Source: Promethearchaeota archaeon
GTDB lineage: Archaea > Asgardarchaeota > Lokiarchaeia > Sigyniarchaeales > SOKP01
Length of the DNA stretch: 64,000 nt
Direction of reading: 5' to 3'
Assembly (NCBI GenBank): GCA_019058445.1
Contig: JAHPZA010000004.1
Coordinates: 434,136-498,135 of the forward strand
Below are positions 1 through 64,000 of the stretch, piece by piece. The notes beneath the pieces are model-generated. The model searched no databases and was not told the DNA's origin. It worked only from the letters and a program-made list of their open reading frames with translations. How positions within the stretch are numbered: the first letter of the stretch is position 1; each line of letters opens with the position of its first letter. The translations under genes and the position numbers were made by a program.

Positions 1-103
1 TTTTTTTTTAGATAAGAAGTTAAATTCATAAATTTCAAAATTATATGATTTTTAATAAGTCTAAATAAATTAATAAAAATATTTAAAATTCTTTTAAAGG
101 AAG

Positions 104-1096
104 ATGCTTACTTCCAAATGGGAAAAAGTAGATTTTCAGCAATTTGTAAATGATTTTGGCACTAAAATTATATTAGAAAATGCTCCAACTTTATTGTATT
201 CCAACAAGGAAAAGGAACATGAAGCTTATAATTCCTTAATCGCGTTTTTTTTAGTTGGTGCGGGATTGTGTTTGTACGTATCAATTTCATTATTCTTAAT
301 GGAAGTTTATTTTAATATCTTCACTTTTATTATCATTACCATTTTATTAACCACTTTTGATATAGTGTTACTATTCAATTATATTAGATCTAAAGTGCAT
401 ATTAAGCCTATAGAGTGTTGGATTGAGGTTTACAAATATTTAGATTTTTATTGCCTTTCTTATTATCCCATCTTTTCGGGGAAAAGTCTTCCCAATAAAG
501 CGAAAGACGTCATTTATAAGCTGTACCAAAACGAAGTCTTACATCATAAAATTAATATTACTCAGATTGAAGTTTATTTAGAAATTTCTCAAGCTGATGA
601 TAGCAATTATAAAAAATTAGGTTTCTTTTTCCAATACGGGAGGGGAAAAGATTTTAAAGATGATGAGATCGAACGCAATTCTTGGAAATATTTTTCAGCT
701 GATACATCATTGAATGAAAATTACTTAGCTGTTGCAAATTGGGATCACCAATATGAGTGGCGTTTAGATCTAGAACAGGATTTTGACAAAATTAATGTGT
801 TTTCCCCGTGGGTAATTAAAAAATGGGATCAAACCAACTTAAAACCTCTCACAGAAGATTTTAAAAAGAAGATCAAATGGCACCTTCTAAATTTAAAATC
901 TGAACCCAAATTAAAACCTTGGAATGGAAATATTGAGGAACAAACATATCAAAACAAGAATGCTTATAAAGATTTAGAAATAATAGATGAAGCGATTGAA
1001 AAAATCATCGGACCAAATGTAGAATTAAACAAACTTGGAGACCTTGAAAAACAGCTTTTAAAGTTTAAAATATATTTTAGAGATTTGAAATTGTAG
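104..1096 (+). CDS. Hypothetical membrane protein (two N-terminal TM helices, Trp-rich soluble C-terminal domain)
   Basis: 330-aa ORF; hydrophobic stretches at about aa 45-92; no family motif recognised. Confidence 0.7.
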   Translation: MLTSKWEKVDFQQFVNDFGTKIILENAPTLLYSNKEKEHEAYNSLIAFFLVGAGLCLYVSISLFLMEVYFNIFTFIIITILLTTFDIVLLFNYIRSKVHIKPIECWIEVYKYLDFYCLSYYPIFSGKSLPNKAKDVIYKLYQNEVLHHKINITQIEVYLEISQADDSNYKKLGFFFQYGRGKDFKDDEIERNSWKYFSADTSLNENYLAVANWDHQYEWRLDLEQDFDKINVFSPWVIKKWDQTNLKPLTEDFKKKIKWHLLNLKSEPKLKPWNGNIEEQTYQNKNAYKDLEIIDEAIEKIIGPNVELNKLGDLEKQLLKFKIYFRDLKL

Positions 1097-1224
1097 CCTT
1101 ATTTTGGCTAGTTTATATAATATTTTTAAAAAAATTAGAAATATTGATAAAAGTAAAAGAACATAATTTGACTAATAATAACTTTTATTTTCCTAAAATA
1201 CAAATTTTATGGAGTGAATTAATT

Positions 1225-2577
1225 TTGGAATCATCACAAACAGTATCAAAAATAGAAATTCCTGTAAATAAAATCTTTTATAGTAAAGATTCAAAGGTAC
1301 TCTCTGTTGAAGTGCTCGGATTTACGTTTATAGGTCATTATAAAAAATCTTCCACAATAGGGGAGATATTGGATGATATTTTTAACTCATTACGCCACAT
1401 CCAAATAGAAAGGGGTAGTATTTTTATTATCGATGCTGCACATCTACATATACCTGAAACAACGAAATTAAAGAATTTAAAAATAAAAGAGAAAATATTT
1501 ATTGAAGAAAAGGAAAAAAAAGTAGAGGAGAAAGTAGAGAAAAAAAAAAGTAGGAAAAAAAGGTATACTAGTACTAAAGATATCGGCGAACCCATTGAAG
1601 AGGTCGCTGAAGAAGAAGAAATGGAAGAATCTTTTGATGATAGGGAAGCGAAACCTAAAGCAGATGAACTTGAACTACGAAAATCAATGGAGGAAGAATT
1701 ATCTGGATTAAAACTAAGCAAACCCCAACCCGCAAAAAAAGAAAAAGAAGTATCACCCCCTCGAATCCCTAAAGCACCCCCAGCTGCAGGACCAGCTACT
1801 GGTGCTGCTCGAGATTCCTTAGTTTCCGACCTAAAGCGATCAGAAGATCTTGAAACTGAAGCTGAAGAAGAACCCAAACCAACCAGATACGATATCAATA
1901 TGGGGTTTCAATACTATTCAGTAATGATGGAAAATCAATCGTACTTCTTTTATGTTTACTTAAGTTTTAAAGAATTAATAATTCAAGATGAAGAGGGTAA
2001 GACAGTTTATAAAACTCGATTTTCTATAACCACGACTAAGGAAGAACCTCCCATATTAGATTTGAGAATTGAGGGAGAAGGTTTTGAAGTCCATCCTCTA
2101 AGCGGTAAAGTTGAAGTCAAAAAAGATTTCGTCAATCCTCCCGTAATGATATTTTCAGTTCTTCCGATAAAATCAAAAAAGAAAAAAAAGAAAAAAGAAA
2201 GCGAGAAGAGATTCCTTAACGTATATGTTGATTTTGAAGGAAAAACGGTTAGTCATTCGATTTTATCAATAGTTGTTCAACCTAAACATTTTCATTTAGA
2301 TGTTGGTCCCTTTCATTTCGACTTGACTAAAACCCAAGCCATGTTAATATCTTTTATCTCAATATTAATAACCATAGGATCGGTTGCGTATTCATTGTTA
2401 ACCTTAGATATTTCAGGACCTACGACGGATGTAATAACTGGGTTCGTTCCAGGAATAGGATCTTTGATTTTCTTAGGCACGTTTCTCTATACCCTAATAA
2501 AAGAAGGAATATATCCCGTGCAACAACAATTAAATAGTCTCCTTAACTTCGATAAGGGTATTACTACGCTAAAGTAA
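1225..2577 (+). CDS. Hypothetical protein: possible N-terminal beta-grasp-like domain, charged/Pro-rich disordered linker, beta-rich domain, two C-terminal TM helices
   Basis: ORF 1144-2577; TTG at 1225 preferred because GGAGTGA (SD) lies 7 nt upstream; E/K/P-rich middle, hydrophobic C-terminus. Confidence 0.65.
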   Translation: MESSQTVSKIEIPVNKIFYSKDSKVLSVEVLGFTFIGHYKKSSTIGEILDDIFNSLRHIQIERGSIFIIDAAHLHIPETTKLKNLKIKEKIFIEEKEKKVEEKVEKKKSRKKRYTSTKDIGEPIEEVAEEEEMEESFDDREAKPKADELELRKSMEEELSGLKLSKPQPAKKEKEVSPPRIPKAPPAAGPATGAARDSLVSDLKRSEDLETEAEEEPKPTRYDINMGFQYYSVMMENQSYFFYVYLSFKELIIQDEEGKTVYKTRFSITTTKEEPPILDLRIEGEGFEVHPLSGKVEVKKDFVNPPVMIFSVLPIKSKKKKKKKESEKRFLNVYVDFEGKTVSHSILSIVVQPKHFHLDVGPFHFDLTKTQAMLISFISILITIGSVAYSLLTLDISGPTTDVITGFVPGIGSLIFLGTFLYTLIKEGIYPVQQQLNSLLNFDKGITTLK

Positions 2578-2583
2578 GTAAGC

Positions 2584-3495
2584 TCATTTTTTTATTTTTT
2601 TTAAATATTCCCAAAATTTTTTTTTTAAACCAGTCAACTCTAATTCTTTTAATTTGATAAAAAAGATTTCTCTCTTTGCAATAATAGGATATTGTTCAAT
2701 TTCTAAAATTCTAATAAGACCAGCATCTGCCGCTTTTTTTGCTATGTGTTCACTTAATATTGAGATATAGTTTGACCCGCTTACCGCTGAAATAATAGAA
2801 TCATTATCATTTATTTCTAAACCAATATTTAGCTCATGGTATTTATTAAATTGTTCTTCAAAAATATCTCGAGTCCCTGAACCTTTTTCTCTAGCGATGA
2901 AGGGAAATTTCACAAGTTCATTAAAAATAATTTGATCAGTATTACGCTTTAGTAATGTATGTTGAGTTGAGCATATAAATTTTAATTGATCTTGCCCTAT
3001 TTGAATCACTTCAAAATCATTTTTATTATAACTCATAAAGCTACCTATTCCTGCAAAATCTGCCATTTCCCGTTTTAGTAATTCAATAGATTTATGAGAA
3101 TTATTAATAGATATTTTAAAATTTACAGAAGAATATTTTTCTCGGAATTGGGCTATACTCTTGGGAAGTATATGAGAACCGGGGAGTGTTGAAGCAGTAA
3201 TAATTATATCTTCAATTTGCTTTTGTGTGAATTGTGAAAGTTCTTGTTTACATGAATCAAATAAAGCTATAATTTTCTCAGCATAGTTCAGAAAAATTTC
3301 ACCCTCTGGAGTGAGATTAAATTTTCTGGTTGTTCTATCTATTAACGTAACTCCCAACTCTTCTTCTAATTGAGATATCTGGTGAGATAACGTACTTTGG
3401 GATATGGAAAGATCTTTTGCTAAACCAGAAAAACTCTGATATTTTGTCAGACTTATAAAATTTCTTAAAAATTCAATATTCAAATTAAAAATCAA
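2584..3495 (-). CDS. LysR-family transcriptional regulator (CysL/selenium-metabolism-associated type)
   Basis: N-terminal HTH (SFSGLAKDLSISQSTLSHQISQLEEELGVTLIDRTTR); STLPGSHILP and REKGSGTR substrate-domain motifs. Confidence 0.93.
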   Translation of the reverse strand: MIFNLNIEFLRNFISLTKYQSFSGLAKDLSISQSTLSHQISQLEEELGVTLIDRTTRKFNLTPEGEIFLNYAEKIIALFDSCKQELSQFTQKQIEDIIITASTLPGSHILPKSIAQFREKYSSVNFKISINNSHKSIELLKREMADFAGIGSFMSYNKNDFEVIQIGQDQLKFICSTQHTLLKRNTDQIIFNELVKFPFIAREKGSGTRDIFEEQFNKYHELNIGLEINDNDSIISAVSGSNYISILSEHIAKKAADAGLIRILEIEQYPIIAKREIFFIKLKELELTGLKKKFWEYLKKIKK

Positions 3496-3647
3496 CTCAA
3501 AAATAGTATATGTTTATTAGAAACAACATCTAATATTACTTCAATAGTTCTTATATGTTTATCAATTCTATAAGCTTTAAAGTTAGAAAGTATTTAAATT
3601 TATAATTAAAATATTATCATCTTTTTAGAAATTCAAGGATTAGAATT

Positions 3648-5126
3648 ATGTCATCTCATTTTTTACATGATTTATTAAATCCGAAAAGTATCGCCTTTTA
3701 TGGAGCAAGCAATAGTTACCAAAAATTTGGTAGTATGTTGTTCATGAGAGTTATAAACTCTGGATTTGAGGGGAACATATATCCAATCCACTTAGAATTG
3801 GACAATGTACAAGGTCTTAAGGCTTATAAAGAAATCGCAGATGTTCCAGAAATACCGGATCTCGCTGTTCTAGTTATACCGTCGAAAATCATACTTAAAA
3901 TTCTTAGGGAATGTGCTGAAAAAGGCGTAAAATATTTCGTGATTGTTTCGGGAGGATTCAGAGAAATGACAGGAAACTACAAGAACACATTAACTGAGGA
4001 AATTATCAAAATCGCAGATAAATACGGGATTCGAATCATTGGACCTAATTGCTTAGGAATTTATAATGGTTGGCTTGATCCGGACGAGAATAAATCATTT
4101 AATATGATGCTAACCCATCAAATTGGCCTTGGGAAATTTTCCTTAGTAAGCCACAGTGGAACAGTATCATCCCAATTATTTCGAGATCCTGCGAATATGG
4201 ATTTGAAATTAGGCAAAACTTTATCTATCGGAAATGAAGCCAATATTGATCTTGTGGATTTTTTAGAATATTTTAAAGACGATGACGAGACCGAAGTAAT
4301 TGGATTATATATTGAAGAAATAAAAAGATCAAAAAAATTTATAGAATTAGCTAAAGAAATTACACTTAAAAAACCAATTATAGCAATGTATGGTGGCGGA
4401 ACCAGAGCAGGAAATAGGGCAATAAGTAGCCATACAGGTTCTATGGCAGGAAACGCTAAGTTGTTTGATGCTATGGTTAATGAAACGGGTATTATTCAAA
4501 CACATTATGTAGAAGAATTTTTAGACATTGCATCGATTTTATCCAAACCAAGTTTTGTGTACCCTAAAGGAAATCGACTTGGAATCTTAACTACTTTTGG
4601 AGGCCCAGGAGCTTTAGTAGCAAATAACGCAGAGAGGCTAGGATTAGCGGTTCCCGAATTATCAGAATCCCTCCAACAAAAGTTTAAGAAATTTTTACCT
4701 CCTACTGCGAACTGTATGAATCCTGTTGACGCAACATTTGACCCAAATATCTTAAATTTTTATGTTAAATATCCAAAAATGCTAATGAAATCAGGTGAAA
4801 TTGACGCGATAATATTAATCGGGGTCGCTGGATTCTTTTATGATATCTTGAGACTCCAAGAACAAGAAGGTTCAAAAGATATGGTTTCCCAGGAAGCTTT
4901 CATTGAACAATTAAAAGATCTGGAGAAAGTTCTAATCACTCCCACCATTAAATTTTCACAGAAATATTCAATCCCTGTTATATATATTAATACTCAAAAC
5001 TTAGCGAGTACATGGTCAAGCAAAATACGAGAGCAAGGGGGTATTGTTTTCAAATTCTGGGATCGTCCGGTGAAAGCGCTGATAAAAATATGTAAATATG
5101 TCGAATACAGAAAGTTGCACTCATAG
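3648..5126 (+). CDS. acdA: ADP-forming acyl-CoA synthetase alpha subunit (CoA-binding), paralog 1
   Basis: PKSIAFYGAS, IIGPNCLG, SIGNEANID, SHTGSMAG (phospho-His), NPVD; no ATP-grasp domain. Confidence 0.88.
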   Translation: MSSHFLHDLLNPKSIAFYGASNSYQKFGSMLFMRVINSGFEGNIYPIHLELDNVQGLKAYKEIADVPEIPDLAVLVIPSKIILKILRECAEKGVKYFVIVSGGFREMTGNYKNTLTEEIIKIADKYGIRIIGPNCLGIYNGWLDPDENKSFNMMLTHQIGLGKFSLVSHSGTVSSQLFRDPANMDLKLGKTLSIGNEANIDLVDFLEYFKDDDETEVIGLYIEEIKRSKKFIELAKEITLKKPIIAMYGGGTRAGNRAISSHTGSMAGNAKLFDAMVNETGIIQTHYVEEFLDIASILSKPSFVYPKGNRLGILTTFGGPGALVANNAERLGLAVPELSESLQQKFKKFLPPTANCMNPVDATFDPNILNFYVKYPKMLMKSGEIDAIILIGVAGFFYDILRLQEQEGSKDMVSQEAFIEQLKDLEKVLITPTIKFSQKYSIPVIYINTQNLASTWSSKIREQGGIVFKFWDRPVKALIKICKYVEYRKLHS

Positions 5127-5274
5127 CTAATCCTAGATTTTTTAGGTAGTTTAGTAGCTCTCAAAAATGGATTTCTATGAGTTTATCAAATTTAATTAAG
5201 TTTTAAAGTTAAATCACTTTTTCCTATGTAGGATTAGGATATATATTTTTAATAGAAAAGTTTAAAAGTTAGAC

Positions 5275-6762
5275 ATGAGTGCACATTTTTTACATGATTT
5301 TTTACGTCCAAAAAGCATAGCTATTTATGGGGCAAATAATAGCTATGGTACTACAATGGGAACGATGCAGCTTATCAGAATTATCTCTTGCGGATATAAA
5401 GGCAAGATTTTTCCGATTCACCTAAGATTAGACAATGTGTTAGGTTTCAAGGCTTATAAATCGATTGCTGATGTTCCAGAGATTCCCGATCTCGTTATCA
5501 TTGTATTACCCCCGAAAGTGGTCCCTCAAATATTTAGGGAATGTGGAGAAAAAGGAGTTAAAAAGATTGTGTTAATTTCCGGAGGATTTAGAGAAGTAAG
5601 CGGTGATCGCGCTAACACTCTTACTGAAGAAATAACAAAAATTGCAAATCGCTATGGGATTAGGTTCACTGGGCCGAATTGTTTTGGATTTTATAATAGT
5701 TGGCTATATCCTGAGGATAATGGCATATTCAATATGATGGTATGGGGAGATGGATTGAAACGCGGGAAGTTTTCGGTAGCTTCACAAAGCGGAACTATGT
5801 CAAGTCATTGGGGAATGGACCCCGAATCTCTTGATGTTCGCGTTGGTAAATCAATTTCAGTCGGAAATGAAGCAAACATAGATCTTGTGAATTTCCTAGA
5901 ATATTTCAAAGATGATGAAGAAACCGGCGTAATAGGATTATATATTGAAGAAATTAAAAGAGGACAAGAATTTATTCAATTAGCCAAAGAAATTTCCCGA
6001 ACAAAACCGATAATTGCGATGTATGGGGGTGGTTCTGGAGCTGGAAATCGCGCAATTAAAAGCCATACTGGTTCAATGGCAGGAAATATGAAGGTATTTG
6101 ATGCAATGATTAAAGAGACGGGTATCATCAAAACGGATTATATCGAAGAGTTTTTAGATATTGCTTCGATTTTATCAAATCCAGATTTCTCCTATCCTAA
6201 AGGAAACCGTATGGGAATTATTACCAATTCAGGAGGACCGGGAGCGTTAATAGCCAACAACGCCGAAAGAAAAGGATTAACCGTTCCAGAATTATCGGAC
6301 TCATTAAAATTAAAATTAGAAAAAATATTACCTCATACTGCCAGTTGGCTTAATCCGGTTGATGTAACCTTTGATATGAACATCTTTAACTTTTATACCT
6401 CAATTCCTAAAATGCTTATGAAGTCAGGCGAAATTGATGCTATAATAATTTATGGCGCAATAGGTTTTCATGAGACAATGCCAGCATTGCAGCAAAATGA
6501 GAAAATAGCACCCTATATAGAACTCAGAGAAGATATGACTGAAAGAATGGACGAGATGGACAAAATATTCATCGCACCAACAATGAAAGCCTCTCAAAAA
6601 TTTGGAGTTCCCATTATTTACATAAATCCTCAAAATTACGCCTGCCAGTGGTCTAAAAAAATAAGAGAACAGGGGGGAATAGTATTTCAATACTGGGATC
6701 GTCCTGTTAATGCCTTGGCAAAGATAATTGAATATGTTGAATTTAGGAAAGATCATTCATAG
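5275..6762 (+). CDS. acdA: ADP-forming acyl-CoA synthetase alpha subunit (CoA-binding), paralog 2
   Basis: Same motifs (GPNCFG, SQSG, VGNEANID, SHTGSMAG, NPVD); colinear with the upstream paralog. Confidence 0.88.
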   Translation: MSAHFLHDFLRPKSIAIYGANNSYGTTMGTMQLIRIISCGYKGKIFPIHLRLDNVLGFKAYKSIADVPEIPDLVIIVLPPKVVPQIFRECGEKGVKKIVLISGGFREVSGDRANTLTEEITKIANRYGIRFTGPNCFGFYNSWLYPEDNGIFNMMVWGDGLKRGKFSVASQSGTMSSHWGMDPESLDVRVGKSISVGNEANIDLVNFLEYFKDDEETGVIGLYIEEIKRGQEFIQLAKEISRTKPIIAMYGGGSGAGNRAIKSHTGSMAGNMKVFDAMIKETGIIKTDYIEEFLDIASILSNPDFSYPKGNRMGIITNSGGPGALIANNAERKGLTVPELSDSLKLKLEKILPHTASWLNPVDVTFDMNIFNFYTSIPKMLMKSGEIDAIIIYGAIGFHETMPALQQNEKIAPYIELREDMTERMDEMDKIFIAPTMKASQKFGVPIIYINPQNYACQWSKKIREQGGIVFQYWDRPVNALAKIIEYVEFRKDHS

Positions 6763-6798
6763 AACTTAAAATTAAAATTATTCTTTTTAATTATAAAT

Positions 6799-6817
6799 TT
6801 ATGAAAAAATTCGATAA
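6799..6817. promoter_or_regulatory. Putative LysR (T-N11-A) box upstream of dsrE
   Basis: TTATGAA-AAAAT-TCGATAA; matches the palindrome at 7541-7559 (right arm identical). Confidence 0.45.
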
Positions 6818-6895
6818 ATTATTCTCAAAATATTAATATATTCTCTAATCATATTCTACTTACTGAAATTATTCATTTTAGATTAGAGAAAAAAA

Positions 6896-7255
6896 ATGTC
6901 AGATAAAAAGAAAGTTTTCACAATTGCTATTGGTAGCGGTCAATATACCAGGGAGAGACCTTACACACTTCTTAGATTTGCTTATACCGCTCTTTTAGAA
7001 GGGCATAAAATTAATATCTTTCTAGTAGAAGATGGTATTTGGGTGGGAAAGAAAGGACAAGATCCTGCCACTTATGATAATGTTGGAAAATGGCTAAAAG
7101 ATGTTATTGAAGAAGGCGCGAGAGTGTTAGCATGTGGGGTTTGCATGAAAGCTCGCGGAATGTCTGAAGATGAGTTAATGGAAGGGATCAAAAAAACCAC
7201 TATGAATGGATTTCTTGAAATGTGTGAGGAAGCTGATAATATAATGTTTACATAA
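6896..7255 (+). CDS. DsrE/TusD-family sulfur-relay protein
   Basis: 119 aa; IFLVEDGI, ACGVCMKARG (conserved Cys), EEADNIMFT. Confidence 0.88.
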   Translation: MSDKKKVFTIAIGSGQYTRERPYTLLRFAYTALLEGHKINIFLVEDGIWVGKKGQDPATYDNVGKWLKDVIEEGARVLACGVCMKARGMSEDELMEGIKKTTMNGFLEMCEEADNIMFT

Positions 7256-7274
7256 CGAAGGAGATGAAAAAATC

Positions 7275-7502
7275 ATGGGAGAAACATTAAAATTAGATTG
7301 TTCTGGTCTTGTTTGCCCAATGCCCGTGGCTAAAACAAAAAGAATGCTGAATAATATGAAAAGTGGAGATAAATTAGAAGTATCAGGAGATTTTTATGAG
7401 GCGGGAGAAAATATAAAGAGATTCGCAGAAAACCATGGGGGAAAGATTTTAGTTTTCAAATCTGAAGGAGATAATTACTATTTGGAAATAGAAAAACTAT
7501 AA
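7275..7502 (+). CDS. tusA: TusA/SirA-family sulfurtransferase
   Basis: LDCSGLVCPMPV (CPxP motif), 75 aa; SD GGAG upstream. Confidence 0.9.
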   Translation: MGETLKLDCSGLVCPMPVAKTKRMLNNMKSGDKLEVSGDFYEAGENIKRFAENHGGKILVFKSEGDNYYLEIEKL

Positions 7503-7540
7503 TTCATTTTTTTAATTTCGCTTTTTTTATTTTTTTTGAT

Positions 7541-7570
7541 TTATCGAAATCATCGATAAGTATGATCGAT
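7541..7570. promoter_or_regulatory. Putative LysR operator: perfect palindrome plus overlapping second site
   Basis: TTATCGA-AATCA-TCGATAA (7541-7559), then ATA-N9-GAT (7556-7570). Confidence 0.55.
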
Positions 7571-7644
7571 ATATTTAATAATTGTAATTCATGTTTTCTA
7601 TCATTAAAAAAATAGATTTGAAAAGAAAAAAGAGAAGAATTTAA

Positions 7645-8937
7645 ATGACTGAAAGTGAAAAACCAAATTGGCGTCCTATGTGGAAGGAACTAGGCATTGA
7701 CATGGAAAAGCATGATCAATTATTAAGTGTTCTTCCAGATGTTTTTAAGGAAATTTATATTGACGCACAAAAAAATCGACCAGAAGCTATTGGTTTTTGG
7801 GACTTTGTTGTAGGAGATATTCATGGAATACGAGTAAATGAACTAAAGAAGGCAAAAGACGAGGGTAAAAAAGTTGTAGGAACTTTCTGTTTATATGTAC
7901 CCGATGAGATTATTTTTGCGTTAGGTGCAATTGGTGTTGGATTATGTGGAGGAACTAACTTCTCAAATTATGCAGCTGAAGATGTTCTGCCTGCTAACAT
8001 TTGTGCTTTAATTAAATCAGCTATTGGTTTTGGAATAGGAAATATCTGTCCATATTATGCAATGACAGATATTCTCATAGGTGAAACTACATGTGATGGA
8101 AAAAAGAAAGCATGGGAAGTTTTGAGTGATTACAAACCGATATATGTAATGGAAACACCTCAATGTAAATCTCGACCTCAAGCAAGAGAACATTTCATAA
8201 CAGAACTTAAAGCACTAATAAAAAAATTAGAGGAAGTAACTGGAAACAAACTAACCGTCGAAAATTTAAAAGCTGCAATGGAAAAGATTTCCAAAAAACG
8301 AGCTCAAATGCGAAGGATATATGAAGCACGAAAAGCTAATCCACCGCCAATATCCGGTAAGGATGCTTTACTTATGTCTCAAGTTGCTTTTTATGATGAT
8401 CCTGACAGAGAAATTGAAATGGTTGGCAAATTAGCTGATGAATTGGAACAAAGAATTAAAGATGGAGTTGGAGTAGGCGATAAAAAAGCTAAACGAATTT
8501 TAATTAGTGGAACTCCAATGGCTATTCCGAACTGGAAAATGCATCATATCATTGAAAAAAACGGAGCTATAGTCGTCGCAGAAGAAACATGTACCGGAAC
8601 AAGATATTTTGATGCAGAATTTCCAGAAATTAAAGGAGATTCCATCAATGACCTGTTGGAACTTATCGCTGACAGATATTTGAACATAAATTGCGCATGC
8701 TTTACCCCTAACGATACACGTTTATTAGACATTAAACAACTTGTAAATGAATATAAAGTAGATGGAGTGGTACTATATACTCTTTCTTTCTGCCAAGCTT
8801 ATGATATTGAAGCTGTAGCCTTTGAAAAGATACTTAAAAAAGAAGGTATCCCCGTAATTTCAATTACAACAGATTATTCTTCAGAAGATGTGTCCCAATT
8901 AACCACGCGTATAGAAGCTTTTCTCGAAATGCTTTAA
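7645..8937 (+). CDS. Double-cubane-cluster protein (DCCP) / 2-hydroxyacyl-CoA dehydratase-family reductase
   Basis: GTFCLYVP, GLCGG, NICALIK, CPY, ETTCDGKKK, EETCTGTR, INCACF, FCQAY, TDYS...QLTTRIEAFLEM. Confidence 0.85.
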   Translation: MTESEKPNWRPMWKELGIDMEKHDQLLSVLPDVFKEIYIDAQKNRPEAIGFWDFVVGDIHGIRVNELKKAKDEGKKVVGTFCLYVPDEIIFALGAIGVGLCGGTNFSNYAAEDVLPANICALIKSAIGFGIGNICPYYAMTDILIGETTCDGKKKAWEVLSDYKPIYVMETPQCKSRPQAREHFITELKALIKKLEEVTGNKLTVENLKAAMEKISKKRAQMRRIYEARKANPPPISGKDALLMSQVAFYDDPDREIEMVGKLADELEQRIKDGVGVGDKKAKRILISGTPMAIPNWKMHHIIEKNGAIVVAEETCTGTRYFDAEFPEIKGDSINDLLELIADRYLNINCACFTPNDTRLLDIKQLVNEYKVDGVVLYTLSFCQAYDIEAVAFEKILKKEGIPVISITTDYSSEDVSQLTTRIEAFLEML

Positions 8938-9054
8938 ATAATCGTATTTTGAGAAAATAATCTAGTTTTCATAATTATTTTTTGAGTTTCTTATTTTTTT
9001 ATTCCCATCTCTTCAATAAAATTATTTATATAAAGAGGGAGTATATTAAAGTGT

Positions 9055-10209
9055 ATGATATACACAAAATTTCAAGAAATAGTTGGGACGAAATATCCGA
9101 TAATTCAAGCCGGTATGGGACCATATAGTACCACCGACCTTTCAATAGCTGTAGCTAAGGAGGGCGCATTAGGATTAATATCTACTATTGGAATGGCTGC
9201 TGGAGGGGCCAGTTCCGCAGCGCCTGAAACAGCTAAAGAAATCTTTGGCAAAGGACGTCCAAAAACTATTGTAAAAAGGGTTATCCAATACGTTTTTGAT
9301 AACCTTAAGGATTACCCAGATGCTAAGTTTGGAGTAAATATCCCGGTTGCAACAGATTTTACGTATGCAGCAACGAAGTTAATGAAGGGAACAATAGAAA
9401 TTTGTAAGGAAAATCCAGAAATGCAAAAAAAATTGAAAGTTATTGTAACTTCTGCAGGTGATCCTTTACCATGGGCGATAGATGCTTTAGCCAAAGGAGC
9501 GAAAAAGGCTAGAATTGCCATTAAAGAAGAATTACCTCATGTAGTATGGTGTCATGTATGCCCCAATGTAAGAGCGGCAAAAAGATGTGAAAAAGCTGGA
9601 GTAGATATCATCATCGCATCAGGCAGAGAAGGAGGAGCCCATTGTGCGTGGAGAGATGTATCTTCTATGGTATTACTACCTGAAGTAGTCAGAAATGTGA
9701 ATAAACCTGTTGTTGGAGCCGGGGGTTTCGCAGATGGAGCTTCTTTAGCTGCTGCATTAGCATTAGGGGCTGCTGGCATCCAAATGGGTACCCGATTTAT
9801 TGCCACTCAAGAGGCGGATTTTCAAGAAATGTGGAAAGAAGCAATCGTTAAACGAGCTGAAACAGATACTCTTATCGCAAGAGGATTATTTGGACCTATG
9901 AGATTTCTGAGAAACGATATGTCTTTAAAAGTTGTCGATGAAACAATTAAGGACGCATCGGATCTATTTCGAGGAATCCCTTGCTCTTCCAATGAAGCTA
10001 TAATGAGAATAGAAATGACTGGGCTTGAAAAGCTTCTAGAGGAAAATGAGGATGAATCCATAATTTTAGGGGGAGTGGTTGCAGGTCGAATACATTCAAT
10101 TCCTACTGTAAGAGAATTACTCGAGAATATTATGAAAGAGGCAGAACAAATTATTTCAAATTTACCATCCCTCATAAAAAAAGAAAAATTATTAGAAATT
10201 AAAAAATAA
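9055..10209 (+). CDS. Nitronate monooxygenase / FabK-like FMN-dependent enoyl reductase
   Basis: KYPIIQAGMG, GREGGAH, VVGAGGFADG, GIQMGTRFIATQE. Confidence 0.88.
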   Translation: MIYTKFQEIVGTKYPIIQAGMGPYSTTDLSIAVAKEGALGLISTIGMAAGGASSAAPETAKEIFGKGRPKTIVKRVIQYVFDNLKDYPDAKFGVNIPVATDFTYAATKLMKGTIEICKENPEMQKKLKVIVTSAGDPLPWAIDALAKGAKKARIAIKEELPHVVWCHVCPNVRAAKRCEKAGVDIIIASGREGGAHCAWRDVSSMVLLPEVVRNVNKPVVGAGGFADGASLAAALALGAAGIQMGTRFIATQEADFQEMWKEAIVKRAETDTLIARGLFGPMRFLRNDMSLKVVDETIKDASDLFRGIPCSSNEAIMRIEMTGLEKLLEENEDESIILGGVVAGRIHSIPTVRELLENIMKEAEQIISNLPSLIKKEKLLEIKK

Positions 10210-10414
10210 AAAAATGACTTTTTTATAATTAATTTTTTTTCCTAATTTATCTATAAACTAACTCAGTTTCTTTCCTTGGGGATAATGCAGAAGCGCAAAC
10301 TAAAGTTTTGATGAAAAAAGGTTTCATCCCTGCTTCTAAAGAGTATTTAAAAATAAATATTTCACTTTCAGGCTATTATTTTCGTTGGATGGAATTTTTA
10401 AATAATTTTTAAAG

Positions 10415-10882
10415 TTAATGGATTGCGTTGACTGGACAAACTTCTTCACAAATCCTACAGTTTCTACATTTTGTTGGATTAATTACTGCTTTATTGTTTA
10501 CCATACTGATCGCATCATTGGGACATTGATTTATACATTCAGCGCAGCCAGTACACTTATTCTTATCTACAACAGGTAATATCATTTGTTGAATGTTATT
10601 TTGCAAGTTTGTGGAATAAACTTGATTTATCCCGGGATTTTGTACTGGAAACTGCAGATTTCTCGAAAAATTCTGATTTGGTATGGCTCTCATCATGGGA
10701 ATACCACATTCTGGGCATATTATTTGATTGCATGGCACTCCAGGTCTATGAAGTACTTCTCTACCGCATTTAATACATTTACAAATTCCCGAAGGTCCTA
10801 ATCCCCTGCCTCCACCTCTTCTCCCCCCAGCTCTGCCTCTACCTCTACCTCCAAATCGACCTCCTCCTCTATAGCTCATCAT
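10415..10882 (-). CDS. 2x[4Fe-4S] ferredoxin with N-terminal Gly/Arg-rich tail and Cys-rich metal-binding module
   Basis: CTGCAECINQCP and CRNCRICEEVCP; N-terminal RGG repeats, then CKCIKC...CNQIICPEC. Confidence 0.85.
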   Translation of the reverse strand: MMSYRGGGRFGGRGRGRAGGRRGGGRGLGPSGICKCIKCGREVLHRPGVPCNQIICPECGIPMMRAIPNQNFSRNLQFPVQNPGINQVYSTNLQNNIQQMILPVVDKNKCTGCAECINQCPNDAISMVNNKAVINPTKCRNCRICEEVCPVNAIH

Positions 10883-11115
10883 TATGAATTTATTTAAAAA
10901 TATTAAAAGATTTGGGCTTTACCAAAAAGTTTGCAATTAGAATTATGAAATATATTAATTTAAAATATGATCGAAACGATATTTAAACTATTCTTGAAAA
11001 TTTAAATGAACTTGAAAAAAGTATAAAACTAAATTCATGTCTAATTTCTGACAGTATTATCATTATTTATGTTTTTAAATTAATGGAGAGAAACTTAAAG
11101 GTATAGGAGAAAAAA

Positions 11116-12837
11116 ATGGAAAAAAAAACCTATCCAGAATATAGCATTCATTACCCTTTACTTCTTACCACCTTTATGAAAAGGCCCGCAAGAGTTTATC
11201 CAAATGAAATTGGTGTTGTATACAGAAATCATATCACTGGAAAATATTATCGTTTTACTTGGCTAGAATGGTATCATCGTACATGTCGGTTGGCAAATTT
11301 ATTACAATCTCTGGGTATAAAACCTGGCAAACCAGGAGTCCTTGGTGATCGTGTTGCTACTCTGGCACTGAACACCCACAGACATTTCGAGCTTTATTTT
11401 GCTGTGCCTTGCAGTGGAGCAGTTTTGCATCCAATCAATATAAGATTGGCACAAGATCATATAATTTATACAATTAACCATGCAGAAGACTCTGTCATCT
11501 TTTTTGATGATACTTTGCTTGAGCTAGTGGAAGGAATTTATGATAAGATTAAAGATACCGTCAAGAAATTTGTATATATGTCAGATAACCCAGGACTTCC
11601 TACCACAAAAATTAAAAATCTATATGAATATGAAGTGCTACTTGCAAAGGAATCCGATGAATTTGAATGGCCGCATTTACATGAGGATAATTATGCTTCG
11701 CTTTGTTATACCACTGGTACGACAGGGTTGCCCAAAGGGGCTATGTTTACTCACAGAGCGCTTTATCTTCAAACTTTACATTTAATCGCTCATGCCAGCT
11801 TTATTAATGACCCCTCCTATGCCCTTCTAGGTGAAAACATTGTTTTTCTGATGATTACGCCCTTATATCATGTCCATGCATGGTGTGCGCCTTTTATTTA
11901 TGGTTTTTTGGCTGCGAAATTGGTATTACCTGGTACATTCACTGTGGAAGGTTTTTGTGAGTTAGTCCAGACTGAAAAAGTCACAGATACCGCCGTGGTT
12001 CCGACAATTTTGGCTTTACTCGTTGAATATGAAGAACTAGATCAATATAATTTAAGCAGCCTTACTTATGTTAGGGTAGGCGGTGGAGCATTACCTTTAG
12101 GTTTAAAAGCTAAGGTTGAGAAGAAAATTCCTGGATTTTCGGCAACCTCGGGATATGGCATGACGGAAACTGCGCCAACTACAGTCAGATCCTTCGTAAA
12201 GAAATATATGATAGATTGGCCAAAAGAAAGACTGGATGAAGTAAGAGTTAAGACGGGGCTTCCTATTCCAGGAATCGAGGTAGAAGTAGTAGATGAAAAT
12301 GGAAAATCAGTTCCCCATGACAATAAAACTCTAGGACAAATTGTTATCCGAGGTCCCTGGGTAATTGAAAAATATTTTAAAAACCCTGAAAAGACCGCTG
12401 AAGTGTGGTACGATGGATGGTTTCATACAGGAGATGTAGCCAAGGTTGATGAGGATGATTTCATAATAATCGCGGATAGGATGAAAGATGTTATAAGAAG
12501 CGGTTCTGAAATGATTCCAACAGTACTTCTTGAAAATCTTGCAACTATGGCTAATTTTGTCCTTGAAGCTGCCATCGTGGGAGTCCCCGATGAAGTTTGG
12601 GGCGAAAAACCACTCGCACTCATAAAATTAATCGCAAACTCTAACAAAACGGAAGATGATTTTATTGAATTCCTTAAGGTCGAAGGGGTGGATAAAGGAA
12701 AAATTACAAAATGGATGCTTCCTAAATTAGTAGCTATCGTTGATGAGGTTCCTAAGACAAGCGTAGGAAAATATAATAAAAGGGAAATCAGGAGGAATAT
12801 AAGAAATTATCTTGATATTGCTAAAAGTATAACATAA
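11116..12837 (+). CDS. Long/medium-chain fatty acid-CoA ligase (AMP-forming)
   Basis: YTTGTTGLPKG, GYGMTET, WFHTGD, DRMKDVI, PKTSVGK. Confidence 0.93.
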   Translation: MEKKTYPEYSIHYPLLLTTFMKRPARVYPNEIGVVYRNHITGKYYRFTWLEWYHRTCRLANLLQSLGIKPGKPGVLGDRVATLALNTHRHFELYFAVPCSGAVLHPINIRLAQDHIIYTINHAEDSVIFFDDTLLELVEGIYDKIKDTVKKFVYMSDNPGLPTTKIKNLYEYEVLLAKESDEFEWPHLHEDNYASLCYTTGTTGLPKGAMFTHRALYLQTLHLIAHASFINDPSYALLGENIVFLMITPLYHVHAWCAPFIYGFLAAKLVLPGTFTVEGFCELVQTEKVTDTAVVPTILALLVEYEELDQYNLSSLTYVRVGGGALPLGLKAKVEKKIPGFSATSGYGMTETAPTTVRSFVKKYMIDWPKERLDEVRVKTGLPIPGIEVEVVDENGKSVPHDNKTLGQIVIRGPWVIEKYFKNPEKTAEVWYDGWFHTGDVAKVDEDDFIIIADRMKDVIRSGSEMIPTVLLENLATMANFVLEAAIVGVPDEVWGEKPLALIKLIANSNKTEDDFIEFLKVEGVDKGKITKWMLPKLVAIVDEVPKTSVGKYNKREIRRNIRNYLDIAKSIT

Positions 12838-12979
12838 AATACTTATTTTTATTAAATTGCATTCATATAATCTTCAAATATTTTAATTTGTTTAAGTATC
12901 ATTTGGATTAGGAAAGAAGCTTTATATATTTTATAATAGAACTTATAATTATAATATAATAAAGATATAGTGATTAAAT

Positions 12980-13726
12980 ATGCAAATGGGAATTGAAGAG
13001 TTTACTTCTTTAGATATAATACGCGCATTATTCGCATTAATATTTGTTGTAATTTCGCTCATTTCTGGTCTTAAAATCTTACAAAAATATTTTGAACATA
13101 AAAATAAAAGCTTTATTTCGGTTGGATTAACATGGATTTTTATTTCAACTCCATGGTGGCCTTTACCTATTACCCTTATAACTGTTCTCTTGTTTAATTA
13201 TGCACTTGAACCTTTAGTATATTTGTATCTCATGACAGCCTTCATTCCTTTAGCTTTAATATTTTGGATAATATCCTTCACAAATTTAATATATCCAACT
13301 TATAAAAAGCAAATCATTTTTCCCTATTTGGTTATCTGCGTATTTTATTTCATAATATATCATATCTTATTGTTTATTAATATAGAATATATTAGTGTAT
13401 ACAAAGGACATTTTCAATACCAACATTCAATTTTTATTTATATTTTTTTAGTTTTCACTTTATTTTCTGCAATGATCACAGGATTTCTATTTGCATTAAA
13501 ATCAACAAAATCAGAAGATCCAAGAATTCAGTGGAAAGGAAGATTTTTGTTTCTGGCAATTTTGTTTTTTATAATCGGAGTATTTTTAGACACTTTTAGT
13601 TTCGGAAGCGTAATAATGCAAACTACTGCTCGATTCATATTAATTTTTAGTGCAATTGAATACTATATGGGCTTTTTCTTACCTAAAAAAATAGAAAACT
13701 GGTTGATTAAAGATACTAAATCTTAA
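12980..13726 (+). CDS. Stand-alone ~7TM membrane protein (paralog of 20413-21186)
   Basis: About 7 hydrophobic helices; shared motifs KY, GxxWxxxxxPWxP, KSxDPxxxxKG, LD, RxxLIxSxxExYxGFxLP. Confidence 0.75.
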   Translation: MQMGIEEFTSLDIIRALFALIFVVISLISGLKILQKYFEHKNKSFISVGLTWIFISTPWWPLPITLITVLLFNYALEPLVYLYLMTAFIPLALIFWIISFTNLIYPTYKKQIIFPYLVICVFYFIIYHILLFINIEYISVYKGHFQYQHSIFIYIFLVFTLFSAMITGFLFALKSTKSEDPRIQWKGRFLFLAILFFIIGVFLDTFSFGSVIMQTTARFILIFSAIEYYMGFFLPKKIENWLIKDTKS

Positions 13727-13927
13727 CAATTTATAAAGGAACTTAATTTAAATTTTTGTTTACTCAAGACGACTTGATTTAAAGTAAATTTATTGGATAG
13801 GGAAATAGAACTGAATTAGATTCTAAGGTGTGTTTAGAATATCAAGCACGATTGATTAAATGATATATTTATGTGTATTTTGAAGTAAACCTTTAAAAAA
13901 AAGGAACAAAAAAATAAGGGATTTAAA

Positions 13928-16342
13928 TTATATTTCATGATTACGTAACTTTGCTAATTTCTTCTTAGATTTGAGTTTATTTAACAGAAAAGCAATAGCT
14001 ATTGTTGAGACAATAGAATAGACAGAGATAATAGAAAGAGTCGTAATTAGCATATTTCTATCAATTTCAGTTTTTTTTAATTCTGAATCATCATCATTAT
14101 CATTTTCAATAATAGTTATTTGACTTTGAGAATATTCAGTGAGAATTGTAAGACTAGCTTGATAAGAATTATCATTTTCACCACTAGGATTTAATGAGCC
14201 GTCTTTATTACTATAAGTTTCATTCACGTTATTAAGTTGATCAATTATAAGCTCCAATGTGTATTGCCCCGTCTTATTAATTAATGAATATTCTTCCTTG
14301 TAGTTAACAGTTTCATCAACATCAATATCAATTGGTGTATTTGAATTATTATATAGAATTATATTCTCAGATTGGCATCGGATAATTATTATTACACCCT
14401 CAGCTTTCCAGATCCCATTATTTTGAATTGAGAACTCAAGGAAATATGATGCGTTTTCATAGACAACAATATCTTTGAAAGTATTAACTCTTAAATTTGG
14501 CATTGGATACCACCATAGATCTAATGGATCCGTGTTGAGTCCAACTTCCAAGCCATCCCCGAATAAATCATCATCAGTATCATTATTTGCGGGATGGAGT
14601 AAATTATTAATTTCCCAGTTATCTAATAACCCATCATAATCAGTATCCGAATTCGTTGCATTGGTTAAAAATCCGTCATTTTCATAAGTAAATTCTTCAA
14701 TATTGCTAATTCCATCATTGTCAAAATCACCATCAAACGGGAATATAAGAGGATACATTAGTGGTTTTGTATCATTCGCATTTGATATACCTAACAGAGT
14801 ATAATTACTATCTCCAATTCCATAAAGTGGATTTTCATCAATGCCATCGTAATTACTCCAATAATTACCTATTGTTCCATTATCCCAGTGATTGTTATTA
14901 CCAATGTCAAAATTCTCGTCAGCAAAAATGCTATTATAATGATTAGTGCTGAAATTCGTATTCTCCAAATTAAATCCAATAAATGGATTATTTGTACCAT
15001 CAACCCCGAAAGGTCTATCTTGTCCAGGATTTCCGGAACCGAAACCTGGGCCTACTAGCCCTCCAAGACCACCCGCCCCACCAGTCCCGTAATTTCCATT
15101 CGAAAAATTAACTAACAGGTTAAAGGTAGTTGTAATATTTGAAGAACTTAGAAAATTCATGACAATGAAATCCCCGCTATCACCCCCATCACCAGCCCAA
15201 CCTCCATCTCCACCATCTCCTGCAGAAATAGGATTAAATCCTATTCCTCCCTGTCCTCCCGTTCCTCCATCTCCACCTACCCCTCCGTTTCCGCTAGTAG
15301 AGTTATAAATTTTATTATTGCTAAATGAAACATTTATAGCATTTAAAAGAGAGTATCCTCCTATGAGGCCACCATCTCCACCATCCCCTCCATCCCCTCC
15401 ATCAAATCCTTCACCCCCTATATCTAAAAAAGGACTACCATCTCCTCCGTTATTACCATTACCGCCATTACCGCTAATAAGTTTATATATAAGGGAATTA
15501 TTTGATAAAACTTCAGATGAGTTATATATTAAAATTCCATAAGCATCGCCTCCATTCCCTCCTTTGCCACCATTCCCACCATAATAATTTTGTCCCCAGA
15601 CTCCCAATCCTCCAAGACCTCCATTGCCACCATTTCCACTTTCAATATTAAAAATTTCAATATCATTTAATAAGATAATATCAGAATTGATGATATTAAC
15701 ACCATATGTATCACTACCTTTTCCACCTTTAAGCCCATTATCTTGAGTAGTTGAACCATCAATACCGTTGGCACCATTCCCACCTTTCCCGCCTGAAATA
15801 TAGTATATTATGATTTTAGAAATTTCAGAATTGGAACAATTTAAAATGGATATACCGGAACATATTTCAGCATTCGGTCCATCAGTATAGGAACCTGCAT
15901 TTGGAGCATTTGGACCATTAATGTTAGAAATTGTTATATTGTAAAGCTTAAAATTTGTAGCATTTACAATTTTTATTCCTGCTTCTGCGTTTGTGATAGT
16001 GATATTTCTGAATTCAAAATATTCTCTTGTATTACAGATTAAAATACAACATTCATTACCATTTCCATCTATAGTAACATTTTCTATTACATAAGGTTCG
16101 ACTTTTGTACCTTTTCCATTGCACCATAAATTGGATGAATTAGTTTGCGTCCAATTACTATTAACATAAATAAAATTCTCCGTATAGAAAGCAGATATTT
16201 TCAAATTATTCTGAATCATTTCGCTTTTTTGAAGATTACTTTTCTTCACTGGATCTTTATTAATTTGATTAGCTTGTTTGATTAATAGATTAGATGATAA
16301 AATAACAAAAATGCATAGAATTAGGATTATCTTCTTATTCAA
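13928..16342 (-). CDS. Membrane-anchored surface protein: beta-helix with glycine-rich inserts, Asp-rich Ca-binding repeats, CARDB-like domain, C-terminal TM
   Basis: Signal peptide; GKGTKVEPYVIEN; GGxGGxG tracts; WDNGTIGNYWSNY (NosD-like); DFDNDG/DTDYDG/DTDDD; IQNNG...IDQLNNVNE; C-terminal TM plus basic tail. Confidence 0.8.
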   Translation of the reverse strand: MNKKIILILCIFVILSSNLLIKQANQINKDPVKKSNLQKSEMIQNNLKISAFYTENFIYVNSNWTQTNSSNLWCNGKGTKVEPYVIENVTIDGNGNECCILICNTREYFEFRNITITNAEAGIKIVNATNFKLYNITISNINGPNAPNAGSYTDGPNAEICSGISILNCSNSEISKIIIYYISGGKGGNGANGIDGSTTQDNGLKGGKGSDTYGVNIINSDIILLNDIEIFNIESGNGGNGGLGGLGVWGQNYYGGNGGKGGNGGDAYGILIYNSSEVLSNNSLIYKLISGNGGNGNNGGDGSPFLDIGGEGFDGGDGGDGGDGGLIGGYSLLNAINVSFSNNKIYNSTSGNGGVGGDGGTGGQGGIGFNPISAGDGGDGGWAGDGGDSGDFIVMNFLSSSNITTTFNLLVNFSNGNYGTGGAGGLGGLVGPGFGSGNPGQDRPFGVDGTNNPFIGFNLENTNFSTNHYNSIFADENFDIGNNNHWDNGTIGNYWSNYDGIDENPLYGIGDSNYTLLGISNANDTKPLMYPLIFPFDGDFDNDGISNIEEFTYENDGFLTNATNSDTDYDGLLDNWEINNLLHPANNDTDDDLFGDGLEVGLNTDPLDLWWYPMPNLRVNTFKDIVVYENASYFLEFSIQNNGIWKAEGVIIIIRCQSENIILYNNSNTPIDIDVDETVNYKEEYSLINKTGQYTLELIIDQLNNVNETYSNKDGSLNPSGENDNSYQASLTILTEYSQSQITIIENDNDDDSELKKTEIDRNMLITTLSIISVYSIVSTIAIAFLLNKLKSKKKLAKLRNHEI

Positions 16343-16694
16343 ATTTTACATCCTCTAAATATTTAATATAATTAATAGAATATCGCTATTATTAAAGAAA
16401 AAATACTTAATTGTATAAAAGTTTACTATATAATTTCAAGCAAATGCGCTTTTTTTTCACTTTAAATAAATCTATTTAATTTGTTATATCAGAGAGTATA
16501 TCCTTTTTCTATTACAATTCTCAATCCAGATAGATTATAAAATTTGCCAGGATTAACTCTTTTAAATTAATGAGGATTCTCTCATTTAGTATATTTTTTG
16601 ATTTTCTCTAAAAATATGTAAATAAAATATCTATGCATATATTAAACTAAACCTTTAAAAAAAAAATAGAAAAAAAATTAAACTAATTTAGCAA

Positions 16695-17849
16695 TTAGCG
16701 TTTCAAATTCGCGGAAGCCCAATCGTAATAGCCTTTCTCTTCCATCACTTTTGGAATCTCAGCAAAGAATTGGGATGTTATATCTTTTACGTGTTTTGCG
16801 GCAACCGGATGGAACATCATAGCTAAGTCCAAACCAACTAATGTTAAAGAAAGCGCATTTAATACCTCCCATATAGGCCCTCGATATTGCCGTAGACCCC
16901 ATTCGGGAACTTGCTTTTCGCTCATCCATGCCTCACGGGCACCCCACGCATTTGTAGTACCACCACTGATTGGATAAGCTAAATCTTCTTCACCCAGCAA
17001 TCCCGCAATTCTCATTCTTTGATAGATACTGAAGCTGTACTCCATCCCATAACCGAGTGTAGCACAGGTTGGATCCATCACAATCCTATTACGAGGTAAT
17101 CCTAATTCTAAGGCATCTTTATTCATTTTGATTTGATTATTCAGATCTAAAGAAGTCCAGAGTAGGCAATTGTGGTCATATTTCACTGCGAGTGGAATAA
17201 CCTCTTCCCAAGTAGCTTTATCTGCCGCCGATAACATTAATACATCACTTTCAGCAACAGGTGCGGTAGCTTCAAATAATTCCATATCCTTCTTTTTATT
17301 CCCGGAGCAGCCAATTATCACCGGAACATCAACAGCCTGAAGAATATCCTCTAAATATTTGACAGATTGAGAGACTGGTGCGTCGCCCATTGCAGGATCT
17401 ATTTCAAGACTATGAAAGGTAATGCAATCAGCACCAAATTTATCGACTGCAAATTTTGCCCAATCTGCAGGGTGGGCGAGAACGTCCCCATATTCTTGTT
17501 TTATTGGTTTAGGGAGCATCATTTTTGAGCCCATATCGAAAACGTCGTAGGTCACTAAAGGCGGATTCGGATTTCTTTTATCGAGTCCTAAGAAATTATA
17601 AAAAGGCGGAACAACTTCTCCACCAATTACAGCCCTCTTTCCATTTGCCCGTACAAACTCTATAGTTTCAATTTTTCCTGGAAAATCAATATCAACTTGA
17701 AATTTAGCGGGTGTCCATTCTGCTTTCCCAAGTGTGGGTATGCCTGCCGCTTGAGCTGCGGAGGCAATCATTCCTGGTAAAGCTTGAAATTCTAAATATT
17801 CAGCAAAGAGCTCTACATCAACTAATTCGAGTTCCTTTGTGTCTTTCAT
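16695..17849 (-). CDS. cdhD: CO dehydrogenase/acetyl-CoA synthase complex delta subunit (CoFeSP small subunit)
   Basis: IGGEVVPPFY, VDVPVIIGCSGNKKKD, IVMDPTCATLGYGMEY, NAWGAREAW, MMFHP; start may be ATT at 17888. Confidence 0.93.
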   Translation of the reverse strand: MKDTKELELVDVELFAEYLEFQALPGMIASAAQAAGIPTLGKAEWTPAKFQVDIDFPGKIETIEFVRANGKRAVIGGEVVPPFYNFLGLDKRNPNPPLVTYDVFDMGSKMMLPKPIKQEYGDVLAHPADWAKFAVDKFGADCITFHSLEIDPAMGDAPVSQSVKYLEDILQAVDVPVIIGCSGNKKKDMELFEATAPVAESDVLMLSAADKATWEEVIPLAVKYDHNCLLWTSLDLNNQIKMNKDALELGLPRNRIVMDPTCATLGYGMEYSFSIYQRMRIAGLLGEEDLAYPISGGTTNAWGAREAWMSEKQVPEWGLRQYRGPIWEVLNALSLTLVGLDLAMMFHPVAAKHVKDITSQFFAEIPKVMEEKGYYDWASANLKR

Positions 17850-18197
17850 TAATTCTTCTAATTTTTTACTTAAATCCTCGAAAGAAATTTCAGATCACTT
17901 TTGTTTATGATTTTTAAGTTTTAATGATAGGTAGGAAATTGTTGAATTGAATTTAAAATTATTTGTAGGAAACCGATCAGGCGTGATTAATTACGTGGAA
18001 AAAAACCGAAAACATTCATAATATGAGTATAGAAAAGATCTCAATCGATCATTACTTAAATATTGCTTGCGACGAAATTCGTCAGTGTTCTAGAAAAATA
18101 GAATCTAAACTCTTTTATAGCAATCAATAACTCAATATCTTAATATCTAGAATCTAAAGAAAATCAATTTAAATTATAAAAACACGGGGTTTTTATT

Positions 18198-19193
18198 ATT
18201 AAGAAAAGAGCTATAGCAATTATTATTATTTCATGTTTTAGTATAGCTGTTATTGCAGGAGTTGGAACTTATTATTGGACGTTGAATGTTGAAATTGATT
18301 CGGACGATGATGATGATAATGATGATACACATGATTCGGGACCAAAAATCAATATTATAGACCATAATTGCGCTCATTTAGAAGATTTAAAAAGCATTCC
18401 GATTGGATGGATAAATGCTGCTAAGGCAAATTTAAATATAGCTTATGGTCATACATCCCATGGGAGTCAATTAACCACTGGAATGGATAATTTGGATCCT
18501 TTTATGGGGGGAAATGATGTTTATATTTATGGATCAGATGGAGGCGGAGATGATACGAAACTTGAATTTTACGATTATTATGGTGGATTCGGGGGTGCTT
18601 TAACAACAACCGAGGCTCATGATCTTGGCAATCCAAATGACGATGCATGGGCGGCTGCTACTGAGGAGTATTTAGACCATCCTAGTAATCCCGGAACGAA
18701 CGTTATAATGTGGTCATGGTGTAATATAGGAGGTCACAACATTAATGCCTATATTACACATATGGAATATCTTATTTCAGCCTATTCTGCGGGGGGTTCA
18801 AAAGGGAGGACGGTTGCAACGGAAGTTACATTCATATTCATGACTGGGCACGTAGATGGGCAAGGAATAGGAGGAACAAATAATTTACAGAATGAACTTA
18901 TTCGGGATCATTGCAGGACCCACAATAGAATATTATTTGATTTTGCAGATATAGAAAGCTATGATCCTGATGATAATTATTTTCTTGATAGAAATGTGAA
19001 TGATGATTGCAGCTATGATGGGGGAAATTGGGCAATAGAATGGCAAACCACTCATAATGGTGTTGATACTGAACCAAATGGTGGAAAATGGTATTCATGT
19101 TCTTCAGCTCATTCCCAACCTTTAAATGCCAACTTAAAAGCATATGCTTGTTGGTATTTATTTGCGATATTAGCAGGTTGGGATGGGAACTAA
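18198..19193 (+). CDS. N-terminally anchored/secreted hypothetical protein (possible hydrolase)
   Basis: ORF from 18282 extends in frame through a signal-like KKRAIAIIIISCFSIAVIAGVG segment to ATT at 18198, behind GGGGT; Asp-rich linker; motifs HTSHGSQ, MWSWC, FMTGH, FDFADIES. Confidence 0.7.
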   Translation: MKKRAIAIIIISCFSIAVIAGVGTYYWTLNVEIDSDDDDDNDDTHDSGPKINIIDHNCAHLEDLKSIPIGWINAAKANLNIAYGHTSHGSQLTTGMDNLDPFMGGNDVYIYGSDGGGDDTKLEFYDYYGGFGGALTTTEAHDLGNPNDDAWAAATEEYLDHPSNPGTNVIMWSWCNIGGHNINAYITHMEYLISAYSAGGSKGRTVATEVTFIFMTGHVDGQGIGGTNNLQNELIRDHCRTHNRILFDFADIESYDPDDNYFLDRNVNDDCSYDGGNWAIEWQTTHNGVDTEPNGGKWYSCSSAHSQPLNANLKAYACWYLFAILAGWDGN

Positions 19194-19246
19194 TTAAAAA
19201 TGAATTGAGGTTGCAAAAATTTCCGATATCCTAAAATATTTCGAGT

Positions 19247-20416
19247 TTAATTTAAAGGAGGTTTACTTTTAGCCTCTGTTTTCTTTTCCTTTTCAATCTT
19301 AAATGGTTTTACAGGTTTTGATTCGTCAAATGCTGAATTGCACACCCAGCATGCATTTTCTAAATTACTTAATGCGGTGGAACAATCTACGCAATAAATC
19401 GCCTCGCAATTCGGACAGATATAGGTAAGCCTTGATGTTTTACCTTTACAAACTAAACATATCTTTTGTTCTTTATAAAATGTAATCTCTTCTTCAGTTA
19501 ATTTTTTGGGTTTAATTTGAGTAATATGACTCATAAAATCCTGTAGTTTATCCATTTTCATTCTTTTTATTCCTAATAATTCTATTTCATGTGATTTTAA
19601 TACATTTATTTCGCGAGAAATGGCATACAGAAGCATAAAAACATAGAGAGAAATAGCAACTAAAATATACATTAAGATAAAGAGGGATGGTTGATATGTA
19701 AAAATCACATATAAGAGAGCAATGATAACGATTGAAGATATAGCATTTAGGGCTTGCTCTATTATTCCTTTAGATATAGCAATAAGTGTTCCAAGAATAA
19801 AAAACAGTGCTGGAAATGAAGGAGATATAATTTTTAATTCTTTTACCATAAAAGTAGCGAGAAAATATCCAATCCATAAGAGGAGGACTCCTATCAATGT
19901 ATGGGCGGTAATTGTCTGAAAATCCCTCCTAGAGCGTTTAGAATATAACAAAAATAAAGAAAAGAGAACTAAAATGATAATCCCTAGAGCAATCCAAAAG
20001 AAGCTCATTTCAATAATGATAATGACTAAAAAGAAAAAGCTTAAGAGGGTCATCAAATATTTATTCCGTCTTGTAGCTTTTTCAAATGTAAAAAAGAATA
20101 AAATAAATCCTATAAAAACGCTAATATATCCCCCATGAATTAAAATCTCATATGTACTGGTAGTATTAGTAAAATTACCGTAATATGAATGACCAGAATA
20201 ACTTCCGCCTATAAAATAGCTACTAAAATATTCAAATATTCTTGCAGTTGCGAGTCCAAAAAAATTAAATGCAAATCCATGCATCATCAATCTTTCGCTT
20301 TTTGATTCCCTATAATATCCGCTATATAAGTAATATATGCCGCAAAAAATTAGAATAGCTATTACTATCGACCAGATAAACCGATTAAACGGATCAAAAA
20401 TTATATTCTCTGTTAT
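19247..20416 (-). CDS. Multi-pass membrane protein with C-terminal 8-Cys RING-like zinc finger
   Basis: CLVC...CPNC...YCVDC...CWVC; frame open upstream of TTG 20290 through another TM helix to ATA 20416 behind GAGGGA. Confidence 0.75.
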   Translation of the reverse strand: MTENIIFDPFNRFIWSIVIAILIFCGIYYLYSGYYRESKSERLMMHGFAFNFFGLATARIFEYFSSYFIGGSYSGHSYYGNFTNTTSTYEILIHGGYISVFIGFILFFFTFEKATRRNKYLMTLLSFFFLVIIIIEMSFFWIALGIIILVLFSLFLLYSKRSRRDFQTITAHTLIGVLLLWIGYFLATFMVKELKIISPSFPALFFILGTLIAISKGIIEQALNAISSIVIIALLYVIFTYQPSLFILMYILVAISLYVFMLLYAISREINVLKSHEIELLGIKRMKMDKLQDFMSHITQIKPKKLTEEEITFYKEQKICLVCKGKTSRLTYICPNCEAIYCVDCSTALSNLENACWVCNSAFDESKPVKPFKIEKEKKTEAKSKPPLN

Positions 20417-21186
20417 TTCAAATCCCTCATCATATTTTTTCTTTTTTCATTATAGAATATTCCCACATGTGTTAAAAAAAGCTTCTTAGTCCATTCGGGT
20501 AAGACAAATCCTGCATAGAATTCAACTGAACTTAATATTAAAATCAATCTAGTAATTGGTAAAGTGATGTAATTAAGCGGAACTGAAGCATCTAATAGGG
20601 CTCCAATAAGAAAAGATAATAATCCTATTAGAATTAATTTTCCTTTTAATTTAAGTTCTGGATCGTCAGATTTTAACAGATCTAAACTAAAAAGCATTCC
20701 AGTAATTAAGAGAATAATAAACACAGAAAGAATATAAAAAATTAAAAAGGCTTTATATTGGACATCTACGATTCCTTGAAGTTCACCGAGTAGAGTGATA
20801 TCTGTAAACAATAAATAAAAGAATATTATTTCGAATACAATTCCATAAATTGAAGCGATAATTAAGATTGATTGTTGTTTGTTTTTATACATTAAGTCAG
20901 TGATCCCGGCAAGCCAAATAACTATGAGTAAAGGGATTAAAACATCTCCAAATATCAAATAGATTTGAATTCCAAGACCTTCACCTGTTGCGAGAGCCAC
21001 TAAAAATGAAATACTGCTTGGATACCAAGGAGATGCGATTCCCATCCAAAATATTCCGATTAAAAGAAATTCTCTTTGTTTATATTGGAAATACTTCGAA
21101 GCAATATTGATCCCTACGATGATATTTGTGGTAACAATAATAATACTGAGGGTTCCATTTAAATAATCGAGGGGTTCTAGGATCAT
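20413..21186 (-). CDS. Stand-alone ~7TM membrane protein (paralog of 12980-13726)
   Basis: About 7 hydrophobic helices; same conserved motifs as 12980-13726. Confidence 0.75.
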   Translation of the reverse strand: MILEPLDYLNGTLSIIIVTTNIIVGINIASKYFQYKQREFLLIGIFWMGIASPWYPSSISFLVALATGEGLGIQIYLIFGDVLIPLLIVIWLAGITDLMYKNKQQSILIIASIYGIVFEIIFFYLLFTDITLLGELQGIVDVQYKAFLIFYILSVFIILLITGMLFSLDLLKSDDPELKLKGKLILIGLLSFLIGALLDASVPLNYITLPITRLILILSSVEFYAGFVLPEWTKKLFLTHVGIFYNEKRKNMMRDLK

Positions 21187-21338
21187 GAACGGATTTCCTC
21201 TAGTGTACCTTCTTGTATAAATATCATTATATGAATCTGATATTTAAATGTTAAAGTATTGTGAACAAGAATTTATGGAGAGGAAATAAAAGAAATAAAA
21301 GAGAAGTAATAATTAGAATATGTTTTTAAAATAATGTC

Positions 21339-21869
21339 TTATTGAGAAGAAGAAATGATCTTTTTCTTTTTTATTACATAAATTATGATTCCTATGGACA
21401 GCACTAACGAAAGCATCATAATTTCTACCTGATATCCGGGTATCTGGGGTAAATAATATCGTGAGAGTTTCTCATTTGCTTCCATTTTGAAGAAATCTGG
21501 ACCATTTTTTTGGAGGATTACTTGTAGATAGTAGATTTGATCGTCTTCGGCAGTATAATTAATATGCGGTTTTGTACCGGCGTCATGAGCCACTTTATCC
21601 TTATTTATATCGCTGTCGATGGAATTATCCATGTTTACATGTGTTTCAGTTGGGCGTTCATCAAAAAGATAAAGATGAAAATAGCCATCTTCCCGTGCTT
21701 TTAAATCAACTTTAAGCTCATCATCTTCTTCTAGCTCCACTAAAAAAAAAAGAGAATTTCCATCATTCATTTGATCTTCAAACACAAATTTAGTTTTGGC
21801 AAGCGAATACGTAACTGGAAATAGCAGCAAGAATAGAATAGATGCTAAAAAAACCTTATAATAATTCAT
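21339..21869 (-). CDS. Small surface protein with IPGY-TM-basic C-terminal sorting signal (Loki-CTERM-like)
   Basis: Signal peptide; PPC-like beta domain; C-terminal QIPGY, TM helix, KKKK. Confidence 0.75.
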   Translation of the reverse strand: MNYYKVFLASILFLLLFPVTYSLAKTKFVFEDQMNDGNSLFFLVELEEDDELKVDLKAREDGYFHLYLFDERPTETHVNMDNSIDSDINKDKVAHDAGTKPHINYTAEDDQIYYLQVILQKNGPDFFKMEANEKLSRYYLPQIPGYQVEIMMLSLVLSIGIIIYVIKKKKIISSSQ

Positions 21870-21929
21870 TATACCTTAAATAGAGTTTTTTTTTAAACTT
21901 AATATTAATTATAAAACCATTAACTTTTA

Positions 21930-22427
21930 TTAATTTTTTAAAATTTTATTTCTAGCATAATTAATTAGCCCTTCAGCAGAAATAAGTTCTTGCAGGAATT
22001 CTGGCATCTTATTAATCCTATATAGTTTATTTGTAGTTATATTAGTAATAATTCCCTTTTCATAATCAATTTCTAACTCATCTTGAGTGTTTATCTCCTC
22101 AATTTCTTTTAATTGAACTATCGGCAGTCCTATATTAATGGCATTTCTAAAAAAGATCCTAGCAAATGAAGGTGCTATAACACACTTAATTCCAGCAGCT
22201 TTAATAGCTAAAGGGGCTTGTTCCCTACTAGAACCACTTCCAAAATTACTATTTGCAACAACAATTGAGATATACATTTCTTTTTTCTTCTGATGAAAAT
22301 CAGGATCAAAATCCTCAAAACAGTGAGCAGCAAGATATTCTGGATCGGAACTGACTAAATGTCTTGCTGGAATTATTAAATCTGTATCTAAATTTTTTTT
22401 ATTGTATTTTATTACTTTTCCTCTCAT
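21930..22427 (-). CDS. leuD: 3-isopropylmalate dehydratase small subunit
   Basis: LDTDLIIPAR, NFGSGSSREQAP, SFARIFFRNAINIGLP. Confidence 0.92.
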   Translation of the reverse strand: MRGKVIKYNKKNLDTDLIIPARHLVSSDPEYLAAHCFEDFDPDFHQKKKEMYISIVVANSNFGSGSSREQAPLAIKAAGIKCVIAPSFARIFFRNAINIGLPIVQLKEIEEINTQDELEIDYEKGIITNITTNKLYRINKMPEFLQELISAEGLINYARNKILKN

Positions 22428-22447
22428 TTTTTTTAGCCTCATTAAGT

Positions 22448-23722
22448 TTATAAGTATTCTGGTGAAGTAATATAACCTCTAATAGCAGAAGCCGCAGCAA
22501 CAGCCGGACTAGATAAATAAACTTCACTTTCTACATGACCCATTCTTCCGATAAAATTCCGATTAGTGGTTGAAACTGCTCTTTCTCCGGCAGCAAGAAT
22601 ACCCATATATCCGCCCAAACATGGTCCGCATGTTGGTGTTGATACTACCGCTCCAGCATCAAGAAAAATTCCAATTAAACCTTCTTTTATGGCCATAAGA
22701 GATATCGCTTGAGTTCCAGGAATGATAATGCATCTTACTTTAGGATTTACCTTTTGATTTCTCAAAATTTTAGCAGCGATTCTTAAATCTTCAATGCGGC
22801 CATTAGTGCATGAGCCAATGACACTTTGGTTTATTTCAATCTTCATGCCATCAACTTCAGAAATGGGCTTAGTATTTTCAGGTAAATGAGGAAATGAAAC
22901 CTGTGGTTCTATTTTTCCACATTCAAACTCAATGATATCATCATATTCAGCATCTTTATCGCTTGCATACTTTTTATAACTAAATTTTCCAATATTTTCT
23001 AAGTAGGTTTCAGTAATTTTATCTGGAGCAATAATTCCATTTTTTCCGCCTGCTTCAACTGCCATATTACACATAGTAAATCGATTTGCCATTGATAGAT
23101 TTTCTATAACTTGTCCAGTAAACTCCATGGCTTTATAGGTTGCGCCATCTACACCTATTTTACCAATTGTATATAAGATTAAATCTTTTCCTGAGATCCA
23201 TTCATTGAGCTTCCCTGTATAAATAAATTTGATTGAATTGGGAATTTTAAACCAACATTGCCCTAAAGCTAAGGCTACACCTAAATCAGTGGAACCTACC
23301 CCTGTAGAAAAAGCTCCAAGAGCGCCATAGGTACACGTGTGAGAATCTGCACCTATAAAAAGTTCTCCAGGTAATACTAAGCCTTGTTCTGGAATTAAAC
23401 AATGTTCTATGCCAACGCGTCCTATTTCAAAATAATTTACGATCATTTTTTCATGTGCAAAATCTCTTAAAATTTTACATTGTTCTGCAGATGCTACATC
23501 CTTATTAGGGGTAAAATGGTCGGGTGTTAGTATAATTCGATTCTTATCGAACACGCCTTTTCCGGTTCCTTCTACGACTTCATTGAAAACTTCTATAGCT
23601 ATAGGAGCTGTGATATCATTAGCTAGACATTTATCAACATTTGCAAGGATAAAATCACCAGCAGAAGCATTTTTGTTATCGCAGTGATCACGTAGAATCT
23701 TTTCTGTAATTGTATATCCCAT
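22448..23722 (-). CDS. leuC: 3-isopropylmalate dehydratase large subunit
   Basis: [39 protein letters not shown]; homoaconitase activity not excluded. Confidence 0.92.
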
Positions 23723-23877
23723 TTAATCCAAACCAATATAAAGTTAAATTTAAGTTATGTTTTTAATCCTTATCAATAATACATTCTATAAATCTTTTAT
23801 TCATTAAAATGAACAAGATTGAGATATTTCTATAAGATAAACAATTAAATTGGTTTTATAGATTAGCTCTTCAATTT

Positions 23878-24318
23878 CTAGTAGAATTTTACATTGAAAC
23901 GAGAGCGAATTTTTTTCTTATAAAAATGATCAAGATAGAATAGAATACCTATAAAAAAACCTACAAACATCCAAGCAAGAAGTATAAGAATATAAAAATT
24001 TATTTGATAAAGAAAAAATGTTAAAATAAATAAATAAGATAATAATCCACTTAAAAATATAAATAATAAAATTCTTCCAATTATCTTATTTAATTTAACG
24101 AAATATTTTTGATCATTATTGTTAAGTGAGTTAAAATGTCTTGGACAAAGTCTTGCCTTGATGATGCTTTTAGCGCATTTATTACAATACATCGTTTCAC
24201 ATATTATACATTTAACATATGATGGACGAGGATCCCTCCATCCTCTTGCCTTTAGTGTTTTCCCACATTTAGAGCATTTTCCTACCACTGTACCTGCGAT
24301 GATAGCTGCAAATATCAT
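23878..24318 (-). CDS. Zinc-finger protein with two C-terminal TM helices
   Basis: CSKC, CIIC, YCNKC, LCPRH, followed by two hydrophobic helices. Confidence 0.65.
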   Translation of the reverse strand: MIFAAIIAGTVVGKCSKCGKTLKARGWRDPRPSYVKCIICETMYCNKCAKSIIKARLCPRHFNSLNNNDQKYFVKLNKIIGRILLFIFLSGLLSYLFILTFFLYQINFYILILLAWMFVGFFIGILFYLDHFYKKKIRSRFNVKFY

Positions 24319-24585
24319 TGATTTTGCAAAATATACTTTAGAATTGTGATTATAAGAAAGAAAAGAGTGTTTTGATATAAAATATTTTTACTATAAATAG
24401 GTTTCAAGTCTTATTAATTATTTGTATAGGAGTGTAGAAAGCTAAATTAAAAAATAAATTGTATTTTAAATTTTTATTCCTTTCTATTAATATCATAAAA
24501 TATGCTCATTAATTTATTTAAACTACCGTAGAATGGAGTCTAAATTAAACATAATCGGTAAATATTTAGAACTGGAGAAAAAAAT

Positions 24586-25752
24586 ATGCCATCAATAGCT
24601 CATTTGGTAATGGGAGGAATTATAGGGATTTGCTTGTATTATATTAGCGATAAAAAATTTTCGAAAACTCATGTGTTTATTCTATTTTTAGGAAATTATG
24701 TGGGACCAGATGTAGGATGGGTTCTAGGAATAGGGCGTTTTAGCCATTCCCTCGTGTTTTGGCCCGTTTTTGCGATTGGTTTAGCATATGTCTATCATTA
24801 TTTTACCAGATTTACACTTAGAATTAATGGGATTAAAGACATTGAGATTATTGATTTAGAACACTATAAACTTGATTATTTAAACACATACTTCTTAGTA
24901 TTAGCTGGCGGTATTATGCATCTCTATTTGGATGGTATTATGAATAAACAAGGTGAATTCCGTATTATCCCTCAAATGTCTTTCAATTCTGAAGAATATA
25001 CATGGTTGTTAGAAGATTTTGTAAATTTTGGGTATTATGGCGTTATTCGGAGTAATTTATTAATTTCAATAATTATAGGAATCTCCTTGATTTTCGGATT
25101 TGTATTCGTTTTTATCTGGTTTTTAAAAAGAAATTCCAAAATAACAGGTTTAATTGTCACTTCCTATATAATCATATTCTTGATCTTTTTTTACCTAGTA
25201 GGCTCAATTTCCACAATGTTCCATCCCGATGGAGGAGCAATAATATATGTCGCTATTTTTTGGGGAACACCAATGATATTATGTGTTTTATCAACTAAAG
25301 ATTTCAGCATTCCGCAAGAAGAAAAACAAGAAAAAACAGAAAAAAGAGTAAGAGCCACTAATAAGGGAAAGCTAAAATTGGAATTCATAATTATATGGTT
25401 GCTTTTTTTGGGAGTAGTCACTCTAATTTTCTCAATATATGGCATTATCTATAACAAGGAGATTTTAAATAGAATTTTTTCGAATTACGGTGACAGCATT
25501 TCAGAATACTTTACTTATAATGAAGTTCATTCCCTAATTATTGCTATATCCATTTTCCATTTAATTGTAGCGATGTTTAGCTTTATCTGCGGTATCGGTC
25601 TCCTATTTAAAAACGAGAGTATATGGAAGTTCACCGTATATTATCATCTCGCCTTCTCTTGGACGGTAATAGGATTAGTCATAGCATGTGCATTGAATGA
25701 GAAATCTGTAAAAAAACGGATTTTTTCTAAACAGCTTCAATTTTTAGAATAG
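24586..25752 (+). CDS. Membrane-bound metal-dependent hydrolase-like protein (YdjM/DUF457-like)
   Basis: N-terminal H, PD, SHSL, HLYLD metal-site motifs; many TM helices. Confidence 0.7.
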   Translation: MPSIAHLVMGGIIGICLYYISDKKFSKTHVFILFLGNYVGPDVGWVLGIGRFSHSLVFWPVFAIGLAYVYHYFTRFTLRINGIKDIEIIDLEHYKLDYLNTYFLVLAGGIMHLYLDGIMNKQGEFRIIPQMSFNSEEYTWLLEDFVNFGYYGVIRSNLLISIIIGISLIFGFVFVFIWFLKRNSKITGLIVTSYIIIFLIFFYLVGSISTMFHPDGGAIIYVAIFWGTPMILCVLSTKDFSIPQEEKQEKTEKRVRATNKGKLKLEFIIIWLLFLGVVTLIFSIYGIIYNKEILNRIFSNYGDSISEYFTYNEVHSLIIAISIFHLIVAMFSFICGIGLLFKNESIWKFTVYYHLAFSWTVIGLVIACALNEKSVKKRIFSKQLQFLE

Positions 25753-26650
25753 GTTTAATCATTTCCTTAAGAATTTCTTCTGATTCTGCCCAAAGGTAAA
25801 AAATTTTCTCTTTAATCGGTAAAATAACTGCTTTTCCGATTTCATAATACTGATTTTTTCTCTCATATTCTTTAATTTCAATCACGATTTCAGTGAAATA
25901 CTCTGAATTTTCCAGATCCTTTATTTTAATGAGCATGTTAAAACAATGAAGCTGCTTTTCAAAAACATTTAACTTATCGTCAGTCAGTTGGAACTGCTTA
26001 ATGTCAAAAAAATATGATTTCATCTCTTTAGTTTTACGTTTAAGCCCCTGTTTAAAAAATTCTAAGGCATTAATATCCCGTTCGATATCATAATCAAAAA
26101 TGAATAGATGAAAACTACAATCCTTTAAAAATCTCGCGTGTGGGGCGTGAAGCAAACAATCGTATGCTTGATAGTTAAACATCGCTAATTCTTTTCTTTC
26201 AATATACGACTGAATCCACCAGCCTCTATCTACTAATGGTTTGAAATAATCTTTTAATTTAGAAGCTATATCATCTAAATTCACTTCAATTCCTTTTTTA
26301 AAAATAGTATGTAAAGATTTAGAATGAGTTTCTTTAACTTGCAGTAGGTTTTCAATCTCAGTTTTTTTTCGTTGAATGAGATGATCAAGAAACTTTACTG
26401 GATCTATAGCAATAAAGATCGTTGCATTTTTAGATTTTTCAGCTTGACCGCCCTCCTTAATACATCCTATCTCAATCAGATCGCTTAAAATGGGGTATAT
26501 ATTTGTTCGTTTTATATCTAACGCATGATCTAATTCCCTTACAATACTTCCTTTCGTGCCAGCTTTTAGTAAAGCTAAATAGACAAGTGCTTGATTTCGT
26601 GTAAATCCAATATCTTTCAATAATTCAATAATTTCGTTTTCTTTTACCAT
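25727..26650 (-). CDS. TrmB-family transcriptional regulator
   Basis: LKDIGFTRNQALVYLALL...KRTNIYPILSDLIEIG...AIDP N-terminal wHTH. Confidence 0.8.
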   Translation of the reverse strand: MVKENEIIELLKDIGFTRNQALVYLALLKAGTKGSIVRELDHALDIKRTNIYPILSDLIEIGCIKEGGQAEKSKNATIFIAIDPVKFLDHLIQRKKTEIENLLQVKETHSKSLHTIFKKGIEVNLDDIASKLKDYFKPLVDRGWWIQSYIERKELAMFNYQAYDCLLHAPHARFLKDCSFHLFIFDYDIERDINALEFFKQGLKRKTKEMKSYFFDIKQFQLTDDKLNVFEKQLHCFNMLIKIKDLENSEYFTEIVIEIKEYERKNQYYEIGKAVILPIKEKIFYLWAESEEILKEMIKPILKIEAV

Positions 26651-26676
26651 GATTACTTAATTTATTCATTTGTATA

Positions 26677-26692
26677 TGTGTATATATACACA
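26677..26692. promoter_or_regulatory. Perfect 16-bp palindrome between divergent TrmB-like gene and dapF
   Basis: TGTGTATA|TATACACA. Confidence 0.45.
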
Positions 26693-26770
26693 AATAAATT
26701 TAAATTATTTGAATTATAGTTTTAACTTACAAAGAGTTAATATTAATTTAATAAGTTCAAGCAAGCTGAA

Positions 26771-27658
26771 TTGAGTATGAATGAAATTTTAATAGAAAAT
26801 TTAGGATTTGGAAAATACCACGGATTAGGGAATGATTACATAATAATAAATGATATTGAATTAGATATTCCTGAAGAAAAAAAGAGTCTTTTAGCAAAAA
26901 AATTATGCGAAGTCCATTTTTCTATTGGAGCCGATGGCTTAATATTTGTGTGTAATTCGGATAAAGCTGATATTCGAATGAGAATATTCAATGATGATGG
27001 TTCTGAAGCTGAAATGTGCGGAAACGGAATAAGATGTTTCTGTAAATATATATATGAAAATAATATTGTAAAAAAGCAAAAAATCAATATTGAAACGTTA
27101 AAAGGTATTATGATTGGAGATTTAACGATTAATGATGATAAAGTAGAGGCTGTTAAAATTAATATGGGAGCTCCTTTACTTCAATGTGACGATATACCAG
27201 TGATTTCAACTAAAAATTCGGACAAATGTATAGAGGAGTCTATTGAGATTTTGGATAAAAAATTCCAATTTACTGCTGTATCCATGGGAAATCCACATGC
27301 TATTATATTCGTGGAAAACCAGCTTGATGATAATGATTTAAATAAATATGGTTCTGCTATAGAGCCTCATAAACGATTTCCAAAAAAAGTAAATGTGGAG
27401 TTTGTTAAAATAATTTCAAAAAATGAGGCAGTTCTCCGGGTTTATGAGCGAGGTGTGGGAGTAACTAAATCATGTGGAACGGGTACATGTGCCGCAGTTG
27501 TTGCAGGAACTTTACTTAATAAATTTGAAGAAAATTCACCCATAGTCGTTCATAATGACGGAGGAGATCTGATAATTACCTATACCGGAGAAACTGTTTT
27601 CATGGAAGGTCCGATAATAAAATCATTTGAAGGAGTTATAGATTTTATAAAAATATAA
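26771..27658 (+). CDS. dapF: Diaminopimelate epimerase
   Basis: KYHGLGNDY, EMCGNGIRC, SMGNPH, ERGVGVTKSCGTG. Confidence 0.96.
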   Translation: MSMNEILIENLGFGKYHGLGNDYIIINDIELDIPEEKKSLLAKKLCEVHFSIGADGLIFVCNSDKADIRMRIFNDDGSEAEMCGNGIRCFCKYIYENNIVKKQKINIETLKGIMIGDLTINDDKVEAVKINMGAPLLQCDDIPVISTKNSDKCIEESIEILDKKFQFTAVSMGNPHAIIFVENQLDDNDLNKYGSAIEPHKRFPKKVNVEFVKIISKNEAVLRVYERGVGVTKSCGTGTCAAVVAGTLLNKFEENSPIVVHNDGGDLIITYTGETVFMEGPIIKSFEGVIDFIKI

Positions 27659-27672
27659 TAAAGGATAAAAAA

Positions 27673-28986
27673 ATGTCATATAAAGAATGGTTAAAAAATA
27701 AAGATTTAGAGTATCAAAGTGGCGTTCTCCATATTGCGGGGGTAAACACTATTGATCTAGCTAAAAAGTTTGGAACACCGGTCTATATACTAAATGAGAG
27801 ATTGATAAGAGCCCGATATAAAGCTCTTAAGGATATCTTAAATTCTGAAAATAAAAATAACCAAATTCATTTTGCTGTTAAGGCAAATACAAGTTTATCT
27901 ATATTAAAAATCCTCTTATCAGAGGGGGCGGGTTTTGATTGTTCCTCTGTAGGAGAGGTGTTTACTTGTTTAAAAGTAGGGGCAAAACCAGAACAAATTA
28001 TTTATACAGGAAATATGTTTACTAATGATGATTTTAAATTTGCTGTAGAACACGATATATTAGTTAATTTAGACTGTGTTAGCCAGTTAAAAAGATTAGC
28101 CAGAATTCATGATGAGTTAGGAAAAGAAAAGAAAATGATTTCTTTCAGAATTAATCCGGAGTTCGGAGCAGGTCACCACGCTCATACTATTACCGCAGGG
28201 AAAGAGATTAAATTTGGAATTTTGGATAATCAAGTTATTGAAGCGTATTCAAAAGCTAAGGAATATGGTTTCGAACAATTTGGTACTCACATCCACATTG
28301 GCTCTGGTATTATTGATCCTCATGACTATGAAAAAGCCATTGAAAAATATCTAGGAATCATAATGAATCTGGCAGATACCTTAGATATTACATTTGATTT
28401 TGTTGATTTTGGAGGGGGATTAGGGATACCGTATCGTCCTGAGGAAGAACCTTTAGATTTAGTATTATATAAAGAAATTGTTATTAAAAAATCTAAAGAA
28501 GCCTTAGAAAAGATGGGAATGGAAAAACTTTCATTTAAAGTTGAGCCAGGGCGTTATTTATCAGCTGAGGCAAGTATAATTTTAACTCAAATTAATACTA
28601 TCAAAAATAACGGATATAAATTATTTGCTGGAGTAGACGCCGGTTTCAATACCTTAATTCGCCCCACGATGTATGGATCTTATCATCACATCATTTCATG
28701 TCTACAAAACGAAGAAAGAGAAGAAATGAAATATGATATTGCCGGACCTATATGCGAATCCGGAGATATACTTGGGAGGGAAAGAATTTTACACGAGTTA
28801 GAGGAAGAAGAATATCTAGCAATATTAGATTCAGGAGCTTATGGTTTTATAATGAGTAGCCCTTATAATTCTCGTCCAAGACCTGCGGAAGTTCTGATTA
28901 ATAATAAAAAATCCTATTTAATCAGAAAAGCAGAAACCTATGATGATCTCATTCAGCATCAAGTCATTCCAGATCATTTAAAATAA
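27673..28986 (+). CDS. lysA: Diaminopimelate decarboxylase
   Basis: FAVKAN (PLP Lys), HIHIGS, GGGLG, EPGRY, GPICESGD, GAYG, YNSRPRP. Confidence 0.96.
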   Translation: MSYKEWLKNKDLEYQSGVLHIAGVNTIDLAKKFGTPVYILNERLIRARYKALKDILNSENKNNQIHFAVKANTSLSILKILLSEGAGFDCSSVGEVFTCLKVGAKPEQIIYTGNMFTNDDFKFAVEHDILVNLDCVSQLKRLARIHDELGKEKKMISFRINPEFGAGHHAHTITAGKEIKFGILDNQVIEAYSKAKEYGFEQFGTHIHIGSGIIDPHDYEKAIEKYLGIIMNLADTLDITFDFVDFGGGLGIPYRPEEEPLDLVLYKEIVIKKSKEALEKMGMEKLSFKVEPGRYLSAEASIILTQINTIKNNGYKLFAGVDAGFNTLIRPTMYGSYHHIISCLQNEEREEMKYDIAGPICESGDILGRERILHELEEEEYLAILDSGAYGFIMSSPYNSRPRPAEVLINNKKSYLIRKAETYDDLIQHQVIPDHLK

Positions 28987-29105
28987 TTTAAATTCTTTTT
29001 ACCTGCTTAGTCAATCTAAATTGACATCATCAAGCAGATTTTCACAGAAATGTAGAAATTCTTAAAAATGATTATGGAAATCTAATACTTAAAAATTATA
29101 ATTTT

Positions 29106-30242
29106 TTGGTGAGTTCAAATATTTCTTTTGATAAAGATGATGATGAAATTTCGATAAAGGAACAAATAAAAAGATTAGTCATAAAGAACATGTATGGGTT
29201 CCAAACCGTTATTTTATATGGCTTGGGAAGACGTTTAGAAATTTTTGATTACTTATACAATAAGAGTAAATATTTATCGGATAAAGATGAGGTTTCCATT
29301 ATATCCTTTACACCTAAGGAATTATCTGAAAAATTATATTTGGATGAAAACTATTTAGATGCTTGGCTACACATGGCACTTGAATGCGGTATATTTGAAA
29401 TAGATGATCCTGTCAAGAAAACTTTGAAAACCGGACCACATATATATGAGTTATTAATCAATCAAGATCACACCTTCTATGTTGGAAATATGATTTCGAT
29501 GTTTTATTACATGGCACCATATAGTGAATTTATTTATAATAATTTTAAAACTGGAAAGATCGAAAATATTTTTGAATTTCCCGAAGAGATGAAAAAAGAT
29601 GGTCATAGAATTGGTGCAAGACAGGCAACTTTTACTGAAAAACTATTTTCAAATCAGTATAAAGAGTTTAATAAAAGATTAAAAAAGAGTGGAATCATTC
29701 TTGATGTGGGATGCGGTTATGGTTTTAGTCTCGAATATTGGGCTAAAAAATACAAAAAGGCAAGATTTATAGCAATTGATATCAATCACAAAGCAGTTAC
29801 ATTCACAAAAGAATTAGTGGAACGAAATGGTTGGAGTAATAGAATTCGAATCTTTAATATCTCAATAGATGAATTTGCTCATACTTCTGATGTTAAATTT
29901 GATCTTATATTGTTAACCGATACTCTTCATGAAATGGATCCCGATGAAGAATACAGAAGAAAAGCTTTAGAGGATCTTTATATATTGTTAAAGGATGATG
30001 GGATTTTATTAGTTAGAGAAAGCATGATTTCTGACATATTTGCTCCAAAAAAAGAGTTTCAACTTTTTGATGTAATGCACAAATGGCTTGGAGTCGTATT
30101 TGGTTCTCGTTTTTATGATGAAGAGAGTTTTAAGAAATTAATTAATTCAACCTCCTTTAAAAGTGCTGAATTTATAAAAAAAGGTGGTGAGTATTTTTGG
30201 GCAATTAAGAAAGAAACACATGAAACTCATCTGTTAGTTTAA
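29106..30242 (+). CDS. Class I SAM-dependent methyltransferase with N-terminal wHTH
   Basis: LDVGCGYG, AIDIN, FDLI...LHEM; N-terminal ELSEKL...YLDAWL. Confidence 0.85.
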   Translation: MVSSNISFDKDDDEISIKEQIKRLVIKNMYGFQTVILYGLGRRLEIFDYLYNKSKYLSDKDEVSIISFTPKELSEKLYLDENYLDAWLHMALECGIFEIDDPVKKTLKTGPHIYELLINQDHTFYVGNMISMFYYMAPYSEFIYNNFKTGKIENIFEFPEEMKKDGHRIGARQATFTEKLFSNQYKEFNKRLKKSGIILDVGCGYGFSLEYWAKKYKKARFIAIDINHKAVTFTKELVERNGWSNRIRIFNISIDEFAHTSDVKFDLILLTDTLHEMDPDEEYRRKALEDLYILLKDDGILLVRESMISDIFAPKKEFQLFDVMHKWLGVVFGSRFYDEESFKKLINSTSFKSAEFIKKGGEYFWAIKKETHETHLLV

Positions 30243-30622
30243 TTAATTTGTTTCCTAAGTTTTATTTAAGAAGATTCATCCTTAATCGTTAAAAAAGAAT
30301 AAATAAATTAGAATCCACTTGTTGATGTGGGAAATAGAAAATGGAAAGGTCGATGTGTCCATCTATGGACCAATGAACCAAATGTTTTTAATGATCTTCC
30401 TCAAGAATTCATTGATAATATCCCAGATTCTACTAAAAAAATCCTTAGAGAAAGAAATGTTCAAATTTAAGATAAAAGATACTAATCATCCCCAATCACT
30501 TAACATAATTCAAATTAGTGTTCTTTTCCGTAAAAATTAAATTTTTTGACTTTCTTTTTTATATTGAGATAAAATTATAAGAATGAGACATTTAAGGCTT
30601 GGATACCCTTTAATTGATCTCG

Positions 30623-30682
30623 ATGAAGAGTTGGCGTTATGAAATCTTAACGAAGATTGATGATAATACAGATCTGCTCTGA
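30623..30682 (+). ncRNA. Box C/D small RNA (2'-O-methylation guide) candidate
   Basis: Box C ATGAAGA (30623-29), D' ATGA (30639-42), hairpin AATCTT-AACG-AAGATT, C' TTGATGA (30657-63), D CTGA (30679-82), then T-run; 60 nt, intergenic. Confidence 0.7.
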
Positions 30683-30785
30683 TATTTTTTATAATTTTAT
30701 CTTATAATTCCTTATTTTCAATAAATAAAAAATAAATAAGAATTGAAATATTAAAATAAATCTGTTTCTAAAAGAAATAAAATAT

Positions 30786-31616
30786 TTATAGATCTAAAAC
30801 TTCACGAGTACTGTATATCTTATTCTCTTGAGCGTTTGCAATAAATTTAATAGCTGTTATAGCTCCGCTTGCAAAACAATTCCTACTATGAGCTTGATGT
30901 TTAAATTCAATTCTTTCTCCTGGGCCTGCATATAATACAATATGATCACCAACGATATCACCTGCTCTTATTGAATGAACTCCAATTTCATTTTTAGCAC
31001 CGACCGCTCTCTTATTTGGGCCAAGAGATCTGCCAAATTTAGCTACTTCATTAAAGTCTGTACCTAATGTATCAGCTATAATCTGTCCAATAGTCAAACA
31101 TGTCCCACTTGGCGCATCGACTTTGCGATGGTGATGAGTCTCCAGAATTTCTATATCCCAATCTTCTAAATATGCCGTTAAAATTGAGACCATTTTAAAA
31201 AAGATGTTCACTCCAGTGGCCATATTTGATGATATTACTGCCGGAGATTCATTTTCTACAATTTGTTTTTCAAATTCGTCTAAAAATTCCTGAGTTAGGG
31301 CTGTGGTACCAATAATACACCTAATTCTATTTTTTACACAAATCATACAATTTTTTTCTGTAGCCTTAGCTATGGAAAAATCAACAGCTACATCGGGAGC
31401 TGTATCGCTAATAATTTTTTGAAGATCCTTAATATCACTAATTTTTAATTTGTCGGGATCAATAGTACCCGCTAAGTTTTCAAGGGGTTGTCCGATATTA
31501 CTTACATCGCATGCAGCAACCACTTGAATTTCCTTATCTTCTACGGCTAATTTACTAATTAATCGTCCCATGGAGCCACTTGCTCCTAGTATTAACAATT
31601 TTATCAAAATCATCAC
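30786..31616 (-). CDS. dapB: 4-hydroxy-tetrahydrodipicolinate reductase
   Basis: GASGSMG, DFS, IGTT, NMATGVN, ETHHHRKVDAPSGT, HSIRAGDIVGDH. Confidence 0.96.
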   Translation of the reverse strand: MMILIKLLILGASGSMGRLISKLAVEDKEIQVVAACDVSNIGQPLENLAGTIDPDKLKISDIKDLQKIISDTAPDVAVDFSIAKATEKNCMICVKNRIRCIIGTTALTQEFLDEFEKQIVENESPAVISSNMATGVNIFFKMVSILTAYLEDWDIEILETHHHRKVDAPSGTCLTIGQIIADTLGTDFNEVAKFGRSLGPNKRAVGAKNEIGVHSIRAGDIVGDHIVLYAGPGERIEFKHQAHSRNCFASGAITAIKFIANAQENKIYSTREVLDL

Positions 31617-31633
31617 CCAAATAAAAATATTAA

Positions 31634-32533
31634 TTATAATAATTTTAAACTTTCTAGTACAGTTTTGATTTTTGTCTGATTTTGTTCTAATGGTGGTGTC
31701 ATTGGTAACCTCAAGCGTTTATTCATAATTCCCATTAATTCTGCTGCATATTTCACTGGACCGGGATTAGTCTCAATAAATAACACGTTGAAAAGTTCAT
31801 AAAGTTCTAATTGCATTTGCCTAGCTTTATCCCAATCTCCTGCATTCATTGTTTTAGTAAATTCGAATATTTTCGCAGGAACGATATTTGAAGCAACGCT
31901 GATAACTCCTACGCCACCTAATGCCATAAGATGATAAGTCATACTATCATCTCCGCTTAATACGATGAAATCATCTGGGGTTTTTTTAATTATTTGAGTG
32001 ATTTGATCTAAGTTACCACTTGCTTCTTTAATTCCAACTATATTATCTTTTTTATTCGCCAAAGTTGCAACTGTGTCGGGATCTATATTCCGTACGGTAC
32101 GGCTTGGTACATTATATATTATTATGGGAAACGAAACAGCATCCGCGATGGCCGAATAATGATCAATTAAAGAATGTTGAACTGGCTTATTATAATAGGG
32201 AACAACAATAAGGCAACCGTCGGCACCCGCTTTCTCAGCATACTGGGATAGTGAGATAGCCTCTTTGGTGGAATTACTACCAGTTCCTGCTAACACAAAT
32301 GGATCCTTACCACTCTTTTTTGCCTCATCAACAGTAATATCTATTGCATAATGGTGTTCCTCATGAGATAGGGTTGCACTCTCTCCAGTTGTTCCCATGG
32401 TTAAGGGCTGGCAACCGTTCTCTATCTGGAACCGTATGAACTCGCGATATTTGTCTTCATCAATACTAAGATCTTCATGAAACGGTGTAATCATAGCGGT
32501 TATAACATTTTTCAATTTATCCAGTTTTGACAT
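31634..32533 (-). CDS. dapA: 4-hydroxy-tetrahydrodipicolinate synthase
   Basis: GTTGES, PYYNKP, YNVPSRT, GIKEASG, SGDD, ETNPGPVK. Confidence 0.96.
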   Translation of the reverse strand: MSKLDKLKNVITAMITPFHEDLSIDEDKYREFIRFQIENGCQPLTMGTTGESATLSHEEHHYAIDITVDEAKKSGKDPFVLAGTGSNSTKEAISLSQYAEKAGADGCLIVVPYYNKPVQHSLIDHYSAIADAVSFPIIIYNVPSRTVRNIDPDTVATLANKKDNIVGIKEASGNLDQITQIIKKTPDDFIVLSGDDSMTYHLMALGGVGVISVASNIVPAKIFEFTKTMNAGDWDKARQMQLELYELFNVLFIETNPGPVKYAAELMGIMNKRLRLPMTPPLEQNQTKIKTVLESLKLL

Positions 32534-32647
32534 AACGATCTCAACCAATTAAATTTAATCTGTTGATTAACATATTATTTGTATAGAATCCTTTATAAGC
32601 CTTATTAAAAATCTTATAAAAGAGAATGAAAATAATATAAAGGAATT

Positions 32648-33883
32648 TTATTTCTTTTCTTCTTTCAATTTTTTTTTTATTAAAAAGCCCATTTTGCTCT
32701 GTAAGCCGAAAAGAGGTATAAATCCATAACTTAATCTCTGATTGAAGGTACTATCGGTGTCATATGTTGCCAAATTTAAGTCATATATTCCGTTAGGAGA
32801 TTCTCTGGCAACGACTTCTGCGCTTCCTTTAAATAGCTTCACTTTCGCACTGCCGGTTACCTTTTTATTTACTTCATTTATGAACGCATCTAAGGCATCT
32901 TTTAAGGGATCTACCCATAGCCCTTCATAAGCCAATTCAGTCCACCTCTGATCCACAATCGTTTTGAAAGAATTTTCATTTTTGGTACATACATATTTTT
33001 CAATATCTTTGTGAGCTTTAATTAAAATTAATGCAGCAGGAACTTCATAAGTTTCTCTGGATTTTAATCCAATAGCACGATCCTCCATATGTTCTATTCT
33101 TCCAACTCCATGTTTACATCCAATATTATGTAGTGATCGGATCAATTCCACTGAATTCATTTTTTCTCCATTTAATCCTACAGGGACCCCCTCTTCAAAA
33201 TTAATAGTAATATATTCAGGTTCATTAGGTGCTTCTTCGGGAGCAGTAGTCCATTCCTTAGAATCCTCGGGCGGTTCCACACTTGGATTTTCTAGTATAT
33301 CACATTCAGCACTTCTTCCAAAAAGATTCTCATCTATGCTATATTTCTTATATCTGTTGACTGGAATTCCATGTCTCTCTGCATACTTGACTTCCTCATC
33401 CCGTCCCATGTTCCATTCAATTAATGGTTGTAGAACCTCGATTTCAGGAGCATAAGCATTTGCGGTTATATTAATCCTAATTTGATCGTTTCCTTTTCCC
33501 GTACAGCCATGAGCTACAACCGAGATTCCCTCTTTTTTAGCAATTTTAATAGCTTCAATCGCAATTAGGGGTCTGCCTACAGCAGTGCTTAATGGATAGA
33601 TACCTTGATATAGCCCATTTGCTTTAATAGTCGGGAAAACATAATCATTCACAAATTTTTCCTTACAGTCTATAGTAAAATGTTTTACCGCACCAAGTTT
33701 ATATGCTTTCTCTTCTATTTCCTTGAATCTGGTAGGATCGGCAAATTCTTGTCCCAAATCAGCAGTGAATGTATAAACTTCAGCATCATAGGTTTCTTGC
33801 AGCCATTTTATCATACAACTAGTATCCAAGCCACCTGAATACATAAGTAAAATTTTATCGTATCTCTCTTTCTTTGGTCCCAA
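32648..33883 (-). CDS. argG: Argininosuccinate synthase
   Basis: YSGGLDTS, HGCTGKGNDQ, YSIDENLFGRSAE, GLKSRETYE. Confidence 0.97.
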   Translation of the reverse strand: MGPKKERYDKILLMYSGGLDTSCMIKWLQETYDAEVYTFTADLGQEFADPTRFKEIEEKAYKLGAVKHFTIDCKEKFVNDYVFPTIKANGLYQGIYPLSTAVGRPLIAIEAIKIAKKEGISVVAHGCTGKGNDQIRINITANAYAPEIEVLQPLIEWNMGRDEEVKYAERHGIPVNRYKKYSIDENLFGRSAECDILENPSVEPPEDSKEWTTAPEEAPNEPEYITINFEEGVPVGLNGEKMNSVELIRSLHNIGCKHGVGRIEHMEDRAIGLKSRETYEVPAALILIKAHKDIEKYVCTKNENSFKTIVDQRWTELAYEGLWVDPLKDALDAFINEVNKKVTGSAKVKLFKGSAEVVARESPNGIYDLNLATYDTDSTFNQRLSYGFIPLFGLQSKMGFLIKKKLKEEKK

Positions 33884-34099
33884 ATTGCTAATAATTCCAT
33901 CACATCTCTTTTTAATAAATAAATAAAGAATAGCTACAATTTATCTTTTCTTATTATTCTATACTAATCTAAGCTATCCAGAGCTAGAGGTTATAATTTA
34001 GATTAGACCAAATCTTAAATACTAATTCGTTTACTTTTTTCTCAAGAAAATTTTATTATAATATTGTGAGGCCTTACAAAATTAGGGCGGTGGATTTTA

Positions 34100-37000
34100 T
34101 TGAGCGAAAAAGGGAATAATTTAAGCTTATCTAGAGAAAATTATAAATCTATTTTTAAACTACTCCCGCATACATCATATATTTGGCAAAAACTTGAAGA
34201 TGATTTAATTTTAATTGAATATAATAGAGCAGCAGAAAAATTTACTGAAGGAAAAATCAAATCTTTAATAGGTATCAAAGCATCAGAACTATACAAGGAA
34301 AGACCTATAGTTCTCGAGGACTTAAAACGTTGTGTAAGAAATCAAACGGTAGTTTCTAGAGAAATAGTTCATAAATCAGTTACTACAGGTAAGGAAAGAA
34401 ATCTTATCAGATTTTATAAATTTATTGAACCAGATTTAGTGCTTGTTCATTCAGAAGATATAACTAAACAAAGATTAGCTGAAGCATCTTTAAAAAAAGA
34501 GGAAAAAGAAAAGTCAATGATATTGGAAGCCGTATCAGATCATATTATTTATTACAATACTGATCAAGACATTATCTGGGCAAATCAAGCAGCCATTGAT
34601 TCAGTAAATTTATCATATAAAGAAGTAGTTAGTAAAAAATGTTATGAAATTTGGCAGAATAGAAATGAACCATGCGAATTTTGTCCTGTTTTAAGAGCTT
34701 TAAAGACTGGAAAAACTCAGACTAGTGAAGCAAGGACTCCAGATGGGAGGGTATGGTTCGTAAGTGGATTTCCTGTATGGGATGATGATGGGAATATAAT
34801 AGGTATGGTCGAAATTACAAGAGATATTACCGCCCAAAAATATGTGGAAGAAAATTTACGTCGGGAACGAGACATTTTAGGTCGGCTGACAGATACAAGC
34901 CCAGTTGGAATTACTTTAGTAAATAAAGATGGGAAAATAATTTTTGCCAATGTACAAGCAGAAAAGATATTGGGATTAACTAAAAATGAGATTACTCAGC
35001 TTAGATATAATGCTCCAAGTTGGAAAATTACAGATTATGATGGAAATCCTTTTCCTGATGAAAAATTACCTTTCCAAAAGGTGAAGTCTACAAGAGAGTC
35101 TGTATTTGATGTGAGGCATGCAATTGAATGGCCCAATGGCAAAAAATGTTATCTTTCTATTAATGCATCGCCTATATTCGATGAAAACAAAAATCTTGAG
35201 GGAATGGTTGCAACTATTGAAGATATTACTGAAAAATGGGTAATAGAACAAAATCTAAAAGAATCTGAAGAAAGTTTTAGGACGATTACAGAACAGTCCT
35301 TAATGGGAATATGCATTATACAAGATTTTGAAATAAAATATATAAATCAACAGATGGCAGATATTTATGGATATTCTTTGGAAGAAGTATATAGCTGGCA
35401 AGCTAAAGATTTTTTTAAAGTACTGGTGAATGAATCCAGAGAATATATTATTGAACAAATAAAAAAAAAACAACAAAGTGCTAAAGATGTAGAAACACGT
35501 TATATCTCTAAAGCAATTAGAAAAGACGGTAGCTTAATTTGGGTAGAAAATTATTCAAAATCAATAATTTATCAGGGAAAATCAGCAGATCTGCTTACAC
35601 AAATCGACATTACTGACAAAATGAAAGCGGAACAGAGATTAATTGAATCGGAAGGAAAATATAGAGATATGGCAGAACTTCTACCGGATGTTATTTTTGA
35701 AGCAGATTTAGAAATGAATCTTAAATATGTGAATCCTGCAGGATTTGCTATGTTTGGATATTCACTTCAAGAAATGGAGAATGGAATAAATCTTAAGCAA
35801 CTATTAACAACTGATTCATTGAAAAAAGCTATAAAAAGAGTTAAAGATATTTCATTAGGAATATCTACTTCTCCGAATGAATACGAATTAGTCAAAAAAG
35901 ATGGAAGTAAATTTTATGGAAGGGTTCATTCAAGATCCGTAATTAAAGATGATAGAATAGTTGGATTCAGAGGTACAGTTACAGATATTACGGATATAAA
36001 GTTAGCAGAACAAAAATTAAAAGAATCAGAGGAAAAATATCGAATTCTTATAGAAAAATCATTGCAGGGGATATGCATTCTCCAAGATGTTAGAATTATT
36101 TTTGCAAATGAGGCTTTATCTGAAATCTTAGGATATAGTATTAACGAATTATTATCATTTTCCAACGAGGAAATAATAAATCTAATACATCCAGATGATA
36201 GAAAATTAGTTTTTAATCGTCATATGGCACGTTTAGAAGGAAAATCAGTTCCTGCACGTTATGAATTTCGAGTTCTTAGAAAGGATGGAGTTGTTAGAAT
36301 CGTTGAAATGTACGCTTCACGCATTAATCTTAATAATAAAACTGCTGTTCAAGAAGTTTTTATAGATATTACAGAACGTAAGAAGATTGAAGAAAAATTA
36401 AAAAAATCCGAGGAAAAATATCGTGAAGCATACAATCGAATTAACTTATATAAGGACTTATTTACCCATGATATCAATAATATTTTCCAAAACATTTTAT
36501 CCTCTAACGAGCTTGCCATGTTATATTCTAATATTCCAGAAAAATTACAGGATTACGTTGAAGTTGCCAATCTTATAAAAGAACAAGTTTCAAGAGGATC
36601 AAAATTAGTATCAAATGTCCAAAAACTATCTGAACTTGAAGACGTTGATAAGCCATTATATACTTTAGAAGTGTATAGTGTTTTAAATAATGTAATAAAT
36701 TCAATTAAAAAGAGTTTTCTTCACAAAAAAATAGAAATCAATATTTATTCTTCTGAAAATCAGTATCTTGTTAAGGCAAATGAGTTATTTTTTGATGTTT
36801 TTGATAACATTTTGATGAATGCTGTAAAACATAATAAAAATCTGACAATTGAAATTCAAATTAAAATCTCACAAAATTTAATCGATGATATAAACTACGT
36901 GAGAATTGAATTTAGTGATAACGGTGTTGGCATACCAGACATTATGAAAGATGTTATTTTCCAGAGAGATGTAAAGAAAGAAAAAGCAAGTGGAATTGGA

Positions 37001-37123
37001 TTAGGACTATTGTTAGTAAAGAGAATAGTGGAAAGTTATAAAGGATCGGTAAAAGTGGAAGATAGAGTTCTCGGAGATTGCTCAAAAGGAAGTAATTTTA
37101 TAGTATTAATTCCAGGGTCATAA
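34100..37123 (+). CDS. Soluble multi-PAS (about 6) sensor histidine kinase
   Basis: Repeated PAS/PAC units ending DIT; H-box THDINN; N-box NAVKH, DNGVG, GIGLGL. Confidence 0.93.
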   Translation: MSEKGNNLSLSRENYKSIFKLLPHTSYIWQKLEDDLILIEYNRAAEKFTEGKIKSLIGIKASELYKERPIVLEDLKRCVRNQTVVSREIVHKSVTTGKERNLIRFYKFIEPDLVLVHSEDITKQRLAEASLKKEEKEKSMILEAVSDHIIYYNTDQDIIWANQAAIDSVNLSYKEVVSKKCYEIWQNRNEPCEFCPVLRALKTGKTQTSEARTPDGRVWFVSGFPVWDDDGNIIGMVEITRDITAQKYVEENLRRERDILGRLTDTSPVGITLVNKDGKIIFANVQAEKILGLTKNEITQLRYNAPSWKITDYDGNPFPDEKLPFQKVKSTRESVFDVRHAIEWPNGKKCYLSINASPIFDENKNLEGMVATIEDITEKWVIEQNLKESEESFRTITEQSLMGICIIQDFEIKYINQQMADIYGYSLEEVYSWQAKDFFKVLVNESREYIIEQIKKKQQSAKDVETRYISKAIRKDGSLIWVENYSKSIIYQGKSADLLTQIDITDKMKAEQRLIESEGKYRDMAELLPDVIFEADLEMNLKYVNPAGFAMFGYSLQEMENGINLKQLLTTDSLKKAIKRVKDISLGISTSPNEYELVKKDGSKFYGRVHSRSVIKDDRIVGFRGTVTDITDIKLAEQKLKESEEKYRILIEKSLQGICILQDVRIIFANEALSEILGYSINELLSFSNEEIINLIHPDDRKLVFNRHMARLEGKSVPARYEFRVLRKDGVVRIVEMYASRINLNNKTAVQEVFIDITERKKIEEKLKKSEEKYREAYNRINLYKDLFTHDINNIFQNILSSNELAMLYSNIPEKLQDYVEVANLIKEQVSRGSKLVSNVQKLSELEDVDKPLYTLEVYSVLNNVINSIKKSFLHKKIEINIYSSENQYLVKANELFFDVFDNILMNAVKHNKNLTIEIQIKISQNLIDDINYVRIEFSDNGVGIPDIMKDVIFQRDVKKEKASGIGLGLLLVKRIVESYKGSVKVEDRVLGDCSKGSNFIVLIPGS

Positions 37124-37387
37124 TTAGGCAATATTACAATTAAATTCTGAGAAAAATTTATTTAGTCTGGATGAAAAGAAGGATAATATAAGCCAAATTT
37201 ATTTTTTATTTTAAAAAAGTTTTTAGGCATACAAAATTATAAAAGTATCGATCTACAAATTCTTAAATATAAAATTTTTTTCAGTATATTCATACGACAA
37301 TTTTACCTTTATTAATATAAAAAATAATGGGGCTTCTCTGTTATTTCAAGTAGGTGTAATATTATTTAAGTCCGGAGGTGTCATAAT

Positions 37388-37771
37388 ATAGCAGCAAATA
37401 TACTCATTGTTGAAGATGACCTATCATTACAGAGGCTATATGAGATGATTTTGAAAACTTCTGGATTTAATGTAATAGGAAAAGCAAACAACGGGGAAGA
37501 AGCGGTACACTTTTATGAAACCAATTCATCAAGTTTGGATGTGATACTAATGGATCATAGAATGCCAATTAAAAATGGGATTGAAGCAACAAAAGAAATT
37601 CTTGAAAGGAATAATAAGACAAAAATTATTTTTACAAGTGCGGATAAAAGTATAAAAAAAACAGCTTTATTAACGGGAGCGATTAGTTTTTTAGAAAAAC
37701 CTTTTAGTTTTGCTGATTTAGTAAAAGAAATTGAAAAAGTTCTAAAAGCAACTAACCTCTCCGCTAATTAA
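37388..37771 (+). CDS. Single-domain response regulator (receiver)
   Basis: ILIVEDD (upstream of the track's ATG 37445), MDHRMP (phospho-Asp), TS, KPF; ATA start 7 nt after GGAGGTG, in-frame TAA at 37367. Confidence 0.9.
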   Translation: MAANILIVEDDLSLQRLYEMILKTSGFNVIGKANNGEEAVHFYETNSSSLDVILMDHRMPIKNGIEATKEILERNNKTKIIFTSADKSIKKTALLTGAISFLEKPFSFADLVKEIEKVLKATNLSAN

Positions 37772-37822
37772 TATTTAGAAAATTATAATTTTATTAAACC
37801 AGTTTGTCATTTTAAAAAAGTA

Positions 37823-38818
37823 ATGGATATCTTAGACAAATTTCAAGGCTCTTTGATGGGAGTAGCAATAGGAGACACACTTGGACGTCCCTTTGAAGGC
37901 AAATTAAGAACAGAAATCTATTCTATTTTCACTAATTTTGAAGATTTTATTCAAAATAAAAAAAATTTATTCAAAACATATACCGATGATACACAACTTA
38001 CATTACATACAGCAGAGGCTTTAATTAGGGGTAATGGATTTAATCTTAACAATTTTATTTCAGAATATGTAAAGTGGTTAGATGATCCTCCAATTGGAGC
38101 GGGTTATGGCTGTATTTCTTCGATTAATAAGTTAAGATATGGTGTACCATGGGAAAAGGCAGCTTCCAATTCTGGTGGAAACGGTACTGCTATGCGAATA
38201 GCACCCGTCGGATTATTTTATTATAAAGACTTAAAAGGATTAAAATCTGCGGCCATAAAATCGAGCGTTCTAACACATTCACATCCTGCAGCCTCAGCAG
38301 CTTCAATAGTTATAGCTAGAGCTATTGCATATTTAATTGATAAGGATCCAAAGATTAGGTTTTCTGTGGACCAATTTTTTGATGTAATCATATCTTCTAT
38401 AGCTAGTTCTCAAGAGGAAATATGGGAAGAATTTATTGAATCATTAAACAAATTAAAATCAAATTTACATGTTTCAATTGAAGCTGGTTTGATTAAGTTT
38501 TCTCAAATTGGAGTAAAATCACCGTTCTTTATCGAAGATTATTTAGGACATGCTTTTGTCCATCCATATGCTATTAGCACAGTTATTTGTTCAATATTCC
38601 TTTTTTTGAAAAAGTTAACTTCATTTAAGGATTGTATTTTCGAACTTGCTACCGCTGGAGGAGATAGTGATACCGTAGGGGCTATTGGTGGTGCTTTAGC
38701 AGGAGCATATTTTGGTTTAAAAAATATCCCTAATGATTTAATAAAACTAGTTAAAAATTATAAGAAAATCTTAAAAATTAGTGAAGAGCTTTATAATACT
38801 TTTAATGTGCGATATTAA
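37823..38818 (+). CDS. ADP-ribosylglycohydrolase (DraG/ARH family)
   Basis: AIGDTLG, YTDDT, GNGTAMR, TH, GGDSDT. Confidence 0.92.
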   Translation: MDILDKFQGSLMGVAIGDTLGRPFEGKLRTEIYSIFTNFEDFIQNKKNLFKTYTDDTQLTLHTAEALIRGNGFNLNNFISEYVKWLDDPPIGAGYGCISSINKLRYGVPWEKAASNSGGNGTAMRIAPVGLFYYKDLKGLKSAAIKSSVLTHSHPAASAASIVIARAIAYLIDKDPKIRFSVDQFFDVIISSIASSQEEIWEEFIESLNKLKSNLHVSIEAGLIKFSQIGVKSPFFIEDYLGHAFVHPYAISTVICSIFLFLKKLTSFKDCIFELATAGGDSDTVGAIGGALAGAYFGLKNIPNDLIKLVKNYKKILKISEELYNTFNVRY

Positions 38819-38819
38819 T

Positions 38820-39470
38820 CTAATTTAGTTTTTTGTTTATATAATTTTTCAATTTAATTAAATAAACTGTCTCAAATTTTGAGGATTTAATTACATTAAA
38901 GAATATATTTAACTCTTTTTGGCATGCTTTGCAAAATTTAGAGGGTTTTTTATCAACATAATAGACGCTACTTGAAAATTGCATAACACAGTCATTATCA
39001 CAGTGATGTAGGCCTAAAGTGTGTCCGATTTCATGTATCGCCTCTTTCAATATTCTTTTTTGTTCCCTCTTCTTCTTTGTTCTTCTATTGTAAAATTGTT
39101 CTCTAAGCCGTGTAATGGACACTATTGACACTCCGGGGGAATCTAAATCCTTTCTTGTTCTCGCAAGTCCAAAAACAAAATGATAAGGTTTCTTATTTTT
39201 GCTTATAGAGAAGATATCTTTATCTAATATCCCAAGGGTACAAAATAACTTGTTGCTTTTTACATAATATTCCAATTTTCTTAAAATAGATTTTCCATAA
39301 TACTGTTGTCTTTCCAGAATGTAATCAGTTTCATCTAAAGGAAACATTTTAGGTAGAATATCTACTGATACAATGAAATTTTTAAAGAATCTATTTAAGT
39401 GCTTCTGTAAATATTGCAAGATTTTACCATCTAAATCTCCTATTTGCACCAAATAGACCTTTTTTTCCAA
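38820..39470 (-). CDS. amzA: Archaemetzincin (M54 zinc metallopeptidase)
   Basis: KEAIHEIGHTLGLHHC...CVM...FCKAC; RQQY; FVFG. Confidence 0.9.
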   Translation of the reverse strand: MEKKVYLVQIGDLDGKILQYLQKHLNRFFKNFIVSVDILPKMFPLDETDYILERQQYYGKSILRKLEYYVKSNKLFCTLGILDKDIFSISKNKKPYHFVFGLARTRKDLDSPGVSIVSITRLREQFYNRRTKKKREQKRILKEAIHEIGHTLGLHHCDNDCVMQFSSSVYYVDKKPSKFCKACQKELNIFFNVIKSSKFETVYLIKLKNYINKKLN

Positions 39471-39655
39471 ATTTCAACCTCAAAAAAATTCATTTTATTC
39501 TGCTCTAGAGATATAAATGAAATGTTAAACATATTATTACCGCTTTTGATTCATAAAAAAATAAAATTGATAAAATATCATTAATTCTCTTAAAAATAAA
39601 TTAAAATTTAGAATTAAAAATTTTTATTTAGTTTAACATTTCCCTCTATAATAAT

Positions 39656-39758
39656 GGGAGGGTGGTCTAGCCTGGTATGATTCTTAAAAGAAAAACGCTT
39701 TAAGTATAAATCTTGGTTTGGGACCAAGGGGCCGGGGGTTCGAATCCCCCCTCTCCCA
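39656..39758 (+). tRNA. tRNA-Pro(TGG) with 29-nt intron at non-canonical position 25/26 (39682-39710); CCA not encoded
   Basis: Acceptor GGGAGGG/CTCTCCC, anticodon arm CTTGG-TTTGGGA-CCAAG, T-arm GGGGG-TTCGAAT-CCCCC; intron bounded by a BHB motif. Confidence 0.93.
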
Positions 39759-39831
39759 TTCTTCTTTCTTATTATTCTCTTTTCCGCAGATTGAGTTGAT
39801 TTAATGAACCCATTATCAATAGAAGACTATT

Positions 39832-40131
39832 TTATACATTCTCAACGTTTACCAACACCTCTTCCTCAATAGTGTTTTCAGACTTAAAGTAAATTTCTGG
39901 TATAAGCTCATTAATAGTAGAAACAAGTGAAAGTAGAATTGCAGGACTTTTGGATGTTATCTTATAATATTTATGCAATCTAATTCGTTCTGAAACTTGA
40001 ATATTTATTTTGAAAAATTCGAATAATTGGATTAGGTCATCTTTAATTTCCTTTTTTTTTTGGATCCATACGGATATTGTTTTATTCTTTTTATCTAGTT
40101 TCTTATTTTGAATCTTTATTTTTAAAATCAT
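39832..40131 (-). CDS. Hypothetical protein
   Basis: 99-aa ORF filling the gap; no motif recognised. Confidence 0.55.
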   Translation of the reverse strand: MILKIKIQNKKLDKKNKTISVWIQKKKEIKDDLIQLFEFFKINIQVSERIRLHKYYKITSKSPAILLSLVSTINELIPEIYFKSENTIEEEVLVNVENV

Positions 40132-40268
40132 AATAATACATTATCTGGATATAATTTGAAATCAAATAAGAGATTAAATTATTTATTTAAGAAATTATAA
40201 AAACAAGGAGTATTTTTCTAAGTTTAAAAAAAATGCTAAAAAAGCTATTTTTAATTTAATTTTTAGAA

Positions 40269-40841
40269 TTATTTAGCAGGCTTATTCTTCAGTTTTCTAA
40301 TTAATAGAGTCAAAACAGCTAAAATTATCCAAATAAAAATTATACCCATTAATATAAATTTTACAAGAGCAAAACAACTGTGAGTTATTGCCCATGTGTC
40401 AGGAAACCCTTGAGGATCGGTGAGCATTAATAAAATAAATACATTTTCCGTAGCATCACAGCACGCAGAAATAACTCCAAAAATGGCACTAATATATCCC
40501 ATTTTTCTCCATCCTGAATCTTCATCGAATTTCCGAGAGATATAAAGTGACAAACTGAAATATAAAGTTCCATATGCAAGCATATAAGGGTAATCTAGTA
40601 GCTGAGCAATTCGATAAAGATCTATTTCTGCTGAACTCATTGTTCTAAGATGTGATTTTATAGTCGCTCCTGAGAATGAGAGTTGACTTTCAAAGACACT
40701 CACGGGATAATTAGAAATTATGTAATAATAATTGAGAATCGGATATACAATTAGATATAAAATAATACTGCTAATTAGCAATATTTTAGTTTTTTTAGGG
40801 GAAGGTTTATCGGATAATTTTTCAAGCAAAATAATAATCAA
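40269..40841 (-). CDS. 4-TM membrane protein, tandem paralog A
   Basis: YPV..ESQLSFSG, LDY, DxxEN, LMLTDPQ, HSCFALxKF shared with the next gene. Confidence 0.78.
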   Translation of the reverse strand: MIIILLEKLSDKPSPKKTKILLISSIILYLIVYPILNYYYIISNYPVSVFESQLSFSGATIKSHLRTMSSAEIDLYRIAQLLDYPYMLAYGTLYFSLSLYISRKFDEDSGWRKMGYISAIFGVISACCDATENVFILLMLTDPQGFPDTWAITHSCFALVKFILMGIIFIWIILAVLTLLIRKLKNKPAK

Positions 40842-40991
40842 CTATGATATGATTTGTATAAATGTAAAACACTAGGACAATCTTATTAATAAATATTATT
40901 AATGTCTTTGGATCCTTTTTACTAAGATCTTATGAGAATATCTGATATGAAAAATAGTACAAATAAAAAAAATGAATTTTGGTATAATACG

Positions 40992-41549
40992 CTATTTCTT
41001 AGTGGATCGTTTATTTACAAGGAGACTAATGAGTGCTAAAATTATCCATATAAACACCATTCCAAACAAGATGAATTTGGCCAGAGCAAAGCAGCTGTGA
41101 ATTATAGCCCAAATATCAGGAAATTCCTGAGGATCTGTAAGCATTAGCAAGATAAATAAATTTTCAAGTCCATCACATATCGCAGCTGTAATTCCAAAAA
41201 TAGCAACAATATAACCAGAATTTCTCCAACTTGTGTTTTCTTCAAAATTTCTTGCGATTGTTAAAGCTAAAGAAAAATATAAAGATCCATAGCCGACCAT
41301 AAGGCCATAATCGAGAATTGTCCAGATTAAATAATAATTTAATTGCTCAGTATTCATTGTGCGAAAGTGAGACTTAATAATTGCGCCACTAAATGACAAT
41401 TGACTCTCGTAAAAACCTACGGGATACTTAGATAATTCATAAAAATAGTTCATGAGTATCATAAAAAAGAAATATAGTATGAGTCCTAAAATTATCATTA
41501 TTTTAGTATTTTTTTTAGAAGGCTTTTCTGATAACATTTCCAATACCAT
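40992..41549 (-). CDS. 4-TM membrane protein, tandem paralog B
   Basis: Colinear with 40269-40841. Confidence 0.78.
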   Translation of the reverse strand: MVLEMLSEKPSKKNTKIMIILGLILYFFFMILMNYFYELSKYPVGFYESQLSFSGAIIKSHFRTMNTEQLNYYLIWTILDYGLMVGYGSLYFSLALTIARNFEENTSWRNSGYIVAIFGITAAICDGLENLFILLMLTDPQEFPDIWAIIHSCFALAKFILFGMVFIWIILALISLLVNKRSTKK

Positions 41550-41622
41550 ATAATCATCCCTCTTATTGTTAAATTTTTTTAGACTAGAATATAAAAAAAT
41601 TTTTGGTGATATAAATTAATTT

Positions 41623-41892
41623 TTACTTTCTCATCCGTTTTAATTCCATTGTAATTGCATTCATCCTATCCGGGCATTCTACTTGAATTACATCAGTATC
41701 AGGTCCCCAAGGAAAATTACCGCCAAATTGAAGTGTACTTATCGTTGGAAAAATATCATGATAAAAAATACCACATAATCCATTTGCTTTGTGAACACTT
41801 AATTCTATTTCATCGCCCACTTTATGATGCGCACTGCAACGTCCTTTAATATCTTTAACAGTTCCTACAATTTTAAATATTTTTTGAGAAAT
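41623..41892 (-). CDS. Small Cys-containing protein (TIGR04076-like)
   Basis: VKDIKGRCSAHHKVGD...GLCG..YH.IFP...GG.FPW...CPD; first Cys lies upstream of the track's GTG, needing ATT 41892 or ATA 41895 behind AGGTGA. Confidence 0.8.
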   Translation of the reverse strand: MSQKIFKIVGTVKDIKGRCSAHHKVGDEIELSVHKANGLCGIFYHDIFPTISTLQFGGNFPWGPDTDVIQVECPDRMNAITMELKRMRK

Positions 41893-41919
41893 TATTTTTC
41901 ACCTTTGATAATTTTTTTT

Positions 41920-41944
41920 TCAAACATTCAAACGATTTGTTTGA
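41920..41944. promoter_or_regulatory. Inverted repeat, candidate TetR operator
   Basis: TCAAACA-N11-TGTTTGA upstream of the 41892 gene, next to the TetR gene. Confidence 0.45.
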
Positions 41945-42027
41945 TATTACGAAAAATAATTGAATTAACTTTATAAATTTTATGAAAAATGAATAGATGC
42001 TAAATAAATATATCAAGTTATTGGAAA

Positions 42028-42627
42028 TTATTTCTTCATTCCTTTAAGTATTAGAGAAACAGTGAAGACTATTTCCTCGTTTATCTTAGAAAAATCAATA
42101 TCCGTAATTTTAAAAACATTGAGATTTCTAACTGCCTTCATTTTAATCGCATCAGCAATAGCTAATATACCTTTTGCTATGCGATATGAATCACATTCTT
42201 GAAATACCCCTTTATTAACACATTCATCTATTATCCCACCAAGAAAATCTACTTCTAACTTAGCCAAAAATTCACCTAATTGTTTGAAGATGGGTTGCTT
42301 TATTTGAATTATTTCTACTGTAATTGATGCTAAAACTGGAACATTTAAAAAAAAATATAATCGCTCTTCTAAAAATGTTAAAATTTTCTCTTCGCAACCC
42401 TTTAATCTCTTTAGTTTAGATTGAATGGCATCAAAATAATCTGCTTTTTCTTTAAGTACAACTTCATTGAAAATTTTGTCTTTATTTTTAAAATAATGGT
42501 AAAGCGACGTTTTATTTAACCCAACTTGCCTCCCTATATCTTCCATAGTCGTTTTTTCATAGCCAAAACGTGCAAAACATAGTCTAGCAGCATCGATAAT
42601 TTTTTTCTTTTGTTCTTTTCTTTTCAT
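42028..42627 (-). CDS. TetR/AcrR-family transcriptional regulator
   Basis: IIDAARLCFARFGYEKTTMEDIGRQVGLNKTSLYHYFKNKD. Confidence 0.93.
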   Translation of the reverse strand: MKRKEQKKKIIDAARLCFARFGYEKTTMEDIGRQVGLNKTSLYHYFKNKDKIFNEVVLKEKADYFDAIQSKLKRLKGCEEKILTFLEERLYFFLNVPVLASITVEIIQIKQPIFKQLGEFLAKLEVDFLGGIIDECVNKGVFQECDSYRIAKGILAIADAIKMKAVRNLNVFKITDIDFSKINEEIVFTVSLILKGMKK

Positions 42628-42787
42628 TTTATTAGGATCGATGTTATCTGAACAATTCGATTTAATTTTATATTTCTTATGAAAAATAAATATTCAATCT
42701 TTTTAATAAATTGTTTGATAATTTGAAATAATTCTTAGAATATTAAGTAGAAAAAAATATTGTTTTAAAAAAGAATAAAAAAGTCTC

Positions 42788-43972
42788 TTACTTTTTAAAT
42801 CCTAAATTACCGAAGTATATTTTTTTAAGCATTTTTATGGATGATTTCGACAAATTTCTCTTCGTCTTCTCGATTTTTAAGGTTAAAATCATACTTATGA
42901 TCCCGATTAACGTTTTCACTGCAATTTTAGCCTGATATTTTTTATAGAGCATTCTAAGAACGAGCCCTATAACAACAAAGATTGGAATAAAAAAGAACCA
43001 AAAGTTTATCACGTTAAATTGATGACGTATTGGAACGAAAAATAAGAGATAATGTGCTAAATATATTGTTAAAGAATAGTAAGAGAAGTAAAACAGAAAT
43101 CGATAATTTTTTTCGGTTTTTATGTGTTCTTCAAGATAAATACCGATTGAGAATATTACAAGTTGAACTCCACAAGAAAAGATTGCCCAATAAAAATTAG
43201 TGGGATGGATTAATACCTTAATATCATAGTTCGGATACCACACCCACAATCCAAAAATTATAAGTATCGAACCTATAGATAACGAAGGATATAAAAGTTT
43301 TTTACATATTTGTTCTTTCCTTTCAATTGGGTTTTTAGTCTCGCTAACTTCCAATAGTATATCTCCAACAACTGTCCCATAAAGAAGAAATGGAAAGAAT
43401 CCTAAAATTACATCTTGATCAGACGAGTGGAATAAGATATGATACAATACACCGTAAATATTTAACTGCCCTGCATAAATAGCCAAATAAGAGAATAATA
43501 TATGATTAGCAATCCAAGATATTCCCGAAATGCAAATTCTTGTCAATTTAGATGTGTTTAGGAGTGGAACAGTTAATAATAGTGAGATTCCAATTGTGAA
43601 CAAAACAAACCAAGTCCATATATACCCGGGATCCATCAAAGCAATAGCGATGCACGTATTGAAGATGAGCCCGATTAATACTATTAACAAAGCACGAAAG
43701 ATAAATCCATTTTTTACCATTTCTAAAGAAAAAGCATCTGATTTTTCTGCCATCATTATTCCCTTTCTATATGATATAATACCGCTTACTCCTGAAACAA
43801 ACAAGAATCCTGCTGCCCCCACCCATGAAAAAAGAAAAATTAGAAAATACCATAACCATCTGCTATTTGGGTGAATCCACCAGTCCATAAGATGTCCACC
43901 AATCATGTAAAACATAGCAAGTCCCCGAAATATATCAATTGTCTTAAATCTTTTCTGCGCCATAAAAATCAT
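42788..43972 (-). CDS. Membrane acyltransferase (HGSNAT/DUF1624-like)
   Basis: RFKTIDIFRGLAMFYMIGGH, FLFVSG, FP, SLTIYLAHY; about 10 TM. Confidence 0.8.
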   Translation of the reverse strand: MIFMAQKRFKTIDIFRGLAMFYMIGGHLMDWWIHPNSRWLWYFLIFLFSWVGAAGFLFVSGVSGIISYRKGIMMAEKSDAFSLEMVKNGFIFRALLIVLIGLIFNTCIAIALMDPGYIWTWFVLFTIGISLLLTVPLLNTSKLTRICISGISWIANHILFSYLAIYAGQLNIYGVLYHILFHSSDQDVILGFFPFLLYGTVVGDILLEVSETKNPIERKEQICKKLLYPSLSIGSILIIFGLWVWYPNYDIKVLIHPTNFYWAIFSCGVQLVIFSIGIYLEEHIKTEKNYRFLFYFSYYSLTIYLAHYLLFFVPIRHQFNVINFWFFFIPIFVVIGLVLRMLYKKYQAKIAVKTLIGIISMILTLKIEKTKRNLSKSSIKMLKKIYFGNLGFKK

Positions 43973-44067
43973 TTAATCTTAATTTGATGAAAAATAAAAG
44001 CAGTTTATGATATAAATAGCTATTGAATTTAATAAGATTTAAAAATAGAATATGATTGATTAATTAA

Positions 44068-45141
44068 TTAGTTTAATTGCTTTTTTACTTCTTTAGCAAT
44101 TTTTTCTGTCTTTTTATCCTTGATCCAATATCGAATCTTCTTGGTTCTGAGTAAATTTTGAATTTTTTCATTTAATTCATTTAGTTTCTTTCGATCTTGA
44201 TCAGATAATTGTGGAACTTCTTCTAAAATCTTTTCTTTTACTTTTTCAATTTCTTGTTCAATAATTGGAATATCTATAGGTTCCTTTTCTCTTTGAGTTA
44301 TTCTTTTTCTCAAAATCTCTTTTATATTTTTTATCCATCCCTCAATCCAGGGAAAGGCCCCTTCTTTTTTTGGATCAATTATCTCGATATCTTTCCGATC
44401 TACAATTATTAAATCGTCAGGACAGCTGTTTTCACAAGCACCGCAATAAAAACAAGCATCTTCATTACACGCAATTTTCCCAAATTTAGCTATTTCCTCC
44501 GCACTTTCGGGTATAAACCATGATTCAACAGGACAAATATTTACGCATGCTTTGCAACCCAGAGGATCGCATTTATGGAGCATATTCTTTTTGATGATGA
44601 CTTCGCCTTCTATTGGAGAATCGACTTGGAAGCATTTTGTAGGGCATTCTTTTTGGATTTTATAAAATTCTTCGACATGATTTCTCTCTCGGACCTTTAA
44701 GCATAACTGACAGATTTCATTATTCAGATCTTCTTCACATTTTTGAAAATCAATTTTATAGAACTTTCCAATGGAAGGAAACTCATCCAGATTAATATGC
44801 CCTTCAGGTTCTATATTTTCATGAAACGCGTCTGTAGGGCATACTATAGCACATAACATACAGTAACAACATTTTTCATGATCAATTAAGAGTTTTGGAT
44901 TAGACTCGTCTAATATATTTTGGGCGATTTCAGGAATTGGACCGAGTTCAATCGCATCAACCGGACATACCATTTTACATAAACTGCATCCTATACATTT
45001 TTTAATGTCGTATGTGAGTTTTTTATTTACATCTTTATATTTCCAGTTGAGAATGAATTGATCTGGGCTAATATCTAACCCTTTTTCGATTTCTTCTTCA
45101 ATTTCCTTGTGGGCTGTATCTTCTGAAGATGTTTGCGTAAT
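44068..45141 (-). CDS. Polyferredoxin (FwdF-like 4Fe-4S protein)
   Basis: CIGCSLCKMVCP (completed only by extension to ATT 45141; in-frame TGA at 45148-50), CCYCMLCAIVCP, GCKACVNICP, CFYCGACENSCP. Confidence 0.85.
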   Translation of the reverse strand: MTQTSSEDTAHKEIEEEIEKGLDISPDQFILNWKYKDVNKKLTYDIKKCIGCSLCKMVCPVDAIELGPIPEIAQNILDESNPKLLIDHEKCCYCMLCAIVCPTDAFHENIEPEGHINLDEFPSIGKFYKIDFQKCEEDLNNEICQLCLKVRERNHVEEFYKIQKECPTKCFQVDSPIEGEVIIKKNMLHKCDPLGCKACVNICPVESWFIPESAEEIAKFGKIACNEDACFYCGACENSCPDDLIIVDRKDIEIIDPKKEGAFPWIEGWIKNIKEILRKRITQREKEPIDIPIIEQEIEKVKEKILEEVPQLSDQDRKKLNELNEKIQNLLRTKKIRYWIKDKKTEKIAKEVKKQLN

Positions 45142-45264
45142 TTTTTGTCAACCACTAAATTAGTTTTCCTACTCTTAAGTAATCTATATTGTTCTTGGTA
45201 ATTAATTTTAATGATATAGAAAAATAATTAATTATAAGAAATATATAATAAGATTTGATTTTAG

Positions 45265-45606
45265 ATGTATGAATATATTGACGGAAACGGGAATAAATAT
45301 CTCATTACAAACGAGGGCAAAAAAATTATAGAATATATCCCTATGAAGCCTCATCTTAGTTCAAGTGGAGTTTATGATGGTGGGGAGTATATGAAAAAAG
45401 AATTAAGCAACCAAGAATGGGATATTCTGATTTTAAATCTTAATCAGGCAGTAAGAAATTCAGAAAGTCATATCAAAAATAGGATAAAAAAGTCAGGGAT
45501 GGTAATAATCGACGATAAAAATGTGAAAAAATCATGTATTCTTGATCCAAACTCAAAAAAACTATTAGAAATTGAAAAATTATTACACTCTATTTTTGAT
45601 AAATAA
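45265..45606 (+). CDS. Hypothetical protein
   Basis: 113-aa ORF with conserved-looking YIDGNGN and SSGVYDGG. Confidence 0.6.
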   Translation: MYEYIDGNGNKYLITNEGKKIIEYIPMKPHLSSSGVYDGGEYMKKELSNQEWDILILNLNQAVRNSESHIKNRIKKSGMVIIDDKNVKKSCILDPNSKKLLEIEKLLHSIFDK

Positions 45607-45664
45607 ATGCAGCTTTATACCAGAGATATCTTTTATCCTTTCTTATGAGAGATAATCTAGTTAA

Positions 45665-45949
45665 TCACTGACTAAGATAATATTCAGCATTTTCTAAAAT
45701 CAACTGATTCCCGTATGCTCCAGTACTGATAACAGCATCCTCATCGATCAAAGGATCGGGGATTAATTTTTCTTCCTTGAGCAATCCACTTACTGATATT
45801 TTTTTATCCAAAAATTCTGATGGCCAAAATTCGAGTCCTTTAATGAATATAACATTTCCTTCTGGAGTGAGCAATACAGCCCCGCCTTTGGCATCCTTAG
45901 CAGTACCATTTAAGTTTACTTTTTGACCTATTTGCTTCTCTACTTTCAT
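45665..45949 (-). CDS. Hypothetical protein (possible OB-fold)
   Basis: 94-aa ORF; GQKVNLNG...AKGGAVL...ISVSGLL. Confidence 0.6.
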   Translation of the reverse strand: MKVEKQIGQKVNLNGTAKDAKGGAVLLTPEGNVIFIKGLEFWPSEFLDKKISVSGLLKEEKLIPDPLIDEDAVISTGAYGNQLILENAEYYLSQ

Positions 45950-45987
45950 TTCACATATAATATTTAATATTTTTGAAATTTAAATTA

Positions 45988-46455
45988 TTATTCTTCAATA
46001 AATTTTGGCGGTAAATTTTCTAATCCAGGGAAGGAAAGAGGAGGTTTAACCATAACAGTCACGGTGCCATGGGCCAGGAGGTTATCTTTCTCATCTTTTA
46101 TTGAAGCCTCTGCCAGTCCAATGCTTTTAGTGAGTTTTATACAACGCCCATAGGCAAGTAATTTGCCACTTCTGATGCTTGAAAGATAGTTTATTTTCAT
46201 TTCAATGGTGGCAGCGCTATTATTCCCCTCGACTTGAGAATAGACCGCAAAAAATCCGGTTCCATCCGCCAATGCGGCATAGACACCACCGTGAACCATA
46301 CCATAGGGTTGGAGATGTTTGCGCTTAATTTCTACTTCAAGAATCGATTCCCCATACTTTAGGTCAATCAATTTCATATTTTGATTCTTAAAAAAGGGGC
46401 TATTATTGATTACAGGAAGTGCAAAACCAACCCATTTCGGATTTAACTGTTTCAT
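45988..46455 (-). CDS. PaaI-family thioesterase
   Basis: QPYGMVHGGVYAALAD, TIEMKINYL hot-dog fold motifs. Confidence 0.9.
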   Translation of the reverse strand: MKQLNPKWVGFALPVINNSPFFKNQNMKLIDLKYGESILEVEIKRKHLQPYGMVHGGVYAALADGTGFFAVYSQVEGNNSAATIEMKINYLSSIRSGKLLAYGRCIKLTKSIGLAEASIKDEKDNLLAHGTVTVMVKPPLSFPGLENLPPKFIEE

Positions 46456-46536
46456 ATTAAATTTAACTCATTATTCTTATCAATTAATTGTAATTCCTAA
46501 CAATTATAAAAATATTAATTTTTACAAGAAGGAGAG

Positions 46537-47907
46537 CTATATCTGTTTTTGAAGTTTTGCAATTTTTTTTTCTAGTTTTTTAATTCTTGAGTCGCTTTCG
46601 TTAAGAATTGAATAGTCTTCAAGCACTTTCAGCGCGATTTTATAATTACGTATAGCATTGATATAGTCATTATTTTTCTCAAATTTATCTCCCGCGTCTT
46701 CAGCATAATCTATTTCCATTTTCTTTATTTTTTTATCTAGTTCTAAAACCATAAATGAAATTTTGCCAATATCTTCTTGAAATTCGAACCCAGTTGCTAA
46801 ATATAGTGCTTTTTCATATTCTTTTTGAGCCTCTTTATATACTAAAGCTTTTTCGGCAGTTTGACCTTTCTTAATAAATGATGTCATTAATTTTTGTGCT
46901 TCTTCTGGATTTAAACTTTCAGCAGTATTTTTCAATTCATAAATCGCATTATTATTAGCAATTATAGGGGAGATTAATTTATTATTTGCCAATCGCATGG
47001 CATGAGATTCACGAAAGGATTTAACATTTTTCTCGGCAGTTTCAAGGGTGGTTGGAATTATGGCTTCCATCAATAATAGCTGATAAATCTCATAAAGGAT
47101 TACCTTCGCTTCAATATCTACAATTTTTTTTACTTCATTTAATATATTATAAATAAAAAAGAACTGCTTAGTGGCTAAATAATCTTTCGCAAATTTAATC
47201 ACTGCCCTTTGAATATAATTATTATTAATTGAATCTAAAACACTAGGGATAAGTGTATGTGAAAGTACCATGGGAAAAACTAATTTAACATTAAAAAATT
47301 CAGTAATAAAATCATTTGTGTTATCCGATTCGAGAGCTCCTGAAGAAATAACTTTAATAATATTATCTTTATATCTGATTTCGTAATTTTGTAAAAATTC
47401 GATTATCAGAGATTTTAAACTCTCAGATGCCTTATGATCCAGAACTAGGCAGATTCTAATATATTTTCCATTTCTTAAGATCACATTAAATGTTTTATAT
47501 TGCAATTCGTAGAATTGGTGATTCGCTACCTGATTTGAATAATTTGAACTCTCTCCCGATTCCGAAAAGGTTATATTCGCCTGTAAGAATCCTGATAATA
47601 ATTCTGTATCTACTCCAGCTCCTGAAATTGGGTAATTGGCAATTAATAATCCAGAATCTTTAGCCATTAATAAAATATGCTTTATATTTAATACGTCTAA
47701 AAATTTCTGCCAGATTAAATCGCGGAACATTTGGATACGTTTCTCTTCAGAATCCATTTCTTCGATTTTTATGTTATGATCTGCTTTTAAACCGAGTTTC
47801 TCCATTTGGGATTTAATGCATTCAGCACAATATTCAGGATATTTAATACACTCCTTTTTATCATATCCACAATTAAACCCTACACGACTTATCTGAAAAT
47901 AAACCAT
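46537..47907 (-). CDS. Asgard-type longin-like domain protein with N-terminal Cys motif, wHTH-like middle and C-terminal TPR/helical repeats
   Basis: HILLMAKDSGLLI...VDTELLSGFLQANITFS...ELQYKTFNVILRNGKYIRICLVLD pattern; YKEAQKEYEKAL and YINAIRNYKIAL repeats. Confidence 0.7.
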   Translation of the reverse strand: MVYFQISRVGFNCGYDKKECIKYPEYCAECIKSQMEKLGLKADHNIKIEEMDSEEKRIQMFRDLIWQKFLDVLNIKHILLMAKDSGLLIANYPISGAGVDTELLSGFLQANITFSESGESSNYSNQVANHQFYELQYKTFNVILRNGKYIRICLVLDHKASESLKSLIIEFLQNYEIRYKDNIIKVISSGALESDNTNDFITEFFNVKLVFPMVLSHTLIPSVLDSINNNYIQRAVIKFAKDYLATKQFFFIYNILNEVKKIVDIEAKVILYEIYQLLLMEAIIPTTLETAEKNVKSFRESHAMRLANNKLISPIIANNNAIYELKNTAESLNPEEAQKLMTSFIKKGQTAEKALVYKEAQKEYEKALYLATGFEFQEDIGKISFMVLELDKKIKKMEIDYAEDAGDKFEKNNDYINAIRNYKIALKVLEDYSILNESDSRIKKLEKKIAKLQKQI

Positions 47908-48286
47908 CTAAAGCACAAATTTAAAATTAGAGTTTTGTAATGAATTCTTATTTTTCTTATATAATTTGATTAAATTTGGGTTATAAAAATCTTTAGAAAT
48001 TACCAAGTTTTGCGACGTAGCAACGAAAAATTTAAAAATTTCATTATATTTTAAAAGCAGATTAGTTCTATAGAATTCTATTTAAAAGCCAATGCGTTTA
48101 ACCTAAAAATAGGTTCTCAATCCTATATAAATTCTATAAAAGAAAAAATATAATAATCCTAAAACATTAAAATTCAATTAATTTGATGGGGTTTTATGGT
48201 ATTATTTTCAATAGTATAATACCTTAATCTCAACAACTCAATTTAACAATAAACAACAAATTAGGATAAAATTTGAGGATTGAGAC

Positions 48287-51200
48287 ATGAGTAAATCTAT
48301 TTTTAACAAATCTATTTTAGTAATACTATTGGTAGGAATCTCATTAACTAGCGCTTTGAGTAATTATTCTTCAAAAACCGAAACCGAAAATCAAAATTCT
48401 TTAGAAAGGTACAATAATATATCATTAGAAACGGCTCAAAATTTTGAATTACTCCAAGATTTCGAAGCATCAACTTATTTTATATCACCAAATTCTTCAG
48501 AGGGTAGAAATGATGCAGTATTTTTTTCTTTTATGGCAAATAAAAGAGGAAATTTTACGATTCAAGCTCAGAATCATCCTAACTATATAGATGATACAGA
48601 ACTTACAGAAAGCCATATTAGTTTCGATAATCCTTATGGTACTAATATTTGGTACATAGCATATTCAGAAATTGATACGTTAAATCTTGGTCGATTCAAT
48701 ATAAGATTATTAAAAAGTGAGGATAATGGAAAGACGTGGTCTAATAGCTTAATCAGTAGTATTTATGCAGATATAGAAAATCCACTTGATTATAATACAT
48801 ATGTATCTGGAATTTCTATAGCTACTAACCCAAAAACAGGATTTTTAATTGTTTTAACATGGATTAACAAAACAAATCTTTCTTACTTTAGATCTTTTGA
48901 TAATGGAACAACATGGGAAGGTCCTGAACCAATCTTCAATTCAACACTAATGGGAACAGTTAATATATTTAAAGGATTTTTAGATCATCCGAGAATGGAT
49001 GCTGCGATACTAGAAAATGGATCAGTAATTATTGTTAGTGAAGCAACGGACAAAAATTTTTTTCCATTCATCTTTATTGAAAGTCCAAATAATGGAACTG
49101 AATGGAATTTACCCAAAAATGTGACTTGTGTAAACAATTTAAGAGCAAAAATTCCAAAAATACAAGTAGATTATAGTTCAAAAAAATATTGGTTAATGTG
49201 GAAATATGATAGTAATTATTTAACAGGAGGAAATGATACTATTCAATGGGCTGAATTCAATGAAACTCATAACTTTTATGCTGATGTTCAATATCTAAAT
49301 GTTTCGAATCTTGATTTGGACTATAATTTCGATTTCTACTATGATCATCATAATGACAAATTTAGAATAATATACTGTGATTATGACTATCCAATAACTT
49401 ATATAGAAAATTGGACGTGTGAAGATTTTTCAGCAAATTTTTGGGTAAAAACAAGATTGGGTTCATATACTCGTCAAAGTTCAATAATTAGTTCTAATAA
49501 TTACTTACATTATGTCTATTCTAAAGAAAACTATTTATTTTTTCTAGAGGATTATATCGGAAAAACGGATATTTATCAGTTCAAAGTTATACAAGATTAT
49601 ATTTATTGGGAGGTCAAGGGAACTTTTAATGAAAATGAGTTAATACAAATACCCTGGGATGGCAGAAAATCTGATTCGATATTAATCGAAGATTCATTAG
49701 TAAAGATTATTTTCACCGAAAATTATACTGGAACGGAAAAATTTCTTTTTATAACAATTGATAATGAAATTCCAGATTTTATGGCACTGGAACAGAAAAG
49801 ACACTATTTTAATCCTTTATCAACTAATATCACTTTATCAAATATTCCATGGGAGATTCTTCCATCCGAATCTTGTGAATTATTTTTGGAAGTATTAAGT
49901 AATAAAACGCAAATTAGCTCCTGGAGTCAAATAGTGGAAAATAATTGGGACGATAATGAGCCTAAAATTTTTATATCGGATACAAGAATAATTTATTGCC
50001 TTTATGAAAGTTTAGAAGCTGGTAGATCAATTCTTTACCTGATTAAATCTTATGATTTAGGTGTCACATGGTCAAATCCAATAAAAGTCTATGAAACCAC
50101 GGGAGGGCTTTATTACTACACTGGTGCAGCCATTGGTAGTGTTGTTCTTATATACATATATCATACTCATTATCAAAGAATCTTATATAGAAGTTTTGAT
50201 GAGGGATTTACATTTAGAGATGAAATTAATATCTATGATGCCACTTTATTTCCATCAAGTTCTTCAGGTGAAGTTGACTTCTTATTAACCAGAAATGGAA
50301 CTATGTTTTCAACATTTAAACGACATACATATGGTTCAAAACACACTGAATATTATATCCTAAAATCAAATGATCTAGGTAATAATTGGACCTTCATGGA
50401 ATTATTCAATATCACTAAAGACTATAATCCGAACTTACATCCCAAATTAACTTATGATTTTATTAATGACATAGTGTATTTAGCGATGCCACTAGATAAT
50501 TATGATCTTTTATCCAGTTTCGCCATCAATTTCTCGTTTTCAACATTTAATTTCAATGACAATAAATGGTCAGTCCTAGAAAGTATCCCTCTGGCAACAG
50601 GTACAATTTTCACACAGGATACTAATTTTATTGTTACAAGAGAAAATAAAACCGCAACACCTATAGTACGCTTAATTTATTTAGAAAATATAGAACTTCC
50701 AGAAAGAATATTTCATTATAAAGAAATTGTATCAGAGGATTTTGGTGTAAGTTGGGATGAGCCAAGAAATATAACTTTACCCAATTATTCTGATATAATT
50801 TCAAATGTGGATGGAATTTATTATGCCTCGACATTTTCAGATGGGAATGATATAGAGATTAATTTTAGAAGACAAGGAAAACTAGTCTACGTATCAAAGG
50901 CAATAATATCTTCATCTTTTAGTACGGAAATCACTTTTAACGGTATTGATGATTTCGGTGATTATATTGAAGAGGGCAATTATACTTATTATATTCATCT
51001 TAATGATTTTGCTGGAAACAGTATTTCAAATACTAGTTGGTTTTATGCTGATTATACTGCACCTAATATAACTGAATACTTTACTAATATAAATATTCCT
51101 CCGATCCCTCGCAATGACCTTATAATAACGGTCAATATAACTGAAAGTACAAATTGTACTGCCGTTCTGTATTATAAAAAAGATGGTGCTAGTTGGCAAA

Positions 51201-52846
51201 CGGAGGCGATGAATCCTATTGGTAATGGGTATTATACTGGTACAATTCCAGGTGACTCAACAACTAATCAGATTCAATATTACATATTAACTGAAGATCT
51301 TGCTGGAAATCAATTTATATTCGATAATAATGGAGATTATTATTCTTATGGTATGCCTAGCTTTGCTTGGGACAGTGAAGGACTGTTCAAAGAATCTAAA
51401 AGTTATTCTTCATCTCAAGATTACGAAATAACGATAGAAATTGAAAGTGATCTTGAATACGTTGATGAGGTTATCTTCCGTTATTCTTATGATGAAGGGG
51501 ATGAGTGGGAGGATTTAGAACTTGAGCAGAACAGTCCAGAATTTTCCGGTGAATTGGACGACATTCCTGGTGATCTTCGAGAGCTTCAATATAAAGTTAT
51601 AGTAATAGATATATATGGAAATGAACATGAATTAACCGATACTCGAGAAGTAGAGTTTTATCCAGAAGTTCCTAGTGTGACATTTGAGGAAAGAGATTTA
51701 ATAATTATATTAATAGCATCTGCCATTGTTGGATTTGTAGTTGCTATTGGATATATTAAACTTAAGAGTACTAGTCATGAGATGTTATATAAACAGATGT
51801 TCCTTAAAGATTATAAGAATAATTTAGAAAAAGCTGAAGAAGACATTAAAGAAAAATCAATTAAGAACATTATAGGACGATTTAAAAAGCAACCTGTAGA
51901 TTCTGATTTGATATCTTTTCAGGATAATAAAGCAACAACGCCTTTTACTAAAGTTTATTTCACATTTCTATGCGGGACAATTACAGTTTTTTTAATCGCA
52001 CTCTTGATATCAGTTATTGTACCTCAAGTCGGAATACTTCTACTTTCAGCAAGTCTGTTAATGGCAGTATTTGGTTACATGATACTTATGAGTCGGGATA
52101 TTTCTATTAACATTTATCTAGAACGAATTCATTTGAAAAACGTAGCACTTGAAATATTTCAAATATTTTTTATGTTTATTAATATTGTAGCAATCCTATT
52201 AGTCGGCTATACAATTGATTGGTTTAGATATTATCTTATTGAATCGACATTCGATGTTGGAGCTACATCAATTCCAAGGTTATACATTTCCACATTTGCT
52301 GTATTTTTTACCTCTTTAGTTCTAGTTGGTATTACAACTTATATTCAACTTAGAAAAACAGTTAAAAACCTTCAAAAGCAACGATCACAAGGGACCAGTC
52401 CAAATCTTTTATTATACTTAAAGGATCAAAATTCATCGCGTTTAATAACAAGATTAGGGTATAAGACAATAGTATTCTTAGTTACCGTTCTATTATCTGT
52501 TATAACTACTACTAATTTACTTACAGAAGAGACAGGTCGAGCATTGATAATCATTATTGTGCCTTTCATTATGGCAGGATTTATGACATTGTTAATACAT
52601 AGGTATTTTGAAATGAGATCTAAAAAAGAAAAGAAAGAAGATATGCGATTACCATTCAGCGATTCGAAAAAATTCTGTGGCAAATGTGGTGAGCAAATGT
52701 ATCTATCTAACAAATATTGTGGATCCTGTGGAGCTCAGCAAGTTTTTGAGGATGTACTTGGGACATATGTTTCAAGATGTATCGAATGTAATGCCCTTAT
52801 TAATGATAACTCGAAATATTGTACAGAATGCGGTAAAAAAATATAA
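48287..52846 (+). CDS. 1519-aa membrane protein: signal peptide, BNR/Asp-box propellers, Ig-like domains, 7 TM, C-terminal double zinc ribbon
   Basis: 7 SxD/NxGxxW/F boxes; FlgD-like WDG and FNG...EGNYTY; 7 hydrophobic helices; CGKC, CGSC, CIEC, CTEC. Confidence 0.8.
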   Translation: MSKSIFNKSILVILLVGISLTSALSNYSSKTETENQNSLERYNNISLETAQNFELLQDFEASTYFISPNSSEGRNDAVFFSFMANKRGNFTIQAQNHPNYIDDTELTESHISFDNPYGTNIWYIAYSEIDTLNLGRFNIRLLKSEDNGKTWSNSLISSIYADIENPLDYNTYVSGISIATNPKTGFLIVLTWINKTNLSYFRSFDNGTTWEGPEPIFNSTLMGTVNIFKGFLDHPRMDAAILENGSVIIVSEATDKNFFPFIFIESPNNGTEWNLPKNVTCVNNLRAKIPKIQVDYSSKKYWLMWKYDSNYLTGGNDTIQWAEFNETHNFYADVQYLNVSNLDLDYNFDFYYDHHNDKFRIIYCDYDYPITYIENWTCEDFSANFWVKTRLGSYTRQSSIISSNNYLHYVYSKENYLFFLEDYIGKTDIYQFKVIQDYIYWEVKGTFNENELIQIPWDGRKSDSILIEDSLVKIIFTENYTGTEKFLFITIDNEIPDFMALEQKRHYFNPLSTNITLSNIPWEILPSESCELFLEVLSNKTQISSWSQIVENNWDDNEPKIFISDTRIIYCLYESLEAGRSILYLIKSYDLGVTWSNPIKVYETTGGLYYYTGAAIGSVVLIYIYHTHYQRILYRSFDEGFTFRDEINIYDATLFPSSSSGEVDFLLTRNGTMFSTFKRHTYGSKHTEYYILKSNDLGNNWTFMELFNITKDYNPNLHPKLTYDFINDIVYLAMPLDNYDLLSSFAINFSFSTFNFNDNKWSVLESIPLATGTIFTQDTNFIVTRENKTATPIVRLIYLENIELPERIFHYKEIVSEDFGVSWDEPRNITLPNYSDIISNVDGIYYASTFSDGNDIEINFRRQGKLVYVSKAIISSSFSTEITFNGIDDFGDYIEEGNYTYYIHLNDFAGNSISNTSWFYADYTAPNITEYFTNINIPPIPRNDLIITVNITESTNCTAVLYYKKDGASWQTEAMNPIGNGYYTGTIPGDSTTNQIQYYILTEDLAGNQFIFDNNGDYYSYGMPSFAWDSEGLFKESKSYSSSQDYEITIEIESDLEYVDEVIFRYSYDEGDEWEDLELEQNSPEFSGELDDIPGDLRELQYKVIVIDIYGNEHELTDTREVEFYPEVPSVTFEERDLIIILIASAIVGFVVAIGYIKLKSTSHEMLYKQMFLKDYKNNLEKAEEDIKEKSIKNIIGRFKKQPVDSDLISFQDNKATTPFTKVYFTFLCGTITVFLIALLISVIVPQVGILLLSASLLMAVFGYMILMSRDISINIYLERIHLKNVALEIFQIFFMFINIVAILLVGYTIDWFRYYLIESTFDVGATSIPRLYISTFAVFFTSLVLVGITTYIQLRKTVKNLQKQRSQGTSPNLLLYLKDQNSSRLITRLGYKTIVFLVTVLLSVITTTNLLTEETGRALIIIIVPFIMAGFMTLLIHRYFEMRSKKEKKEDMRLPFSDSKKFCGKCGEQMYLSNKYCGSCGAQQVFEDVLGTYVSRCIECNALINDNSKYCTECGKKI

Positions 52847-52909
52847 ATTTTTTTTAATTAAATAATTTTAAAATAACTTTTTTTTTCCTTACTTTATACC
52901 ACTACTAAA

Positions 52910-53410
52910 TTAAGAATAATAAGAGTAGCTCTCTCTATCAAATCCGTGGATATATTCAATTACTATACCTTCAGGTCTTTGTTCAGGAGGTCTATATATA
53001 ATTTGTAAATTCGGAAAATATGCTCCAATTCCAGTTTTAGCTAAAATCATAGCAGGATGATCTGATTGTTTAAAAATTTCTTCACTTATTCTAAGAGTTA
53101 TCGCACGACATTGTTGTTCATCCCAGACTCCTAAAGAATGAATATATTCATGTAAGAGTATGTGATATGTATATGACCAGACTACTTCAAATGGTTGCGT
53201 TTCTAGAATCAGTTTTAATGGAGTTTTATTCATTACAATATCCGTTCCGGGAGGAAAATGCATTCCTCCTATAAATCCATGAGGTGTCATGCCCATTTCT
53301 GCAAGTCCTAAACTTAAACCAGCCCTATGCCTACCAGTAGTTTTTTTAACATCATTTTTCACTTTTTCAAATATTTCAGGCATTTGTTCCTTGAATTCTT
53401 GTAATTCCAT
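52910..53410 (-). CDS. Putative zinc metallopeptidase (HEXXH)
   Basis: HILLHEYIHSLG..DE. Confidence 0.75.
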   Translation of the reverse strand: MELQEFKEQMPEIFEKVKNDVKKTTGRHRAGLSLGLAEMGMTPHGFIGGMHFPPGTDIVMNKTPLKLILETQPFEVVWSYTYHILLHEYIHSLGVWDEQQCRAITLRISEEIFKQSDHPAMILAKTGIGAYFPNLQIIYRPPEQRPEGIVIEYIHGFDRESYSYYS

Positions 53411-53436
53411 AAAATCAACCTCTTTTTATTAGCCAA

Positions 53437-54261
53437 TTAGAAATCAAAAAACCAGAAATCCTTATCCTCCTTGAAGAAATCCATCATTTTAGATAGATCT
53501 TTCAATAAGGGCTCAATTGAGATCCTATTTTGAGCGCGTTCAATGGAATCCATATCTGAGTAGAACATATCATCTAATAAGTTATCGATGTCTATTCTTT
53601 TATAATATTTATTCGGATTGAAAAAAAGTGTATAAAAGATCTCTTCAATTAAATTTAGACTTTCTCTTATATTTTTTGCTTTAAATTGTCTTTTCTCAAT
53701 AGTTTCTCTTAATCTATTTCTGTATTTATCTTCTATTATGTTTTTTAATTCCGCTATAAAACACTGTTTATTTTGTAGTAAATCAGATCTTTCCAATTCT
53801 AGGTTCCTAATATTTCCCTCAATTTCTTTAATTCTTTCACCTAAAAATCTAATTTTTGCATCGGGTTGTTTAATTTTTTTATAATCAGGAGAACAGCCCG
53901 TATCCTTGAGCTGTATTATTTTACTGTCATCACTAATTTCAGAAACGTTATATTTCACACCGTAATAGTCTGGAGATATGTCGATGCTTAAAGATATATC
54001 GGTTTTTATCCGATAAGTTCCTCCCCTTTTATCATCCGTTTCAATTTTTTCAATGATTTCCTTTTCGCTTAAAAACACTAATTGGCTATGCACCGCTTGT
54101 CTTGATATACCCAATTCATTTGCTAATTCCGAAGTAGAATGGGGAACTTTAGCCAATTTTGCAAGAATTACTCTTCTGGTGGGATTTCCTAAAATTTCCA
54201 ACAAAGTATCTAAATTAATTGTTTTCTTACCTCTTTCATATTTTTCCACTTCTATTTTCAA
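53437..54261 (-). CDS. ArsR-type wHTH regulator with coiled coil (Phr/HSR1-like heat-shock regulator)
   Basis: ILGNPTRRVIL...SELANELGISRQAVHSQL; co-oriented with hsp20 and cdc48. Confidence 0.8.
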   Translation of the reverse strand: MKIEVEKYERGKKTINLDTLLEILGNPTRRVILAKLAKVPHSTSELANELGISRQAVHSQLVFLSEKEIIEKIETDDKRGGTYRIKTDISLSIDISPDYYGVKYNVSEISDDSKIIQLKDTGCSPDYKKIKQPDAKIRFLGERIKEIEGNIRNLELERSDLLQNKQCFIAELKNIIEDKYRNRLRETIEKRQFKAKNIRESLNLIEEIFYTLFFNPNKYYKRIDIDNLLDDMFYSDMDSIERAQNRISIEPLLKDLSKMMDFFKEDKDFWFFDF

Positions 54262-54293
54262 TCACTCCCTTTACTTAATAAAAATAAAAAAAA

Positions 54294-56525
54294 TTACCTA
54301 TAGAGTTCTTCAGAGGGTTCCTTCGAAGAAGTATCATAAGCTTTCTTTGCTCTATCCGCACCTTTCAGGATTTTTTGCACTGCCAAATCAAACTCATCTT
54401 TTGATATTTTAACTTTTTTCACTGATTCTGGATCGCTAGTATCAACATTATCATCTGCCAGAGTCTTTCGAATAGTCAAAAGAGTTGCTTCTTCACAGAT
54501 AGCTTGAATGTCTGCTCCTGTATAACCCTCCATATTCTCTGCCATTTTGCTAATATCTATATCATTAGCCAGAGGTTTGTTTTTAAGATGGATTTTATAA
54601 ATCTGTTCACGTGATTCTTGATCAGGCAAGGGAATTTCAACATGTCTCCCAAATCTTCCTGAACGCAACATTGCGGGATCAAGCATATCTGGTCTATTGG
54701 TAGCAGCAAGCAAGATTACATCTTTTAATCCTTCGAGACCATCCATTTCAGTGAGTAATTGTGAAACAACTTGCTCTGTCACCTGAGAGCTTGCAAATCT
54801 ACCTCTCATTCCCGCAATGGCATCTATTTCATCAAAGAAAATGATACAAGGTGCTGCAGATCTAGCCTTTCGAAATGTCTCTCTCACAGCTTTTTCGCTT
54901 TCTCCGACCCATTTAGATAAAAACTCTGGTCCTTTTACAGATATAAAATTCACCTCACTTTCATGAGCTAGTGCCTTAGCTATCAACGTCTTCCCACACC
55001 CAGGAGGACCATGGAGTAAAATACCATTTGGAGGTTTTGAATCCAAGTGTTTATAGAGTTCTGGGTACTTCAATGGCCATTCGATAATCTCTCTTAATTG
55101 TAGTCTAGCATCTTCTAATCCTCCAACATCTTCCCAAGTTTCTGTAGGTTGAGTTATTAATACCTCTCTTAGGGCAGATGGCTCAATACTATTTAAAGAG
55201 TGTTCAAAGTTTTCCATCTTTATTTGAATATTGCCTAAAATTTCAGCGGGAATTGGTTTATCTAAGTCAATTTTCGGTAAGATTTCTCTTATGGCAAGCA
55301 TTGCCGCCTCCTTAGCTAATGCTTCCACATCAGCTCCTACAAAACCATGTGTTTTTTCAGCCATTTTTTGTAAATCTACATCTGAATAGAGGGGCATTCC
55401 TCGTGTATGAATTAATAATATTTCATATCTGCCATCAGTATCAGGAACTCCAATTTCAATTTCTCTATCAAATCTTCCCGGTCTTCTTAATGCGGGATCA
55501 ATGTCATTCACTCTATTTGTGGCCCCAATAACTATGATTTCTCCCCGTCCTTCTAAGCCATCCATCAAAGAAAGTAATTGGGCAACCACTCTTCTTTCTA
55601 CTTCTCCAGTGACTTCCCCTCTTTTTGGGGCAATTGAATCTAATTCATCTATAAATATAATTGATGGTGCATTTTCTTTGGCTTCAATAAACACCTTACG
55701 GAGATTTTCTTCGCTTTGCCCATAAAATTTGCTCATAATTTCAGGACCGCTGATTGTTATAAAGTGGGCATCTGTTTCGTATGCTACTGCTCTTGCTAGC
55801 AATGTTTTTCCCGTACCAGGAGGTCCATGAAGTAACACTCCTTTAGGGGGATTAATCCCTATTCTTTGGAATAATTCGGGATGTCTAATTGGTAATTCAA
55901 TCATTTCACGTATTTTCTGAATTTCCTCTTCTAATCCTCCAATATCTTCGTAGGTTACTCTGGCTTTCTCAAGTTCAATGATTTCTTTATGGCTTTTTTC
56001 ACTCAATATGATCTTTGTATCCAAATGAATTCTCACGGCTTCCGCTTTGGGACTATACTCTACCACTACAAGATCAACTCTGCGACCCATGGCATAAAAG
56101 CTAAGGATATCTCCTTTCGTTATTACACGGTTTTCTAATTTTCTTGCTAATTGTTGAGAATTTTTAATGATTACCGTCTCTTCTAAACCAGCAAAGGTCA
56201 CTCTTGTAGCTAACGCAGCATCAATCTTGCGTATTTGTACTATATCATCTAGGGAAGTGTTTATATTCCTTCTTAAGGATGGATCCATACGGATTATATT
56301 AGTTCCCTTATCTTCTCTTCTGCCGGGATATAATAATGCGGCAGTTTTCCTCTTTGCTGAAGTTGAAGCATGAAAAATCTCTATCACATCTCCCGTTCTT
56401 AAATTCATTTCCGCCTCGACATCGGGGTCAATTCTGACAATGCCTCTTCCAGCATCTTCTTTAAATGCATCTTTTACTCTTAATTTATTCTCCTTACCTT
56501 CGTAGCCCCTTGTCACACCACTCAT
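54294..56525 (-). CDS. cdc48: CDC48/VCP-family AAA+ ATPase
   Basis: N-domain [10 protein letters not shown]; Walker A GPPGTGKT and GPPGCGKT, Walker B IFIDE/IFFDE, two SRH motifs; C-terminal LYR (HbYX). Confidence 0.97.
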
Positions 56526-56595
56526 TTTTTTTCCTCACATTACATATATTATTTTTATTATAATAAATAATTAAATTGATTAATTGAAAATTTAC

Positions 56596-57213
56596 TTATG
56601 ACCTCCATATTTTCAAAGTAGCAATTCCATTGTTCACTTCTAAATCATATTTTTTTAAAGAGGTCTTAAATGGTAAGCGAACTTCTTTAAGATATTTTCG
56701 AATTTGACTTTGTGCTGTTATGTTAATCTTGTTTCCTTCTTGATTTAAATTTAATTTGATATCTTCCTTTTCTATTCCAGGAACTTCAAGTATAATTTGA
56801 GTATAATCAGTAAAATCGTTTATTTCAGTAATAGGTTCAGCGTTATCTGATTCTTCCTCTTGCTCGGTTGGTTTCAACGCTATTTTTGAAGCATCAATTA
56901 ATTCAATACGATTTGGATGCTTTAATATCTTGAATCTTGGATCTTTTCTAAAATTAATTCCTTTTAAATACTTATTGAGCTCTTTTTCATCTATGTCCCC
57001 TTCAATCTTTATTTCTGGCTTATCCATTCCTGTCTCAAAGTGATATGACACTTTATATCCTTTTGAATGCTTCTTTTTAGGATCTAGGTGCTTTCCCATT
57101 TCTGGAAAAATATAAAAATCCATATCAAATAATTTTGAATCAAAATTAAAAAATTTCTTAAATTGGTCGAAAATATCTTCATAATCATCATAATCGTCCG
57201 AAAATTTTACCAC
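56596..57213 (-). CDS. Hsp20/alpha-crystallin small heat-shock protein
   Basis: EPITEI...LEVPGIEKEDI...RKYLKEVRLP...NNGIATL. Confidence 0.85.
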   Translation of the reverse strand: MVKFSDDYDDYEDIFDQFKKFFNFDSKLFDMDFYIFPEMGKHLDPKKKHSKGYKVSYHFETGMDKPEIKIEGDIDEKELNKYLKGINFRKDPRFKILKHPNRIELIDASKIALKPTEQEEESDNAEPITEINDFTDYTQIILEVPGIEKEDIKLNLNQEGNKINITAQSQIRKYLKEVRLPFKTSLKKYDLEVNNGIATLKIWRS

Positions 57214-57222
57214 CGTTTTTTT

Positions 57223-57258
57223 ATTGTCATTTAAATATTGTCAAGAAAGTATTGACAA
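57223..57258. promoter_or_regulatory. Heat-shock operon operator candidate
   Basis: TTGTCAA-N7-TTGACAA perfect inverted repeat (57238-57258) plus a further TTGTCA half-site at 57224; half-sites 14 bp apart. Confidence 0.6.
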
Positions 57259-57351
57259 ATTCACAATAAAAATATGTGAATTCAATTATAAAAACTTATC
57301 GTTAATTAAAAAAAGCAAATTTAAGGATTTAATTTGAATAAATTTCTAAAT

Positions 57352-58410
57352 TTATAAACCTTTTTTTACTTCTTCAATAACTTCATGCGTTCGAAGTAGT
57401 AATTCATAGGCAACTTCTGGGATTTGCCAACCTTGTAAGCTACAATCAGGACCCACATATTTTAATCTATCATCATATAATTTTATTGCTTCTAGTAAAT
57501 TTTTTCTAATTCTCTCTTTGGAATCAATTAAGCTTAGCATACCCTCATATGTTTTAATCTCATCCCATGTTTTTCCTAGATCAATTTTTTCTCCAATAAT
57601 GTTATCAATGTTTGTTCTGGTTATGCCTACCCGAATAAATTTGTCGTGTTGCTCTAAATCTTTCCTTGGAATTTTATTAGTTGGATCGCTTGCATATTCG
57701 CAGGTTAATACTTGAATATTTTTTGCTTGCAAGGGCACGTATGCTTGCTTTAAGGAATGAAGGTGAATTTGGTTTATAGTATTAATCCCCTCAAGGGATT
57801 TATCAAATATTTTTATGAGATCATCATGGTTAACGTTAAACAAGTCTACATATCCAAAGGAGGGCTCATCAATAGAAATTACTGAGGTCTGAACATATTT
57901 GTTATTAACTATGGAATTTTTTAAAAAAGAATTGACAGATTTTGCTAAATTTAGAGCTAAATCAGGATAAATGGTAAAATTATGTTTTTTAATGTAAAGC
58001 TCTATTGGTCCCGTTATACAAATTTTTACTTGAATGATTTTTCCTTCTTTTTGAAAATGTTCTTTAGCAAATTCATTTATAACATACATTTCAGGGATAT
58101 ATGCTTTTTGAGGGTCAATTAAATCAGGTTCAGTTTCATAATCGGCTATAGGTTTCAAGAATTGGACGATCATATCCATAATTTGAGGATAATTAATAAT
58201 TTCTAGCCCTGATTTCAATTTAAATTCCATTGCTTGGCTAATCGGATTCATAAAATAATTCCTAATACCACTATGTTGCAAAAGATATTCTTTATTATCG
58301 CTTACAAGTGCTTTATATGACGTCCAGTAAAATTGCTCAAATTTTTCCTTTTCAATATTTTCCGACAAAGGAAATCCGCCAACATCATCATATAGGGGAA
58401 AATTATCCAT
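57352..58410 (-). CDS. Core (single-barrel) methionine synthase, MetE catalytic-domain family, MesC-like
   Basis: DDVGGFP, YPQ, ITGP, IDEPSFG, IHLH, GPDC; lacks the N-terminal folate-binding barrel. Confidence 0.75.
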   Translation of the reverse strand: MDNFPLYDDVGGFPLSENIEKEKFEQFYWTSYKALVSDNKEYLLQHSGIRNYFMNPISQAMEFKLKSGLEIINYPQIMDMIVQFLKPIADYETEPDLIDPQKAYIPEMYVINEFAKEHFQKEGKIIQVKICITGPIELYIKKHNFTIYPDLALNLAKSVNSFLKNSIVNNKYVQTSVISIDEPSFGYVDLFNVNHDDLIKIFDKSLEGINTINQIHLHSLKQAYVPLQAKNIQVLTCEYASDPTNKIPRKDLEQHDKFIRVGITRTNIDNIIGEKIDLGKTWDEIKTYEGMLSLIDSKERIRKNLLEAIKLYDDRLKYVGPDCSLQGWQIPEVAYELLLRTHEVIEEVKKGL

Positions 58411-58736
58411 CTTAAATTTGAAGATCTCTTATTATTTTAGTTTTATGAATACATTAAATAGTTTTTTCTAAAAAAAATAATTTTAGAAATATCGATAAAA
58501 CTTACTAATATAAACAATATTTTATTTATAAATAATTAAGAAGAGAAATATCCATCTATAACATAAAGTATCCATAAATATTATAAAAATGCTACTAATT
58601 CTGGACTTGAAAGAGATTAAGTTAATTAGAAGAAAACTCAATATTAATCAAAAAAAGATTTAGTTGAGATACTACCATATAAATCTCGAATTAGAATTCA
58701 AATCAAATACTTTTACTGAAATTTTCCGTAATTACT

Positions 58737-59591
58737 TTATAATTTAACTGTACTTGTTAGCAGTTCATTCATACCGCGTTTATGGAATTCTACTATTTTA
58801 GGTAAAATTGTCATCATAGCTATAGGTACATCAATGGGTAAGGGGATTCTAAAAAAACTCTTTTTATCATCAATAATCATTAATCCAAATATATTTTTTA
58901 AATTCGTTGCTATTTCTTTAAAGATTTGTAGGATATAAGGATCAGTTATATCCAATTGAGCAAATTTAGAAATATTATTTAATATATTACTAAAAATTTC
59001 AAAAGTAGGAGGTTTTAGTTGATAAATAGCGATCTTTGGCATTTTCTTTCTTAAAATACTCGATGAATAATCATCGGAAGATATTATTTTTATAGATAAA
59101 TCATTATTACGTTCATTAAGACGCCTAACAATTCGGTCATTGAAATAATTTAAAGACAAAAATATATCTAGTGATACCTTTGCATTATCAATTAAATAAT
59201 AAAGGTGTTCTAACAGATTTTCTTCCTTGGCTATACCAATAAATGGGATATCTTCAGACTCTTCAGTGCTGTGGATTTCATTGATTATTTTTATACTCTT
59301 TTGTCCTATTTCTTGTATTTCTTTTGTGTATTTTAGGATCTTTTCTTGTAGAATTTCACTCGATTTAATTTTATAGTATTTTTTAGCTTTACTCCCGATT
59401 GGGATAATATCAACAAATCCTTTTCTCTCAAGTTTAATCATTGTTTCATAAATTTTCGGTTGGGGAACATTGCTATATTTATGCAATTCACTTGCGTTAA
59501 GAATATGATACCGAACAAGTGTCTCGAATGTTTGAGCTTCATATTGAGTAAAATTTAACTCTTTTAGGAGGTTTTCTAATTCTTCGTTCAT
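58737..59591 (-). CDS. TrmB-family transcriptional regulator
   Basis: FTQYEAQTF...ASEL...VPQPKIYE...LERKG; C-terminal IIDDK domain. Confidence 0.88.
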   Translation of the reverse strand: MNEELENLLKELNFTQYEAQTFETLVRYHILNASELHKYSNVPQPKIYETMIKLERKGFVDIIPIGSKAKKYYKIKSSEILQEKILKYTKEIQEIGQKSIKIINEIHSTEESEDIPFIGIAKEENLLEHLYYLIDNAKVSLDIFLSLNYFNDRIVRRLNERNNDLSIKIISSDDYSSSILRKKMPKIAIYQLKPPTFEIFSNILNNISKFAQLDITDPYILQIFKEIATNLKNIFGLMIIDDKKSFFRIPLPIDVPIAMMTILPKIVEFHKRGMNELLTSTVKL

Positions 59592-59649
59592 TTTCCAATA
59601 TTTTTGCTATTTCAAAATTTTAAATTTTTAAAAAATTTTAAATAATTTT

Positions 59650-59683
59650 ACTCCTTTAGTAGTATAACTACTAAAGTAGTATA
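59650..59683. promoter_or_regulatory. Tandem/palindromic operator between divergent TrmB and ABC transporter
   Basis: 17-bp direct repeats ACTCCTTTAGTAGTATA / ACTACTAAAGTAGTATA; perfect inverted repeat CTTTAGTAGT-ATA-ACTACTAAAG (59654-59676). Confidence 0.65.
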
Positions 59684-59713
59684 TAAATTTTATTATAAAA
59701 ATTGTTGATTATT

Positions 59714-60685
59714 ATGTCAGGTCTTGCAATTGAAGCCATAGGAGTTAAAAAGGAATTTGGAGGGAAAAGTAAGAGTCCATTTACTAAGGCTCAAGTAGTT
59801 AAAGCCCTAAGAGGAGTTGATTTTCGAATAAAAGTTGGTGAAAATTATTGTTTACTTGGTCCTAATGGTGCTGGAAAAACCACATTTATACGGTGTATTC
59901 TTGGTCTCTTAAAAGCGGAAGGATCGGTAAGAGTATTGGATCATATAATGCCGGACGAACGAAACAAAATAATCTCTTCTATTGGATATATGCCTCAAGA
60001 ATTAAGTTTATATCCTGATTTATCAGTAAAAGAGACTATGCATTTCTTTGGTCGAATATTTGGTCTAAGAAATCAGGAACGGAAGGATTCTGTAAAAAAA
60101 TTGCTAAATTTTTTCTTATTGAAACAATGGAAGGATAGTAGAGTTGAGAACTTATCAGGTGGAATGAAAAGAAGGTTATCTTTGGCATGTACACTTGTTC
60201 ACAATCCGAAACTCTTAATATTAGATGAACCTACTATTGGTGTTGATCCTACATTACGATTAACTTTCTGGGACTACTTTAAAGAATTGAATGAACAAGG
60301 AATAACAATTATAACTACTACTCATGTGATGGATGAGGCTGAAAAGAGTAGGTTAATAGGTTTTATGAGAGAGGGTAAGTTAATTGCGGAGGGAACTTAT
60401 CAAGATCTTAGAACAAAAGTACCTGGAAAAAGAAAATTAGTAGTAGAGACGGATTTAGAAAGTTCAAAAAATTTAGCCGATATCATCCATACGAAATGCG
60501 CCTGCCAAACCCAATCAAAAGGTTTTAAACTTGAAGTTTTTTATGATGATGAATCAATTATCGATGAGATATTATCTCAAATTAGAGAACATACTAATAT
60601 ACACTCAATTCAAACAGTTTTACCCAATTTGGAAGATACTTTTATATATTTTTCTAAATCGAGCAAAGAGGTGCAAGAAAACTGA
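59714..60685 (+). CDS. ABC-2 type transporter ATP-binding protein
   Basis: GPNGAGKTT, LSGGMKRR, ILDEPT, TTH. Confidence 0.95.
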   Translation: MSGLAIEAIGVKKEFGGKSKSPFTKAQVVKALRGVDFRIKVGENYCLLGPNGAGKTTFIRCILGLLKAEGSVRVLDHIMPDERNKIISSIGYMPQELSLYPDLSVKETMHFFGRIFGLRNQERKDSVKKLLNFFLLKQWKDSRVENLSGGMKRRLSLACTLVHNPKLLILDEPTIGVDPTLRLTFWDYFKELNEQGITIITTTHVMDEAEKSRLIGFMREGKLIAEGTYQDLRTKVPGKRKLVVETDLESSKNLADIIHTKCACQTQSKGFKLEVFYDDESIIDEILSQIREHTNIHSIQTVLPNLEDTFIYFSKSSKEVQEN

Positions 60686-62199
60686 AGCTATCGAACATTA
60701 AAGCGATTTCAATAAAAAATCTCAATCAAATGAAAAGAGATCCGAGAATGATCGCTTTATCAGTAATTGCACCTATAATTGTTACTGCATTGTTCGGGTC
60801 TGCTTTCGGAGGAGATTTAACTGATTTAAAAGTATATATTGTAAATGATGATAAGAATTTTAACAATATTTTCGCAAATGAAATTATTGACAATATGGAT
60901 AATAATCCCATATTTCAATATAATACAACTACTTCAGATCCAAATCTCGTGAAAGAAGCTGTATATAATAATTATTCTCAAGCAGCAATAATCTTTCCTA
61001 ACACATTTACTCAAAATTTGTTATTAGGGATAGGAAGTGAAGTTGAACTTTATGTGAGTTATTCAAATCTCAATGTCTCTAATTATATTGTTGCTGCTTT
61101 TCAGAGTAGTTTTGATTATGTAATGGGTACATATTTTGGAAATCCACAGGTAAAAATAGTTATTATACCTATTAATCAAGGAGTTTTAGGTTCACTTCCT
61201 CCTATTATTAATATTTCGTTAAGTAATCGAGATATGGGATGGGCAGCTTTAAATGACAAATTATCAGACACCGTCTATGATATATTAAAAGATGATAACA
61301 CAGTAAAACTAGTAAAAGTTAATTCAGTTTCAAAGTATGAGAATAAAGTGAAAAACGGAGAGGCTAAAGCTATTATCAAATTTTCAGAAGATTTTACTTA
61401 TAATGCTTTAATAAGTAAAGTAATTAAGGTAAAAATAAAATTAGATGGAGCAGAACCTCAATCTTCGGGTGCTATTTTGGCAGCTTTGGCAGATGCTTTA
61501 TCAGAGACTTTTGAGGATAGATTTGATAAAGCTGTTTTTGATATGAATGAATATTATTATAATAATCTAGATTCTAAGGATGATGCTGTTGATTCAATTA
61601 CTTATTCCACACCTCCGATTATTGGTTTTATTGTTTTCTTTTTTGCCTTTCTATTGACTATGTTGTCTTTTTTACGAGAAAGAAAACAAGGAACCATGGA
61701 AAGACTTTTAACCTCACCTATGAAACGTTCAGAAATTATCCTTGGGTACATATTATCATTCAGTATTATATCTATAATACAATCAACGGTTACTATTATG
61801 GTAGCTGTTCTCGTATTTAATGCACAAATAGAATTTACAATGATGACTTTGTTACAAGCCTATTTAATTATTTATCTACTTTTATTAACAGCTTTAGGAT
61901 TAGGGATCTTTTTATCCACTTTGGCAAAAACAGAGTTTCAGATAATTCAATTCATTCCATTAGTCATTCTACCTATTATGTTATTATCGGGTGTCTGGGC
62001 ACCAGTCGAATCATTACCAGATTTTTTACGTCCAATATCTGCAATAATTCCGTTAACTTATGCAAATCTAGCTTTAAGAGACCTTTTTCTTCGGGGAATA
62101 TCAATTTTTGAGCTTGCTATTCCAATGGCGATTTTAGCTGGTTCAGCACTGTTAATGATATCTCTTGGCATTCTAAAGTTTAATAAAACTCTTAAATGA
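60682..62199 (+). CDS. ABC-2 type transporter permease with duplicated extracellular domain
   Basis: RERKQGTMERLLTSP, LLSG...P...LP; probable CTG start at 60682 overlapping the ATPase stop, behind GAGGTG. Confidence 0.9.
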   Translation: MKLSNIKAISIKNLNQMKRDPRMIALSVIAPIIVTALFGSAFGGDLTDLKVYIVNDDKNFNNIFANEIIDNMDNNPIFQYNTTTSDPNLVKEAVYNNYSQAAIIFPNTFTQNLLLGIGSEVELYVSYSNLNVSNYIVAAFQSSFDYVMGTYFGNPQVKIVIIPINQGVLGSLPPIINISLSNRDMGWAALNDKLSDTVYDILKDDNTVKLVKVNSVSKYENKVKNGEAKAIIKFSEDFTYNALISKVIKVKIKLDGAEPQSSGAILAALADALSETFEDRFDKAVFDMNEYYYNNLDSKDDAVDSITYSTPPIIGFIVFFFAFLLTMLSFLRERKQGTMERLLTSPMKRSEIILGYILSFSIISIIQSTVTIMVAVLVFNAQIEFTMMTLLQAYLIIYLLLLTALGLGIFLSTLAKTEFQIIQFIPLVILPIMLLSGVWAPVESLPDFLRPISAIIPLTYANLALRDLFLRGISIFELAIPMAILAGSALLMISLGILKFNKTLK

Positions 62200-62254
62200 A
62201 TACTTTTTTTTTCTTTTTTATTTAATTTCATATTAAGAATTTACAGATAAGAGA

Positions 62255-64000
62255 TTAAAAATGATAATAATGAGAGATTAGATAATTCACTCTATCTTCA
62301 TCTATTTTAAATAACTGAATAAATAGTCTATCAATTATTTTCATAATTTCTTCCATTTTCTTACTTTTCAAGGCTGATTTAAGAACCTGAAATAATAGAA
62401 TGTGATTTGAATTTAAAAAGTATTGTAAATTAGCCATGCTGTTTAAAAATTCTCTATATTCCTTGAATTCTTCCGAGTCATTTATTTTAATTAGCAAAGA
62501 TGAGAGAAATTTTATTAATTCTATTATAGAATTATCTATCTCTGAATTGAATTTATTAATTAATGGAATAACCAATTCTTGTTCGAGTTTAGTCTTACTC
62601 CGTTTGATCTTTATATTTTTTGCTTTAAACAGAAATGCTGCTATTTTGGAATTAAGATAAGCGAGAATGAAATGATAATCTATATCCTTAACCATACTTT
62701 TTGGCCAGAGAAAATAAGTGTCTGAAGTTGCATAGTACGGTTTTTCAGTAAAGCCAAATAGATTTTCACTGGAGATATACTTAAAAAAAATTTTTTTATG
62801 ATGATCATAAAATGGTTCAAGATCGATTAATATATCCTTATTTTTTCGATCTAAGATATGAATATATGCACCTCTTCGTGGAAAATAAAAATCTTCGGGA
62901 TTTTCTTTAGCGTTAATTAATATTTCTCTTAATTCTTTCTCATATTGTCTTAAATATGCTGTTAATGTTGGATATTTTTTTTCAAATAACTTATTTGATT
63001 TATCATTGTCTTTTAAATTGCATTCACTTTTATTGAAGTAAATGATATATCCAGCAAAATCTTCCTGCTTATATCCATATGGTAAGATTGATTTACTTTT
63101 ATAGACTTTTTTTAACCTCCCTTTTTCATTTTCATTGAGCTTGAAAAAATTTTTATTGATTTTAATAAGAAAATCATTATTTTCTATTTTGAGATCAATC
63201 CCTTCATTTAAAATGAAATATTCATCTTTAATTAAAATTAAACCATTGCGAATTATAAAAAAGTCGTTTAAAAGACTAACTTTTCCGTTTAAAAAGCAAA
63301 ATTTTTCAATTTTTTCAACAACTTCTTTTACTTGTTCAGGATATATTAGATTCCAGCTTCCCTCTCTTTTTAAACTGTTATTAGTTAGTGCTGAATAATA
63401 TTTTTTTATGTTTATTGAATCTTTATTATGGATTAAATTTTCAAAAATTAACTGATTAAATGCATTATTGGATAGGTCTAAATTATTTCGTTTTCCAATC
63501 TGAATTATTTCTATTTTCTTATCAATTTTACCCTCTTTTTCTTTTTTTGTTTTTTTTTGAAATAAAAAAATGCAATTATGTTGCCCTGTGGCGTCTTTAA
63601 AAAGTGCTAAATTCGATAAATCAATATATTGAAGGATGTAGCATTCATCTAATATATGTGGTTTAAGTAATTTAATTCCAGTTTTCTTGGATTTTGTAAT
63701 CCAATAATTTGTGGTAATAAAAGATAAAAGACCACCCGGATTTAACTTCTCTATACCAAGGTGTATAAAATAATAAAATAAGTCCATATTACCCACGAAA
63801 TAATTTGCACATATTGGATATTTTTCCACATACTCGTGAAATACCTCAGAATTATAATTTTGACCTAAATAGGGGGGATTTCCAATGATTAAATCAAATT
63901 TTTCATTTAAATCTGATCCTAAGACGTTATCAAACCTAAAATGTACTTCGGGATATTTTTGTAAGAGAATATCTTTTAAATTTTTATCTATCTCGTATGC
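62255..64000 (-). CDS. N6-adenine DNA methyltransferase (Eco57I/TaqI-like, gamma class), 5' end beyond window
   Basis: Frame open to 64000: AYEID...FDLIIGNPPY; DLFYYFI, GGLLSFITTNYW; TaqI-C-like LAYLNS. Confidence 0.88.
   Translation of the reverse strand, partial: AYEIDKNLKDILLQKYPEVHFRFDNVLGSDLNEKFDLIIGNPPYLGQNYNSEVFHEYVEKYPICANYFVGNMDLFYYFIHLGIEKLNPGGLLSFITTNYWITKSKKTGIKLLKPHILDECYILQYIDLSNLALFKDATGQHNCIFLFQKKTKKEKEGKIDKKIEIIQIGKRNNLDLSNNAFNQLIFENLIHNKDSINIKKYYSALTNNSLKREGSWNLIYPEQVKEVVEKIEKFCFLNGKVSLLNDFFIIRNGLILIKDEYFILNEGIDLKIENNDFLIKINKNFFKLNENEKGRLKKVYKSKSILPYGYKQEDFAGYIIYFNKSECNLKDNDKSNKLFEKKYPTLTAYLRQYEKELREILINAKENPEDFYFPRRGAYIHILDRKNKDILIDLEPFYDHHKKIFFKYISSENLFGFTEKPYYATSDTYFLWPKSMVKDIDYHFILAYLNSKIAAFLFKAKNIKIKRSKTKLEQELVIPLINKFNSEIDNSIIELIKFLSSLLIKINDSEEFKEYREFLNSMANLQYFLNSNHILLFQVLKSALKSKKMEEIMKIIDRLFIQLFKIDEDRVNYLISHYYHF

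Follow-up and report, generated by a model that had tools for sequence, protein, structure and literature searches.

The stretch of DNA analysed here (64,000 nucleotides of a Promethearchaeota archaeon contig, JAHPZA010000004.1; hereafter the window) raises the question of where translation begins in genes whose conserved N-terminal residues are encoded upstream of the first ATG, GTG or TTG. In seven genes of the window none of these canonical codons is present between the upstream in-frame stop and the conserved or essential N-terminal residues (7/7). A preliminary description placed the starts of these genes at ATT (the polyferredoxin, TIGR04076 and 18198 genes, and possibly cdhD), ATA (the receiver domain and 20416 genes) or CTG (the ABC permease gene), and all seven sites have the anatomy that it gave. 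It counted 6-7 of about 55 genes; the seven genes stand, while the denominator does not, 47 ORF-genes of at least 90 codons being counted (7/47). The best explanation, which on comparison of the sequences we consider very probable, is that the seven genes are intact and would be initiated at near-cognate codons placed by Shine-Dalgarno (SD) elements, as a habit of the lineage, with a presumed feedback step through the initiation factor aIF1.

Probable start sites in the window

The features discussed are collected in Table 1. An in-frame stop lies 0-10 codons 5' of the start codon in each of the seven genes, and at all seven sites the start codon is found 7-9 nt past the T of a GGT-type SD core, the optimum for ATG being 6-9. 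The 3' tail of the 16S rRNA is GGATCACCTCCT, with the pairing end given as GGAUCACCUCCU-3'. In four elements (GGAGGTG, GAGGTG, AGGTGA and GAGG) 4-7 consecutive bases pair, three or more of them G, and at three of the seven sites the match is weak, i.e. GGTTGA (polyferredoxin), GGGGT (18198) and GAGG (20416), the last being counted in both groups. Moreover, Pfam or NCBIfam profiles extend 5' of the first canonical codon for the receiver domain, polyferredoxin, ABC permease, TIGR04076 and cdhD genes.

Table 1. Genes and elements with probable near-cognate start codons; positions are those of the window except for aIF1.
Feature	Coordinates	Strand	Start codon	In-frame stop or spacing
cdhD (CO dehydrogenase/acetyl-CoA synthase delta subunit)	16695..17888	-	ATT 17888-17886	
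cdhD SD element GTGATC	17893..17898	-		TGA 17897-17895 within; aligned spacing to ATT 8
18198 gene (membrane-anchored protein, family unassigned)	18198..19193	+	ATT 18198	
20416 gene (multi-pass membrane protein, paralogous family)	19247..20416	-	ATA 20416-20414	
CheY-like receiver domain protein	37388..37771	+	ATA 37388	TAA 37367-37369
TIGR04076-family protein	41623..41892	-	ATT 41892-41890	
FwdF-like polyferredoxin	44068..45141	-	ATT 45141-45139	TGA 45150-45148
ABC-2 permease	60682..62199	+	CTG 60682	TAA 60655-60657
aIF1	G000:C10:8794-9123		near-cognate	

In the receiver domain gene, the SD GGAGGTG (37374-37380) is separated by 7 nt from the ATA (aligned spacing 8), and the first canonical codon, ATG 37445 (residue 20), lies beyond the ILIVEDD motif; positions 1-110 of the Pfam Response_reg profile align to residues 5-115. 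The ortholog in G003 (93% identity) keeps ATA ATA and lacks a canonical codon before IVEDD, ATA in the homolog L097 corresponds to ATG in its close relative L098, and a near-identical CheY in JGI/IMG was called as 127 aa with the N-terminus MAANILIVEDD. Upstream of the TIGR04076 gene, the SD AGGTGA (41904-41899) includes the in-frame TGA, with a 6 nt gap and a spacing of 8, and no canonical codon occurs before GTG 41820 (residue 25). The TIGR04076 profile (positions 7-90) matches residues 11-88 of the window protein. The ATT aligns with ATA in the closest ortholog (L127), where 40 codons are free of any canonical codon, and the paralogs start with ATG, TTG or GTG at most 3 codons from the position of the ATT.

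For cdhD, the first ATG is at 17849 (residue 14), which is also the start of the public call, and the NF003378 profile reaches residue 9. The GTGATC element is a 6-nt match complementary to the 16S 3' end, and GTGA(T) is kept approximately 6 nt 5' of the ATT or ATA in about 22 genomes. Among the family orthologs (n=23) the aligned start codon is ATT in 18, ATA in 2 and ATG in 2, and in more remote orthologs it is ATG or TTG. Diversity in the 12 extension codons is 0.21/0.02/0.45 by codon position; since the variation is dominated by the third position, the extension is most likely translated. The SD-like GGTTGA of the polyferredoxin gene (45153-45148, minus strand) contains the in-frame TGA, and the first canonical codon, ATG 44973, encodes the M within CIGCSLCKMVCP; this residue (57) is spanned by a Fer4 domain at residues 44-65. 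No ATG, GTG or TTG precedes CxGCxxC in 43 of 79 orthologs, and a K-I-S/T sequence is conserved with ATT, ATA or ATC for the isoleucine, while in a few orthologs an ATG lies 0-2 codons from this position.

The remaining three genes encode membrane proteins. Downstream of GGGGT (18186-18190) the first canonical codon of the 18198 gene, TTG 18282, lies beyond the hydrophobic membrane anchor. Two homologs have ATG aligned with the window ATT (L144, L145), three have ATT (L149, L151, L152), one has ATC (L147), and in L143 a TAG immediately precedes its ATT. In the 20416 gene (GAGG at 20428-20425, minus strand) the ATA overlaps the stop of the upstream gene (A-TAA) and a TM helix is encoded before the first canonical codon (TTG 20290); homologs read M-T-E-V-K-I-W-D-P where the window has I-T-E-N-I-I-F-D-P, and the codon is ATT in L155, ATT after a TAA in L160 and ATA after a TGA in L170. 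The CTG of the ABC permease gene follows GAGGTG (60668-60673) after 8 nt (spacing 9) and shares bases with the TGA that ends the upstream ATPase gene (C-TGA, 60683-60685). The first ATG, 60730, is residue 17, while the ABC2_membrane_2 profile reaches residue 8.

Conservation in related genomes

In relatives, the aligned start codon of six of the genes is either kept as ATT, ATA or ATC or is ATG or TTG at exactly that position, and for the ABC permease the relatives have ATG. Both permease orthologs found (G007 and G031) have it exactly at the window CTG, with MKFSNI or MKLFNI against (L)KLSNI, and the CTG start is confined to this genome. That these codons are the real starts, as the preliminary description had it, is what ortholog alignment, profile coverage and conservation of the codon position agree on, and at several genes the ATG of relatives falls exactly on the near-cognate codon of the window. 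The proposed lineage-wide habit covers the whole GTDB family, and it probably extends beyond it.

Genome-wide distribution of candidate near-cognate starts

An SD-aware tally of starts allowing ATN codons gave a peak of ATT, ATA and ATC at the optimal spacing (Poisson 8e-23), in keeping with the claimed linkage to the SD. Specifically, at in-frame spacing 8 there are 18 ATT and 18 ATA, whereas other spacings give approximately 2 and out-of-frame positions 2, and no comparable peak was seen genome-wide for out-of-frame positions or for the composition-matched control codons AAT, TAT, TTA, AAA and TTT. Behind "orphan" SD sites, 38 of the 52 in-frame codons at optimal spacing are ATT, ATA or ATC against a background of 15% (binomial p = 4.5e-21). 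In the region preceding the canonical codon, the enrichment figures for ATA, ATT and ATC are 3.4%, 2.9% and 3.9%, compared to 0.6% for AAT, 0.6% for TAT and 1.2% for TTA. The enrichment of CTG at SD spacing is weak.

Among SD-led first canonical starts (spacing 7-9, genome-wide) we counted 234 ATG, 73 TTG and 14 GTG, so TTG is indeed frequent, and ATT, ATA and ATC starts outnumber GTG among the SD-led genes. Candidate genes with ATT, ATA or ATC at spacing 7-9 number 65 with an SD of at least 5 bases and 105 with at least 4; after correction the estimate is roughly 125 genes (about 3%), within an overall range of roughly 2-4% of genes, the coding-potential estimate being rough. The rate in the window (7/47) is 4-5x the estimated genome-wide rate, which means that the window is exceptionally rich in such starts or else the genome-wide figure is an underestimate. 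SDs with at least 6 paired bases precede 42% of the ATT, ATA and ATC starts compared to 28% of the ATG starts. Only 3% of the near-cognate starts, against 34% of ATG starts, lie within 5 nt of an upstream stop, i.e. near-cognate starts are mostly uncoupled.

Alternative explanations

Translation from the first downstream ATG, GTG or TTG, which would make the upstream in-frame stretch an untranslated leader, agrees with the public gene calls for the contig and with the existence of SD-less starts, most genes of the genome being without a strong SD. We consider it highly improbable, however, because it would drop the first strand and acidic pair of the receiver, the first cysteines of the 4Fe-4S motif, the signal anchor, the TM helix, and TIGR04076, ABC2 and CdhD profile positions. 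Moreover, the extensions are conserved as protein with variation at third positions, the ATG of orthologs sits exactly at the near-cognate codon, and an SD is absent before the downstream codons. It is barely credible that assembly or base-call errors, or fresh mutations that inactivated an ATG, have left us with mis-assembled genes or pseudogenes. For six genes the conservation of the codon in orthologs, or its exchange with ATG or TTG, excludes both. ATT, ATA or ATC is present at the same codons in independent MAGs from many studies (polyferredoxin 43/79, cdhD 20/23, aIF1 24/24, and the receiver ortholog), the ORFs are uninterrupted and purifying selection acts on them, and random errors cannot yield a genome-wide spacing peak. 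One extra A in the A6 run of the polyferredoxin gene would bring an upstream GTG into frame, but this arrangement is not conserved among orthologs. The CTG at 60682 stands apart: it occurs in this genome only, with ATG in both orthologs, and could reflect either a base-call error or a recent substitution that is possibly harmful; for this codon alone we regard an error or inactivating mutation as unlikely.

Recoding, by frameshifting from an upstream out-of-frame ATG, GTG or TTG, by readthrough of TGA or TAA, or by RNA editing to AUG, might be suspected where TGA is the bounding stop (several sites) and where GTG or TTG lies out of frame within the SD-like element (some sites). The in-frame TGA, however, is a necessary consequence of having GGTGA as the SD at spacing 8. 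The region 5' of the bounding stop is AT-rich, unconserved and closed by further stops in orthologs, neither a slippery site nor an upstream ORF was found to be conserved, and what has been conserved is the G-rich element with ATH at a constant distance from it, all of which makes recoding extremely unlikely. It is also very unlikely, if slightly less so, that a dedicated or altered initiator tRNA, or elongator tRNA-Ile, decodes these starts, in which case the N-terminal residue could be Ile. No initiator tRNA was identified in the MAG, which yielded 16-23 tRNA genes (many of them intron-containing), but it also showed no initiator-like tRNA with a different anticodon. Furthermore, ATG, TTG, GTG, ATT, ATA, ATC and CTG share the same spacing and swap among orthologs, which fits one initiator reading near-cognate codons.

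aIF1 and start-codon discrimination

In the aIF1 gene the zinc-knuckle Cys follows the stop after only 7-10 codons, none of them ATG, GTG or TTG. In the family genomes (24/24) its start is ATT (22) or ATC (2), 6-7 codons 5' of the Cys, with an SD spacing of about 11, which is longer than optimal; in at least four other Asgard families it is ATA or CTG at spacing 8. The near-cognate codons of cdhD, the polyferredoxin and aIF1 have been kept over many genera although ATG is one mutation away, and hence they have likely been selected as an expression setting. The suggested "weak aIF1-type discrimination" is not supported: ATT, ATA and ATC are a minority, they have longer SDs, near-cognate codons have been held for long, and aIF1 itself starts with ATT or ATC. 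These patterns suggest instead that discrimination is retained and serves tuning or feedback, as with infC.

We envisage that the SD duplex with the 16S 3' tail would put the codon in the P site with AUG-like spacing, as the spacing statistics indicate, and that initiator Met-tRNA would then pair with one mismatch, at the third base (AUH) or the first (CUG). Initiation would probably be less efficient than at AUG, for which the longer SDs observed would compensate. As aIF1 is itself AUU-initiated, the amount of it present may regulate, by feedback, both its own production and the whole near-cognate gene set, as in bacterial infC. A bolder version, which we put forward only tentatively and think rather doubtful, is that lokiarchaeial AUU, AUA, AUC and rarely CUG form a selected start class, a "stringency regulon" of ~100 genes with its output set by the aIF1 level.

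Comparison with known systems

In E. coli, infC and pcnB are the only two confirmed AUU/AUA-type starts (bioRxiv 10.1101/063800), and in S. aureus infC (AUA), cvfC1 (AUU), ccpN (AUA) and citZ (AUA) have extended SDs (PMC13009471). The starts reported here resemble these in normal SD spacing, longer-than-average SDs, conservation in orthologs and being missed by gene finders and annotators, and AUH and CUG are also the four next-best codons after AUG, GUG and UUG in E. coli reporters. They differ in that the host is an archaeon with an eukaryote-like aIF1/aIF2-type initiation apparatus, not IF3, and in number, i.e. about 65-125 genes (2-3%; about a fifth of the strongly SD-led starts) versus 2-4 genes in model bacteria. 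AUU autoregulation of bacterial infC (IF3) and poor-context autoregulation of eukaryotic eIF1 are known (PMC4705826; PMC6237735), and here too the gene of the fidelity factor, the eIF1 homolog aIF1, has a poor start site. However, aIF1 is unrelated to IF3 and the codon is what points to its feedback, while in the eukaryotic gene the start codon is AUG and it is the Kozak context that is poor. In vitro, aIF1 from S. solfataricus rejects AUU (reviewed in PMC4705826).

The accepted archaeal starts are AUG, GUG and UUG only (PMC7531240). In Haloferax volcanii, ribosome profiling gave about 30% near-cognate codons among putative alternative initiation sites, which were discounted as potential false positives and are not the main starts of conserved genes (PMC7261190). 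SD-led initiation and several permitted start codons are common to these archaea and ours, but in our genome conserved proteins can be full-length only if they start at the near-cognate codons. We found no paper describing a near-cognate start class in these archaea, and AUU, AUA, AUC and CUG as main starts of conserved genes would widen the accepted archaeal set. If true, eIF1/eIF2-type machinery can use AUH codons routinely given an SD. Moreover, the recurrent near-cognate start of aIF1 would offer a testable model, in the archaeal relatives of eukaryotes, of start-site stringency control, which is central in eukaryotes.

Consequences for annotation

Given near-cognate starts, standard gene finders shorten these proteins: Prodigal-type calling permits only ATG, GTG and TTG, so a few percent of the proteins of Asgard MAGs would be N-terminally truncated or missed. 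The parts lost include signal anchors, catalytic residues and metal ligands, and the truncation would bias analyses of domains, localisation and eukaryotic signature proteins. The N-terminal mis-annotation anticipated in the preliminary description is present in the public collection for this contig, which holds the exact truncated products of all four testable genes (4/4).

Probable near-cognate start codons in seven genes

The preliminary description had proposed ATT, ATA or CTG start codons behind Shine-Dalgarno (SD) motifs in seven genes of the window, and inspection of the sequence found the stop, the SD and the codon in all seven (Table). The bounding in-frame stop lies 0-10 codons 5' of the proposed start, and the first canonical codon (ATG, GTG or TTG) only 13-56 codons 3' of it, behind or within protein sequence needed for function. 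Specifically, from a downstream start the receiver domain (REC, CheY-like) would be without its ILIVEDD strand and acidic pair and the polyferredoxin without the first cysteines of CIGCSLCKMVCP; two window genes would lose a signal anchor and a TM helix, respectively, and the TIGR04076, ABC-2 and CdhD profiles would also be cut at their N-terminal ends. The extensions are covered by Pfam/NCBIfam profiles in every window gene with a known family.

The window spans C4:434136-498135 of a genome (G000; 4.61 Mb, 10 contigs, roughly 30% GC) with a 16S rRNA 3' end of GGATCACCTCCT, and the full SD complement is therefore AGGAGGTGATCC. The spacing s counts the bases that separate the T of GGT in the AGGAGGTGATCC motif from the start codon. 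For ATG in this genome the optimum is s = 6-9 (mode 8), and s is 7-9 at all seven window sites.

N-terminal mis-annotation, also anticipated in the preliminary description, has occurred: the public collection for this 498,135-bp contig holds the exact truncated proteins, from the downstream ATG, of four genes (REC, cdhD, polyferredoxin and ABC permease). A near-identical CheY in JGI/IMG is called as 127 aa with the N-terminus MAANILIVEDD, i.e. the predicted one.

Coordinates, profile coverage and aligned codons of the features discussed (window positions unless a contig is given)
Feature	Location	Strand	Start codon	Profile or structure	Orthologs and remarks
cdhD	17888	-	ATT	NF003378 (CdhD) from residue 9; ATG = residue 14	Aligned codon in 23 family orthologs: ATT 18, ATA 2, ATG 2
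18198 gene	18198	+	ATT		ATT aligns with ATG of two homologs; TAG immediately 5' of ATT in another homolog
cdhD (-) and membrane-anchored 18198 gene (+), divergent	17886-18200		ATT for both	Spacer roughly 300 bp, AT-rich
20416 gene	19247-20416	-	ATA	I-T-E-N-I-I-F-D-P	Paralogs: M-T-E-V-K-I-W-D-P
Start/stop overlap with upstream gene	20413-20416			ATAA	Analog of the common ATGA
Receiver domain	37388	+	ATA	Response_reg (Pfam) positions 1-110 = residues 5-115	ATA kept in ortholog of a relative (G003), 93% identical
tRNA-like element	39656-39761	+		GGGGGTTCGAATCCCCC T-arm
TIGR04076 gene	41892	-	ATT	Profile positions 7-90 = residues 11-88; GTG = residue 25	Nearest ortholog: ATA at aligned codon; 40 codons without canonical codon
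Polyferredoxin	45141	-	ATT	Fer4 = residues 44-65, spanning first ATG (residue 57)	43/79 orthologs without canonical codon 5' of CxGCxxC
ABC permease	60682	+	CTG	ABC2_membrane_2 from residue 8; ATG = residue 17	CTG aligns exactly with ATG of both orthologs found
Start/stop overlap with upstream gene	60682-60685			CTGA	Analog of the common ATGA
aIF1 (SUI1) gene	C10:8794-9123 (L214/L215)				Outside the window
aIF1, other families	L307, L325, L332, L342		CTG
aIF1, other families	L313, L315, L326, L327		ATA
tRNA-SeC, intron-bearing	C1:27020-27126			Proposed by ARAGORN
tRNA-Pyl-like, intron-bearing	C9:655982-656074			Proposed by ARAGORN

Comparison with orthologs

Alignment of orthologs placed ATG in some relatives and near-cognate codons in others at the proposed starts, as would be expected from the preliminary description. 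For cdhD, the aligned codon is ATG or TTG in more distant orthologs, a GTGA(T) element with an in-frame TGA inside is conserved 6 nt 5' of the start, and variation over the 12 codons from ATT to the first ATG is 0.21/0.02/0.45 by codon position, showing that the extension is translated. The polyferredoxin orthologs without a canonical codon all keep K-I-S/T, encoded by ATT, ATA or ATC (together ATH), and a few orthologs have ATG 0-2 codons away. Two close relatives of the receiver domain differ at the start codon only (ATA versus ATG), and several paralogs of the 20416 gene independently have an ATT or ATA start directly behind a stop codon. The CTG of the ABC permease is unique to this genome and remains a less certain start.

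The 20416 gene and its paralogs (loci L155-L183) constitute a large multi-pass membrane family with a conserved N-terminal x-I-W-D-P-x-E-R motif, for which a Pfam and NCBIfam profile search matched no family.

Genome-wide frequency of near-cognate starts

ORF-genes of at least 90 codons were called in the genome (3771, covering 87% of it), and the part of each ORF 5' of its first canonical codon was searched for orphan SDs, i.e. at least five contiguous matches with at least three G and without ATG, GTG or TTG in any frame within reach. The 129 orphan SD sites showed a peak of in-frame ATH: at exactly s = 8 there are 18 in-frame ATT and 18 in-frame ATA, compared with approximately two each at other spacings and two out of frame, and the control codons AAT, TAT, TTA, AAA and TTT have no in-frame peak. 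At s = 8, ATH make up 38 of 52 in-frame codons versus 15% across such regions (binomial p = 4.5e-21), while their share in the same reading phase is 22% at s = 5 and 8% at s = 11. An in-frame TGA lies inside the SD at 26 of these 38 ATH sites, because GGTGA at s = 8 puts TGA in frame automatically.

At s = 7-9 there are 65 ATH genes with an SD of at least 5 bases and 105 with at least 4, a background-corrected excess of about 53-71. The scan recovers four of the seven validated window genes, and scaling by this recovery gives roughly 125 ATH-started genes, about 3%; a coding-potential mixture model, rough and of low discriminating power, gives ~127 genes with coding-like sequence 5' of the first canonical codon. 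The window rate (7/47 genes) is 4-5 times the genome-wide rate, and CTG enrichment across the genome is weak. Counts of SD-led starts at s = 7-9 are, among first canonical starts, 234 for ATG, 73 for TTG and 14 for GTG, and 81 for ATH (uncorrected); TTG is an unusually common start, in agreement with the preliminary description, and ATH starts are commoner than GTG. The ranking ATG > TTG > ATA/ATT > GTG follows the AT-richness of the genome. Moreover, 42% of ATH starts versus 28% of ATG starts have an SD with at least 6 paired bases, and an upstream stop is found no more than 5 nt away for 3% versus 34%, so that ATH starts are rarely coupled translationally.

Flanking genes of relatives (480 ORFs in 203 loci) contain only 20 orphan SDs and follow the same trend in a sample too small to count. 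A 1.14-Mb sample of a complete sister-family genome (G026) has ATH 8 versus ATG 46 at s = 7-9, a weak signal not statistically separable from the rate in G000. From this sister-family sample the ATH start habit is probably broader than the GTDB family of G000.

The aIF1 gene and start-codon fidelity

The aIF1 gene has nine codons between an in-frame TGA and the first zinc-knuckle Cys, and its sole canonical codon is a GTG within the C-V-C motif; as read from the sequence, it most likely starts at an ATT 6 codons 5' of the first Cys. All 24 family orthologs are without ATG, GTG or TTG 5' of the zinc knuckle, and 6-7 codons before the Cys they have ATT (22) or ATC (2), sometimes one codon behind a stop. 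Elsewhere among the Asgard families sampled, ATG stands 4-5 codons ahead of the Cys in about half of the aIF1 genes examined, several others have GTG, and aIF1 genes without a canonical start codon are present in genomes of at least four other families. These carry CTG (f6, 2/2; f9, 2/4) or ATA (f17, 3/3; f11, 1/1), at s = 8 behind AGGTG, AGGAGG or AGGAG. It looks as if a near-cognate start on the gene of this fidelity factor has evolved recurrently across Asgard families. Three complete sister-family genomes have ATG or TTG at aIF1; since the ATH signal in G026 is too weak to separate, we do not link ATH usage to the codon at which aIF1 starts.

In vitro, the aIF1 of S. solfataricus rejects complexes programmed with AUU (reviewed in PMC4705826). 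An aIF1 gene with a near-cognate start therefore has the same arrangement as bacterial infC; it also resembles the poor-context autoregulation of eukaryotic eIF1 (PMC4705826, PMC6237735). Weak aIF1-type discrimination had been suggested as the cause of the unusual starts; instead, the near-cognate start of the aIF1 gene itself points to discrimination that is retained, and would be used for feedback and tuning, rather than lost.

Relation to known systems

NCBI table 11 includes ATT, ATA, ATC and CTG among the possible starts. In bacteria, near-cognate starts have been proven in a small number of genes, in E. coli infC and pcnB only (10.1101/063800), and in S. aureus four genes have them, all with extended SDs (PMC13009471). 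For archaea, a 2020 review of initiation gives AUG, GUG and UUG only and states that in the annotated Lokiarchaeon SDs are not prevalent (PMC7531240), and near-cognate sites were set aside in Haloferax ribosome profiling (PMC7261190). Our literature search found no paper on Asgard archaea that deals with ATT/ATA initiation or with autoregulation of aIF1, an absence that is not proof. The mechanism itself is a familiar one, and what sets this case apart is the domain of life, the scale, how deep the conservation goes and the link to aIF1.

Mechanism, alternative explanations and initiator tRNA

In the mechanism that we propose, SD complementarity, spacing identical to that of ATG, longer SDs and the interchange of these codons with ATG can be read from the sequence; Met-tRNAi would pair with a mismatch at the near-cognate codon, where the efficiency of initiation would be reduced. 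That translation begins at the downstream canonical codons is contradicted by domain completeness, conservation at the protein level and the alignment with ATG. Assembly errors or pseudogenes are likewise contradicted, since independent MAGs carry near-cognate or canonical start codons at the same positions, which excludes both for six genes. The proteins could also be made by frameshifting, readthrough or editing, but neither a conserved upstream ORF nor a conserved slippery site was found, and the sequence 5' of the bounding stop is not conserved and is closed in orthologs. For the polyferredoxin, one extra A in an A6 run would bring an out-of-frame upstream GTG into frame; this candidate was rejected, as orthologs conserve the G-rich element and ATH but neither the A run nor the upstream codon.

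As an unlikely alternative to near-cognate pairing of an ordinary Met-tRNAi, an unusual initiator tRNA might be involved: three pattern searches, ARAGORN (introns allowed or not) and a genome-wide search with Rfam RF00005 found 16-24 tRNAs, with no tRNA-Met or initiator among them. Most of the detected tRNA genes have introns. Finally, no Rfam family passed the threshold in a scan of the tRNA-like element in the window; RF00005 matches it partially (31.7 bits), ARAGORN with introns reports an odd intron-bearing tRNA, and the element is probably a tRNA gene that either contains an intron or is split.

Follow-up and report, generated by a model that had tools for sequence, protein, structure and literature searches.

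How Asgard archaea sense surfaces and partner cells, and how they keep hold of them, has yet to be settled for an understanding of eukaryogenesis, and a locus from a Promethearchaeota archaeon bears on it. In the window, a stretch of 64,000 nucleotides from contig JAHPZA010000004.1, a first-pass annotation had noticed a 1519-aa protein with the layout of an adhesion-type receptor, divergently paired with a longin-TPR protein, and had suggested that the two form a surface-sensing signalling module. We asked whether the protein has this layout, what its membrane part is and whether the two genes belong together. Both ORFs lie at their annotated positions and are divergent, with a spacing of 379 bp (first given as 380); their features are collected in Table 1.

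Table 1. Features of the 1519-aa surface protein and its neighbour (positions in the window)
Feature	Position	Strand	Remark
1519-aa surface protein gene	48287..52846	+	1+6 membrane helices, double zinc ribbon
Signal peptide, ~aa 1-25	48287..48361	+	Hydropathy peak; cleavage site approximate
Module A, FlgD-like Ig, aa 52-100 + 438-496, propeller A inserted	48440..49774	+	
Asp-box beta-propeller A, aa ~96-437, sialidase-type fold, without RIP motif	48572..49597	+	
Module B, second FlgD-like Ig, aa 497-545 + 855-926, propeller B inserted	49775..51064	+	
Asp-box beta-propeller B, aa ~542-865, homologous to propeller A	49910..50881	+	
Two membrane-proximal Ig-like units, aa 927-1024 + 1025-1129	51065..51673	+	
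TM1, ectodomain anchor helix; stays with the ectodomain gene in the split form	51698..51757	+	
Basic linker, predicted cytoplasmic, poorly conserved, aa 1158-1222	51758..51952	+	
Six-helix core TM2-TM7	51953..52600	+	
Double zinc ribbon, four CxxC pairs, predicted cytoplasmic	52676..52831	+	Pfam DZR above cut-off
Divergent intergenic region, 379 bp	47908..48286	.	Also aligned with four relatives
Longin-like 456-aa soluble protein gene	46537..47907	-	Neighbour by genus-level synteny

Domain map and topology of the surface protein

All of the annotated parts of the 1519-aa protein were recovered, namely a signal peptide (also found in most full-length relatives), a pair of Asp-box propellers that each interrupt an Ig module, a further pair of Ig units and a double zinc ribbon on the predicted cytoplasmic side. 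The two discontinuous Ig modules, A and B, align with each other (HHalign 99.0%, E 3e-18), and their FlgD label derives from a match to PDB 3c12 in the family (E 0.002) and from Pfam FlgD_ig in the relative P0048. Similarly, the two membrane-proximal Ig-like units align with one another (97.3%) and are all-beta in the structure model. Both propellers have a six-bladed, sialidase/GH93-like fold with Asp boxes. The top Foldseek matches for the ectodomain were the ectodomains of ROS1/Sevenless, LRP2 and SorCS2, single-pass receptors in which propellers are likewise strung with beta-sandwich domains; because the TM-scores are only 0.11-0.19, we treat this likeness as an architectural analogy.

Hydropathy analysis identified seven hydrophobic segments, starting near residues 1139, 1227, 1250, 1288, 1332, 1395 and 1419; the ectodomain itself is free of them. 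Across a 111-row alignment, with 54-111 rows covering each segment, K+R made up a fraction of 0.21-0.26 of the four inside segments versus 0.02-0.06 of the three outside loops. Furthermore, the ectodomain contains 29 sequons compared with 15.6 +/- 3.5 in 1000 shuffles (maximum 31), and it is probably glycosylated. Together, hydropathy, positive-inside bias and sequon excess bear out the annotated arrangement of a large ectodomain, seven helices and a cytoplasmic tail. The predicted N-out, C-in topology is thus well supported from sequence, and would therefore place the double zinc ribbon in the cytoplasm.

The six-helix membrane core and its family

The seven helices are organized as 1+6, an anchor (TM1) followed by a conserved six-helix core without a named family. 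Among close relatives, the core is the least variable part of the protein and the propellers the most variable (55-66% identity versus 25-47% in propeller windows); the linker between TM1 and the core averages 24% identity in the same set and is shorter in many relatives. The division into 1+6 also appears at the level of genes. At locus L030, in genome G003, a 941-aa ORF encodes the signal peptide, the ectodomain and the TM1 equivalent, and a 345-aa ORF directly after it encodes TM2-TM7 and the ribbon. Two relatives, P0094 (60% identity) and P0085 (47%), share the start position of this core ORF and group with it; the comparison covered their start sites, the upstream genes lying outside the view. 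P0086, P0050 and similar short entries were discarded as split genes, P0086 being part of a longer frame in locus L029.

The membrane part was modelled confidently (pLDDT 88). In the model, a long bundle of four helices is built from TM3-TM6, TM4 and TM5 are separated by an outer helix (the Trp-Phe helix) and a beta-hairpin, and TM5 and TM6 extend into the cytoplasm. Residues G1307, W1312, P1330, S1343, K1393, F1397 and P1426 of the core are near-invariant; TM5 bears a polar stripe, and K1379 and K1393 are conserved on the cytoplasmic side. Homodimer prediction for aa 1127-1519 gave 0.02, 0.36 and 0.33 in three runs, relative to a mark of 0.42 and to 0.00 in each of three controls. Searches of PDB sequences, Pfam and NCBIfam with core profiles returned weak, scattered matches only, each in one or two of 27 members. 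A SecDF match (E 1e-5) in a single member, with no shared pattern, was treated as a composition effect, and a LapA_dom match (E 0.09-0.13) is suggestive of a TM-hairpin-TM-coil element only. The ESM Atlas yielded no usable match for the membrane part, and Foldseek with the membrane model gave 0 matches at E <= 0.001. A literature search of partial coverage, without supplements, returned no description of the core family.

A search of cluster representatives recovered 115 proteins. The named relatives come from Asgards, chiefly Promethearchaeota, and carry hypothetical-protein or zinc-ribbon annotations. The core profile was found in 41/201 Asgard genomes and 9/25 families (28/48 in family f12), and in 19/151 genomes of the class; in the source genome the core is single copy. 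Among the 61 full-length relatives (at least 1300 aa), the ribbon occurs in 40, at least three Asp boxes in 38, both in 36 and neither in 19. FG-GAP repeats with Ig domains were found in 9 of 22 hand-chosen relatives and in two loci. A core tree was built from 130 of 143 sequences, after removal of duplicates and of cores shorter than 205 aa; in it, all 80 ribbon-bearing rows fall in one group of 83 rows (support 95/65, unstarred). The receptor gene is interrupted by an in-frame stop in G009, and a core query that gave matches in other genome searches found none in G006 or in the single-contig genomes G044, G045, G050 and G055 (63-93% complete). Phage records gave no match, and the public runs listed as holders included none of RNA. 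These proteins are a real, unnamed family of Asgard receptor-shaped surface proteins. Some of the receptor loci carry tandem paralogues.

Coupling, adhesion, transport or catalysis

We favor, with slightly less than even confidence, a protein that binds at the cell surface and contains its own unit for coupling across the membrane. The glycosylated ectodomain would bind a glycan or the surface of a cell or particle and leave it uncut; TM1, together with the core's outer loop of Trp-Phe helix and beta-hairpin, would transmit load or occupancy to TM3-TM6; and the long cytoplasmic ends of TM5 and TM6, plus the zinc ribbon where present, may then recruit or release a putative cytoplasmic partner. 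We prefer this reading because the core is conserved and the propellers are variable among close relatives, because ectodomains of different kinds (Asp-box or FG-GAP/Ig) are found on one and the same core, because six helices with near-invariant residues, a polar stripe and conserved lysines are retained where one would suffice as a bare anchor, and because the core is its own ORF behind the ectodomain ORF in L030. The missing sialidase motifs, the positive-inside bias and the sequon excess also count in its favor. Against it, the loci of the 38 receptor ORFs contain no conserved partner gene and no enzymatic or DNA-binding output domain, the ribbon is missing in 21/61 full-length relatives, the gene is patchy (19/151), absent from G006 and broken in G009, and the structural match of the bundle, described below, is generic. 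In prokaryotic 7TMR-DISM and 7TMR-HD receptors and in RsgI-type carbohydrate-sensing anti-sigma factors, too, an outer domain of carbohydrate type is connected through the membrane with a module inside. The core, however, has no Pfam or NCBIfam match to these families, and the 1519-aa protein has neither an enzymatic output domain nor a linked sigma factor. By analogy only, zinc-ribbon membrane proteins act in envelope-stress systems, according to the available part of PMC11237479.

A further-reaching proposal, possible but doubtful, is that the core is a signalling unit of the membrane, specific to Asgards, that predates the divergence of several of their classes. Interchangeable ligand-binding ectodomains would then elicit either a signal in the cell or a flow of ions through a bundle like that of Cys-loop receptors. 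The ectodomains considered here are Asp-box, integrin-like FG-GAP/Ig and perhaps beta-helix. If this were true, the closest relatives of eukaryotes would have arrived at an adhesion-receptor design by a route separate from that of GPCRs. The family offers a defined object for study, with a membrane unit of ~220 residues, swappable binding ectodomains and near-invariant residues for mutation.

A structural adhesin or appendage is a somewhat unlikely though credible alternative. Attachment of the cell would then fall to the ectodomain, and the core would do no more than anchor the ectodomain, cluster it or connect it with the cell interior, passing no signal. The large glycosylated Ig/propeller stalk, the lack of an output domain, the dispensable ribbon and the patchy presence with some tandem paralogues are all consistent with it. 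However, a single helix suffices for other large ectodomains in the source genome, and the near-invariant polar and charged residues of the core exceed what an anchor needs.

We consider improbable a ligand-gated channel or transporter, in which TM3-TM6 would form an oligomeric pore, or a lipid or solute carrier, gated by the ectodomain. In the model, the four-helix bundle of the core resembles that of Cys-loop receptors (GluCl, GlyR, 5-HT3A, nAChR, GLIC and ZAC) in helix order and inner extension, with an rmsd of ~4 A to their TM domains over 116-140 residues and a Z within background for bundles. In contrast to these receptors, the 1519-aa protein has three extra helices, no sequence signal and no counterpart of the ligand-binding beta-sandwich. 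The four-helix match appears, as far as the model goes, to be generic.

There is only a slight chance that the protein is a glycoside hydrolase of the cell surface whose membrane part serves for anchoring or for coupling to uptake. The fold of both propellers, their profile matches to xyloglucanases and sialidases, and acidic residues conserved among close relatives, e.g. E108, E577, D855 and E857 (as read from the alignment), would favor such an enzyme. GH33 sialidases and GH93 arabinanase share the Asp-box six-bladed propeller, but the 1519-aa protein differs from them in having two, each within an Ig domain and poorly conserved, and in lacking the RIP motif and the Arg triad. No R.P occurs anywhere in its ectodomain. 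Propeller A has no Arg at 75% conservation, and R635, R785 and R862 of propeller B reach this level in close relatives only, being present in 4, 1 and 1 of 28 distant ones (conservation as judged from the alignment). Furthermore, the propellers are the least conserved part, and FG-GAP propellers replace the Asp-box ones in relatives. The RIP motif and three conserved arginines per propeller are missing. The earlier view of the ectodomain as a probable sensing or binding part, and not a cutting one, stands.

The longin-like neighbor and likeness to GPCRs

The 456-aa neighbor consists of an N-terminal 4-Cys motif, a longin-like domain (aa ~60-195) and a helical TPR/MIT-like tail. It has no direct Pfam longin or TPR match. 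Its iterated profile collects 34 longin-like ORFs in the source genome, itself included, and three of the four stand-alone members scanned pass Fuz_longin_1; because these members and not the protein itself pass, it is longin-like only transitively. Comparison with TRAPP BET5 gave an E of 0.58 only, and one archaeal cluster was matched in the ESM Atlas. With Asgard longin-domain proteins it shares the profile link to ORFs passing Fuz_longin_1, and it differs in its added 4-Cys motif and in lacking the GP motif, a feature of GAP-type longins (PMC12290439, in the part available): the conserved Gly of the first hairpin has no following Pro, and the motif is therefore not seen. Loki genomes have expanded sets of ~41 longin domains (PMC10933270, from excerpts), and combinations of longin, TPR, Ig and HTH domains have been described in Asgard proteins (PMC11188069, likewise). 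With 34 longin-like ORFs in the source genome, a longin neighbor is not rare.

The proposed two-gene signalling module did not survive comparison across genomes. The upstream gene is in view for 29 of the 38 receptor ORFs in the fetched loci, and a longin-like gene lies directly upstream in none of them, or in one if G009 is counted, where the broken N-terminal piece of the receptor sits between receptor and longin gene. Viewed from the longin side, the receptor is adjacent in two of nine loci (G003 and G009), probably in one more (G008, with a signal-peptide ORF at the contig end beside the longin gene) and absent in six. All adjacencies fall within the source genus, where synteny extends to the downstream genes. 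In the close relative G006 (99% complete), the longin gene keeps its site and adjoins a 166-aa gene with no receptor between and no receptor match elsewhere, and in all four other-genus genomes with both genes (G015, G259, G275 and G292) the two are on different contigs. In a set of 61 genomes, the receptor occurs in 14, the longin orthologue in 15 and the two together in 5, which is no more than chance would give (P = 0.22, kin not being independent); 10 of the 15 with the orthologue have no receptor. No core-longin fusion was present in the loci scanned.

The pairing is thus not supported, and the longin protein does not appear to be a dedicated partner. Signalling by the receptor through it to a small GTPase is very improbable, despite the pair being kept in the genomes named above. 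Linkage may be a weak guide, since GTPase and longin genes are mostly outside operons in MK-D1 (excerpts of PMC10933270), so that a physical interaction with the receptor is possible for unlinked genes. The source genome also contains several fusions of ectodomain, TM and longin, to which the middle domain of the 456-aa protein is common. Longins therefore do serve as inner tails in this genome, and these fusions link surface and longin more tightly than the receptor-longin pair does.

The 1519-aa protein looks like an adhesion-type receptor in outline and is very probably not a GPCR. Of the layout first proposed, the outline stands: as in adhesion GPCRs (class B2), a large multi-domain extracellular region is followed by seven TM helices with the N terminus outside and a cytoplasmic tail. 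A GPCR-like single bundle does not, as the helices are arranged 1+6 around a long four-helix bundle and the membrane model fails to match the aligned GPCR chains of classes A and C (rmsd 10-17 A on superposition; no class B2 chain was among the matches listed). No GPCR or rhodopsin was among the 50 matches listed in a wide structure search, a result that by itself rules out nothing. The GAIN domain is a defining feature of adhesion GPCRs (PMC11615224 and PMC10622838, in the parts available). The 1519-aa protein has no Pfam match to GAIN/GPS at E <= 1 and no GPS-type motif; two homologous Ig-like domains precede TM1, and G-protein coupling motifs are absent. Remote homology to adhesion or other GPCRs, in spite of the seven helices, N-out orientation and large ectodomain, is largely refuted, and a seven-helix count alone does not make an Asgard GPCR. 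On the other side, the accessible portion of a preprint (10.64898/2026.10.28.762692) describes GPCR-labelled and 7TM structure clusters common to Asgards and eukaryotes, and GPCR-like proteins may therefore exist in Asgards.

Longin-like domains fused to membrane proteins

The first-pass annotation had proposed that the receptor and the divergently encoded 456-aa longin-like protein may form a signalling module. In the source genome (G000), four proteins (L107-L110) carry a C-terminal longin-like domain fused directly to a multi-pass membrane part, in which 7, 7, at least 5 and 11 hydrophobic segments were counted, respectively; none of the four has a Pfam match. Judged from sequence, this group is one of direct fusions of a predicted 7TM part to a longin-like domain, and the proposal is better matched by these fusions than by the receptor/longin-like gene pair. 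A further five G000 proteins (L102-L105 and L118; 733-1676 aa) all combine an N-terminal hydrophobic segment and a big ectodomain with a single TM helix, and their cytoplasmic longin-like domain is related to the 456-aa protein of the window. L103 additionally ends in a C-terminal helical tail resembling that of the 456-aa protein.

Features and their coordinates
Feature	Location	Strand	Remarks
Four-Cys motif, longin-like protein	window 47818-47871	-	Cys13, Cys20, Cys27, Cys30
Imperfect palindrome	window 48008-48029		~100 bp upstream of longin start
Gene block	window 52910-57213	-	166-aa protein, then HTH regulator-, CDC48- and small heat-shock protein-like genes (latter three labelled by eye)
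L102, ectodomain-TM-longin-like	G000:C9:51572-54928
L103, same layout	G000:C10:91438-96465
L104, same layout	G000:C3:127669-131901
L105, same layout	G000:C9:82983-85181
L118, same layout	G000:C6:571987-574977
L107, multi-pass-longin-like	G000:C3:40116-41189
L108, same layout	G000:C4:393013-394332
L109, same layout	G000:C6:512984-514087
L110, same layout	G000:C4:263044-265314
Receptor homologue, G009	L023:7296-11885
Beta-helix-like ectodomains	L030:2743-5568; L123:6345-9246

The longin-like protein and its surroundings

The four cysteines N-terminal of the longin domain are invariant in 10/10 orthologues and may form a metal or Fe-S site. The top PDB sequence match of the longin-like profile (alignment A7) was 9wwz at E 0.013, an entry that bears the name Dandelion; a literature search on this match gave no lead. 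In an alignment of the intergenic region, the palindrome, a possible regulator site, is retained in G000 and the related genomes G003 and G008 and is missing from G009 and G006. Synteny of the gene block beyond the receptor extends over the whole block in G003, G008 and G009 and over its first two genes in G006; the 166-aa protein of the block contains an HExxH motif but matches nothing in Pfam.

The longin protein is nearly identical between G006 and G009. The G009 receptor homologue carries a single in-frame TAG (codon 180), and the receptor gene is absent from the corresponding site in G006 (L040), suggesting either that the receptor was decaying and then lost in that lineage or that the G009 sequence contains an error.

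Relatives bearing the six-helix core

In family f12, 5/5 of the loci L075-L079, from genomes of two genera only, share one layout: facing the FG-GAP-type member are a response-regulator-like gene and a membrane protein of ~500-550 aa, and an oxidoreductase-like gene (453-488 aa) runs divergently from it. At L024 (G039:C191) two receptor-family paralogues, one without the zinc ribbon, lie close together on a single contig, and consecutive locus tags point to further tandem pairs. By eye, the ectodomains at L030, for which there was no Pfam hit, and L123 resemble beta-helix repeats; these are possibly a third ectodomain type borne by the same core.
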